The notes under the pieces are model-generated. The model worked only from the letters and a program-made list of their open reading frames with translations. It was not told where the DNA came from and searched no databases. Below, piece after piece: positions 1 through 48,259 of a DNA stretch of 48,259 bases (its first letter is position 1; every line of letters starts with the position of its first letter). Made by a program: the position numbers and the translations under genes. This DNA comes from an uncultured bacterium (lineage in GTDB: Bacteria > CSSED10-310 > CAZUFC01): contig CAZUFC010000061.1 in NCBI GenBank assembly GCA_964619725.1, positions 1 through 48,259 on the forward strand, given 5' to 3'.

Positions 1-265
1 AATGCTTAATGGATTTTCTGTTGCCTTCAGGGCAACTTTTTTAACGAACTCTGAAGTTAATGGTTATTCTGAAAATTTAATGTTCAGCCGATTTTTCGTC
101 ACCCCCCTTTATAAACAACATTTCGTAAAAAATTAAAAACTTCACACAGATAAAAAATCAATCGAATCAAAAGTACACGATCCGATAATAGCAGAATAGT
201 CCATTTTGATCAATATTAATGCAAAACCTCATTGGAAACCTGTAACGGACCTTATGCATGGAGAA

Positions 266-397
266 ATTCTGAACTCCTGACAAGGATGTTACAACCTATT
301 GAAAAAGTTTAATATTCTTGCACCGCAACTCGGCATAACAATTGTGAAGTTTTTAGCCCCCCCAAATCCGGTGGAAGAGCATTGATTAATCGAAATT
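266..397 (+). repeat. Dispersed intergenic repeat (family B), copy 1
   Basis: Aligns by eye with 13908-14040: TTGAAAAA...TTGCA...GGCATAAyAATTGTG.AGTTTT.AG.CCCCC...TCCGGT..AAGAGC.TTGATT.AATCGAAA. Confidence 0.75.
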
Positions 398-682
398 CAA
401 ACATGAGCTCTGACGTTAATGATGATTTACGATAATGCTTCGTATGGTATGAAACAGGTTCCATATTCGATTAATCAACGGACCCACGGGCGGGGGGACT
501 TTGTTTTACAGGAATTTTTTTGAACGTCTATAGCTTTTTCGTCAAACATTTCACAATTTTTTATTGGCGAATGTCAGGAGATGTGAAATTATGGATTCTT
601 TAATTTATATTTGACCCTCTTCAAACCTTGTTTTAAAATTGCTTAGGGGGAACAGACAAAACTTTCGCACTGGAAATGCAGC

Positions 683-2059
683 ATGAAATCGGACAATTTG
701 TCGCCCTACGTTACGAAGATTATCCTGGAAAGCATATCCAACGGCGTTTTTACCGTGGATCATTATTGGCGCATTACATCTTTTAATCGTGCCGCCGAAG
801 AAATTACGGGCATTCCCCGGTCGGAAGCCGTCGGAAAACACTGCTGGGACGTTTTTCGTTCCAATATGTGCGAGAAGGACTGCGCTTTGCGTCGCACCAT
901 GAAACTGGGAAAAGACTTCGTCGATACTTCCACCTATATCGTCAACGACAAACAGAAACGCATTCCCGTCGTGGTCTGCACTTCCGTGCTGCGTGATGAA
1001 AACGGTAAAGAACTCGGCGGCGTGGAAACCTTCCGTGATATGAGCGCTATCGAGGCTTTGCGGAAGGAGCTGGACGGCCGTCATCAGATCGGAGACATGA
1101 TCAGTCGCAGCCCGGCCATGCACAAAATATTCAATATTCTACCTCAAATAGCGGAAAGCGACAGCCCGGCATTGATACAGGGAGAAACCGGCACGGGTAA
1201 GGAAGTGCTCGCTCGCGCTCTGCATGAATTGAGCCCCCGCAAAGATAAACCCTTCATCCCCGTCAATTGCGGGGCCCTGCCGGAAACGCTGCTGGAATCG
1301 GAACTCTTCGGCTATAAAGCCGGCGCATTCACCAACGCCGTCAAAGACAAACCCGGCATATTCTCACTTGCCCAGGGCGGAACCATACTGCTCGACGAAA
1401 TAAACGATATAAGCCCCGCTTTCCAGGTCAGGCTCCTGCGCGTACTCCAGGAACATAAATTCCAGCCCCTCGGCGCCGTTAAAGAAATCGATGCCGACGT
1501 ACGCATCATTTCTGCCTCAAACGCAGACATTTCCACAATGGTCGAAAACGGCTCCTTCAGACAGGACCTCTTTTATCGCATCAACGTCATCCGACTTAAC
1601 CTCCCCCCGCTGCGCAACCGTAAAGAAGATATCCCTCTGCTCATCGAAAACTTCACCAATAAACTCAACCTCATCCGTAATAAAAAAGTCACCGGCGTCA
1701 GCAGGGAGACTCTCGCTGCTCTCATGTCACACGACTATCCCGGAAATATCAGAGAACTCGAAAACATCATTGAACACGCCTTCGTGCTTTGCCCCGAAGG
1801 TCAAATTGAACTCAACTGCCTCCCCGACAACTTCCATCCTTCTTCCAAAACCGCCGCCGCCAAAGGCTCCATCGATTCAGTCCTCAAATCGGTCGAAGCA
1901 CAAACCATCATCGATGCCCTTAAACGCAATGACTTCAATCGACTCGCCGCCGCAAATGAACTGCGCATCCATAAAAGCACTCTTTTCCGTAAAATAAAAA
2001 AACTCGGCATCGCCCTCCCCAAAACAGACGGTCGCTCCGCCCGCCCGAAAAATCAATAG
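683..2059 (+). CDS. orpR: PAS-domain sigma-54-dependent activator (bEBP), OrpR/DVU2106-like
   Basis: N-terminal PAS with C-x8-C-x3-C ([14 protein letters not shown]); Walker [40 protein letters not shown]-terminal Fis-type HTH; lies directly upstream of NifX/COG1149 genes. Confidence 0.88.
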
Positions 2060-2060
2060 C

Positions 2061-2148
2061 GTCTCAAGTGTGCGACTCTATGGCGAAGCAGGGTCGCTTA
2101 AATGCGCCTTTTATGCAACGTTTTAGATAATCGTTGCATCATGGCAGC
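2061..2148. promoter_or_regulatory. Candidate upstream activator sites for the bEBP
   Basis: Imperfect 16-bp palindromes GTCTCAAGTGTGCGAC (2061-2076), GTCGCTTAAATGCGCC (2093-2108), GTTGCATCATGGCAGC (2133-2148); perfect inverted repeat ATGCAACG (2113-2120)/CGTTGCAT (2132-2139); about 60-150 bp upstream of a sigma-54 box. Confidence 0.6.
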
Positions 2149-2206
2149 ATGCCGTAAGTATTGGAGATACCGTTATTTAAATAATATTCGGGTGAGATGT
2201 GGGCGT

Positions 2207-2222
2207 CTGGCATGATAAATGC
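2207..2222 (+). promoter_or_regulatory. Sigma-54 -24/-12 promoter
   Basis: CTGGCATGATAAATGC = GG-N10-GC, close to TGGCACG-N4-TTGC, 27 bp before the GTG at 2249 and just downstream of a bEBP gene. Confidence 0.85.
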
Positions 2223-2248
2223 CTCTTTCATGGAAGGGGGCAGGCGAT

Positions 2249-2596
2249 GTGAAGACAGCTTTGACGATATGGGAAAACAGAATATCGCCGGTATTTGACT
2301 CTAGTGACATGATATTGCTTGTGGAGACTCAGAATGGAGAGGTGACGAACAGGCGATATGAATCGTTGGAATGCCGACTTCCGTTATGCCGTGTGCGGCG
2401 ATTGGTGCAGTTGGGAGCGGAGGAGCTGATTTGCGGGGCAATTTCTGATATTTACGTAGAGGTAATTGAAGCTCAGGGGATACGGGTCATACCTTTCATA
2501 ACGGGAGAAGTGAATGATGTTTTAGGGGCTTATCTGCAGGGAATGAAAGCTCTGTTAAGTCATCAGATGCCGGGATGGGGGAGGGTCAAGCGATGA
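2249..2596 (+). CDS. NifB/NifX (FeMo-cofactor biosynthesis domain) family protein
   Basis: MKTALTIWENRISPVFD...ELICGAIS...GIRVIPFITGEV...MPG; GTG start chosen from the GGAAGGGGG SD (the ATG at 2219 lies inside the promoter). Confidence 0.85.
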   Translation: MKTALTIWENRISPVFDSSDMILLVETQNGEVTNRRYESLECRLPLCRVRRLVQLGAEELICGAISDIYVEVIEAQGIRVIPFITGEVNDVLGAYLQGMKALLSHQMPGWGRVKR

Positions 2597-2790
2597 ACGA
2601 GCCGGGAGAAGCGCGCGCCGGGATGCGGGAGAGGAGGAGAGCGACAGTAGCGGATAAATGGGAAATGAATAAATGAAATATATAATTCAGAGAAGGAGAG
2701 TTTGCATGGAGTCGAAGGGAGGCGAACAAGAGTCGTTGTTGACGTTCGGCTTCAGAGAAACAGAATAGAAAGAAGCGGGAGGAGAATAGT

Positions 2791-4611
2791 ATGAATATAG
2801 CGGTAGCCAGCGGAAAAGGCGGAACGGGAAAGACGACATTTTCGGTGAATCTGGCTTATGCGCTGGCTGAAAGCGGCGAGAGAGTGCGGTTGCTTGACTG
2901 TGATGTTGAGGAGCCTAACGATCATTTATTTGTACGGCCTGAATTCACGAAAATGGAGCCAGTATGTTTAAAGAAGCCCGAATGGAACGAGGAGTTGTGC
3001 ACGGGTTGCGGGGATTGCGCCAGGGCTTGCAATTACAATGCGATAGCTGTAGTCAAGGAGCAGGTATTGATATTCAACGAATTGTGTCATTCATGTGGAG
3101 TTTGTTCCTATATATGTCCTTATGGTGCGCTGACGGAGACTGACGTATCGATCGGTCATGTGGAGAGCGCTCCAGAGAATGAACCGTTTTATTTTGCTCA
3201 CGGGACGTTGAACATAGCGGAGGCTTTGGCGCCGGCGGTGGTAAGAAGCGTGAAGAAGCATGTTGATGCGGAAAGCATCAACATCATTGACGTTTCTCCT
3301 GGTACAGCCTGTCCGGTGGTTGAGGCGGTAACGGATGCTGATGTGGCGGTATTGGTGACTGAGCCGACGCCTTTCGGACTGAATGATCTGAAGTTAGCGG
3401 TAGGATTGAGTTTAAAAAGGAGAGTTCCGACGTGCATAGTGATCAACCGTTCAGACGGCCAGGATGAACTGATAACCGAATATGCGGAGAGAACGGGCAT
3501 CCCCATAGCAGGCCGCATTCCTTTCAAGCGCAAATATGCGGAAGCATATTCCGGGGGAAAAATCCTGACGCATGAGTTTCCTGAATTCAAGGCCAACATG
3601 CTGGAAATTTTCATTTCCGTAACGAGTTTATTGGGGACTCAGCCTCCTGCGCCTCCGGAGGAAGAGAGATTCACCGTAAGCGAAGGGGCGAAGGAGGATT
3701 TTTCTGCGGGAACGTCGGATACTTATAGGGAGACGACTGTGATCAGCGGAAAAGGGGGTTCGGGAAAGACAACCATCGTATCGTCACTAGCCATGCTAAG
3801 CGGGGACAAGGTATTGGCGGACAATGACGTTGATGCTGCAGACCTTCATCTGCTGCTTTCGCCGAGCATCCGGGAGGAACATTCATTTTTCGGCGGAGAA
3901 AAACCTCTGATCGATCTGGAGAAATGCACGGGGTGCAACATGTGTGCGGATGCTTGTCATTTTGAGGCGATCCGTTCGGACGGTCCGGTCAATGAAAGCG
4001 GCGTTAAAACCTGCGTAATCGATGAAATGGCATGCGAGGGTTGCGGCCTCTGTCAGTACGTATGCGGTTTTGAGGCTGTTATGACGACCCCGAACAAAGT
4101 GGGCGACTGGTATATATCGGAAACGGAATATGGTCCTATGGCGCATGCCAGGCTAGGCATAGCCGAGGAAAATTCGGGCCGCCTGGTGACAAAAGTGCGG
4201 AACGAAGCGGCCAGGCTGACAAGGGATTTAAAAAGGGGGCTTATCCTGGGCGACGGTCCTCCCGGCACAGGTTGTCCGGTCATTGCATCGGTCAGCGGCG
4301 CGGACAGAGTATTAATCGTTTCTGAGCCCACCGTTTCCGGCGTCCATGATATGCAGCGCGCCTTGCAACTCACCAGGCATTTCGGCGTGCCGACTGATAT
4401 AGTGATAAACAAATGCGACTTGAACAGAGAACAGGCGGAAAGAATAAAAAATATCGCCGAAGTAAACGGTTCAAATGTTATAGCTGAGATTCCCTTCGAT
4501 CACAATGTGCATGACGCTCTGATGGAAGGAAAAACAGTAATAGAACATGGAAAGGGTCCCGCTTTTAAAGCGACGCTTGAACTGTGGAAGAAACTTGAAA
4601 ACTCATTGTAA
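2791..4611 (+). CDS. Fusion of two MinD-superfamily ATPases, each with an inserted 2x[4Fe-4S] ferredoxin (COG1149)
   Basis: Two deviant Walker A motifs (SGKGGTGKTT, SGKGGSGKTT), DCDVE/DNDVD, four CxxCxxCxxxC motifs, two PGTxCPV and EPT motifs; SD GGAGGAG. Confidence 0.92.
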   Translation: MNIAVASGKGGTGKTTFSVNLAYALAESGERVRLLDCDVEEPNDHLFVRPEFTKMEPVCLKKPEWNEELCTGCGDCARACNYNAIAVVKEQVLIFNELCHSCGVCSYICPYGALTETDVSIGHVESAPENEPFYFAHGTLNIAEALAPAVVRSVKKHVDAESINIIDVSPGTACPVVEAVTDADVAVLVTEPTPFGLNDLKLAVGLSLKRRVPTCIVINRSDGQDELITEYAERTGIPIAGRIPFKRKYAEAYSGGKILTHEFPEFKANMLEIFISVTSLLGTQPPAPPEEERFTVSEGAKEDFSAGTSDTYRETTVISGKGGSGKTTIVSSLAMLSGDKVLADNDVDAADLHLLLSPSIREEHSFFGGEKPLIDLEKCTGCNMCADACHFEAIRSDGPVNESGVKTCVIDEMACEGCGLCQYVCGFEAVMTTPNKVGDWYISETEYGPMAHARLGIAEENSGRLVTKVRNEAARLTRDLKRGLILGDGPPGTGCPVIASVSGADRVLIVSEPTVSGVHDMQRALQLTRHFGVPTDIVINKCDLNREQAERIKNIAEVNGSNVIAEIPFDHNVHDALMEGKTVIEHGKGPAFKATLELWKKLENSL

Positions 4612-4626
4612 AAAGGAGGAACTAAA

Positions 4627-5274
4627 ATGAAAATAGCCGTCACGTCAACCGGTCCTTCACTGGATGATTCGGTGGAAACCCGTTTCGGACGCTGCGCTTA
4701 CTTTCTTATAATAAATCCTGATGATATGGAATTTGAAGTCATTGAGAATCCCAATATAGCGTTGGGCGGAGGCGCCGGCATACAGTCCGCTCAACTCATG
4801 GCCGATAAAAACGTAACAGCCGTCCTTACCGGCAATTGCGGACCCAATGCCTTTCAAACCTTTGGCGCCGCCGGTATAAAGGTGATAACCGGCGTCAGCG
4901 GTAATATCCGGCAAGCCGTTCAAAAATTTAAAGAGGGTTCCCTGGATTACTCCGGCGGGCCTAACGTCCAGAGTCATTACGGCATGGGAAAAGGAGGCGG
5001 CATGGGTCCCGGCAGAGGGATGGGCCGCGGCGGCGGTATGGGACGAAGTATGGGCGGAGGAAGAGGCATGGCACAAAGCGGAATGAGCTTAAACCGCCAG
5101 GAATCTCAATCCGGTCAGCCTCCCTTTCAATCTCCTTCTACACAAAAGAAATCCGGTTCCGAATCCGAGAAAAAAAATGAACTGGCTGAACTGAGAAAAC
5201 AGGCTGAAAAACTGCGTGAGCAAATGGAACAGACTCTTTCACGAATCAAAGAACTTACGGATAAAAATGAATAA
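4627..5274 (+). CDS. NifB/NifX family (MTH1175/orange-protein-like) with Gly/Met/Arg-rich linker and C-terminal coiled coil
   Basis: MKIAVTS...RFGRCAYF...GGAGIQSAQ...TGNCGPNAF; GxGMGRG repeats; ELAELRKQAEKLREQMEQ; SD AAGGAGG. Confidence 0.9.
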   Translation: MKIAVTSTGPSLDDSVETRFGRCAYFLIINPDDMEFEVIENPNIALGGGAGIQSAQLMADKNVTAVLTGNCGPNAFQTFGAAGIKVITGVSGNIRQAVQKFKEGSLDYSGGPNVQSHYGMGKGGGMGPGRGMGRGGGMGRSMGGGRGMAQSGMSLNRQESQSGQPPFQSPSTQKKSGSESEKKNELAELRKQAEKLREQMEQTLSRIKELTDKNE

Positions 5275-5962
5275 GGACAGCATTAAATCAAACGTTGAAA
5301 AAATCAGGAAAGAACTTCCGGCACGCGTTCTGCTCGTCGCTGCTTCCAAAACTCGATCCCCGGAAGAAGTTAAAACCGCTATTCTTTCCGGAATAAGGGT
5401 TATCGGTTATAATTACGTTCAAGAAGCTGAAGGAATGCGGGAGCTTTTGAAGGAATGGGAGAAGAATGAAGCGCCTCATGAAGTGCGATGGCATCTCATA
5501 GGGCATCTGCAGCGCAATAAAGCCAAAAAAGCGGTCGAATTATTCGATATGATCGAAACGATAGATTCCGTCAGAATAGCGGAAGAAGTGGACAAGCGTT
5601 GCAGGCGCATAGGCAAAATTATGCCGGTTTTGATCGAGGTCAACAGCGGTCGAGAATCGAATAAAACCGGGGTTTTGCCGGATGACGCCTTAGATTTGGC
5701 AGAGGAAGCGGCCCAAATGAAGAATCTGAAGATTCAGGGACTCATGACCATGGGACCCCGGTTCGGGGCTCCGGAAGCGGCCAGACCTTATTTCAAACTG
5801 GCCAGGCGACTGTTCGACAGGATAAAATCGGAGAACATACCCAATGTGGAAATGAAATACCTGTCAATGGGCATGAGCAACACCTACCGTCAGGCCGTCG
5901 AAGAGGGCGCTCACATAGTGAGAATAGGCACGAAATTGTTCGGCATGCGGGATGAACATTAA
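5267..5962 (+). CDS. yggS: YggS/PLPBP pyridoxal-phosphate homeostasis protein
   Basis: LVAASKT (PLP Lys), GYNYVQE, WHLIGHLQRNK, GLMTM, LSMGMS, VRIGTKLFG; start overlaps the upstream stop. Confidence 0.93.
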   Translation: MNKDSIKSNVEKIRKELPARVLLVAASKTRSPEEVKTAILSGIRVIGYNYVQEAEGMRELLKEWEKNEAPHEVRWHLIGHLQRNKAKKAVELFDMIETIDSVRIAEEVDKRCRRIGKIMPVLIEVNSGRESNKTGVLPDDALDLAEEAAQMKNLKIQGLMTMGPRFGAPEAARPYFKLARRLFDRIKSENIPNVEMKYLSMGMSNTYRQAVEEGAHIVRIGTKLFGMRDEH

Positions 5963-6050
5963 TTTTTTATATCGGATAAGAAAATTCAGGTGAAAACCTT
6001 AATCGGGAAGGACTGAAGGAAACATTCGATAGAAAGGGCGATATATTATA

Positions 6051-6515
6051 ATGAAGATAAAGGTTGATGAAACCAGGTGCACCGGGTGTGCTCAATGCGT
6101 GGAAGTATGCCCCGTAGATGCCGTAACCGTTGACGGCACAGCAAAAATTGACGAAAAAAGCTGCGCTCTGTGCGGCGCATGCATAGCGGCCTGCCCCAGC
6201 GAAGCGCTTGCCATGGAGGGAATGGAGACGGGATTGACTGCCAGAGCTGCTGATACCCCGGATTTTGAAAGAACCGGAGGAGCATTGCCGGAAAGACAGT
6301 TTGCGGAATCGGCTTTGGCCAGAGATAATCCCGATATGAAAATTCAGGAAAATGACGGCGGACTGTTGAAGCGGATATTCAATATGTTCGCGGGGCGAGC
6401 TCGTCGGCCGGGTTCACAACGCGCCGGCAGCGGACGACGCATCGCCGGGAATCCGGGCGGGGGCCGGGCAGGCCGAGGGGGACGCAGGCGACGTCACGGC
6501 CGAAGAGGCCGGTGA
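6051..6515 (+). CDS. 2x[4Fe-4S] ferredoxin with Arg/Gly-rich C-terminal extension
   Basis: CTGCAQCVEVCP and CALCGACIAACP; basic low-complexity tail. Confidence 0.88.
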   Translation: MKIKVDETRCTGCAQCVEVCPVDAVTVDGTAKIDEKSCALCGACIAACPSEALAMEGMETGLTARAADTPDFERTGGALPERQFAESALARDNPDMKIQENDGGLLKRIFNMFAGRARRPGSQRAGSGRRIAGNPGGGRAGRGGRRRRHGRRGR

Positions 6516-6541
6516 AAAATGCCGGCGGCGCTGCACGGCAG

Positions 6542-7420
6542 TTATATTTCCACTCCGAAAAGCTTCCTTGCGGCTATGCCGACCAGGAAACTGATTCCTG
6601 CGACCGAGAGCGAAATAAGGGTCATTTCAGCGAAGCGCCGCCATAATCCCAATCCTTTGGCGGTAGTGATGTAAAAGCTGTAAGACAGAATAATCAGGAC
6701 GCTTAATGCCGTCATCGTCGCCAACGCCCAATATACATTACTGAGCAGTAAATACGGGGCTATCAGAACGAATACCGTTACTATATAAGCCGCTCCCGTA
6801 TAGCCAGCGGACTTCAACGGACTCTTCGTTTCATTTTCGCCTGCTTCCTCACGGGTCGACAAAAGTTCAGATGCGGCCATCGACATGGACGCCGCAATTC
6901 CGGTAATGAAACCCGCCATGGCGATGATCTCGCCGTCCTGCAGCGCGAAAGTCAATCCCGCCAGCGCTCCCGTCAGCTCCACCAAAGCATCATTAAGTCC
7001 TAAAACAATCGATCCGGCATACGCTATACGTTCCTCCTCGATAAGATCGAGTATCTTCGATTCATGCTTCTGTTCATCCAGCACGACGTCCGCCAGTTCC
7101 GGCACCTCGGATTTGAGTCTGTCGTAGACTCGCTGAGTGACCTGTTCGCCGCGTTCCATAAGTTTAAGTCCGAAGGATAGACCGAGAAGACGCGAAATAA
7201 GCTGATAAAAGATTATCCTGAAACGGGAAGGTTTAATCTCCTTCTGAGTTATACGTTTGAAGAACTTGTAATGCTGAAGTTCCTCGTCCGCAATGCGTTC
7301 CAGTACCTTTCGATTGCTTTCATCCTTCGTTTTGGCCGCAAGCCTCTTATAAATATGATATTCGCTTATCTCATTTTTTTGAGCTGCTATTATTTCCTTT
7401 TGAGTCGTCTTTTTCGCCAT
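6542..7420 (-). CDS. Ferritin/rubrerythrin-like domain + VIT1/CCC1 transporter (MbfA-like iron exporter)
   Basis: ExxH motifs (EELQH, DEQKH); GSIVLGLNDALVE and SMAASE VIT1 motifs; about 5 TM helices; SD AAGGAG. Confidence 0.88.
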   Translation of the reverse strand: MAKKTTQKEIIAAQKNEISEYHIYKRLAAKTKDESNRKVLERIADEELQHYKFFKRITQKEIKPSRFRIIFYQLISRLLGLSFGLKLMERGEQVTQRVYDRLKSEVPELADVVLDEQKHESKILDLIEEERIAYAGSIVLGLNDALVELTGALAGLTFALQDGEIIAMAGFITGIAASMSMAASELLSTREEAGENETKSPLKSAGYTGAAYIVTVFVLIAPYLLLSNVYWALATMTALSVLIILSYSFYITTAKGLGLWRRFAEMTLISLSVAGISFLVGIAARKLFGVEI

Positions 7421-7741
7421 AGTTGAACTCTCCTTTTTAACAATAAAACGCCATAAAAGCCTTTGAAAGAATTTAATCCCGGCGCTTTATGCCTATTCGC
7501 GCTGATAATATATTGAAAAAGCTTTAATTCCTCAAGAATGCCTCATAATTCGACTCCTCCGCCGGCCTGAATTTTCAGACAGAACCCGCTTGATTACTTT
7601 TGCTTCTTAAAAAGAAAACCAGCCCAAATATCTTGACTTTATTCATCATTCGGCGGAAACTCATTCGATGGAGCATTCGAAGCGTTACACAGGCGAGTAA
7701 AAATCTTAAATTGACCATAGCATGACGGAAAGGGACAAAAA

Positions 7742-8407
7742 TTGAAAAAAGGAAAAAGAGTTCAACCGTTTATAATTCAGGAAAACATTGATGAATGGAT
7801 CAAGCTGGGTGAGGAGATGCAGATTGATCCCACGGCAGCGCTGGGGTATAAATCAGGCCGTAAATTTGAAAGGAAACCCCTGATAATCGGCGACGGGGCG
7901 ATGATCAGAAGCGGTACGGTCATTTATCTGAGCACGATAATCGGCAAACGGCTGGAAACAGGACATAATGCCGTCATAAGGGAACAGAACGAGATCGGCG
8001 ACGATTTTCAGATTTGGAATAACAGCGTGATAGACTACGGCTGTAAAATAGGAAACCGCGTGCACATCCACTGTAACGTTTATGTGGCCCAATTTACGAC
8101 GCTTGAAGACGAAGTGTTCATGGCGCCCGGCGTCACTGTGGCCAACGATATGCATCCGGGTTGTCCCGATTCGAGAAACTGCATGAAAGGTCCCCATGTC
8201 GAATATGGGGTCCAGATAGGCGTCAACGTCACTTTACTGCCGTTTATCAGGATAGGCGCCCGTTCGTTGATCGGAGCCGGTTCTGTCGTGACGAAAGACA
8301 TTCCCCCCGGCTCAGTCGTTTACGGCAATCCTGCGAAAGTTCACGGTAAAGTAGAAGACCTGGAATGCATTAAAGGAATACGCTCAAAACCTTACGAATG
8401 TCGCTGA
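7742..8407 (+). CDS. Hexapeptide-repeat N-acyltransferase (WbbJ/WbpD-like)
   Basis: Repeated [IV]G-xxxx hexapeptides; IGAGSVVTKDIP; YGNPAK; TTG start. Confidence 0.88.
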   Translation: MKKGKRVQPFIIQENIDEWIKLGEEMQIDPTAALGYKSGRKFERKPLIIGDGAMIRSGTVIYLSTIIGKRLETGHNAVIREQNEIGDDFQIWNNSVIDYGCKIGNRVHIHCNVYVAQFTTLEDEVFMAPGVTVANDMHPGCPDSRNCMKGPHVEYGVQIGVNVTLLPFIRIGARSLIGAGSVVTKDIPPGSVVYGNPAKVHGKVEDLECIKGIRSKPYECR

Positions 8408-8612
8408 ATCGAAATGACATAGAAAAAGAATATTGAAAAAATTTTTAAGGATATAGTGTCGATCTGAATACAGTTGGCCGTTCGATGACTTGAGCCGTAC
8501 CCTCTTTGCCGGGCGGCCGTTTGATTTTTCCGTCAGTCAGTTGCCGGTTTAAAATAAGTCTCCAGGATGCTTGAAGGCCGGCGGCATTGCTTGTCCTCAC
8601 GCCGCTTCTCGT

Positions 8613-9035
8613 CTATTTGCTTTGAACATGAACTTCAATATGAAAAGTGTCCTCGGGTTCTTCGGTCTTTTCCCACGGTCGCCGGTAATGCAGTTCCAAT
8701 TCAACCTTTCCGGGATTTGATGCCTTGTATCTGAGTATTAAATGCCCCCCGGACCCCAGCAGATTTCCGCTGCTCTTATATTCAGGCTCACCCAGAGGTT
8801 CAAGAACATCATCCTTCTTCGGCGATACCTTTACCCAACTGTAACCAGTGGTCGGATTCGCCTCCAAAGCCGCCTGAAGAACCTGACCCTGAACCAGGGA
8901 TATCGATTTGCCGTCATCCGATTTGTTCAACTCTATCACTTCAGTCTCCTTATGACATCCTGCCGTATTCAGCGGAATACCTGAGAAAAAAATAATCAAC
9001 AAGATCATGAAGAATCGAATTATCTTTAAATTCAT
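8613..9035 (-). CDS. Chagasin-family (I42) cysteine-protease inhibitor, probable lipoprotein
   Basis: NPTTGYSW, LLGSGG and YRRPWE motifs; signal peptide ending TAGC; SD TAAGGAG before ATG 9035. Confidence 0.9.
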   Translation of the reverse strand: MNLKIIRFFMILLIIFFSGIPLNTAGCHKETEVIELNKSDDGKSISLVQGQVLQAALEANPTTGYSWVKVSPKKDDVLEPLGEPEYKSSGNLLGSGGHLILRYKASNPGKVELELHYRRPWEKTEEPEDTFHIEVHVQSK

Positions 9036-9169
9036 GCCTTTTACACTCCTTATGCTCGTTCCAGGGCTCATATTCGTATTGAATCAGGTTGCAACGCCTG
9101 GTCATCAGCCCTCCACCCTTTTCGAAAATCCAGCTTAAATTTTTCGATCACTTTCGCCCTTCCGATTGC

Positions 9170-9667
9170 TTACTCAATCGCCTCATTGCCTGTTCTCACC
9201 GGTATTCTCTCGTCTTTCCAGGGAAGAAGGCAACTCTCGTCATTTTCAGGAAATACGAATTCCATGGCTATCTGATGATAGGCCGAGCGGCTGAAACGGG
9301 CATTTTCCGCTCCCTTTTTGACTTTACAGTAAAGCGCTTTGTCCTGCTTCAAAAAAAGAGATTCAGGTTCAAGCGGCTCCTTTGTCCCGTCGCTCAGATG
9401 CAGAAGATAATCTTTAATGTGTCCGCCAGGATTGCGTATCACGGAAACGGCTGCAACGAACCAGGCTGTGTCTTCCACTTCAACGTTTGCGTATTCTTTT
9501 CCTATTTGAAGAAAATACTTGCCATCCGCTGATTTTTGAATTTGGCGGGAAAAAATTCGGATTATCCCTTTATGAGTGATTTCCACGCCTTCATGGAACC
9601 ATTTTGCATCCTTGCTTAGGAATATTTTCGGCGATTTTTCGTTTATGGGCTTATGCTCTGATTTCAT
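9170..9667 (-). CDS. DUF1285-like protein
   Basis: WFHEGVEITH, VEVEDTAWFV, LYCKVK, ARFSRSAY; SD GGAGG before ATG 9667. Confidence 0.75.
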   Translation of the reverse strand: MKSEHKPINEKSPKIFLSKDAKWFHEGVEITHKGIIRIFSRQIQKSADGKYFLQIGKEYANVEVEDTAWFVAAVSVIRNPGGHIKDYLLHLSDGTKEPLEPESLFLKQDKALYCKVKKGAENARFSRSAYHQIAMEFVFPENDESCLLPWKDERIPVRTGNEAIE

Positions 9668-9834
9668 TAATGAGAAACCTCCTGCTTTGATCATATAAAA
9701 TTTTGTATTTGTTTGTCGAATTTCTGGTGCGATAAAAATGGCGTCATTTGCGCAATCGTTTATTTCTTTTATTCGAGAGCCTTCTGAGGGGAGGACCCTG
9801 ATTGCCGAATGATAAAATTCGAATTTTCAGGTGT

Positions 9835-9932
9835 TTCCGACGGGCTCTGACCCCTTTTCAGACCCTTTCCGACGGGCTCTGACCCCTTTTCGGACCCCTT
9901 CCGACGGGCTCTGACCCCTTTTCGGACCCCTT
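9835..9932. repeat. Three tandem 32-bp repeats containing the REP-like core GGGCTCTGACCCC
   Basis: Unit CCGACGGGCTCTGACCCCTTTTC(A/G)GACCC(T/C)TT starts at 9837, 9869 and 9901; no spacers. Confidence 0.95.
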
Positions 9933-10059
9933 ATTTTTCGAAAGTCGCTGATTTGTCAATATCGGGATCGTTGCATACGAATTACTGACTCAATGGCGTT
10001 CATAATTGAAATGATGTAAAGGTGGGGGAAGAATTTTAAGCTTTAAGTCGTTAGGCCTG

Positions 10060-10088
10060 TTGACGTCTGTAAATCTATTATTTAAAAT
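10060..10088 (+). promoter_or_regulatory. Sigma-70 promoter
   Basis: TTGACG-17 bp-TAAAAT, about 50 bp upstream of ATG 10140. Confidence 0.65.
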
Positions 10089-10139
10089 GAAATTGTTAAT
10101 TTAAAGCGCAGCAGCCGAAAAGAAGCGGAGGTACAGGAG

Positions 10140-10973
10140 ATGGAGTTGAAGGATGTTTTATCTGTGGATTGGCTTGAAGAGCGTGTGAACCGGCTTCCCA
10201 ACAAAGTGAACGAGTACGGTTATGATCCTTTCGGGATGAGACTCGATTCGATAAAAAAAGCGGCGCCTTTGCTGTACTGGCTTTATAAGTATTATTTCCG
10301 TTGCGAGTCCAGGGGAGTGGAGAATCTGCCCGACGGAAGGATGATGATTGCAGCCAATCACGGCGGTCTTATCCCTTATGATGCGCTGATGCTGATATCC
10401 GCTATTTTTCTGGAGGCCGAACCGCCGCGGCTGGGACGCGGGATGCTTGAACGGTTCGTCCCCCATTTTCCTGTCGTCGGGACCTTGTTTTCACGGCTGG
10501 GTCAGGTAACCGGGCATCCCAAGAATTGTCGATACCTGCTGGAAAACGGAGAAGTCATCGTGGTTTTTCCCGAAGGTGTCAAAGCCATTTCCAAGCCTGT
10601 GTGGAACAAATACAATCTACTGCATTTCGGAAACGGCTTCATGCGTCTGGCGCTGGAAACGAATTCACCCATCGTTCCCGTCGGCATCGTCGGGTCGGAA
10701 GAGCAGTTCTGCATCGTGCACGACTCGAAACTTTCCGCTCGGTTAATGGGCCTGCCGGTTTTTCCGGTCAGTCTTTCTTTTCCCTGGCTGGGACTTTTGG
10801 GCTTGCTGCCTTTGCCGGTCAAATATCGGCTGTATTTCGGCGAGCCGATTCAATTTAAAGGGAATCCCAATGACGACGATCATGTTATCGAAAAAAAAGT
10901 GGAAAGAGTCCGGACTGAAATAAAAAAATTGGTGCGTAACGGATTGAAAACCAGAAAAAGTTGGTTCACGTAA
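10140..10973 (+). CDS. Lysophospholipid acyltransferase (PlsC-like)
   Basis: NHGGLIPYD, VFPEG, GFMRLAL, PIVPVGIVG. Confidence 0.9.
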   Translation: MELKDVLSVDWLEERVNRLPNKVNEYGYDPFGMRLDSIKKAAPLLYWLYKYYFRCESRGVENLPDGRMMIAANHGGLIPYDALMLISAIFLEAEPPRLGRGMLERFVPHFPVVGTLFSRLGQVTGHPKNCRYLLENGEVIVVFPEGVKAISKPVWNKYNLLHFGNGFMRLALETNSPIVPVGIVGSEEQFCIVHDSKLSARLMGLPVFPVSLSFPWLGLLGLLPLPVKYRLYFGEPIQFKGNPNDDDHVIEKKVERVRTEIKKLVRNGLKTRKSWFT

Positions 10974-10975
10974 TT

Positions 10976-11914
10976 ATGACGAAAAAAGTTAATAAAAAAG
11001 GAACTATATTGATAACGGGCATATCGAGCGCTCTGGGTAAGCTTCTGACGAAAAAGCTGATGCATACGGAAAGAGTCGTCGGAATAGCCCGAAAGCCTTT
11101 CCACGGAAAACCCAAAGGCATAAAGGTGTACTATACGGATTTATGGAAGCGTAAATGCGAAGATTTGTTCAGAACGCAAGGCATTAAAGCGGTGGTTCAC
11201 CTGGGACTGATAAAGAATCCGAGGATTGACGTCAGGAAAAGGCATCGCGACAATGTCTCCGGCATTCATGCGCTTTTCGATTATGCAGTGAAATATCGAA
11301 CTTCCAAGGTAATCATCATGTCCAGCGCCCATGTTTACGGTCCGCAGTCTGATAATCCCGTTTTCATCAGGGAAAGCGCATCATTGAACGCCTCACGCGC
11401 CTTGCCGGAAATGAGGGATTTCATAGAAGTGGATATGTACTCTCAGTCGATTTTCTGGAAGAATCCGGAAATCAACACCGTCATCCTCAGGCCCGTAAAC
11501 GTTCTGGGACCGACTGTCCGGAATGCAGCCGCCAATTACCTGAGGAAAAAAACAGTCCCGGTCCTTTTGGGTTTCGATCCCATGATACAATGCATCCATG
11601 AAGAGGACCTGGTGGATGCCGTTATAAAAGTCCTGAAAACGGACGTAAAGGGCATATTTAACCTGACGGGTCCGGGCGAGCTGCCCTTAAGCGCCATTCT
11701 GAAGGAGCTGGACAGCGCCAGGATTCCCATCCCTCCCTATGTCGCAAAAGGCATATTCGGATTCATGTGGTCCACAGGCCTTTCCTCTTTTCCCCAGCAG
11801 GAAATTGATTTTCTGAAGTACCACTGCATTGTCGACGGCTCTCTGGCCCAAAAAGTTCTCAAATTAAAACCCCAATACACGCTCAAGGAAACCATACAAA
11901 GCCTTCTGGATTGA
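10976..11914 (+). CDS. NAD-dependent epimerase/dehydratase (extended SDR)
   Basis: ILITGISSALG, SSAHVYG, ILRPVNVLGP, QCIHEED; 2 nt after the acyltransferase stop. Confidence 0.88.
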   Translation: MTKKVNKKGTILITGISSALGKLLTKKLMHTERVVGIARKPFHGKPKGIKVYYTDLWKRKCEDLFRTQGIKAVVHLGLIKNPRIDVRKRHRDNVSGIHALFDYAVKYRTSKVIIMSSAHVYGPQSDNPVFIRESASLNASRALPEMRDFIEVDMYSQSIFWKNPEINTVILRPVNVLGPTVRNAAANYLRKKTVPVLLGFDPMIQCIHEEDLVDAVIKVLKTDVKGIFNLTGPGELPLSAILKELDSARIPIPPYVAKGIFGFMWSTGLSSFPQQEIDFLKYHCIVDGSLAQKVLKLKPQYTLKETIQSLLD

Positions 11915-11920
11915 ATTGCC

Positions 11921-11940
11921 GGGGTCAGACACCTCCGCAA
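11921..11940 (-). repeat. REP-like element copy
   Basis: Reverse complement TTGCGGAGGTGTCTGACCCC matches TTGCGAAGGGCTCTGACCCC at 35292-35311; lies between convergent genes. Confidence 0.65.
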
Positions 11941-11949
11941 TCCCTCGTT

Positions 11950-12558
11950 TCACATAGCCCTGGTTCCAGAATTCCTCTCCAGCTCATGAACCACGAAGGC
12001 CACTTCCGGGATCATCACATATCCGGAAAAGGGCGCCGGTTCGGACAACTGATAGTCTCCCTTTTTAATTCTGTCCAACAAGTCAGCGGCGCTGACCGGC
12101 GTGTTTTCTCCATCCTGGTATTTCATTTTTCTGACGTTACCCTGGAAGCTGAGTTTCATTTTTTCGCCTTCTACCGAATCGACGATCAATTCGCTGAAAA
12201 ATACGCCCAGTTTCGGCTCATTTGCCGCAGAATCCGCCGCCAGGTTTTTTCCCTGGAGCTGATCCAGGACAGTAACGCCCGGAATGTCCGTTTTTAGCCA
12301 TTCTTTCACATGGAAAATCTCTTCATCGCCGATGTCCAGCGCCAGGAGGTAACTGACGGTCCCGCCGACTACGGAGTCGATACGCAATGATGCTTCCGTA
12401 AAGCTGTAAGTTTTTCCATGTATTTCCAGGCGATTTTTTTCAACTTTTTTTTGGAAGATCGAGCGTCCTTCTTTTCCCGTCCAGAATATAAAGAGCGCTG
12501 CGATAAGAACAATCGTTAACGCTGCAATAATGAAGAATTTTATGCTGGACCGTTTCAT
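11950..12558 (-). CDS. Hypothetical membrane-anchored/exported protein
   Basis: 202-aa ORF with basic N-terminus and one TM helix; AAGGA SD. Confidence 0.7.
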   Translation of the reverse strand: MKRSSIKFFIIAALTIVLIAALFIFWTGKEGRSIFQKKVEKNRLEIHGKTYSFTEASLRIDSVVGGTVSYLLALDIGDEEIFHVKEWLKTDIPGVTVLDQLQGKNLAADSAANEPKLGVFFSELIVDSVEGEKMKLSFQGNVRKMKYQDGENTPVSAADLLDRIKKGDYQLSEPAPFSGYVMIPEVAFVVHELERNSGTRAM

Positions 12559-12598
12559 TATTTTTCTTATCCTTTCCCCTGCGACGGGAATGCATTGC

Positions 12599-13556
12599 TC
12601 ACCGGTACAGCCCGGCGAGCAGCTCTTTCATTTCAGGTTTGTTCAAAGAAACTTCGCTGTTCATTACGCCGTGATCCTGAAGGACGTTCAAAAGCTTAGG
12701 GCGGATTACCTGATGTTCCAATTACGAGAGCATGTCCGGCTTTTAATGTGACGTTAACGACGCGGGGATCAGCATCAACCGATGGATTGTTCTGTTCTTG
12801 CACGGAAAAAACAAAGTCGCTCTCTATGCATGTGCCGGCATTTCCTCTTTGACGGCAGATGCCCTGTTCGTCTGTTATGATTTTGAGGTGTTCCGCTATA
12901 TTCTCCGCCATGAATCCGGGTCGCGTTATGAAATCTGCGGCAGGGTGAATTTCCCGCCAAATCGAACCGGCGATCCCCTGACACACTGCGACGGTTATTC
13001 CGGCCGTTATAACATGAAGCATTCGCCGACCGCATGGAGATGAGGACTCTATGCCGTTGAAAGGAGCTGAAATAGTGACGAGCCGGATATCCGGTTCGCA
13101 GGAAACGACGGCACCGTCCTCTCTTCCGGTAATCAAAGCGCGACGAGAGATTAATCCTCCCTGACTATGCCCGATGACCGTCAACCGTTTGCATCCGATA
13201 ACGGTACTTAATCGGTGTATGGTTTCGATGAGCTCTCTGGATACCGTCTCCATCCGGTCACGGTAATCATAATTAAAACAGATCGTCTGCTGATTCTGCG
13301 CATCAAATACATGCTTTAAAGTCGAAAAACGGCTGCTGGATGCCTTGCAACCATGCACCAGGATAATAACTTCCCTGTCAGGTGATATTGCCATGACGGA
13401 ACGCTCAAAATCATCACAATGGTCCAACCTGGAAGATACCATGACGGAATCGGAAGAACCCTTTATCGTTGCGTATTTGCTGGGTGCGCAACCTGATGCG
13501 GTCATGATGCAGTAACTCAAACCGATCACCAGGCTGCAGATTTTTGAACAGTTCAT
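12599..13556 (-). pseudogene. Alpha/beta-hydrolase lipoprotein, apparently frameshifted near the C-terminus
   Basis: LVHG, GHSQGG nucleophile elbow, lipobox ASGC; ORF stops at 12696 but another frame continues KLLNVLQDHGVM...LLAGLYR* to 12599. Confidence 0.6.
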
Positions 13557-13907
13557 ACTTTCTACTTTCGATTGAGTTTATTCTTTTCCGCCAAAAGAAC
13601 CCGCTGCCTTTTTTGCAAAGGACAGCAAGATTCGATTGCAATGGCATCAGCCGAGTATTATTCTTCAGGGACTGCCTGCCTTTGTATCCTAACTGAACGT
13701 GAATATTTCAGAGTGAGTCCAATTTCAGCAGAACTCGCTTACGTTAATCCCTGATAAAATCACTTACAATAAATAAATTTAAAACTCAAGCCTTCATCCC
13801 GTGAGATGCTATTTTATCCTGGCATTGATTCAAATGAGCTTTTATAGTGCTTCTTCATAACCTCCGTTCCCAATGGGAATTTTTGGACTGATCAACTAGA
13901 GGCAATA

Positions 13908-14040
13908 ATTTCAGAACCTTTCACAATCATATCACAAACTGTTGAAAAAATATGATTTTTTGCATTTGAAGCAGGCATAATAATTGTGCAGTTTTAGTCC
14001 CCCATAATTCCGGTATAAGAGCGTTGATTTAATCGAAAAT
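13908..14040 (+). repeat. Dispersed intergenic repeat (family B), copy 2
   Basis: Homologous to 266-397. Confidence 0.75.
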
Positions 14041-14178
14041 CGTTGCTTTAAATGATCAAAGGGGGCGCCCGTGTTCTCCGGATTCATCTACTCGCTGCAA
14101 TCGGCAGTGAACAAGCGTCGATGGCGTATTGGCAAATCAAAAGAGATAATACACAGAGCGGAATAATAGAGATAATAA

Positions 14179-14290
14179 GTGATGATTTGTAATGATAAAG
14201 AACTTGTCGCGACAAAAGAGCGCATCGGTTTTTTTCAACAACAAGTGGAAAAACTGCGACAGATCGAAAAAAACCCGCAGAATGACGCAG
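14179..14290 (+). pseudogene. 5' remnant of a small hypothetical gene
   Basis: MICNDKELVATKERIGFFQQQVEKLRQIEKNPQN reads like a real amphipathic helical N-terminus; the rest of the ORF is antisense to the CYTH gene. Confidence 0.4.
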
Positions 14291-14322
14291 AAAAACGGAA
14301 GAATCGCCATTTAGGACAAAAA

Positions 14323-14922
14323 CTATTTATTTTTCAGCGCCTGGAGGAATCTTTCATATTTAGTGAATTTCTGGGGCATCAACTCAATCCCGTAGAGATT
14401 CCGTATGTTTTCCCAGAAAGATTCATCCAGAGGCGATTCCGTTTCAATCTCCAGCTCGTAATCTTCGATACCATTAGGATGGAGGGTCCGGTCAAGTTCC
14501 AGTATAAGATCGTCGGTGAATCTGTATTTAATTCTGTGATTGGTGTTTGAACCGAGTCTTATGATTTTTTCCGGGTCTGTAATATCTCCGACTTTGTCCC
14601 TGTAGTCTTCCGGGAAGCAAAGTGCTGGTTTGTCGGCATCCAGGATGCTCTGAGCGGAATCTACGCTGATGTTTTTTTCCATTTCGAAGGCGTTCAGGCG
14701 GCCGTTTTGGAAGGAATGGGCAGATTTGAAGGCTGCGGTCCAGGAATCATTCTGATTTCTCAGTCTGAGGAGCGCTTTGTTTCGATGGAGAGTCAGCGCC
14801 GGGGTATCGAAGTAATAATTAATCTGATTGATTTCTCCGATGAATCCATTCAGGTTATTTTTTAATTTCCGGTAATTTTCAATGTCCGGAATTTTGAATT
14901 TGTATTCCTGTTGAACAGTCGT
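14323..14922 (-). CDS. CYTH-domain (triphosphate tunnel metalloenzyme, YjbK-like) protein; apparent ACG start
   Basis: QQEYKF, QINYYFDT, LLRLR, LELDRT, DYELEIE, TKYERF; no in-frame ATG/GTG/TTG nearby; AAAGGA-7 nt-ACG at 14922. Confidence 0.8.
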   Translation of the reverse strand, partial: TTVQQEYKFKIPDIENYRKLKNNLNGFIGEINQINYYFDTPALTLHRNKALLRLRNQNDSWTAAFKSAHSFQNGRLNAFEMEKNISVDSAQSILDADKPALCFPEDYRDKVGDITDPEKIIRLGSNTNHRIKYRFTDDLILELDRTLHPNGIEDYELEIETESPLDESFWENIRNLYGIELMPQKFTKYERFLQALKNK

Positions 14923-14942
14923 TTCAGAATCCTTTGAAATGA

Positions 14943-14993
14943 CGGACGCTTCTACTGCGAGAACCTTGCAGATACTCGCAGAAGAAACGTCCG
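14943..14993. terminator. Long stem-loop between the PKD gene and the CYTH gene
   Basis: CGGACGCTTCTACTGCGAG / CTCGCAGAAGAAACGTCCG, 17 of 19 Watson-Crick pairs, 13-nt loop, about 20 nt after the stop at 15015. Confidence 0.6.
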
Positions 14994-15014
14994 CGATAAT
15001 TTTAAAAGTCAGTA

Positions 15015-16367
15015 TTACTGATAACAGAACTCGATTATTTCGATATTTGTAGCGACATCGAAACCGCCTGGTTCTGTCGCCAGGGAGTAGAAGTAGAGAC
15101 CGCTGAGTGAGCCGGTATTTGCGGGCCAGGGGAAAGGTCCCAGCAGGTCTTTGTTCCAATCTCCGCCGGCGGGAACGGTAATGGTTTCCTTGGCCAGCGC
15201 TTCTGTCCAGGTCGGATAGAAGAAATACATGCCCACGACTTCGAGTGCGCAGTAAAAATCGACAGTTCTGTTGGAGGTTCCGGTATTTTCGACATTAGCC
15301 TGCAACCTGAAGAGGTCTCCTTCTCCGAAACAGTCGGGAGCGATTTTCGACAGGTTGAGAGCCAGTATCAGTTCGCCTGTGCCTCCGCCTGTGACATGGA
15401 TATCAACGCTGTCGGTTCGGGACATATCCTCATCATCAGTAACGGTCAGGACAGCGGTGTAATCTCCGGCGTTGTCGTAGGTATGTTCGGGATGCTGCTG
15501 ATCGCTGGCGCCGCCGTCGCCGAAATCCCAGTGATAATCGACGCTGCCGCCGTCAGGGTCCGAACCCATACCTTCAAATTGAACCGTCAACGGCGCCGGG
15601 CCGCTTGTCGGTACGGCTCTCGCCGAAGCAAACGGCGGCTGCCCCTCAGCTCCCGAATTGGTATCTGGATGCCAGCCCTCATCCGGTACGCCGTCGCCGT
15701 CGGCATCGAAATCCAGATAATAAATAACGTCCAGAGTGTCATACTCGCCGTCCCCGTTCGGTTCGACCGTCTGCTGAGGCATGGCATCTGCCCCGTCATA
15801 TTCGCGGTAACCCACAAGCGTGCAGACTATACCCATGCTTGCATTCACAGGAAATCCGTCAGGCTGATACAGCACATCCCAGGGAATAGCGCATTCGTAC
15901 ATCATGTTGGGGAGACTGATGTTTTTCTGGATGCTGGAATTCGACGTCCATTCATCATGCGAAAAATCATCATATATTCTGTAGATTCCATGGGTCCCGT
16001 TTCCAGAGGCGTTGACGGAAAAATCCGCGGACCATCCCTCGGCGTAAAAGGATTTGTACCAGCCAATCGTACCCAAATCAGTCGCGCCGGGAGACATAGA
16101 GGCAAAATCCATGTAAAAGTCCACGCTGTTGGCTTCCTCGATAAGAAAGTCTGCTCCGAGATAAAGATTATCGGCATCCCAGGTCACGTACATACGATAT
16201 AATTCATTAAATTCCCAGGCGCAATCGTTTTCTGAATCTTCCCAAATAAGTTCGTCGTCGTCGAAATCGCTGGTATCCCCATCCACAGTGATAGTGTGCC
16301 AGGTCGTCGCCAGTGCAGCCATCGGCATCGCCAGCAACGCGATTAAAAAAATTGTTGCTGCTCGCAT
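15015..16367 (-). CDS. Secreted protein: DOMON/CBM9-like domain + PKD domain + shared C-terminal domain
   Basis: Signal peptide; ITVDGDTSDF...MYVTWDADNLYLG; PKD motifs SGPAPLTVQF, YHWDFGDG, HTYDNAGDYTAVLTVTD; SD AGGAGG before ATG 16367. Confidence 0.8.
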   Translation of the reverse strand: MRAATIFLIALLAMPMAALATTWHTITVDGDTSDFDDDELIWEDSENDCAWEFNELYRMYVTWDADNLYLGADFLIEEANSVDFYMDFASMSPGATDLGTIGWYKSFYAEGWSADFSVNASGNGTHGIYRIYDDFSHDEWTSNSSIQKNISLPNMMYECAIPWDVLYQPDGFPVNASMGIVCTLVGYREYDGADAMPQQTVEPNGDGEYDTLDVIYYLDFDADGDGVPDEGWHPDTNSGAEGQPPFASARAVPTSGPAPLTVQFEGMGSDPDGGSVDYHWDFGDGGASDQQHPEHTYDNAGDYTAVLTVTDDEDMSRTDSVDIHVTGGGTGELILALNLSKIAPDCFGEGDLFRLQANVENTGTSNRTVDFYCALEVVGMYFFYPTWTEALAKETITVPAGGDWNKDLLGPFPWPANTGSLSGLYFYSLATEPGGFDVATNIEIIEFCYQ

Positions 16368-16496
16368 AAAATGTCCTCCTTTAAGAAAAAAAACAATCTT
16401 GTTTCTAAACTTTCTATAAGCCGGCTCATCGCCGCATTTCTCTTTATACAACGTAACGCATCCGAGTTCAACAATACGTCGGAGAAAAACCGCAAA

Positions 16497-18446
16497 TCAT
16501 CCGTTAAAGCCGAATTCCCAGGTGTCGAATTGTCCGATGATCTGAGTGATGCCTTCATCGGTGATGGCTCCCCAGAACAGGAAACCGTCGGCATATCCTG
16601 TACCTGACGGCCAGGAGAATGAATTAAGGACGGCATAGGGCGTCGATCCGGGAAGGACATCGATATTCAGGAAAGAAATCCCTGTGTCTGAGTGGACCCA
16701 ACCGGGCCAGAACCAGTAGTCTCCCGTTCCGATATCCAGGAATACGAAAAGAAGAACATCATTAAGCGTATTATCGGGATTCTCCGTATAGGCCGTCAAG
16801 CGACATTCATCCTGCGGTTCGAAGAAATGAGCCGGCATTTCGAGTCTTACGCCGAGTTCCTGTGCCGGAGTAGGCGAATACTGGGGCGGTGAAGTCGGCG
16901 TTCTGGTCGGCGTTTTAGTAGGAACGTCGCCGGTATGCGTAGGCGTAGGCGTTCTGGTGGGAGTGCGTGTCGGTCCGGTCGGCGATACGGTCGGAGTGGA
17001 CGGTCCGCCTCCAAGCGTGAAAGAGTAAGGCGCTTCACGTGCCGTATTCTCATTAAGGGTTCTCGTGCTGGACGTATCGTCTCCGTACAGATAAGTGGTT
17101 TCATAAACCCCGGGATTCCCTTCAACCGCCAGATAATACTGAATCACATCATCTTCAGAATAGGCGTTCTCCAGCTCTCCGAGAAAATATTCGTTTTCAT
17201 TAGGTTCCGAATCCCAAGCCAGAGCTGCTGAATGCCAGGACTGCTCGGTGGAAGCTTTATAGTACAGCGTGCCTCCCCATATCAGTCCATGCGGATGCCC
17301 GCCGCAATAGACGTAGACAATGCTGTCCGACTCGGACGGATACAGAGGGTTCCTCATGTTGACCGTGGGAGGTTCCTCATTGGTAGGAATATGCCATACG
17401 TTCAGCATAGCGGAGGTGGGCGTGGGCGTTACCGTCGCAGCCGTCGGCGTTCTTGTCGGCGTATAAGTCGGCGTATCCGGCCCCACAGTCGGAAACGGCG
17501 TCGGCGTTATCTCCTCAGGCAACGTATACTCAAAAGCATTATCCCGCGCTTCTTCGGCATCGTCCGTTACTACCGAACTGTCGTCGTCCCCGTAAACATA
17601 CGTCGTGGAATAATATTCCGGATTCCCGTTCATCTCAAGATAATATTCCACCGTGTCGCCTCCCGTATAGCTCTCATTCAGCAAAACAGCCGCCCAGTAT
17701 TCGTTACTGTCGTTGTTCGAATCAAAATCAAAGGCAGCTTCGTTCCATACGCCGCTGCCGACCGCACGAAAATAAAGCGTCCCGCTCCATATCGTCCCGA
17801 TCGGATTCCCTCCACAATAAATGTATACATTCTCCATCCCTTCTTCAGGATGTAAAGGATTGCGCATCGTTACCGACGGCGGCTCCTCGTTCGAAGGAAT
17901 ATGCCAGACATTCATCAACGGCGGGGGAGGCGCCGGCGTCGGAGTCACGTAATCTCCCACTATATATGTAAAAGCATTGTCCTGAGCCGTCTGCTCATCC
18001 GTCGTGGCGTTCGACTCGTCATCCGAGCCGTAAACATACGTGGGATCATATGTTCCCGGATCGCCTTCCATCGCTAAATAATACAGTATCTCATCGCCTG
18101 CCTCGAATACTGAATTGTCTATTACCGCATAAAAATATTCATTGTTCCCCCAGTTCGTGTCCCAAACGAAATCACTCGACGACCATTCCGCATCACCTTC
18201 CTTCTGCCAATACAAAGAACCGCTCCATATCGTACCGATCGGATATCCGCCGCAATAAATAAAAACGCTGTCATAACCTTCCAAAGGCTGAAATGGATTA
18301 CGCATGGTCACGCCCGCAGGCTCCTCGTTCACTGGAATGTGCCATACGTTCATCAATTCGCGTCCCCCGGAAGCTCCTGCAGGAATCATCGTGCCGGCGA
18401 TTGCCAAAACTGCTGAAATAAAAAGCAAATTAGTTTTGAATTTCAT
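16497..18446 (-). CDS. Secreted protein with three ~130-aa repeats, Pro/Thr linkers and shared C-terminal domain
   Basis: NVWHIPxNEEPxxVxMRNP...YCGG.P.G.IW.G.LY...NEY...YYL..EG.P..Y..TY.YG.D occurs three times. Confidence 0.85.
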   Translation of the reverse strand: MKFKTNLLFISAVLAIAGTMIPAGASGGRELMNVWHIPVNEEPAGVTMRNPFQPLEGYDSVFIYCGGYPIGTIWSGSLYWQKEGDAEWSSSDFVWDTNWGNNEYFYAVIDNSVFEAGDEILYYLAMEGDPGTYDPTYVYGSDDESNATTDEQTAQDNAFTYIVGDYVTPTPAPPPPLMNVWHIPSNEEPPSVTMRNPLHPEEGMENVYIYCGGNPIGTIWSGTLYFRAVGSGVWNEAAFDFDSNNDSNEYWAAVLLNESYTGGDTVEYYLEMNGNPEYYSTTYVYGDDDSSVVTDDAEEARDNAFEYTLPEEITPTPFPTVGPDTPTYTPTRTPTAATVTPTPTSAMLNVWHIPTNEEPPTVNMRNPLYPSESDSIVYVYCGGHPHGLIWGGTLYYKASTEQSWHSAALAWDSEPNENEYFLGELENAYSEDDVIQYYLAVEGNPGVYETTYLYGDDTSSTRTLNENTAREAPYSFTLGGGPSTPTVSPTGPTRTPTRTPTPTHTGDVPTKTPTRTPTSPPQYSPTPAQELGVRLEMPAHFFEPQDECRLTAYTENPDNTLNDVLLFVFLDIGTGDYWFWPGWVHSDTGISFLNIDVLPGSTPYAVLNSFSWPSGTGYADGFLFWGAITDEGITQIIGQFDTWEFGFNG

Positions 18447-18728
18447 CTGTTCCCTCTCCTTAAAAAATTACATTTTTACAATAAATTGTATGAATCTAAT
18501 GCTGAGCGACCCTGCAAGCGGCGCCGAATCCTTTTCATCATAAGCCGGCTGTGGAAAAATCCCTTGCCGTTGTTGTTTATTCCATCCTTTACAGACATCC
18601 TGTCGCTCCTTAAAGTCTGCTTTACTAAATTAGAAAACATACCGCCGCATGTCAAATTTTCCAGGCTGATCAAATCCGCAGCTTGTCGCTGCATGAGGGT
18701 AAAATTATCCGTTTTGGACAGAAACGCG

Positions 18729-18830
18729 GGGACTGATCATACCGGTGTTGCACCTCTTTAAAATTTTTGACGGTTTGTTGCTATAATCGGGGTCGGTATC
18801 GGGATCGAAATCGAAACAAAAAAACAGGAA
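18729..18830 (-). repeat. Dispersed repeat family A (hexamer-core element)
   Basis: GGGACTGA...TTTTGACGGTTTGTT...AATCGGGGTCGGTATCGGGATCGAAATCGAAACAAAA; matches 38355-38516. Confidence 0.85.
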
Positions 18831-18988
18831 CCGCAAAAATTACCATTCAAAACGAATTCATCTGACCCGAATACAGGCCGAAACGAAATCCAGGGTCTGA
18901 AATTCCGTGGCCCCGTGCTTAAAGAATAGGTGAATTTTATCATGGACGATCAGGATATGATTGATTTTGGGTAGGGGCTTTAATGATG

Positions 18989-19040
18989 AAGGACAAAGGG
19001 ACCTAAGGGACCTAAGGGACCTAAAGGACAGAAGGGACAC
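18989..19040. repeat. 9-bp tandem repeat AAGGGACCT (about 5-6 units, 3 perfect)
   Basis: aaggaca aagggacct aagggacct aagggacct aaaggacag aagggacac. Confidence 0.9.
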
Positions 19041-19244
19041 TGGGAATATACAATCATTTGTATAAGCAAAAACCGTCATCTGAAAATTAAACGTTTTAAG
19101 GCAGAAATAGAATTTTTGGACTGATCGTATCGGGGCTGCAATTTTTCATAAAACCTTTGACTGATTGAAATTCCCATAAAAAAACCATCCTTGCTCACTA
19201 TTATCTGCTTGACGAACTCACCGCTGTTTTTTCATCCACTGCCG

Positions 19245-19330
19245 TTTATTTCGACACCGGCATCGACCCCCGATTAACAAAACAAACCGCCAAAAGTTTT
19301 GAAAAAGTATAATCCTGGTTTGATCTGTGC
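19245..19330 (+). repeat. Dispersed repeat family A, partial copy
   Basis: TTTCGACACCGGCATCGACCCCCGATT...AACAAACCGCCAAAAGTTTTGAAAAAGTATAATCCTGGTTTGATCTGT. Confidence 0.75.
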
Positions 19331-19381
19331 AAAAAAACAACTAAATCCCCCTATCCAGCCAAAAAACAACCCATTCTTACT

Positions 19382-19420
19382 CCCCCTCTCCATTCATGGA
19401 GAGGGGGCCGGGGGGTGAGG
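19382..19420. repeat. REP-like palindrome with G-rich tail
   Basis: Perfect inverted repeat CCCCCTCTCCAT-TC-ATGGAGAGGGGG followed by CCGGGGGGTGAGG. Confidence 0.85.
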
Positions 19421-19450
19421 TCGTTCCACCAACTTTTATTGATAAAAATG

Positions 19451-19593
19451 GGCATTGATCAAAAATGAGTCTTTTGATGTTACAATTCTTCCGAATTTCC
19501 CATCATTTTTTTTCGATTTCGATGTCGCCCCCGATTACTTAAACAAACCGTCAAACGTTTTGAACAAAGTGTTAGCCCGGTTTGACCAGTCCC
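19451..19593 (+). repeat. Dispersed repeat family A, full copy with short core
   Basis: GGCATTGATCAAAAA...GTCTTTTGA...CCATCATTTT...TTCGATTTCGA...CCCGATTA...AACAAACCGTCAAA...GTTTGACCAGTCCC. Confidence 0.88.
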
Positions 19594-19597
19594 GCAA

Positions 19598-21271
19598 TTA
19601 CTTCTTCATCAATGTCAGGAGTAATGAATATACAAGAATAAACAAGGCGAAAGATGCGCTGAGCCATTTTCCGATTAAAGTATAAATATGACTTTGGCGC
19701 AGCTCGATTACGCCGTCGTGCATAGACGGCAGTTCAACGGCTAAAAAACCGTTATAACTTGTTATTTCGCCTTCACCGATGATCTTTAACGCAGGTTTGA
19801 CATTTTTAAAGGAAATATCCGGAGAATAAAACATTATTTTTTCAGGCTGAACTGCTTCCTGGGCAGTCGGCGTGATTCGATAGCGGAAATAATTTATGCC
19901 GTTTGAGACAGGTTCGATCGAATAAGTGTTCGGAGAACAGGAAACAAAACGTGGAGCCTGTATCTGCAAACGGGGAAGACGTTGCCTGTAGCGAAAACCA
20001 TGATCTTCGGGATTCACCCTGGTCCTTATTCCATGCAGAGACAGCTCCAGGGAAAGCACAGAGAGCAGAGCAAAAAAGAATATGTAAATCATGCTTTTAT
20101 GCGGTCGCTTAAGCTGAGCGAAATTCTGTGATGAAAAACAGTTCATCAAGCCCTCAACAGAGCCCAGAATCATTATAAAAAGCATTACCAGGCGAAACCG
20201 GGAGTATACCCCTTGAGTTTGGAAAAACGGAAGAGATGAAAAAAAGCCCGGGAATGGACAAAAACAAAAAAGAAAAAACAGGAAAAAGCACATGAGAAGG
20301 ACCTTTTGTCTTTTGGTCTTGATGAAAACAAAGCCGGACAATAGTAAAAGGAGTCCTGATTTTCCAATGAACATATTATATTCGTGCGTATGTTTGCCGA
20401 TGGGAGCGATAGGATCGATAAAGCAGAGGAAAAATTCTTTGTAATTGAAGAAATACTTGAGGTAATGTGATTTGTATGCTGAAAAATAATAAAGACCGGG
20501 CAGCATTTTGAAGGCGGAAAATAAAAAGAAAGAACCTATCAGCATTATAAGCGCGAATATATGTCGTTTCAGAGACCGGCGGTCTGGTTTGATGCTGAAA
20601 TAGGCGTATAAAAAAAGAAAAATCATGAAATGAAATAAAACATGGGCGTTGCCTTCGTAATATGAGAGAGAAAGAAGAATCCCTGCAGCAAGGGTATTGG
20701 CTGACTGCTTTTTTATTTGGCTGGTTTCGAGCGCATTCGTGAAAAAGTAGTAAATCAGAGGGAAATAAGCGTACGAAGCAAATTGGAGATGCCCCACCGA
20801 TACATGAGAAACGAAAGCCCCGTTGCAGAGTACAAGGAGGCTGAAGAGGATGAAAAAAGGCAGCCCGTTGCGGCGGCGCAATTTTTTAATGACGAAATAG
20901 CAGCCTGTAACGCCCACCAGAAGATGAATCAGAATAAAGATTTTGGCCGCGGTCATGTACGGAAAAACAGCATACAAAAAAATATAAGGACTGAGGACGT
21001 GGGTTTCGGGATTGGCGAAAAAAACATGCACTCCCTTAAGGCGAAGTTGTTCATATTCAGGGGAAGTAACCCAGTAGGGAAATTCCCCGTATTTGAATAT
21101 GGAAGTCACGGTATAGGACATATAAGATTTTCTGAAAGTCCAATCGGCATAGGCGTTGTTGAATGAAGAAGCAAAAAAGAACGGCGTCCAGATGATGAGG
21201 ACCAGGAGAGAGACTAAAAGGATATGCCGAAAATCGATTATTCGGAAGAAACTGGAGGGCGATTTAATCAT
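19598..21271 (-). CDS. Polytopic membrane protein, possibly GT-C/YfhO-like glycosyltransferase
   Basis: At least 11 hydrophobic segments, YGEFPYW...FFANPE loop after TM1, late soluble domain and final TM. Confidence 0.6.
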   Translation of the reverse strand: MIKSPSSFFRIIDFRHILLVSLLVLIIWTPFFFASSFNNAYADWTFRKSYMSYTVTSIFKYGEFPYWVTSPEYEQLRLKGVHVFFANPETHVLSPYIFLYAVFPYMTAAKIFILIHLLVGVTGCYFVIKKLRRRNGLPFFILFSLLVLCNGAFVSHVSVGHLQFASYAYFPLIYYFFTNALETSQIKKQSANTLAAGILLSLSYYEGNAHVLFHFMIFLFLYAYFSIKPDRRSLKRHIFALIMLIGSFFLFSAFKMLPGLYYFSAYKSHYLKYFFNYKEFFLCFIDPIAPIGKHTHEYNMFIGKSGLLLLLSGFVFIKTKRQKVLLMCFFLFFLFCFCPFPGFFSSLPFFQTQGVYSRFRLVMLFIMILGSVEGLMNCFSSQNFAQLKRPHKSMIYIFFFALLSVLSLELSLHGIRTRVNPEDHGFRYRQRLPRLQIQAPRFVSCSPNTYSIEPVSNGINYFRYRITPTAQEAVQPEKIMFYSPDISFKNVKPALKIIGEGEITSYNGFLAVELPSMHDGVIELRQSHIYTLIGKWLSASFALFILVYSLLLTLMKK

Positions 21272-21418
21272 GATTTGTCCGTGTTCAAGGGCTTGTCATG
21301 TAAAGATAGAATAAAACCGCCGCAAGGTTTTGCACGCAAAGGACGCGGGCGACAGTTACGATTTTATACTGAATTCATCTTGTGTTTAAAATAACGATCT
21401 TCGCCATTGGAGTCCCTA

Positions 21419-23485
21419 TCACAGAATGGCGGTAATTGTATCAAATAATTCATCATGAATCTCGACCAGTCTGATGTTCCTGCATAATTCAGACAATCTT
21501 TCCAGCCTGGCTGCTTCAATCAGGTTGGTCTGTTTGAGTTCATCGGGAAGTAGAAACCGGAAGGGGCTGAAGGAAAAGAATTTTTCATAGCGCTTTCCGT
21601 TACGCGTCAATTCGTGTTCAAAATCCATCCGCTGAAGAGCAAAATCATCAGCCGTGAAAAGGTTTTCGGATATCCAGGCTATGCCTTTACCGTCGTCAAA
21701 TTGTTTTTTATCTTCGCTGATCCTTTTTTTCATAAGAACAGCCATTATTTCGCTCATGAACGAGCCCCAGAAATGGAAATAGAAATGTAGATTCTTGAAG
21801 GCTTTATAAAGTATGACATAAGGTTCGTCAAAATAGGGCATCAATCTTTTTTTGATGAGTTGAGCTGAATCGAATTCCAGTTGTGGACCGGATTGAGCGG
21901 TAAAGGTCAAGGCGGCGCTTCCAGCGTTGAGCATCTGCCTGACCATGACGCAGTTGCTTCTGACGGAAACGACTTTCCATTTACGCCCACCCAGAAGAAT
22001 GGAGGAGCCGGGTTCGGGGGGAACATCTTCGCATTCGCCGATTTTTTTTCCGTCATCCTGACTGCATATGTCCATGGAGCTTCCGGGAGGGTTAAGGCTT
22101 ATATTGCTGTAAATCCGGTGTTTTTCGATCATGTCGCCCAGTTTTGATCCTATATGGAAAACTTGGCTGTGGGAAGAAGCCAGATATCCCAGACTGATAA
22201 GGTGATCGAGTATGCGATCTCCCACGAAGGGTTCGATTTCATGTAAATAGGGCCGCATGATTCGACTCAGTCCCTGGCGTGTGGCTCCTTTTCGTCTTGT
22301 CTGCTTCATGTATGAAAAGATTTGCTGAACGGCCGTTCCGTATCGCGGATACCGGTCCTTTTTTTCTACGCGGCCCTCCAGCGATTCCCGCAGCATTATT
22401 TCCAGCATTAACCGTTCGCCGTCGTTCCTGTGCAATCCGAAGGCCAGAGAATAATCACCTTTGCGGCGGCATCCCCGTCCAATTCTTTGGAGAAAAGAAG
22501 AGACCGTCCACGGCGGTCCGAAAAGGCCTACAGCTTCAATGTCTCCGATGTCGATGCCCAGTTCGAGCGTCATCGTTGCTGCGCAAAGTCCTATTCGATC
22601 ATTGTTCATTTTATATTCAACGCGCTCCCTTTCTTCCTTTTTTAAACTTGCGTGGTGCACGTATACCCTGGAATAATAAGGCGGCTTGTTTAAAACACGC
22701 GCCAGCAACTCGCAATCCGATCTCGAATTACAGAAGAAAAGAGCTTTTTGAATTCTTCTCTGCTTCAGTTCATTAATCAAGTTTGCCGCATAACCGGGCA
22801 GGGCCGCATCAATAAAATGAAACTCTATATCTCTTTTCGAGGGGTCTGATATCAGCACAGGATCAGAGAAATAACGGATCGCTGTTTCCCGGGGGTCTGA
22901 GGTCGTAGCCGTCAAGGCTACATACTGTAATTCATCCTTTGCTCCGGAGTATTTTCTGATGGCTTCCAGTCTTGCAGTCAAACCGAAGAGCTGATCGCCC
23001 CGCGGGGTGTTGTCCAGCAAATGCAGCTCATCGATTATAATGCTTTTTACCGTTCCGAAAGCCCAGGGATATTTTGTGAACATTGAATCGAGAGATTCCG
23101 GCGTAGTTATCAGCAAAGTCGGCGGGTTTTCAGGGTCGAATCCCCGGGAGTAGTCGCCTGTTCTTCGGGATAAAGTGGCGGGCATTCTGTCGAAAGGCGT
23201 CGACAATCTTTTTAACGCGTCGTTTACCAGGGCTCTGGTGGGGGATATATACAGAATAGAAAGATTACGGTAATCTTTCCGGTCCAGGTTCTCAAGCAAT
23301 GGAGCGACTGCAGCTTCCGTTTTGCCGCTGGCTGTTTTTGAGCTGATGAAAACGTTTTTTCCGGCCAGAACTTCGGGGATCGTCGACAATTGTATGGAAG
23401 TAAAGCGTCCGAAGCGGGTGAAAAAGGCGTGCCAGGTTGTGGGCAAAAGCCTTTTTATACGAGCATGTTCCTTGATATCAGCCAT
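21419..23485 (-). CDS. Lhr-like SF2 DExH helicase (BrxHI-like)
   Basis: FTSIQ, TASGKTEAA, SPTRAL, RRTGD, TTPESL, DELH, TAT, HHASL, TLELGIDIGD, QRIGR. Confidence 0.9.
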   Translation of the reverse strand: MADIKEHARIKRLLPTTWHAFFTRFGRFTSIQLSTIPEVLAGKNVFISSKTASGKTEAAVAPLLENLDRKDYRNLSILYISPTRALVNDALKRLSTPFDRMPATLSRRTGDYSRGFDPENPPTLLITTPESLDSMFTKYPWAFGTVKSIIIDELHLLDNTPRGDQLFGLTARLEAIRKYSGAKDELQYVALTATTSDPRETAIRYFSDPVLISDPSKRDIEFHFIDAALPGYAANLINELKQRRIQKALFFCNSRSDCELLARVLNKPPYYSRVYVHHASLKKEERERVEYKMNNDRIGLCAATMTLELGIDIGDIEAVGLFGPPWTVSSFLQRIGRGCRRKGDYSLAFGLHRNDGERLMLEIMLRESLEGRVEKKDRYPRYGTAVQQIFSYMKQTRRKGATRQGLSRIMRPYLHEIEPFVGDRILDHLISLGYLASSHSQVFHIGSKLGDMIEKHRIYSNISLNPPGSSMDICSQDDGKKIGECEDVPPEPGSSILLGGRKWKVVSVRSNCVMVRQMLNAGSAALTFTAQSGPQLEFDSAQLIKKRLMPYFDEPYVILYKAFKNLHFYFHFWGSFMSEIMAVLMKKRISEDKKQFDDGKGIAWISENLFTADDFALQRMDFEHELTRNGKRYEKFFSFSPFRFLLPDELKQTNLIEAARLERLSELCRNIRLVEIHDELFDTITAIL

Positions 23486-23495
23486 GGAGCGGTTC

Positions 23496-24992
23496 TTACA
23501 CCAGCAGTATCTTCCTTGATTCCTCTATGATGGTTGAAGCGTCTTGCCTCCTGTTGTGTCTGATTCTGTCCAGTATTTCCACTAGTATTCTGATGGCGTC
23601 CCGGAGAGACAGGTAATCCCTTGAATACAACGAAAAGATAAGGGGAACCAGGTCTGCTTCGAATTTTTCGGGAATATCATATTTTAAATTATAGGCTGAT
23701 TTGTATATCTCCTGCAACCTCCGAGTGAGACTTTCAAAACCGTCGAAACTGAACTCGCTCAACTCTATCAGCCATTCTCCCGGCAGTTGCGAAATGACCA
23801 TCGGGGGCGCTTCACGGGGCGTAAACGCCATGATCAGCATTATGTGAGGTTCGTTTTTGTAGATGTAAGGAAGCGGCCTGCGCTGAGTTCTGTGAAGACT
23901 CCATTCCATGAAGGGACTTAAATCAGGTCCCAGCGTCGAATAGATCATGCCTTTGAAAAAACTGTCCGCAGTCATTCGGCGATAACCCGACAACATGTTC
24001 AGACTTTCAGCTTCATCGATTAAAAGCATCAGACCCGCGTACCCGATTTTTTTAACCAGATGGCCCAGGCCGTTTAAAATGTATGAATAAATATTACCTG
24101 CGTTACAATAATCATACAGCGACGGAAACTTGTTGATCGACGATCCGGCGCTCTGCATAACCAAAGGATTTCCTTCAATCCAGTCCTGCCAGGTTACGGC
24201 GTCCTCCGGATCAACATCCGCTCTTGCAGCATACAGCGCTTTCGATAAATATTCGTGCCGGTTGTCTCCCTGACGGAAAAAATTAAAAATTTCATCGTCT
24301 TTCGCTGCCTTCTGAATAATTTCGCTTAATGAAGTTTCCTTTATCCCCGGCGCTGTAATAGAACGCATAAGACTGTGATATATTCGCTTAGGCCTGTTCG
24401 GCTGTATCTCAAATATATCCAACTCTGTTTTCGCTACTAAGTAATTCTGTTTCAATGCCTTTTGTTTCGAATATTCCAGAAAATGGCTTTTTCCCGTGCC
24501 GTACTCCCCTTCAATGACCCGAACGGCCCCGCCGTCGCTATTCGTTTCTTCAAACGCTTCGTTCAACTGCTCCTCTTCGTCCCTGCGGTGAAAAGTGAAA
24601 AGTTCTATGTCATCGGGGGCCACAAGTCCGAGCCGCAAGGCTTCAATCATTCTTCTATTGCGGAAATTTCCGGCATCCTGTACTGAAACTGCCGGCACGA
24701 AATACTGGCCGCTTTCCGGGTCTCCAGCCTTCCGCTTTTTTTTACCGCCTGAGAATCTGAACCTTAAACCGCTCTTTTCCGCAAATTCCGTGGGAAACTC
24801 AGGGCATTCTTCTGGTACTTCGATCTCTTCAAAAGAAATATCCGCTTTAGACACCCAAATGGTAAACCTGCTGAATGAAATCTGTACCTCGCGGCCGTTT
24901 CGCCGTGAATCGATGATCTCTCCACGGCCGTAAAGAGGATGATAAACATGCCTTCCGACATGCTCTCTTTGAGACCTTAACCAGGAACGCAT
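23496..24992 (-). CDS. BrxD/DUF2791-like P-loop ATPase with N-terminal Tudor/SH3-like module
   Basis: IEALRLGLV, Walker A GEYGTGKSH, GYAGLMLLIDEAE; N-terminal VYHPLYGRGEII. Confidence 0.8.
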   Translation of the reverse strand: MRSWLRSQREHVGRHVYHPLYGRGEIIDSRRNGREVQISFSRFTIWVSKADISFEEIEVPEECPEFPTEFAEKSGLRFRFSGGKKKRKAGDPESGQYFVPAVSVQDAGNFRNRRMIEALRLGLVAPDDIELFTFHRRDEEEQLNEAFEETNSDGGAVRVIEGEYGTGKSHFLEYSKQKALKQNYLVAKTELDIFEIQPNRPKRIYHSLMRSITAPGIKETSLSEIIQKAAKDDEIFNFFRQGDNRHEYLSKALYAARADVDPEDAVTWQDWIEGNPLVMQSAGSSINKFPSLYDYCNAGNIYSYILNGLGHLVKKIGYAGLMLLIDEAESLNMLSGYRRMTADSFFKGMIYSTLGPDLSPFMEWSLHRTQRRPLPYIYKNEPHIMLIMAFTPREAPPMVISQLPGEWLIELSEFSFDGFESLTRRLQEIYKSAYNLKYDIPEKFEADLVPLIFSLYSRDYLSLRDAIRILVEILDRIRHNRRQDASTIIEESRKILLV

Positions 24993-24995
24993 GAT

Positions 24996-26288
24996 TTACC
25001 ATTCTCCTTCCGCTTCTTCTACGTCGCTCTGAGCCAATCCCAGGACCACGCCGTGACAGAGTTCATCCAGTTCATTGTCATTCAAGGGACTATTTTTGGC
25101 CCTGAGCAGATGTAAAGCCTCAATAAGCAGCTTGACGAAAATCCTTCTGTGACTTATATCCAGCACCTGGTCCAGAGTCCGATCAGCGAGTTTCGGGACC
25201 AGCTCTTCCGCTTCAAGCCCCTCTAAATCAACGGCCATGGCTATTTTATAAATTTCCAGCAATTTTAATCCGATTTCCGTCAACAACGGTTTCCCGGAAT
25301 TTTCCAGGCTTTCCAGGTTTATCTCAACGCTGCTGGGATTCACTGAAGAAAAAGGATAAGTTATCAGCAATCGCTGCCTTAAGGCCTCATAATCCTTTAT
25401 CTCCTCCTTGAAACTGTTGGGTACCGCATAACAGAAAAGACTTCCCGGTAAAGTGCTGTGACCGCACTCGTCCACCACCTGTCGCAGATTATCGTAAGCG
25501 ATCTTTTTGGATTTCGAGCCGGATATGCTTGCCTGACGCTCTCCTTCGTCGAACAACAGCGCCAGACCGTTGTAACCTATCTCCCTGACCCATTGACACA
25601 ACGACCTGATCATTCGAAATGCCGTCGTTTTGTCTATTCTCTCGAATATGTAAAGCTCGTTCATCCTTTTTTTGTCTACCGGTTCCCCCTTCAACCAGGC
25701 CTGCAACAGGTTGAAACGATCGTCATCGCCGCTTTGAAGCGCTTTAAATATTTCCTTGACGGCCTGCTTAAAAGAACTGGACTCGATTCGGCGTATTCCC
25801 CGCAGATATGTCCTTACCTGTTCTTCAAGCATCGCAGGATCGCCGCCTCCCTGGGCTTTGAATTCCTCTATCATCTTCTCCCACCAGTTTTCAACGAAAA
25901 TATCAATTCCCTTCATCGACGTATCGAAAAACTTCGGTTTTTCCGGCGGTTCAGTCAAATTTGCCGCTATCTCCTTGTAAACCAACTCCAGCTTGTCGAA
26001 AGGACAATCCCGCGGATTCAATGAAACCAGGCTCACTACGTATCCGCATTCCCAGGCCATTTCACGCAGGCAGTAGAGAAAATGAGTCTTACCAGCTCCG
26101 TAATCGCCTACCAGTAATTTGAAAACGGATAATCCTTCCGTCAGCAATCCGTCGAAATACTCGGCACGAAGCGTCTCCAGCAAAGTATCTATTCCCGCGC
26201 TGAAGAATCCGGCGCCGTGTTCGGGCGGCTCGCCGCCCGATCCAACCTTTTCTATGATCGCTCGCGCTTCTGATTGAGTTATATCCAT
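24996..26288 (-). CDS. BrxD/DUF2791-like P-loop ATPase
   Basis: FKLLVGDYGAGKTHFL, VYKEIAANL, WLKGE, GYNGLALLFDEGE, NLRQVVD, YEALRQRL. Confidence 0.85.
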   Translation of the reverse strand: MDITQSEARAIIEKVGSGGEPPEHGAGFFSAGIDTLLETLRAEYFDGLLTEGLSVFKLLVGDYGAGKTHFLYCLREMAWECGYVVSLVSLNPRDCPFDKLELVYKEIAANLTEPPEKPKFFDTSMKGIDIFVENWWEKMIEEFKAQGGGDPAMLEEQVRTYLRGIRRIESSSFKQAVKEIFKALQSGDDDRFNLLQAWLKGEPVDKKRMNELYIFERIDKTTAFRMIRSLCQWVREIGYNGLALLFDEGERQASISGSKSKKIAYDNLRQVVDECGHSTLPGSLFCYAVPNSFKEEIKDYEALRQRLLITYPFSSVNPSSVEINLESLENSGKPLLTEIGLKLLEIYKIAMAVDLEGLEAEELVPKLADRTLDQVLDISHRRIFVKLLIEALHLLRAKNSPLNDNELDELCHGVVLGLAQSDVEEAEGEW

Positions 26289-26289
26289 A

Positions 26290-27150
26290 TCAGGATTCCT
26301 TTGATTTTATGAAAGATAAATACATTATATAATTGCCGCCCCCGCGGCCGTCCGTTAAATACAGCGACTTGCGGGCGTCCCTGGTGTAATCGATCGTCGC
26401 CGTCCCCAGATTCAACCTGAATCCGTTCGTCGACAATACGTTTTCCCGGCGCAGCCTGTTAAGATCATATGAAAAATATGAGCGGCCGTACCCCCGGTAA
26501 TTCCGCTTTGAAGGATTCTTGTTAAACGCCGGTCGCTGCGTTAAAAACGACATCTCCTTCAATACGTCGATTATTCCTGCACGGGCTCCCGGCTCCCGCC
26601 TGTTCAATAAAATCGTACGCCTGTAAGCTTCAAACAACGTCTTTATATAATCCTCCGCATCCCATCTCCTGCCCGTCAAATCCTTCTGCACCGATTTTAA
26701 CTTCTTCAATATCTGTTTCGGCTTCAATCCTATTCCTGAAGCCATCGTTTCGCGCGCAAATTGTATTTCCGCTTTGCCTGCGCCGAAATCAGCCTTTATG
26801 ACGAATGGACCATGTCGATACTCCGTACCCCGCACTTCCAAATCCAAACCTTCCTCCTCAAACATCTCCTTCAACCGGCGTCCGAAACGTACCGTCATCT
26901 CATCACGCCATTTCCGGCATTCCGCATGAACGTCGCTCAATACTTTCCGAATGCCCTTGATTTCATCGTCACGACCAGCCTTTTCGCTTATCGCCGCCAC
27001 CTTGCCGCTTATTTCAAACGCATTCTCCACAGGTTCATTGAGTAATTTCTGCAGACCTTTTAAATCTTTTAATAAACTTCCATACAATTTGTATCGATCA
27101 TTAATTCTTTCCTGGTATCTGTCCAGTTCTTTAACGAAATCTTGTTCCAT
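26290..27150 (-). CDS. Hypothetical basic protein, first gene of the ATPase-helicase operon
   Basis: 286-aa ORF from MEQDF (GGGGG SD); helical N-half, winged-helix-like C-half (YGRSYFSYDLNRL...LNLGTAT); 1 nt from the next gene. Confidence 0.8.
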   Translation of the reverse strand: MEQDFVKELDRYQERINDRYKLYGSLLKDLKGLQKLLNEPVENAFEISGKVAAISEKAGRDDEIKGIRKVLSDVHAECRKWRDEMTVRFGRRLKEMFEEEGLDLEVRGTEYRHGPFVIKADFGAGKAEIQFARETMASGIGLKPKQILKKLKSVQKDLTGRRWDAEDYIKTLFEAYRRTILLNRREPGARAGIIDVLKEMSFLTQRPAFNKNPSKRNYRGYGRSYFSYDLNRLRRENVLSTNGFRLNLGTATIDYTRDARKSLYLTDGRGGGNYIMYLSFIKSKES

Positions 27151-27211
27151 AACCGGGTCCCCCTGTCGGTGGAATTCGAAACAACCATTAAACACTAATG
27201 ATTCCGTAAAA

Positions 27212-30200
27212 TCAAGATTCCTGTAACGATTTTCTGATTTTATTCAGTCTTTTCAGAAATTCGCTATTGTTTTCGTCTTTATCCAGGGCTTTTTTCTGAT
27301 ATTCAAAGGCCTCCTGGAATAGACCGTTCTGATAACAGGCCTCAGCCAGCGTATCCAGATAATTCGGCTGCGGGTCAAGCTCCACGCAGCGCCTGGCGAG
27401 TTCCAGTCCCCTGGTCAGGTCATGGTCGTTTTCCGGTGATGTAACGAGGTTCCAGGCTTTGTTGTTAAGGACGGAGGCGTAATCGATTTTAGCTTTGAGA
27501 TAATCAGGATTTTCTTCTAGAGCTTCTTCGAAGGCAATCATCATGTCTTTCTGATTTCCGTTGCGCCGGTGTTTCAGGGCTTTCCTGTATTGTTCCCGAG
27601 CCTGAAGGTTTTTTTTCAGGTCGAATGAACGGCCGTTTTTTTTGTACCAGGTGATCCATTGATCATAATTTCTTCCGAAATCGACATTGGCGTATTCAGT
27701 CAGAACCGCGCCGATGTTTGAGCCGTAGTTATCCGAAGAAGTATCCAGGGCATAAAAGCGGAGATATTCGATCATGGGGAGGGCTCCTTCCCGTTGTCCC
27801 AGTTTGAGAAGTGATTCGCCTGCCGTTTTTTTCACATAAGGACTTTCATCATGAGAGAGTCCCCTGAGGAGAGCGACGGCTTCGTTTTTTTCGAATGCTG
27901 CGAGGGCAGAAGCGGCGGCCATTCTGACATGTTCGTCCGGATCGGTTGCGGCCAGGGCGATTGTATCGAAAGCCGGCTGGTCTTTATAAGCGCCGATGGC
28001 GGAAACCAGAGCGGCCCGGCAATCAGCATTTTCCTCTGAAACGTAAGCCTTTTCAAGCTGAGGAAGTCCCCTGTCCGGCGCAACCGAACCTGCGGCGCGA
28101 TAAATCAGCTTCCTTACGTAAGGTTCTGGATCGTCCAGATTCTCTATCAACGAATGGCCGCAGAATTCTGTTTCGTAAATGTCGATGATCATGGCCGTAA
28201 ACGCGCGAATTTCCGGCGAATCCGATTCTAAACCTTCGCACAATGTAGCTGGAGCCGGCGGTTCCGTTTCCTTCTGCAGCATAAATTCAGTGATCGCCTC
28301 GCGCACGATGACTGATTCCGCCCCGGAAGCCTTTTTCAGTCGTGCAAAGAGTTCGGCGCCGTCGGAGGTTTTGGCTGTTGCGACGGTTTTTCCGACGGCC
28401 GCGCATAAATGGTAGGGATCGAATATTTCTTCTTTTTTTCTGTCGGCATAACGAAAAAACGAACCGTTTTGAAATGCCGAAAAAGTATGATCATCAAAGA
28501 AATCATCGTTCCATTCGCTTTCCGTATCGATACCCACGGCATGACCGTTTTCCAGCCAGGAACGGTTATCGCCCCGTCCTTCGATGCTGTAGAAATCTTT
28601 CCCGGAATAATCCGTAAAGATGACATGGCCCCAATTGCCCGGTATTATCGGCGGCAATACATACGCCTGCGAATGTTCTTCGGCGCGATAAATATCGTCG
28701 CCGGCCGCTTCTATGAAGAGGGACAAACCGTGCGGTTTATGCGAATATCCCTGACCGCAGCAGGAGCCGGCGTAATATCTGTCCGCACCCTTCATATCCA
28801 TGAAGAATCCTGCTGACCGGTCGTTTCCCACTGCCGTACCGGCCCAGGCTCCGAAGTATATGTCGTCGCCTTCCCTGTCCAGCATATACCCGTTGGTCAG
28901 ATGCACTCCGCCCCCATGCGAATAGGACCCTTTTCCGGCATAATAATCATTGCCCTTTTCATCTACAAGTATGCCCAGCGAAAGAAAATAACTTCCGCCT
29001 TGAACGAACGATGCGGCCTTATACGAGTCGTCTCCCTGCTGGTCGATAAGGAATCCGACGCCGCCGTAAAAAGAATAATCTCTTAACCAGGGATAAGAAC
29101 GGCAGCCGCAACCCGAACCCTGGGCGAACCCGTAACCCGATTCTTCAGCGCTGTACCTGTCGTCGCCGGCACGATCGTTCAACAATCCCGTTCCCAGAGT
29201 CGAACCGAAACCCTGGGCTAATTGATTCGCCAGATAACGATCATCTCCATTTAAGTCGCACAGGATTCCTCCGCCGAACAAACCGACGCCCTGAACAAAA
29301 TTACGGCCGTGATAATCGTCGTTGCCGTCTGCATCCCACAGCATGCCTGCTCCCAGGTATCCGCCGCCCTGAGAAAAATCCATTGCCGAATAATTGTCGT
29401 CGCCCGACAGATCGATTAATGCACCGGTTCCTAAGAATCCGAAACCCTGAGCCCCGGCTTCTTTGCTACGGTAAACGTCGTCGCCGCTTAAATCAATCAG
29501 CAGGGCCGTTCCTGTCTTTCCGGCGCCTGTTCCTCCGGCATTGTTCCTGTAAACGTCGTTCCCGCCCAAATCTATCAATAATGCCGCATCTTCTTCATAA
29601 ATGTTGGCGCCTGTTCCTCCCACGATCATGCGACCCCACGGAAAATCAGCCTCCAACAATATCTGATCATCAACCGGGTCTATCGTCGAAGAAAATTCCT
29701 CTAATCGATCCAAATAACGCTCTGCAGCCTTCAATAACAGCAACTGTGCCTGGAAAAGCGCAGGAACGTCGGTCTTCCGCACAATTTCCATTATGCTGTG
29801 CTGTTTTCCTACTGCAGAAGTTAAAAATCGAAGCATTCCGTTCTCATAAAAATATAATCCTATGTCTGACGTTAAAAAATGCCTGTCTTGTTCTGTCAAT
29901 CCCGCCAGAGCCCTTTCCCGGAGGCGGTTCGCAACATTAAACACGCGCCCGAATTCCTCAAGCGCTACGCCTGTCTCTTCATCCTCTATCAATGCTGAAT
30001 CCCAATCGCCGCCTTCAATGTGCGTCCTCCCTTCCGGACCCTGGCGGATCGTCTTGAAAACATGCACCTCCGACGTTACGGGAACTTCAGCCAAAACTGC
30101 CCGCAACAACGCTTCAAAAACCTCAGAAGGAACCCCCGCTTCCTTTATCATAAGTGAAGCCTGTTCTGCGTAATCGGGCAAAGAAAACGGATCGAACCCG

Positions 30201-30418
30201 ATTAAATCAATAACCGGAAAAAAACCTACAGGACGGTAATAACTCTCTTCCCAACGGGGCAATACAAAATCGGACGCAGCCTTGCCCAGCTCCGAAAAGG
30301 CTTCCTCCATTACTCCAGCCTTCGCTGATGAAATGCCGCTCAAAACAGACCACCCTGAAATTACGATCAAACATAAAAAAATGCCTTTCAATGCTTTCAA
30401 ATTACAGTAAACTCCCAT
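27212..30418 (-). CDS. Large exported protein: DxxGxDxY repeats + HEAT repeats + TPR
   Basis: Signal peptide; more than 10 (L/I)DxxGxDxY units; D.D..VR..AA.AL HEAT units; YLDTLAEACYQNG TPR; SD AAGGAG. Confidence 0.85.
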   Translation of the reverse strand: MGVYCNLKALKGIFLCLIVISGWSVLSGISSAKAGVMEEAFSELGKAASDFVLPRWEESYYRPVGFFPVIDLIGFDPFSLPDYAEQASLMIKEAGVPSEVFEALLRAVLAEVPVTSEVHVFKTIRQGPEGRTHIEGGDWDSALIEDEETGVALEEFGRVFNVANRLRERALAGLTEQDRHFLTSDIGLYFYENGMLRFLTSAVGKQHSIMEIVRKTDVPALFQAQLLLLKAAERYLDRLEEFSSTIDPVDDQILLEADFPWGRMIVGGTGANIYEEDAALLIDLGGNDVYRNNAGGTGAGKTGTALLIDLSGDDVYRSKEAGAQGFGFLGTGALIDLSGDDNYSAMDFSQGGGYLGAGMLWDADGNDDYHGRNFVQGVGLFGGGILCDLNGDDRYLANQLAQGFGSTLGTGLLNDRAGDDRYSAEESGYGFAQGSGCGCRSYPWLRDYSFYGGVGFLIDQQGDDSYKAASFVQGGSYFLSLGILVDEKGNDYYAGKGSYSHGGGVHLTNGYMLDREGDDIYFGAWAGTAVGNDRSAGFFMDMKGADRYYAGSCCGQGYSHKPHGLSLFIEAAGDDIYRAEEHSQAYVLPPIIPGNWGHVIFTDYSGKDFYSIEGRGDNRSWLENGHAVGIDTESEWNDDFFDDHTFSAFQNGSFFRYADRKKEEIFDPYHLCAAVGKTVATAKTSDGAELFARLKKASGAESVIVREAITEFMLQKETEPPAPATLCEGLESDSPEIRAFTAMIIDIYETEFCGHSLIENLDDPEPYVRKLIYRAAGSVAPDRGLPQLEKAYVSEENADCRAALVSAIGAYKDQPAFDTIALAATDPDEHVRMAAASALAAFEKNEAVALLRGLSHDESPYVKKTAGESLLKLGQREGALPMIEYLRFYALDTSSDNYGSNIGAVLTEYANVDFGRNYDQWITWYKKNGRSFDLKKNLQAREQYRKALKHRRNGNQKDMMIAFEEALEENPDYLKAKIDYASVLNNKAWNLVTSPENDHDLTRGLELARRCVELDPQPNYLDTLAEACYQNGLFQEAFEYQKKALDKDENNSEFLKRLNKIRKSLQES

Positions 30419-30554
30419 GCCTGCTCCTTTCGTTCCTTTTGATGCTTATTCCCGCTGAGACGGTTTTTTTATCGTAATGGTCTTTGAATTGTATTTTCTT
30501 TCAATCTTTATTCTGCCCAAACCGCAGATACGATATTCCTGATCGTCAGTCGTC

Positions 30555-31598
30555 TCAGTCGTTTCCTGGCCCGAATCCCCAGGAAATTAAAGAGGTTTGA
30601 CCGATGATGTCGAAATTATTGCGGCCTGCTACAGCCGAAATGAATTTTATCCCTGAAACCGCATCCGATACTTCCGGCCAAACAAAAGAAAGTATATCCT
30701 GAAAATGGTATCCCTTTCTCAAATAGGTCGGATACTTGTCCATCTGCCGACCCCAGGACGGATAGAACCAGAATTCGCCGTATACTTCCAGCAGAACGTA
30801 AAGATCGACGTCTGTCGTCGTTCCTTCATTTCCCATTAATACCTTTAAGTCAAACGGGTCGCCAGGAACGAAATACAGGCGGTTCAAGCGAAGCTTAACG
30901 CCCGTAAAAGGCTCCGGCGTAAAAGTGGGCGGCGACGTGTAATATGGCGTCGGAGTATGAGTAGGCGTCGGAGTCGATTCATCAGGCGGCGTTTCTGTGG
31001 GAGCGGGCGAATAAGTCGGAGTAGGCGGTTCGCCGACATACGCCTCTATGCATATCGTCGCATAGTCCTCTGCAAAAGAGTATTGTTCTGTTCCCTCCGC
31101 GTGGTCGCCTTCATAATAATAGTAATCGGAACTGTGGTTGCGATAACCGCAATCCAGATCGGCAGCATCGGCATATCCCGTTATACCTATGTAATCCCCG
31201 GCCTGCACTCCCTCAAGATTTACGCTGAGCGTCTGCAGGCCCGCAGTCGATTCCAGCTCCCCGCTCTCCGCTATCAGGGCAAACGTCGTTCCTTGAACCC
31301 TGCGTAATACCTTCACCCTGTAACATACCCCGTCATGACCGAAATTGGTCCTTATCTGCGTTATCATACCGGAAGAGGGCGCCGTCGAATCACATGCTAT
31401 CAGCGTTATGACGTCCGCAATAGGTGTGTCGGCCGTTGCAGCCGTCAGTCCTCCGAACCATCCGTCACGGCCTCTCTTACCCGTCCGGGCTTCCACTTGC
31501 GACGAAAAAATCCATATTGATGAAAATGCCGTGATGATTATCATCACAATCAGATGCGCTTTCCTTCCCAATGCTTCACAAACGCCTCCCGGTCTCAT
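30555..31598 (-). CDS. Secreted protein with unknown beta-rich domain, Pro/Thr linker and shared C-terminal domain
   Basis: AGGAGG SD before ATG 31598; signal peptide ending VEA; PT linker; C-terminal domain homologous to three other proteins in the window. Confidence 0.75.
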   Translation of the reverse strand: MRPGGVCEALGRKAHLIVMIIITAFSSIWIFSSQVEARTGKRGRDGWFGGLTAATADTPIADVITLIACDSTAPSSGMITQIRTNFGHDGVCYRVKVLRRVQGTTFALIAESGELESTAGLQTLSVNLEGVQAGDYIGITGYADAADLDCGYRNHSSDYYYYEGDHAEGTEQYSFAEDYATICIEAYVGEPPTPTYSPAPTETPPDESTPTPTHTPTPYYTSPPTFTPEPFTGVKLRLNRLYFVPGDPFDLKVLMGNEGTTTDVDLYVLLEVYGEFWFYPSWGRQMDKYPTYLRKGYHFQDILSFVWPEVSDAVSGIKFISAVAGRNNFDIIGQTSLISWGFGPGND

Positions 31599-31714
31599 GC
31601 CCCTCGTCCTCCTGATGTTAATTCGATTAACTTCATGTTCTCTCTGCAAAATTCCTGAATGATTCACCTTTCCTATTATAACCGCTTCTCCTGCCCGCAG
31701 CAAGAAAGCTTTCC

Positions 31715-31742
31715 TTGACAATTCAAATACTTCTGATAAAGT
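31715..31742 (+). promoter_or_regulatory. Sigma-70 promoter of the yicC operon
   Basis: TTGACA-16 bp-TAAAGT with extended TG; GGAGG SD follows. Confidence 0.65.
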
Positions 31743-31768
31743 TAATCGCTTGATCGGAGGTCGATCAA

Positions 31769-32650
31769 ATGTTGAAAAGCATGACCGGTTACGGCGCTTC
31801 CAGAATCGAAAATAATCACAGGTATCTAGAATTTTCCATTAGAAGTCTTAATCATCGATTCAGCAACTTCAGTTTCAGGCTTCCGAGAGCGCTGCAGCCG
31901 CTGGAATCCAAAATTAAAAACTTCATTCAGCAGTATGTGCAAAGAGGACGAATAGAAGTTAACGCGGAATTGCAGGTAAGAGATGTCGGCGAAGATATGG
32001 TTTGCCTGAATCTTCCCCTGGCCGAACAATATTACGAGCGGCTGAAGGATTTGAAAGTCAAGTTTGATTTTAAAGACACCATTGTTCTGCGTTCTCTTAC
32101 CACGTTTCAGGATATTTTCCAGGTGAAAGAACCGGAAATAGACATGGATGAGTTGTGGAAAGATGTGAAAAAAGCCCTGAGCGAAGCGCTGAAAATGCTT
32201 AATGAAGCCAGAGAGAAAGAGGGTGCGGCCATAGAAGCGGACGTGAAGAAGCGCATGAAATTGCTGCAGGGTTTTACCGATGAGATTGATCAGGAATCGC
32301 AGACGGTCATTGACGAAACCCGGAAAAAATTAAAAGAAAAAATAAGCCGTATACTGGAAGAAGGGGAACCTGATCCTTACAGGTTGGAGCAGGAAATAGC
32401 CTTTCTGGCCGCCAGGTCGGATATTACTGAAGAACTGACGCGTATAAGAAGTCATTTCGATCAGTTATACGGATTCCTGGAAGAGAAAGAAGAAGCCGCC
32501 GGCAGAAAAATCGATTTTCTGATTCAGGAATTGCAAAGAGAAATAAATACCATCGGGTCCAAAGCCGGCGGAAAGTCACTGATCAGAAACGTAGTGCTTT
32601 TTAAAGGCGAACTGGAAAAGATACGCGAGCAGATTCAAAATGTGGAATAG
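31769..32650 (+). CDS. yicC: YicC/YloC family endoribonuclease
   Basis: MLKSMTGYG, SLNHRF, DITEELTR, GRKIDFLIQELQREINTIGSK, EKIREQIQNVE. Confidence 0.95.
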   Translation: MLKSMTGYGASRIENNHRYLEFSIRSLNHRFSNFSFRLPRALQPLESKIKNFIQQYVQRGRIEVNAELQVRDVGEDMVCLNLPLAEQYYERLKDLKVKFDFKDTIVLRSLTTFQDIFQVKEPEIDMDELWKDVKKALSEALKMLNEAREKEGAAIEADVKKRMKLLQGFTDEIDQESQTVIDETRKKLKEKISRILEEGEPDPYRLEQEIAFLAARSDITEELTRIRSHFDQLYGFLEEKEEAAGRKIDFLIQELQREINTIGSKAGGKSLIRNVVLFKGELEKIREQIQNVE

Positions 32651-32662
32651 GAAGGTTGACGA

Positions 32663-32908
32663 GTGAAACTGTTGAACATAGGATTCGGCAACGCTGTCGT
32701 CGCGTCGCGGGTCGTAGCGATTTTATTTCCCGACTCAGCCCCGGTAAAAAGGTTCAGGGAAGAAGCGAAAAACCGCGGAAAGCTTCTGGATGGGTCTCAG
32801 GGCCGCAAAACCAGGGCCGTCGTCGTTACGGACAGCGATCACGCGATACTGTCCGCTATCCAGTATGAAACTTTGATTCAAAGACTGGAAAAGTTGAGCG
32901 CTGATTAA
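32663..32908 (+). CDS. remA: DUF370/RemA family protein
   Basis: [36 protein letters not shown]. Confidence 0.93.
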
Positions 32909-32910
32909 AA

Positions 32911-33567
32911 ATGAAAACTGAAAACGGCAGCGTCGACAAAATGGAATGGTCTTTCGATATGAGCCGCCGGTTTCGCATATGCTTCGTCCTTTCATCTCCT
33001 TCAGGCGGAGGCAAAACGACGATATTGAACGAGGCGATCCGTCGGATGGAAGGAGTCAGGCATTCCGTCTCTTTTACGACGCGAAAAATACGGGATGAGG
33101 AAGAGGATGGAGTAGATTATTGTTTTACGGATGAGGCGACGTTCAAGCAGAAAATAATCAATGATGATTTTATAGAATGGGCCGTCGTTCACGGGCATTA
33201 CTACGGAACTGATAAACAACACCTGCAGAAAATGCTCGAAGCCGGTTCCGACGTTCTTCTGGACATCGATACAGTCGGCGCCGGAAAACTGAAAAAAGAA
33301 ATGCCTCACGCCGTTCTGGTTTTCATCTGTCCCCCTTCCCAAAAGGTCCTGGAGCGTCGCTTGCGGGAACGCGATGCCGATGCAGAACGGGATATTGCCA
33401 TCAGGTTAAATAACGCAGATATGGAAGTGAATGAATATGCTCATTACGATTACATGATTCTTAACGATGATCTAGAAAAAGCCGTACGCGACATGATGGC
33501 CATAATTACCGCCGAAAGGTTGAAAGTTTCAAGATTGAAAGATGCGCTTCGACGTCCCGGCGTTTAA
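32911..33567 (+). CDS. gmk: Guanylate kinase
   Basis: SPSGGGKTT, SVSFTTR, DGVDYCF, YYGT, LLDID; the start could be a later ATG. Confidence 0.95.
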   Translation: MKTENGSVDKMEWSFDMSRRFRICFVLSSPSGGGKTTILNEAIRRMEGVRHSVSFTTRKIRDEEEDGVDYCFTDEATFKQKIINDDFIEWAVVHGHYYGTDKQHLQKMLEAGSDVLLDIDTVGAGKLKKEMPHAVLVFICPPSQKVLERRLRERDADAERDIAIRLNNADMEVNEYAHYDYMILNDDLEKAVRDMMAIITAERLKVSRLKDALRRPGV

Positions 33568-33622
33568 ATAATGATAAAAATGCAAAGAAAACAAATAAAA
33601 TATGAAAGGAGTGACTCGATCA

Positions 33623-33853
33623 ATGGATTTAAAATTGATTGAAGAAGTTATCCAGCGCTCAGGAAGCCGCTATCGCGCGGTCCTTATGGCCGCGAGAAGG
33701 GCTAAACAAATTCAAAAAGGTTCGCAGCCTACAGTGGAGTCCAAAGGCAAGAAACCAATCGCTACGGCGATGGAGGAAATTTCGGCCGATAAGGTCAAAC
33801 CGCTGGAAGAATCAGAAATCAGTCCTGCCGACGATTTCAACATCATGATATAA
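33623..33853 (+). CDS. rpoZ: RNA polymerase omega subunit
   Basis: SRYRAVLMAARRAKQI, KPIATAMEEI; canonical position; SD AAGGAG. Confidence 0.93.
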   Translation: MDLKLIEEVIQRSGSRYRAVLMAARRAKQIQKGSQPTVESKGKKPIATAMEEISADKVKPLEESEISPADDFNIMI

Positions 33854-34013
33854 GGTTCCGTATTTTTATATCGGAGGACGAGCTTAAGACGGTCATTCTT
33901 TAAAGAGCCGGTGCGAGGACAGTAAACTTTGAAAACGGGTTTGCAGGCGCTCTGCCGGGGGAATTGGTCAGAAGAAGGTAGAAGCGATATTCCGGCATTA
34001 GCGTTGTTTTAAT

Positions 34014-35249
34014 ATGAAACGGTACGAAAGTTTTCTTAAAGGTAAGGAAATCATTCTGGGCATTACAGGAGGCATAGCCGCTTACAAGGCCGCCGAAACA
34101 GTTCGTTTGTTCAAAAAAGCGCAAGCCTGCGTCACTGTAGTCATGACGGAAAACGCTCAGCGCTTCATAACGCCCTTGACGCTGGAGGTTCTTTCGGAGC
34201 GGCCGGTTGTGGTTTCACTGTGGAAACGGGAAAACGCAACATTCAATACGACTCATGTAAGCCTGTCTGACAAGGCTGATCTGGCCGTCATCGCTCCAGC
34301 TTCCGCCAATATGATCGGCAAATATGCGTCAGGAATCGCCGATGATTTCATCAGTACGTTTCTTCTCAGTTGCCGGCGACCCGTTTTTATGGCTCCCGCT
34401 ATGAATGTGAAAATGCTGGAGAATCCTGCGGTTCAATCGAATATCGAAACATTAAAAAGCCGGGGTGTGCGGTTTATCGAACCGGGCGAAGGATGGCTGG
34501 CATGCGGATATACGGGAAAGGGTCGCATGGCCGAACCGGCTGATATTCTGAAAAACATATGCGCTTTCCTGGAACGGAGAATGGACCTGAAAGGCAAGAG
34601 AATCCTGATTACCGCCGGTCCCACCAGGGAATTCCTGGACCCCGTTCGATTTATTTCCAACCCCTCCAGCGGAAGAATGGGCTATGCACTGGCGGAAAAG
34701 GCCGCCCAAAGAGGAGCCGATGTAACCCTTATCTCCGGCCCCACTGCCGTAGAGCCGCCTGCGGGCATCAATATCATTCCCGTCGTTTCCTGCAGCGATA
34801 TGCATATTAAAACAAAAGAACATTTCAAGCGCTCCGACGCGCTTATTATGGCTTCAGCGCCCGCTGACTTCCAACCGGTCGAAAAATACGCCGGAAAATT
34901 GAAAAAAAACGATACAGGCTCACTTAACCTGGAACTGCGCCGGACGACCGATATCCTGCAGGACCTGAGCGAAGAGAAAGAAAACAAAGTCCTGATAGGT
35001 TTCGCTGCAGAAACCGATAATCTGAAAGAAAACGCCCGGCTGAAACTGAAAAAGAAAAACCTGGATATGATAATCCTTAACGACGTCGCTCATCCCGATG
35101 CCGGTTTCGAGAAAACAACCAACATAGCTGCCCTGATGTTTCCCGATAACTCCTCGATAGACCTGCCTAAAATGCAGAAAACAGACCTGGCCGATCGCAT
35201 ACTCGACGAACTGCTTAAAATAATCAAAAAGAGAAAATCCAACGCCTGA
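34014..35249 (+). CDS. coaBC: Phosphopantothenoylcysteine decarboxylase/synthetase
   Basis: [52 protein letters not shown]. Confidence 0.96.
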
Positions 35250-35281
35250 GTCACGGGCGTCATGGAAGACTAAAGTATATG

Positions 35282-35328
35282 TTTCGGGGGTTTGCGAAGG
35301 GCTCTGACCCCCTCGGGAACCCCCGAAA
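35282..35328. repeat. Inverted repeat enclosing the REP-like core; possible bidirectional terminator
   Basis: TTTCGGGGGTT...AACCCCCGAAA flanking GGGCTCTGACCCC, between convergent genes. Confidence 0.7.
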
Positions 35329-35386
35329 AATCTAGTTATTTTTATCGCCTGCCCGCGTTGACTTGCCGAAGAATGTCTTTACGGCG

Positions 35387-36808
35387 CTATCTGTTTTTTC
35401 GCATGATCAGAAGTCCGAAAACGAAAATAAGCAGGCTGATGCCTATGGGAGCCAGGGCTGGTACCGGCGGTCCTTCCTGGACCACGGCGCGAATACAGGC
35501 ATCGTAGGGGAATCCTCCCAGGCTTCCGTGGCCGAAACGCATCCAACTGCCTGCGGCATTGTTCATGCTGAGCCAGGATTCATCGGAGCAGGCGCCGATG
35601 GAATCGAGCGTGAGTGCGAAGCCTCCGCTGCTGACCGTTGACCTCATAGCGATATAATAATCGTCTCCTGCGGGAACCTGTATGGGCGGGTCGACGTCAA
35701 TGGAATACAATCCGGCCTTGTCCGCGTATCCCGTTATGGTCGACCCCAATTGATTGTAAAATGTTGAGGCGTTGTCGGTTCCGGAACGGTCGTCGTAAAT
35801 AATAATTTCATAATCCATCTGGTCGTGAATTGTGAAAAACTCGATCCGGTGAATCGTAACATTACTCAGGCCACTGTAGAAATGCTGGGCTGACCAGGTG
35901 GTGTTGGCCCCGCTTTGTCCGAAAGACTGCACGCATCCGTGGTCGTCATGGCACATAAGCTTTAATCCCTGGTCTTCCAGAGGTTCTTCTACTTCGGTCA
36001 ATGCCACGGCTCCCACGCCTATATTCATGGAATCATAGGAAATATAAAAGTATCCATCATCGCCCCAGTCGGCGCCCCAGGAATTTTTTACGATCCAGCC
36101 TGGTGAGCCGCTTCCCAGAAGATTGTCATCGTAACCTACGATAACGACGGCGTGATTGCTGGAACTTGAAGGATAACCCGTAATGACGAATGAACCGTCG
36201 TATGATGTGAATCCTGACCAAGCTCCGGTATCGACGCCGCAATACACAGGACCATGATTTATGAGAGCGTTCTGGATCGACGCCGTTGAATCGTCGCAAT
36301 ATTTGAACGAACGGAGCCTGTAAGGACGGGATGTGCAGCTCCAGATACAACCTGGATCAGAGCTGTCGCCGGGCCACGGAGCGCATGTCTCCTCTGCCTG
36401 ACCGAATGTGGTCAAATGGCTGGAGGACATCCAGATATTGCCGAACGTACCGCAGTTGGCGCTTCGGGGTCCGCATTCCCTCAAATAGATTTCAGAAAAA
36501 TCCTCCACCGGATTCCCCGGCCAGAAATAACGGATTTTTCCTTCCAGCGCCCCCATGGTCGCAAATATCCAGCAGTTGTCGCACGGCGCCTGATCTTCTA
36601 CGGGAGTCACGCCCATCGGAGTCGTCGTACGGTAATCCAGTCCCCCGCGCTTCATGGTTTTCAGGTATACATTTACTGGATCACGTTTTTCATAAGGACT
36701 GAAAATAGGACTGTCGTTCAATATCGGACCGCTGGAAAATTCAGCCGCTTCAGCGCCCGATATGCCCATTAATGCCGACAACATGATTAAGCATACTAAT
36801 TTTTTCAC
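35387..36808 (-). CDS. Secreted C1A (papain-family) peptidase with lectin-like domain and IPTL-CTERM-like anchor
   Basis: QAPCDNCWIF, NHAVVIVGY, KNSWGADWGDDGY; tail VPALAPIG-TM-RKNR; GTG start with AAGGAGG. Confidence 0.9.
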   Translation of the reverse strand: MKKLVCLIMLSALMGISGAEAAEFSSGPILNDSPIFSPYEKRDPVNVYLKTMKRGGLDYRTTTPMGVTPVEDQAPCDNCWIFATMGALEGKIRYFWPGNPVEDFSEIYLRECGPRSANCGTFGNIWMSSSHLTTFGQAEETCAPWPGDSSDPGCIWSCTSRPYRLRSFKYCDDSTASIQNALINHGPVYCGVDTGAWSGFTSYDGSFVITGYPSSSSNHAVVIVGYDDNLLGSGSPGWIVKNSWGADWGDDGYFYISYDSMNIGVGAVALTEVEEPLEDQGLKLMCHDDHGCVQSFGQSGANTTWSAQHFYSGLSNVTIHRIEFFTIHDQMDYEIIIYDDRSGTDNASTFYNQLGSTITGYADKAGLYSIDVDPPIQVPAGDDYYIAMRSTVSSGGFALTLDSIGACSDESWLSMNNAAGSWMRFGHGSLGGFPYDACIRAVVQEGPPVPALAPIGISLLIFVFGLLIMRKNR

Positions 36809-37291
36809 GTCGCCTCCTTTTCTAACGAATGAAAGAATAAATCGATTCCTTTACCCAGTGCGGACGCTTCCTGCAAATCCGCATAAATAAAACATTTAAA
36901 AGGTTTTTCCCGGAATGATCAATCAACACTCTCACCACTCCCGCAAACTGAGGCTCGCCGGTTTTCTTCGTAATTCCGTCGATTGCTCATACCGCTTACT
37001 TCCTCGTTCCCTGCCCGGCACAAAATACCAAAAAAATCGCAACTCCAGGGCTCTCAAACCGCGATTTCACAGGACGATCAAATGGAGACGATGATCCCTT
37101 CCAAAAAGGGGGAAACCGACTGTTTCGGCTTCCCCGCATCATTTATTATGACTCCCCTTAACTTCCCTTTCGCATATCAAAATAAAGGCGCCCTGAGTCC
37201 GGGCACATATCTTTTACTACTGATAAAAACTCTAAAGTCAAAAAAAAGCGAAAAAAAATTTCAGGTTTGAAATAAAATATGTTTCACGAGA

Positions 37292-38332
37292 CTAAAGAAT
37301 GAGCCGGAATCCCAGGACGGCGGTGAATGCCGTCAGGAGGATGAGAAACCTGCCGAGTTGTGGGTGGATTCTTCTGGTGAGTTTTTTGAAAGGATGTTTC
37401 GCAAACTGGGCGTAACCTGTGGTCAAGGCCGACAGAGCGCCGAGGACTGCAACGGCTCCGAGGATCGAATGAAGTTTTCTGAAATGGCCGGTTTCGGATA
37501 TTATCACCATATAAAAGGCAATGATCAATCCCGTCAGGGAAAAGATGTTGGCCAGTATTCCTGCAGTTTTGTGCGCTTTCAGTCGCCATTTTTTCTTTCC
37601 GGCATAGCGGATGATGATGAAACCGGCGACCATGGCCAGGAGAGAGGACGACATAAGGAAAGCATGATAAGGCCATAACAGGATTGACGTTTTGCCTGTC
37701 GTTTCACCGGTGCGGAAATTTATTGTGCCCTTGCCCATGGCGGAATGATCCGATTCAGGGTCGTCATTCAAACCGAGCGCCCAGATTATACTAAGGGGTT
37801 CCGAACCGGAGACGGCTTTATCCCATTGATCGCCGGTGTCCCGTTTTCTTTTGAATTCAATCACCGTAGTGAAAAAATCTTCTCTGCCGGCGTATTCGAT
37901 TATGTCATGCGTTCCTCCCAATTGTTCATCCGGCGGATGGGGCCCTTTTTCGCCGACGGACCAGCTATCCAGGACCGTCGTTTCGCTGTCGTCTGCAACC
38001 CATCCCACAATGATATCGGCATCCTTCATTTTGACTTCAGGGTCTAAGCCCAGCCCAATCCATCCGATATCTTCGGCTGAAATGCCGAAAAAGACGAAAT
38101 CCCCTTCCAGACGACCGTAAAGTTTGTAATTGCCGTCGAAAAAAACGGCTTCAAATTCATATTCGTCCGGATGTATATGACCGTCCACGGCTGATACCTG
38201 CGAGCCTGTCTCTGCATGACCTTCGCTGCCTTCCTCCGCATGCGCAATCGGAAATAAAAGCATCAGGATCAACCAGAAAACGGATAACGTTCGCACTGCA
38301 ATCGATGCTCCTGCAATTCCGCTGTTTTTCAT
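37292..38332 (-). CDS. DOMON domain + cytochrome b561
   Basis: GWIGLG..MKDADIIVGW, IEFKRKRDTGD, IIWALG..H; four TM helices each with His (YHA, AHK, LHS, IHP). The longer ORF's N-terminus is translated repeat DNA. Confidence 0.85.
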   Translation of the reverse strand: MKNSGIAGASIAVRTLSVFWLILMLLFPIAHAEEGSEGHAETGSQVSAVDGHIHPDEYEFEAVFFDGNYKLYGRLEGDFVFFGISAEDIGWIGLGLDPEVKMKDADIIVGWVADDSETTVLDSWSVGEKGPHPPDEQLGGTHDIIEYAGREDFFTTVIEFKRKRDTGDQWDKAVSGSEPLSIIWALGLNDDPESDHSAMGKGTINFRTGETTGKTSILLWPYHAFLMSSSLLAMVAGFIIIRYAGKKKWRLKAHKTAGILANIFSLTGLIIAFYMVIISETGHFRKLHSILGAVAVLGALSALTTGYAQFAKHPFKKLTRRIHPQLGRFLILLTAFTAVLGFRLIL

Positions 38333-38354
38333 AAAGATATCCTTTCCAAATTTC

Positions 38355-38516
38355 GGGACTGAACAAACTGGGGTTACATTTCTTTGAAAACTTTTGACAG
38401 TTTGTTCCAATAATCGGGGTCGGTATCGGTATCGGAATCGTGGGTCGAAATCAAAACAAAATGATGGAAGATTCCGTCGAATTGTAAACTCAAAAGACCT
38501 GTTTTTGATCAATGCC
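38355..38516 (-). repeat. Dispersed repeat family A, full copy
   Basis: Reverse complement aligns end to end with 19451-19593 and 41421-41662. Confidence 0.88.
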
Positions 38517-38567
38517 TTTTTTATCAGAATTGAGGTTCTTCTCAGCAGGTAAAAATGAGGGCCTCGA

Positions 38568-39092
38568 TTAGTTTTGCTTGCGATACTTGTTGTGACATGA
38601 GCTGCATGTTGAAGTCATTTTTTTGTACGACATCAGCATATTCTCATCTTCCTTGTTTTCTGCGGCTTTCGCTATGCCTTCGGCATGTTTCCCCAGCTCT
38701 TCGGCATACTTTTTAAAATCTTCAACATCATCTTTATTTCTTTCCGGCTGGAAATCGGATATTCGATCAGAGAGCATTTTTATCATGTCTGCGGCTTTTC
38801 GTATTTTGGTTTTATCAGGCGATCTGAAATTTTTCTTGATCATTTGGACCAGATCAGCCGTCGATTCCATGAAGTGATGCAGGTCATAGGGCTTTTTTTC
38901 AACAGCGCTTTTGCAATCCGTGCATCCGGAGGATTCAAACGAGACGCAGGGCATGGATTCATCCGGACAGACATAAAGGAAGCGCCCGTCATCGTCTTTA
39001 TCGCTTTTTTTTTCATCAGCGACAACCATAACGCCGGCGATCAGTGCAATAACCGCTAGAATCGAAAAGATTGTTATCGTTCTGTTGTTCAT
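38568..39092 (-). CDS. Exported class II cytochrome c (c'-like) with N-terminal Cys-rich module
   Basis: C-terminal CSSCHNKYR, helical body, LHHFM; YVCP-x4-PC-x7-CxxC after the signal peptide; SD AAGGAG. Confidence 0.8.
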   Translation of the reverse strand: MNNRTITIFSILAVIALIAGVMVVADEKKSDKDDDGRFLYVCPDESMPCVSFESSGCTDCKSAVEKKPYDLHHFMESTADLVQMIKKNFRSPDKTKIRKAADMIKMLSDRISDFQPERNKDDVEDFKKYAEELGKHAEGIAKAAENKEDENMLMSYKKMTSTCSSCHNKYRKQN

Positions 39093-39188
39093 GTTTTTCT
39101 CCTTTGAAGACGATTGATATTTTAAAGTTTGAACGGCAGTATCGACATTTCGAAATAAAACGTGAATTCTGTGCGCTCAAGGTATACA

Positions 39189-41330
39189 TCAGTCATCAGA
39201 CCATCCGAACGTCCACTGGTCCATTTCGCCGAAGAGCATCGTAATGTTCTGATCGGTCATGGCCGCGTAGAACATCATGCCGTCGGCGGTTCCCGCATTG
39301 GGCGGCCAGTTGAAGGGTTCAATGACCTGCAGTTCCTGCTGTCCCGGAGCGATTTCGACGGAATAGAAATCGACGTCTGAGCCGAAACCGGGGGCGAATA
39401 AATATTCCCCGAAAACATCGAGTATGACGAACAGCGGTTTTGTTCCGTACCCGGCATCATCGGGATTGCAGACGGTTACTTTCAATTCGCAATTTTCTCC
39501 TGTTTGAAAGTCGTCATCCGGCATCCATATCGTAACGCCTAGAACGGAACATACAGGCGTTTCAGTGGGGAGGAGCGTCGGGTTCGGCGTCAATGTGGGA
39601 ACGTTTGTCGGCAGCAGCGTGGGAGTAAAAGAGGGAGTAACGGCTGTTGGAATGTTTGTTGGAGAGGCAGTCGGCATGTCCGTCGGCGTATGAGTCGGGA
39701 AAGAGCTGGGGGTTTCTGTCGGCCAGGGAGTAGGAGTGTCGGGAATGGATGTGGGGGTCGGCGTATCCGGCATGACGCCTGTATTGAGATAAACGCGTAT
39801 GTGCGATCCGGCGAATCCTGCGGCCAGATCGGGAAAACCGTCGCCGTTCATATCGCCCCAGGCTACGGTGTTGCACATGGAACTTACGGCGCTCCAGGGG
39901 ATGACCCAGGATGGATCGGTTTCCAAGGTTCCGTCAATATTTTCATGCACCCAGACCAGATCGTAATTAGAATCACCCGTACTGCCGACGGCCAAGTCCA
40001 GATCGCCGTCATTGTCCATATCGATCCAATCCAGGTCGGAACAACTCGGTTCGCTATCGTCCGAAGCCCAGCAAGCCTCCGTATTCAATACGCCGTCAAT
40101 ATTCTCATAGAGCATGGAGGGCACGTCGCGGCCGCCGACGAACAGGTCCAGGTCGCCGTCTCCATCCACGTCAGCCCAGGAAACCCCTTTTTCACGACGG
40201 TCTCCGGCGCCGCTTACGGTGAAAGAGGGAATGCTTTCCAGGGTGGTACCGGTATCATGATACACTTTTGCATTGCCGTGATCAACTGATACCGCAAAGT
40301 CCAGGTCCTGAGATACTTCCGCTTCAACAGAAACATTATCCGTTCCGGCGGGCGGCGGCGACTGAAAAACGATCCAGGCTTCCCTCAGATGAACGCAGTA
40401 TGCCGTCACCGGCGTTGAATCCACTGTGACCTCCAGTATGCTGTGCAGCGGCGCATAACCCAGCCGGAAGATATTTCTGTATCCGTCGCCCGAAAAAACG
40501 AAAAACTCCTGCGATATTCCGTCTTCATCATAATCGCCCAGAGCCCCGGCCATGTTTTGAGCCTCATCCGCAGACGTCCAGGAAGCCGACGAAGGCGGGA
40601 TTCCCGTCGTGTTCCCGTATAAATGATTCGGCTTATCCGGGTCCGTATATACGCCCTGATTCACAATGGCGGCGTCGAGATAACCCTCGCCCGTCACATC
40701 TCCGAATGACACGGACAATGAAAAGAAATCCTCGACGCTGCTCCAGGAAGGCGTTTGCTCCAGGCCCTCCGCATCCTGAAAATAAATGACGTTGCTGGAG
40801 CCGTTGCTGTTGACGACCGCGGCATCGGGATATCCGTTCAGGTCCAGATCACCCAGCGCTACACCCGTCGACCACACCTCATCCGTGGATTCCCAGCTCG
40901 ATGTCGTCTCCAATTCGCCTCCTTCATTAAACCATACCCGGGTCTGTTCAGGCCGGGCCGGATATCCGCCTTCATAATGAGCCGTCACTAAATCCAGATC
41001 GCCATCATTATCCATGTCCGCCCATCTGACGCTTCCCACGGCATACTCTTCAGCCGACATCCACGAAGGCGATGTCTCCAGGGGCACGCTTGGACTGAAC
41101 AAGCCCGGCGTCAAATTCTCCGGTATTTCATATTCCAACGCCCGGCTCATGTCAGACGCTGCATCCAACCGCATACCCTTTAACGCTGCTCTCTGCCTTA
41201 AAATTACCAATTCCTGCTGCGAAATGTCTTTATATTCCCGAATCACGGCTCCGGCTTCCGCCATACACAAAATTAAAAATAAACTCAAACATGCGCTAAG
41301 ACATGCGCTTTTTCTGTACATTGAAATCAT
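39189..41330 (-). CDS. Secreted FG-GAP/VCBS-repeat protein with Pro/Thr linker and shared C-terminal domain
   Basis: Seven (W/L/F)xDxDxDGxxDL units with LETxPSWxS linkers; SD GGAGG. Confidence 0.88.
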   Translation of the reverse strand: MISMYRKSACLSACLSLFLILCMAEAGAVIREYKDISQQELVILRQRAALKGMRLDAASDMSRALEYEIPENLTPGLFSPSVPLETSPSWMSAEEYAVGSVRWADMDNDGDLDLVTAHYEGGYPARPEQTRVWFNEGGELETTSSWESTDEVWSTGVALGDLDLNGYPDAAVVNSNGSSNVIYFQDAEGLEQTPSWSSVEDFFSLSVSFGDVTGEGYLDAAIVNQGVYTDPDKPNHLYGNTTGIPPSSASWTSADEAQNMAGALGDYDEDGISQEFFVFSGDGYRNIFRLGYAPLHSILEVTVDSTPVTAYCVHLREAWIVFQSPPPAGTDNVSVEAEVSQDLDFAVSVDHGNAKVYHDTGTTLESIPSFTVSGAGDRREKGVSWADVDGDGDLDLFVGGRDVPSMLYENIDGVLNTEACWASDDSEPSCSDLDWIDMDNDGDLDLAVGSTGDSNYDLVWVHENIDGTLETDPSWVIPWSAVSSMCNTVAWGDMNGDGFPDLAAGFAGSHIRVYLNTGVMPDTPTPTSIPDTPTPWPTETPSSFPTHTPTDMPTASPTNIPTAVTPSFTPTLLPTNVPTLTPNPTLLPTETPVCSVLGVTIWMPDDDFQTGENCELKVTVCNPDDAGYGTKPLFVILDVFGEYLFAPGFGSDVDFYSVEIAPGQQELQVIEPFNWPPNAGTADGMMFYAAMTDQNITMLFGEMDQWTFGWSDD

Positions 41331-41420
41331 GAATCAACCTCCTCTGAATATTAATATCAAACAGACGCTCAGGGAAGCAAGAAAAGCTCGGGCCGTTCAA
41401 AATTCAGAATACTGTGTGAG

Positions 41421-41662
41421 GCAATGATCAAAAAAGCGTCTTTTGAGGTTGCTATTCGATAGAATCTGCCTCACTTTGTTTCGATTTCGTCCCCGCATGC
41501 CGATCCTGATGACGATACCTATAGCGATGCCGATCCCGATACCGACCCCGATACCGATAGCGATACTGATCCCGATGCCGATAGCGATGCCGATGCTGAT
41601 CCCGATGACTGAAACAGACTGTCATAAGTTTTGAAAAAAAGTGTAACACCGGTTTGTTCAGT
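41421..41662 (+). repeat. Dispersed repeat family A copy with expanded CCGATN hexamer array
   Basis: Same flanks as 19451-19593; core about 41495-41607 is a run of CCGATA/CCGATG/GCGATG/CTGATC hexamers. Confidence 0.9.
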
Positions 41663-41794
41663 TTTCTGTGTGAGAAACCGGGAGTATTTTGACTTTTCTT
41701 TATTAGTCTCTATATTAATACGCGACTGGATTTCTTATCAACACAAGCCTTTGCATCACAGGGACCGGCTTACTTTTCCACAGGGAGATATAAA

Positions 41795-42654
41795 ATGAAT
41801 TTTTTTCGATTTTTGGTTCTGATTCTCGTATGTGCAGCCGCCATGTGCGCGTTGAATATTTTTCATGCGAGAGCGGATGACGATCCTTCAAAAGTTCTGG
41901 TTTTATACAACGTCAATTATCCGGATGAAAACAACGACGCAGTGGGCGATTCAGAGGAACTGGCGTTGTATTATCAGCAGAAAAGAGGCATTCCGGACAT
42001 CCCCGGCCCGAAGTTTTATACTATTATATTCTGAACGGATACAATTTTGCGGAAAGCGCCTTCGCATCGAATCCGGCGCTCAACTGGCGCGTTATATTCT
42101 ACGGCGATCCGATCTATAATCCCATGAAGACGAAAGAGCCGTTAAAGGACCTGATTCCGCCGCCTTATCCCCAGGTGTGGGATTATCCTCCCGCAGGTTA
42201 CGGCGATGTTCAGCGCATGATAGAAATCCGGATAGACACGTCAGGCAGAGAACCGGACCTGGTGGTCGCCAGGATCGATTACGGCGAAACGACGTCATAC
42301 GGGCAGGTCGTCGATTACGGAACAGTCTACCGCATGCAGTTGTCCGTTCTGCTGGAATCGCTTTCCCCCAATACAGAATACCACTACATGGTTACCCTTA
42401 AAGACCCCGCCGGAAATACGACTGCAACGGACGACATGACCTTTCAAACCCAGATCGACGGCTCCGTTACCCCAACCTCTACGCCAACCATCACCGTAAC
42501 TCCGACTCCCACAAACAGCCCCTCACCGACAAGTTCGCCTTTCCTGACGCCTGCATCCACGCCAACGCCTCCGCCTGTCCCCGCCGCATCAGCCGCAGGG
42601 CTTATCTTAACGTTGGCTTTCCTGTCGTTCTTTTTCTCGTCCGGTAAAAAATAG
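41795..42654 (+). pseudogene. TIGR03790-like exported protein with internal deletion and frameshift; Fn3-like domain and IPTL-CTERM-like tail
   Basis: N-terminus VLVLYN...DSEELALYYQQKRGIP joins out of frame at about 41998 to HPRPEVLYYYILNGYNFAESAFASNPALNWRVIFYGDPIYNP, which is in frame with ORF 42124-42654. Confidence 0.75.
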
Positions 42655-44044
42655 GGGCCAGGTCCTCCGCCAGCTCATGATAATCAAGCGGATGCAACGC
42701 TGCGGATAGTTCGTCGGAACAGGGGAGTATCTCCTTGATCGCTCCTTCGCTGCTTACAAGATATCGGAAACCCGCGTGATTTATTTCGTAGTGACGTTCT
42801 CCGCTTATGACTGAATGCTCGGACAGTTCGCCCAGAGTGAAAGTATGAATATCGATAGGGGGAAAGAGCAGGTAAAATTCGTATCCTGAACCTTCAACTT
42901 CGGGACGCCGGCTACTGAGCAGCTCATGAATGGATATTTCCTCCGACAATTCCCGGTATTGTTCCGCATATCTCCGGCGTTCCCAGTCCGGTATCCTTAC
43001 GTCGTCTTTCCATTCGCCGTAACCTGAAAGAAGAGGTCTGAGCGCTTCATATCTCTCCCGCAAAGGTCCGGCAATGCCCTCGTCCGGTTTGAAATAGGGC
43101 AATACGTGTTTTTGCCCTTCCAGTAACGAAGCGCTGTCGATTGAAGCGAAGAAGGGATAAAAGAAATGATCAATGGAAATCGATGCGCTGTTGGCTACTC
43201 CGACCAAAAGTATCCGCTTCACTTTGACGTCCGTTTCTATGAATGCAGCGGGGAAAAAATGGCCGAAGTGCCACACCTGACCGAGGACCTCGCCGCTGAA
43301 TATGTCCAGAGCCGCTATTACGCACGGCGATTCAGGTGAATGGTTCATAACCGCAAGCGCTTCGCTGGTCCCGTTACCGTTCAGGTCCTTATTATACAAA
43401 CTGCCGTCGAAACTGTCTTCAGGCACGTCATCGATCTCATATGGACAGTATTCGTCAGGCCGCCAGCGCCATCGAGGCGTTATGCCCGATTCATCCACAG
43501 TACTAGTCTCAATGTGCGCTCTGCAATTTCTGGTTCTGTTCAACACAACCAGTAACGCGAACTCATGTCCGTCCAGAAAAAATTCCTCGTAAAAACAGGA
43601 TTTGTATTCTCTGTATCCTATGCGTATGCCTATCACTCGAAACAGGATGGTCTCGAACATCATCCGTTCCGCTCCCTTGCCCGGAAACGAGATGGTTACC
43701 AACGAACGGTCCGGTCGCCTGTCAAGCCTTATATGATAGGAGCCCTTCATGAATTTGTCGCCCCTGTAATCGATGGATATCTCATCAGAAGCTTCCGTGA
43801 CTTCAATGCCGAAAAGTTCTTCCGCTATCGAAGATATACCGCCGCTTGCTTCACCGGCTAACCTTAGCTTCATTTCTTTCTGGTCCAGGATTATGCTTTG
43901 AAAATCAGGGTTGAACCCGGTCGGTCCTTTCACAGCAGGATTAATTGAATCAGAGGAAAGATAATTACCGGTAATAAAACTTACTGAGAACAGCGCCAAT
44001 ATCAGTAATACTTTTTTGCTTGTTGATGAGGCGTTTGATTTCAT
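42602..44044 (-). CDS. Membrane-anchored hypothetical protein, paralog of 44159-45868
   Basis: N-terminal TM; shares WRPDxxCPYE, DLNGxG, PCVxAxLD, ERYExLR, GSGYExYxLFPP, AEDLAP. Confidence 0.8.
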   Translation of the reverse strand: MKSNASSTSKKVLLILALFSVSFITGNYLSSDSINPAVKGPTGFNPDFQSIILDQKEMKLRLAGEASGGISSIAEELFGIEVTEASDEISIDYRGDKFMKGSYHIRLDRRPDRSLVTISFPGKGAERMMFETILFRVIGIRIGYREYKSCFYEEFFLDGHEFALLVVLNRTRNCRAHIETSTVDESGITPRWRWRPDEYCPYEIDDVPEDSFDGSLYNKDLNGNGTSEALAVMNHSPESPCVIAALDIFSGEVLGQVWHFGHFFPAAFIETDVKVKRILLVGVANSASISIDHFFYPFFASIDSASLLEGQKHVLPYFKPDEGIAGPLRERYEALRPLLSGYGEWKDDVRIPDWERRRYAEQYRELSEEISIHELLSSRRPEVEGSGYEFYLLFPPIDIHTFTLGELSEHSVISGERHYEINHAGFRYLVSSEGAIKEILPCSDELSAALHPLDYHELAEDLAPIFYRTRKRTTGKPTLR

Positions 44045-44158
44045 TTTGCCTTTATTCGGCTTTCTTTCCTCAGTTGTCTCCAGGCGCTGTTTAACGATTC
44101 TGATTTACGGATAATCGCCGATAGCCTTTTCACAAAAAAATGAACGACCCTGTTTTCA

Positions 44159-45868
44159 TCAGAAACTTTCATTTTTCGGCGGCCTGTAAGTCAACGGAGC
44201 CAGGTCTTCCGCGACTTTTTCATAAGACAGGGGATAGAGATCGGCTTCGAGAAAGTCTTGATATCTTACGTCCTGGAGGTTGCCGTCAATGTCGAACACA
44301 AAACGCAAACCGTCCATTGAAGCGGTAATTTTGATTGTGCCGTCTTCAAGCGTGACGATAGACTCCAGTTCACGAATGAATTTCCGGGAAGGGTCCAGGG
44401 GAGGGAAAAGAACATACCATTCATATCCTGACCCCCAATCAGACGGTTCGCTTTCAGAAAAAATCTCATGAACCGTCGCCTCAGACGATTTTTCCCGGTA
44501 TTCCTCCGCAATCTCTGCCCTTCTTTCGCCCAGTATTTTCGACTCGTTTTTTCGCAAGATGTTGCCGGCGATTAATTCCCTGAGTGGTTCATACCGCTCT
44601 TCAACAAGGCGGCCAAGCTGCCTGTCCCTTTCAAAAAGCGGCAATCGATTTTTTCCTCCGTTAAAAAGGGAATCTGTTTTAACGCAAGCGAGAAACGGAT
44701 AAGAAACGTGATCTTCCAGGAAAACGGCGCTCGCCGCTTCTCCTGTTAAAAATATCCGTTCAGGATTGCCGGTGCTCCAATCTGGCAGTATCCGTGCAAT
44801 GTTGAAAGAACCATAATTCCAGAGCATACTTTTTACGTCGCTCAATTCGAAGTCCAGTATCGCCATGACGCAGGGAGGTTCCTTAATGTGATGCATTACC
44901 GCGATCAGTTCGGGAATCCCGTCGCCGTTCAGGTCCTCAGCATCAAGATTGCCGGTGAAAGCATCATTGGGCAGCGGTTGAGTTTCATAAGGACAGAACG
45001 CGTCGGGCCGCCAACTTCTTAATGGGACTTTGCCTCCTTCATAGACCTCAAAGGCTTCGATACAAGCGCCGGAGCTGTTTTTCAGCATCCGTAAAAGCGC
45101 CAGAATAGTCCTCGTTTCACCATGAGCATCGAATCTCTCGATGACTATATCCTGGTAATCGTAGGATTCCAGGTCCAGGTTGAAAGTCTGAAGAATAAGC
45201 GAATTCAATACCTCACGGTCAAGTTTCTGCTCGGATGCCAGCTCTATGAAAGCTTTATTGCCGTCATGACTGATCGTTAATTCATACGGTTTCTCAAGCC
45301 GGTTCACCGTCATGTAATCGCTTGCATAAACCGTGTTCTGGTCGAATATACGATTGATAACCGACCCGAATTTTCGGTAAAAATCTCCCTCCTTCTCAAC
45401 TTCAAAACGTACTACCGGACTATGAGGCAAATTCTGGTCCAACGAAAGACGATATACGTTTAAAGGCTTGCCCTCCTCCATATAATGAGGATAATGCCTT
45501 CCCAGCATGTATCCTGCTGCGACAACAAGCAGGATCATCGCAACCCAGGCCGGATTGACCAGACTTTTTACCCTCAATATCCGTTTCATCCTCTCGAAAA
45601 AAGAGACAGAACAGTCGTCTTCTTTTAGCGTCCGAATATCCTCCTCCCAATGGTCCAGCAGTTTCGTCAGCGCCTGGTTTCTTTCCGCACTCTCCTGATC
45701 CGTGAAACTTGCATCGTGACGAAGCTCCCGGAAATCGCCTATGATTTGTAGAACCTTCTCCGCCGTCTCTACCCCGTGCTCACGCATGAGCCATTCCCGT
45801 ATTTTCTCCAGGGATTCTCCTGCGTCGAGCCTGCCACGGACTTCGATAATTATACGAGCTTCTTTCAT
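44159..45868 (-). CDS. Putative anti-sigma factor / membrane sensor
   Basis: About 100-aa cytoplasmic helical N-terminus, one TM, large external domain; ATGA overlap with the ECF sigma gene. Confidence 0.65.
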   Translation of the reverse strand: MKEARIIIEVRGRLDAGESLEKIREWLMREHGVETAEKVLQIIGDFRELRHDASFTDQESAERNQALTKLLDHWEEDIRTLKEDDCSVSFFERMKRILRVKSLVNPAWVAMILLVVAAGYMLGRHYPHYMEEGKPLNVYRLSLDQNLPHSPVVRFEVEKEGDFYRKFGSVINRIFDQNTVYASDYMTVNRLEKPYELTISHDGNKAFIELASEQKLDREVLNSLILQTFNLDLESYDYQDIVIERFDAHGETRTILALLRMLKNSSGACIEAFEVYEGGKVPLRSWRPDAFCPYETQPLPNDAFTGNLDAEDLNGDGIPELIAVMHHIKEPPCVMAILDFELSDVKSMLWNYGSFNIARILPDWSTGNPERIFLTGEAASAVFLEDHVSYPFLACVKTDSLFNGGKNRLPLFERDRQLGRLVEERYEPLRELIAGNILRKNESKILGERRAEIAEEYREKSSEATVHEIFSESEPSDWGSGYEWYVLFPPLDPSRKFIRELESIVTLEDGTIKITASMDGLRFVFDIDGNLQDVRYQDFLEADLYPLSYEKVAEDLAPLTYRPPKNESF

Positions 45869-46452
45869 TGCGACGACTCCTTGTTATTGTCGCCCGACAA
45901 AAGCTGTAAAAGCCTTTCCATTCCCTCCTGCAACCTTCGATCAACCGTACGCTCGGATATGTCGAAACGTTCTGCTAATTCCTTACGCGACGAACCTAAT
46001 ATCATCCTCCCGATCACTACTTCACTCATGATCGGCTCCTTCGCTTCCAGATTTTTCAGAGCTCGCTTCATGTTCTCGACGTCAGCCCGGCAATCCACGG
46101 ATGCGCCTCGATCAGGAACTTCATACTGCTTCTCTTCATTAAGCTGATCTAACGAACTTTCTACGCCTCTCCGTTTTCGCTTCCGGGATTCATCCGCCAG
46201 GTAATTCTTTTTCACAACCGACATATACTTCATCAGCGCTTTCACCGATCGGACGTCGCCTCGATTTATCCCCTTCATCGTTCGAAAACATATCTCCTGC
46301 TGAACATCACTCCTGTCGGCATGATTATATATCGTTCCCGTTATCCGCCAGGAATATTCGATCATGAATTTTGCCGTACGTTCGCGCTTTACCTTATCTT
46401 TAGACGCATTCTGAACGTCATTATCCGTTATTTTTTTTATGAAAAAAGCCAT
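45865..46452 (-). CDS. ECF-type sigma factor
   Basis: Region 2-like DRSDVQQEICFR...KNYLADESRKRKRRG; region 4 SSRKELAERFDISERTVDRRLQ. Start uncertain (46452, or 46713). Confidence 0.8.
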   Translation of the reverse strand: MAFFIKKITDNDVQNASKDKVKRERTAKFMIEYSWRITGTIYNHADRSDVQQEICFRTMKGINRGDVRSVKALMKYMSVVKKNYLADESRKRKRRGVESSLDQLNEEKQYEVPDRGASVDCRADVENMKRALKNLEAKEPIMSEVVIGRMILGSSRKELAERFDISERTVDRRLQEGMERLLQLLSGDNNKESSQ

Positions 46453-47296
46453 ACGATCGTATCGTTCCGATGCTGCTTCGAAAAAGCTCTTCTTTCTGAA
46501 CCAAAAAATATCATTAATATTATTTCTATTTCCGCATCCGGCAGAAAATTGTCTCTCATTCCTCAAAAGGCCGAAAAAGGCAAATATACCGTCCCGTTCC
46601 ACAACCAGGAAAGTCAGTTTCGCTGAAGCCCCGTAAGATGAATCGCAACAGATATCCCCGTAAACGTAAGGCAACCAGCAATTCTCACTCTCACATCGAA
46701 AAAGACATCTCATTTCATCACTTCTCCCGTCTCTTTGTCAACAGAAAGCGGAGCGAATCTCCCCGATTTCCAGAATCAGCCTCTTGAACTGACGCTCGCA
46801 AAGAGAAAATCTTACGCACTGACTGAATCGATAATCCAGAACAGTCACTGTGAATAAACTTCCCTTCTGAGTTGCAAATTATCATCTGACCTGACATGAC
46901 CGCCTTCCCTCCGGTCATTGAGAACATTTTCGTTTTCAAGAGTCTCGGACTGCCGGAACCGAGCTCTCTTGATAATTTTTCAGCCGGAATTCACGACAAA
47001 AGTCTTTTAATTAATGTGAGCGATCCAATCCTTTTTTCAGTTGTAAGCTTCCACGGGCCGGCGAACTTTCTTCAGCTCGCTTCCCTGTACTTATAAACGT
47101 CTGAAATGACGAAACGAGACAGAAATTATGAAAAAAATTGTGGGGCCGCGCCGGAGGCTTCTCCATGAAGGGATTGAAAGATTGAAGGAATGGAAGATCG
47201 TAAAATCTGGAAAAACGGAGAAATGAAAAAATGGAAGACGGGGTGATTGCATGCGTTCATTTACTGCGGGTTGACTGATTTGCCATATGGTTGCGG

Positions 47297-48073
47297 CTAC
47301 GGGACGACGAATTCAGCCACGAGGAAAGTATGATCTGAAGGTTTTTTCAGCAACCTGGGTTGGACGTCGATCCAGGCATCGACGGAACGCTCGGCCAGCG
47401 CTTCGGAAGCGTAAATGTGGTCGATGCGCCATCCCATTTTCCGTTTTACAGCGTTAGGAATCCTGTAATCCCAGAAGGTGTAATGATCCGGTTCCCGGTT
47501 ATGTTTCCGGAAAACGTCGACCAGCCCCCAGTCTACTGCAGAGCGCAAAAGTTCGTGCACGTCGGGATGATAACAGACATGGCCGATCAGGTTTTCAGGA
47601 TCGTAAACGTCCATCGGTTCCGGAGCGATATTCAAATCGCCCAGCCATACCAGAGGTTGATCGGTCGAAAAATGTTTCTGCAGGAAGGAACGTATTCGCC
47701 GGAACCATTCCAGTTTATAAAGGAATTTTTCGGAATCAGGCGAATATCCCTGGGGGACGTAATTATTGATGATCGTAACGCCTACATATTCCAGAACTAT
47801 CATCCGAGGTTCAGCCAGTTCATCGCCGTCATCAAAACCGAAACGAACGTTCTGAGGTTCATGACGGGACAATACCGCTACGCCGTTATAACTCTTCTGA
47901 CCCCGGTACACGGCATGATAACCGATTTCGCCATAATCCCCGGCCGGAAAATCCTTATCCTGAACCTTGGTCTCCTGGATGCATAATACGTCAGGGCCTT
48001 CCTTCTCCAGCCACGGCAGAATTATATGTTTACGGGCCCTGATGGAATTCGCATTAAATGTGGCGATTTTCAT
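47297..48073 (-). CDS. xth: Exodeoxyribonuclease III
   Basis: MKIATFNANSIRAR, LCIQETK, YNGVA, GDLNIAP, YTFWDYR, GWRIDH, PSDH. Confidence 0.96.
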   Translation of the reverse strand: MKIATFNANSIRARKHIILPWLEKEGPDVLCIQETKVQDKDFPAGDYGEIGYHAVYRGQKSYNGVAVLSRHEPQNVRFGFDDGDELAEPRMIVLEYVGVTIINNYVPQGYSPDSEKFLYKLEWFRRIRSFLQKHFSTDQPLVWLGDLNIAPEPMDVYDPENLIGHVCYHPDVHELLRSAVDWGLVDVFRKHNREPDHYTFWDYRIPNAVKRKMGWRIDHIYASEALAERSVDAWIDVQPRLLKKPSDHTFLVAEFVVP

Positions 48074-48259
48074 GACTCTCTTTCTCTCGGCAGTTCGTGA
48101 ATACAATTGAAGTTCGACGTGCGGTACGCTCCGGTTTAAAAACGCGCTGTCTCCTCATGCATTGCCTTCTCGACAGGCTTCAGAACCCGACCTGTTTCTC
48201 TCCTGCGCTGCAATTTTCGCCCGGGCGGCCCGAAAATCCGTCGTTCATTCATAATTTAA

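Follow-up and report, generated by a model that had tools for sequence, protein, structure and literature searches.

A terminal beta-sandwich domain on exported proteins of candidate phylum CSSED10-310, a possible surface docking module independent of type IX secretion

The window analysed here is the whole stretch of 48,259 nucleotides of contig CAZUFC010000061.1 (assembly GCA_964619725.1), from an uncultured bacterium of the candidate phylum CSSED10-310. On its minus strand four genes encode homologous domains, which occupy the last ~115 residues of each ORF, where a preliminary description of the sequence had placed them. The genes, domains and linkers are as follows.

15015-16367, minus strand: P0001 gene; signal peptide, unassigned N-terminal region, PKD domain, short Gly linker, terminal domain
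15018-15374, minus strand: P0001 terminal beta-sandwich domain; profile match E 8e-49, aligned with the other three
16497-18446, minus strand: P0002 gene; signal peptide, three repeats of ~150 residues, Pro/Thr linkers, terminal domain
16503-16862, minus strand: P0002 terminal beta-sandwich domain; profile match E 7e-51, aligned with the other three
16860-17012, minus strand: P0002 Pro/Thr-rich linker before the domain, from the translation
30555-31721, minus strand: P0003 gene; signal peptide, passenger, Pro/Thr linker, terminal domain
30570-30917, minus strand: P0003 terminal beta-sandwich domain; profile match E 3e-49, aligned with the other three
30909-31028, minus strand: P0003 Pro/Thr-rich linker before the domain, from the translation
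39189-41330, minus strand: P0004 gene; signal peptide, FG-GAP/VCBS repeats, Pro/Thr linker, terminal domain
39195-39545, minus strand: P0004 terminal beta-sandwich domain; profile match E 5e-54, the copy used for the AlphaFold2 model
39555-39770, minus strand: P0004 Pro/Thr-rich linker of 72 residues before the domain, from the translation

The ORF of P0001 spans 15015-16451, with the Met at 16367 as its likely start; for P0003, translation probably begins at the Met at position 31598 or 31544. A signal peptide is visible in all four translations, and Pro/Thr linkers precede the domain in three of the four proteins, P0001 being without one, both as first described. Comparison with Pfam found PKD_4 at residues 273-352 of P0001 (E 1e-18) and FG-GAP_3 in P0004 (E 2e-30), while the repeats of P0002 and the passenger of P0003 matched no family in Pfam or NCBIfam. 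The earlier view that the passengers differ holds for the PKD domain, the FG-GAP repeats and the visible triple repeat of P0002, with P0003 left without a family; for the DOMON/PKD passenger proposed for P0001, PKD was found and DOMON was not recovered (Pfam, E<=1).

Alignment of the four domains gave 129 columns, 13 of them invariant, with the other window copies 22-28% identical to the first aligned sequence. The profile built from the four sequences scored its own members at E 5e-54 to 8e-49 and matched 150 or more additional copies in this genome; these matches and E-values place the similarity of the four domains far above chance. In the 9.2-Mb genome, profile search found 228 domain copies in 227 ORFs, in keeping with the prediction of many copies genome-wide, and the 48-kb window holds four against 1.2 expected from the genome average. 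The genome-wide consensus, F.PGD.F.L....N......LDVyG.YwFwPsW...D....F.WP....G..F..A......G..D..eFGy, agrees with the motif first read from the window. Two discrete subtypes had also been proposed, but average-linkage clustering of 215 full-length copies put 206 of them in one group, all four window copies included. A public protein library contains 2409 clusters (50% identity) that match the domain, C-terminal in most. No sequence match was found in Pfam or NCBIfam (61 domain members at E<=1, plus the four full window proteins) or in the PDB (sequence search to E<=10), and ESM Atlas matches were to unnamed clusters only; the domain is thus unnamed, as had been supposed. We found no published description of it, and PMC8248873, which names the phylum, does not mention it.

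The domain lies predominantly at the end of its carriers. A total of 211 of the 228 copies (93%) end at most 5 residues before the stop codon, and 200 of 215 have a conserved aromatic-Gly/Ser-aromatic end with 0-5 residues after it. Strict C-terminal position, however, was borne out only as a strong preference: two carriers have the domain just behind the signal peptide (residues 33-153 of 914 in C153, and 30-137 of 868 in C40) and three others, C179, C104 and C112, have it internally. N-terminal or internal placement also occurs in other genomes and among distant relatives, and the architecture signal peptide-domain-...-FGE was found in two phyla.

Signal peptides accompany the domain, as anticipated, in 146 to 177 of the 202 carriers, by home-made rules with high background rates (32% and 52%): the strict rule detected 146 carriers compared with 913 of 2826 other long ORFs, and the looser rule 177 carriers, only 9 of them with a lipobox. 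The carriers all seem to be exported by Sec. The expectation that the domain contains no transmembrane segment was borne out, and 198 of the 202 carriers have no further segment of that kind. A stalk, with Pro and Thr making up at least 35% of the 40 upstream residues, was found in 136 of 212 copies but in only 18 of 603 control windows drawn from the same carrier proteins. The passengers are unrelated, comprising proteases, beta-helix and beta-propeller proteins, redoxins and others. Their families include C25 gingipain-like, S8 and M6 peptidases and peptidylarginine deiminase, together with FG-GAP/VCBS repeats, AhpC/TSA redoxins, PQQ propellers and FGE domains.

AlphaFold2 modelling of the P0004 copy predicted an 8-strand Ig-like beta-sandwich of ~115 residues (pLDDT 97.4). 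The nearest shapes found by Foldseek were CARDB, a porphyran-binding CBM and lipid-binding ML/RhoGDI domains, with the chitin-binding protein GbpA also among the matches. These matches are weak and generic (best E 4e-4, TM 0.56-0.60) and therefore give no pointer to a ligand; the CBM structure 8wae matched weakly at TM 0.54, and no Pfam CBM family matches the domain. Judged from strand order alone, one pole of the predicted sandwich appears to hold both termini together with the conserved N-x-G, F-x-P-x-W and F-x-W-P loops. Phe, Trp and Tyr make up 17% of the domain compared with 10% genome-wide, its median net charge is -13, and the pI is below 5 in 212 of 215 copies. Lys accounts for 1.2-1.7% of residues in both domain and passengers compared with 5.4% genome-wide, both being acidic and poor in Lys and Arg. 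Acidity and Lys depletion were rejected as domain-specific traits, since the passengers of this domain and those of the membrane tag described below share them; they are a property of the exoproteome.

The domain had been judged distinct from T9SS C-terminal domains, SLH, dockerin and PEP-CTERM, and none of their models matches it. The T9SS C-terminal domain is the closest parallel in layout: it is likewise a folded Ig-like beta-sandwich of ~100 residues at the extreme C-terminus of unrelated Sec-exported proteins, and in Bacteroidota it also marks tens to hundreds of cargo proteins per genome with an all-or-none lineage distribution. C25, S8 and M6 peptidases and peptidylarginine deiminase resemble T9SS cargo, and the passenger repertoires of the two domains are similar in C25, S8 and peptidylarginine deiminase. 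The T9SS type A (TIGR04183/PF18962) and type B (TIGR04131/PF13585) models, however, match none of the 61 domain members at E<=1, and a whole-genome search with TIGR04183, run without a positive control, gave no match. The domain further differs in its occasional N-terminal or internal copies and in having Pro/Thr stalks as the rule. SprA, detected through SprA_N, is absent from all 14 phylum genomes (completeness 60-96%), this one included, whereas the same search found it in 28 of 107 other genomes as a positive control.

CARDB (PF07705) is the nearest solved shape (3idu, TM 0.56; 2kl6, TM 0.60), and in a profile alignment its F-x-x-G-D and N-x-G turns are similarly placed. But the PF07705 model matches 0 of 61 members at E<=1, the hhalign probability against the 24 CARDB domains of this genome is 0.9%, and CARDB in this genome forms repeats inside giant proteins and is not a terminal module. 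The likeness is one of fold only, and the domain lies outside that family. Dockerin and SLH modules are terminal modules, mostly C-terminal and with Pro/Thr linkers, that dock diverse secreted enzymes non-covalently at the cell surface. They are unrelated to the present beta-sandwich, being a Ca-binding helical pair and the SLH fold, respectively; PF00404, PF00395 and PF00963 gave no Pfam match at E<=1 in the four full proteins or the 61 domain members, and no cohesin-like partner was identified.

PEP-CTERM and IPTL-CTERM (TIGR04174) tags occupy the same slot, at the very end after a Pro/Thr linker, and tags of this kind are exchanged with the domain on paralogous passengers. The domain, by contrast, is soluble and all-beta, with 115 residues and no TM helix or basic tail, so an intramembrane sortase cannot use it as a substrate in the same way, and no CTERM model of NCBIfam matches its 61 members. 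A gene in the window ends in such a membrane tag and not in the beta-sandwich domain.

35387-36808, minus strand: comparison gene; exported papain-family peptidase with a lectin-like domain, Peptidase_C1 E 3e-30
~35390-35524, minus strand: tag of the comparison gene; PPVPALAPIG, hydrophobic helix and RKNR, from a C-terminal scan

No NCBIfam CTERM model matches this tag. Another 116 ORFs of the genome end in a PT linker, [IV]P[AST][LFVM]xxxG, a hydrophobic helix and a basic tail. Among the 202 domain carriers, 67 have a close paralogue (alignment of 200 residues or more, E<=1e-20) that ends in a Pro/Thr linker and an [IV]P[AS][LF]-TM-basic tag, the best case being 62% identical over 583 residues. 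The domain therefore fills an architectural slot of a known anchor kind; the swap establishes the same slot only, and the same destination does not follow from it. In one domain-free phylum genome, 6 of the 34 long ORFs at the C25-peptidase loci analysed carry similar tags, and one of seven C-termini scanned passed the IPTL-CTERM cut-off of NCBIfam. PMC8671808 reports a localised S-layer protein with an IPTL-CTERM tag in a diderm bacterium. Mutual exclusion of exosortase tags and the domain between genomes was rejected, because this genome has both.

Within CSSED10-310 the domain is present in 11 of 14 genomes, with 58 to more than 150 copies each, and absent from the other three; outside the phylum only weak relatives were found, in 4 of 387 genomes (threshold 1e-3). 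The suggestion that it is lineage-specific is thus nearly correct. A search for a cognate translocon or peptidase by phylogenetic profiling had been proposed; candidate families were compared across the 14 genomes, and none paired with the domain. Secretin and Peptidase_C25 are present in all 14, domain-free genomes included, and Exosortase_EpsH occurs in a short form in all 14 and at full length only in two domain-free genomes; none of the three tracks the domain positively, and they were rejected as partners. For 217 carrier genes, we also clustered by BLAST the nearest two genes in either direction and tested for enrichment. No family was clearly enriched and no candidate partner emerged, the best neighbour family (20 of 108 members) reaching p=0.003, uncorrected over 9 families. 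Presence and absence across 14 genomes and the carrier neighbourhoods therefore yielded no receptor or reader, translocon or peptidase.

We favour, at an even chance, the reading that the domain is a surface docking or retention module independent of T9SS. A carrier would first be exported by Sec, and its folded domain would then dock the protein non-covalently to a common envelope or surface component, doing for its carrier what the [IV]P[AS][LF]-type membrane tag does for the paralogue. Docking would work without a type IX secretion system, and the domain would presumably be retained on the protein rather than cleaved. Binding, and an envelope component as the ligand, are what we infer from these data. 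A secretion tag and a docking module had been offered together in the preliminary description; docking or anchoring is now favoured over a pure secretion tag, and what is new here is the N-terminal and internal copies, which are more readily explained by a binding module than by a terminal translocation signal, and the membrane-tag paralogues of 67 of the 202 carriers. On the other hand, the terminal bias (93%) exceeds what one would expect of a binding module free to sit anywhere and matches the pattern of a C-terminal export signal, and the T9SS-like passenger set fits an export tag equally well.

These last observations lead to the main rival, in which the domain is the tag for an undescribed outer-membrane translocation, perhaps attachment, machine, comparable to the T9SS C-terminal domain though of separate evolutionary origin, and may be cleaved after transport. 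Besides the terminal position (211 of 228) and the conserved aromatic end (200 of 215), it would account for an Ig-like sandwich of about T9SS CTD size, for an all-or-none distribution in which each carrier genome encodes tens to hundreds of cargo proteins, and for a passenger set that includes peptidases of families C25, S8 and M6 as well as peptidylarginine deiminase. Being diderm and lacking SprA, these bacteria need another route through the outer membrane. Against this, this genome, others of the phylum and the distant relatives all have N-terminal and internal copies (such as SP-domain-...-FGE), no candidate machine was found, secretins, C25 peptidases and the short exosortase-like gene are also present in domain-free genomes, and no family is clearly enriched beside carrier genes. 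We consider an export signal possible but rather doubtful.

Pro/Thr linkers joined to a terminal beta-sandwich form the classical layout of an enzyme and its CBM, and this layout, the porphyran-binding CBM and GbpA among the Foldseek matches, the many hydrolase passengers and the not strictly terminal placement would suit a CBM-like domain directing enzymes to an environmental polymer, or a purely structural, stabilising end-cap without a role in localisation. Such a function is unlikely, since the domain is also borne by non-enzymes and proteins without a polymer substrate (FG-GAP/VCBS, AhpC/TSA, PQQ propellers, FGE), numbers 58 to more than 150 copies per genome where present but is missing altogether from other genomes, and is swapped with a membrane-anchor tag on close paralogues of 67 of 202 carriers, which is unexpected for a substrate binder. 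It is very improbable that domains of different proteins bind each other and so hold the exoproteome together as a surface coat or matrix: one common aromatic-rich module (F+W+Y 17%) on a few per cent of the proteome is circumstantial evidence for it, but a very acidic domain (median charge -13) disfavours self-association without counter-ions, and the data contain no sign of oligomers.

Shared terminal tags address bacterial proteins to the surface, and to our knowledge each such tag so far (LPXTG, PEP-CTERM, T9SS CTD) has led to a dedicated machine. We tentatively suggest that the domain could be the cargo tag of an undescribed envelope-targeting system of diderm bacteria, evolutionarily independent of T9SS and with its own reader, serving ~3% of the CSSED10-310 proteome and with diverged relatives in at least two other lineages; the reader would be a channel, a shuttle or an attachment enzyme. 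A phylum without a type IX system marks a few per cent of its proteins, a large protease arsenal included, with an undescribed folded module. With the profile, thousands of metagenomic proteins listed as 'hypothetical' can be annotated as exported or located at the surface, and the domain is a handle for finding the partner by pull-downs or by phylogenetic profiling, the approach that matched exosortase, rhombosortase and myxosortase to their tags. It also offers a natural example of one genome with two interchangeable ways of anchoring the same passengers.

Translation of the four minus-strand ORFs singled out in the preliminary description was clean, and alignment of their last ~120 residues revealed 13 invariant columns. 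The ORFs are:

15015-16451, minus strand: P0001, PKD passenger
16497-18446, minus strand: P0002, passenger without a Pfam family
30555-31721, minus strand: P0003, passenger without a Pfam family
39189-41330, minus strand: P0004, FG-GAP passenger

Signal peptides are visible on all four, as described, and the PKD and FG-GAP assignments stood, but the DOMON call was not recovered. The passenger of P0002 consists of three ~150-residue repeats, each starting LMNVWHIP.NEEP..V.MRNP and separated by Pro/Thr linkers, which matched no Pfam or NCBIfam family.

A profile built from the four sequences recovered each window copy at E 5e-54 to 8e-49 and matched at least 150 further places in the source genome G000, a metagenome-assembled genome of 9.17 Mb in 344 contigs (90.9% complete, 6.5% contamination). 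Iterated hmmsearch of its 53,820 stop-to-stop ORFs (60 residues or longer) gave 218, 228 and 228 domains, the final 228 lying in 227 ORFs. The expectation of many copies genome-wide was thus borne out, and the motif read from the four copies is the genome-wide consensus; the two proposed subtypes (GVxxxMP...C versus LxLN...F) did not separate, 206 of 215 copies falling into one average-linkage group. The window holds 4 copies in 48 kb against 1.2 expected at genome-wide density. A typical copy ends in aromatic-Gly/Ser-aromatic, with an acidic residue or Gly-Pro after it.

The domain envelope ends within 5 residues of the stop codon in 211 of 228 copies, and 6-15, 16-40 and more than 40 residues before it in 7, 5 and 5 copies, respectively; three of the ten copies ending at least 16 residues before the stop are short weak fragments. 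Measured from the last aligned position, 0-5 residues follow in 200 of 215 copies. Strict C-terminal placement, a check set in the preliminary description, therefore describes most copies but not all. In C153, a protein of 914 residues, the domain stands straight after the leader at 33-153, and other domains and an FGE domain come behind it; in C40 it does so at residues 30-137 of 868, with a CARDB-like end at the far side and a middle region read by eye as a putative metallophosphatase/5'-nucleotidase. Internal copies were found in C179 (between two FGE domains), C104 and C112 (two copies), and at least six N-terminal cases among loci from other genomes of the phylum. The domain favours the extreme C-terminus without being confined to it.

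No Pfam or NCBIfam family matched the tails of P0001-P0004. A search of 61 aligned members against both collections, which could have overturned the domain's unrecognised status, gave nothing consistent (best single matches E 0.02-0.05, each in one of the 61), and a profile search of PDB sequences gave nothing at E<=10. AlphaFold2 on the 61-row alignment predicted eight strands (pLDDT 97.4, pTM 0.88). Foldseek against the PDB returned only generic Ig-like/E-set matches, nine at E<=1e-3, the matches including CARDB (3idu, TM 0.56; 2kl6, TM 0.60), RhoGDI, TRAP-alpha, a porphyran-binding CBM and NPC2/Der p 2. Profile-profile comparison with 24 CARDB domains of G000 gave a probability of 0.9%; the family is therefore separate from CARDB, yet CARDB-like in shape.

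The domain is aromatic-rich and strongly acidic, with a median net charge of -13 and a pI below 5 in 212 of 215 copies. Its depletion in Lys and Arg is shared by the passengers and is therefore a mark of the exoproteome as a whole: passengers ending in the domain or in the membrane tag described below contain 1.5-1.7% K and 2.5-3.1% R, compared with 5.4% each genome-wide. The exported proteins are strikingly acidic as well. A saline or alkaline habitat, or shielding from the organism's own proteases, are possible causes.

A leader was recognised by a strict home-made rule in 146 of the 202 carriers, compared with 913 of the 2826 other ORFs with 350 residues or more; many strict-rule misses have plain leaders by eye, and a looser rule raised the count of carriers to 177, nine of them with a lipobox-like motif. 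No further TM-like segment was found in 198 of 202. Directly upstream of the domain, a 40-residue stretch with at least 35% Pro plus Thr was found in 136 of 212 cases, versus 18 of 603 control windows taken from these proteins. Among 39 public relatives the passengers include peptidases (S8, C25, M6, C13, M14), peptidylarginine deiminase, FGE-sulfatase, AhpC/TSA redoxins, and beta-helix, BNR, Kelch and PQQ propellers. No precomputed Pfam domain covers the tail of these relatives, which NCBI names after the passenger or as 'hypothetical'.

The domain was found in 11 of 14 CSSED10-310 genomes, with 58 to more than 150 matches per genome (up to 150 were scored in each), and was absent from three (87-96% complete, all 32-41 first-look candidates scored). 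Outside the phylum, matches were weak (E 1e-8 to 1e-11) and confined to 4 of 387 genomes; three of these belong to one family, with ~50 first-look candidates each, of which 11 were scored. These diverged relatives represent two lineages (G053, G221 and G371 in one family, and G057; loci L066-L075). They occur in multiple copies on exported proteins, keep the LDVY..L...G...F.P.W core, lack the F.WP motif and have no Pfam coverage. At the ten loci they are C-terminal in eight ORFs (one with an extra tandem copy) and directly follow the signal peptide in two; one lineage has a signal peptide-domain-PKD-FGE protein. In a public library of 1.84 billion representatives, 2409 clusters matched at E<=1e-3, 1940 of them still at E<=1e-10.

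Among 34 long ORFs at C25-peptidase loci taken from domain-free phylum genomes, six have a C-terminus made up of a VP[TA]LS-like motif, a hydrophobic helix and a basic tail. An NCBIfam scan of seven C-termini from one of these genomes (G001) placed one above the IPTL-CTERM cut-off and three weakly on an exosortase-target model. In a diderm bacterium, an S-layer protein that was immunolocalised is reported to carry an IPTL-CTERM tag (PMC8671808). Unexpectedly, a membrane tag of the kind seen at the C25 loci was also present in G000 as a second, unnamed C-terminal tag, on 116 of its 3635 ORFs with 300 residues or more, with the consensus TPTPxPP[IV]P[AS][LFVM]xxxG[IL][LI][LI]L...[RK]. The C-terminal tag scan located one in the window, recognised by no NCBIfam model, CTERM models included:

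35387-36808, minus strand: papain-family protein ending in the membrane tag

With low-complexity filtering on, 82 of 202 carriers matched a membrane-tagged protein in its passenger region at E<=1e-10; for 67 of the 202 the match extends across 200 residues or more at E<=1e-20. Identity in the best pairs is 55-62% over 583-1056 residues; in the pair C39/C92 both ORFs have C25 matches, and their ends differ, with the domain in one and the membrane tag in its partner. Homologous passengers thus carry either one, both after Pro/Thr stalks, so that on them the domain is interchangeable with a sorting or anchor tag of the membrane type. Giant ORFs of 4,000-12,092 residues also end in a membrane-type tag (G000:C34:1691-37966, plus strand, and others on C8, C9, C71, C132, C31, C94 and C60), and their CARDB domains recur at intervals of about 2.9 kb. 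These proteins are candidates for surface scaffolds, and nothing connects them to the domain.

The phylum's genome announcement, in which the domain is unmentioned, predicts Gram-negative cells (PMC8248873). Six Omp85 matches in G000 and secretins in all 14 phylum genomes indicate that these organisms are diderm. SprA_N, of the T9SS translocon, was found in 0 of 14 phylum genomes, versus 28 of the 107 other genomes searched alongside them, and was also missing from G053 and G057, the two of the four outside carriers included. Absence of T9SS coexists with a strong expansion of Peptidase_C25 (gingipain family), with 26 matches in G000, 8-16 in most relatives and at least one in all 14. A short exosortase-like ORF of ~190 residues likewise occurs in all 14, and full-length exosortase matches only in two domain-free genomes. 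In G000 the short form, which could be the sortase of the membrane tag, lies at:

G000:C134:13003-13455: short exosortase-like ORF

No gene family was convincingly enriched beside carrier genes. Given these distributions and neighbours, no reader of the domain was found among secretin, Peptidase_C25, exosortase and carrier-gene neighbours. About 108 exported proteins of G000 share a 'P.QINYQG' domain at the N-terminus, with collagen-like G-x-x or Cys-rich repeats after it (for example C10:103520-104845, C116:23771-24841 and C101:26065-27801), and this family is mildly over-represented beside carrier genes (20/108, p=0.003, uncorrected).

Other genes of the window include a minus-strand row at 19598-30418 that looks like a defence-type island. 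It also encodes 301- and 557-residue proteins without a family and a 1068-residue HEAT/TPR protein. At 37292-38512 (minus strand), a DOMON domain fused to a cytochrome b561 membrane domain is flanked by two exported-protein genes. Named members of the row are:

21419-23485, minus strand: DEAD/DEAH helicase
23496-24992, minus strand: BrxC/BrxD-like ATPase
24996-26288, minus strand: BrxC/BrxD-like ATPase

Because the domain fills an anchor slot, can also be placed N-terminally or internally and is joined through a flexible stalk, we favour a role as a non-covalent docking or retention module, a mechanism we infer with about even confidence. The exported protein would be held non-covalently via the domain on its Pro/Thr stalk. 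The main rival, an export tag for an undescribed outer-membrane machine, draws on the extreme-terminal bias (93% of copies) and the T9SS-like cargo list, and we consider it rather unlikely. A CBM-like or purely structural role would suit the layout but neither the passenger range nor the swap with anchors, and is unlikely. Self-assembly of the domains is without support and very improbable.

A literature search found no paper describing the domain. New here are the census of 228 copies, the copies away from the C-terminus, the distant relatives in other lineages, the control with SprA and the within-genome swap with the membrane tag. The data establish the domain as a new family, centred on one phylum, of terminal Ig-like modules that are carried by the Sec-exported proteome and are independent of T9SS.
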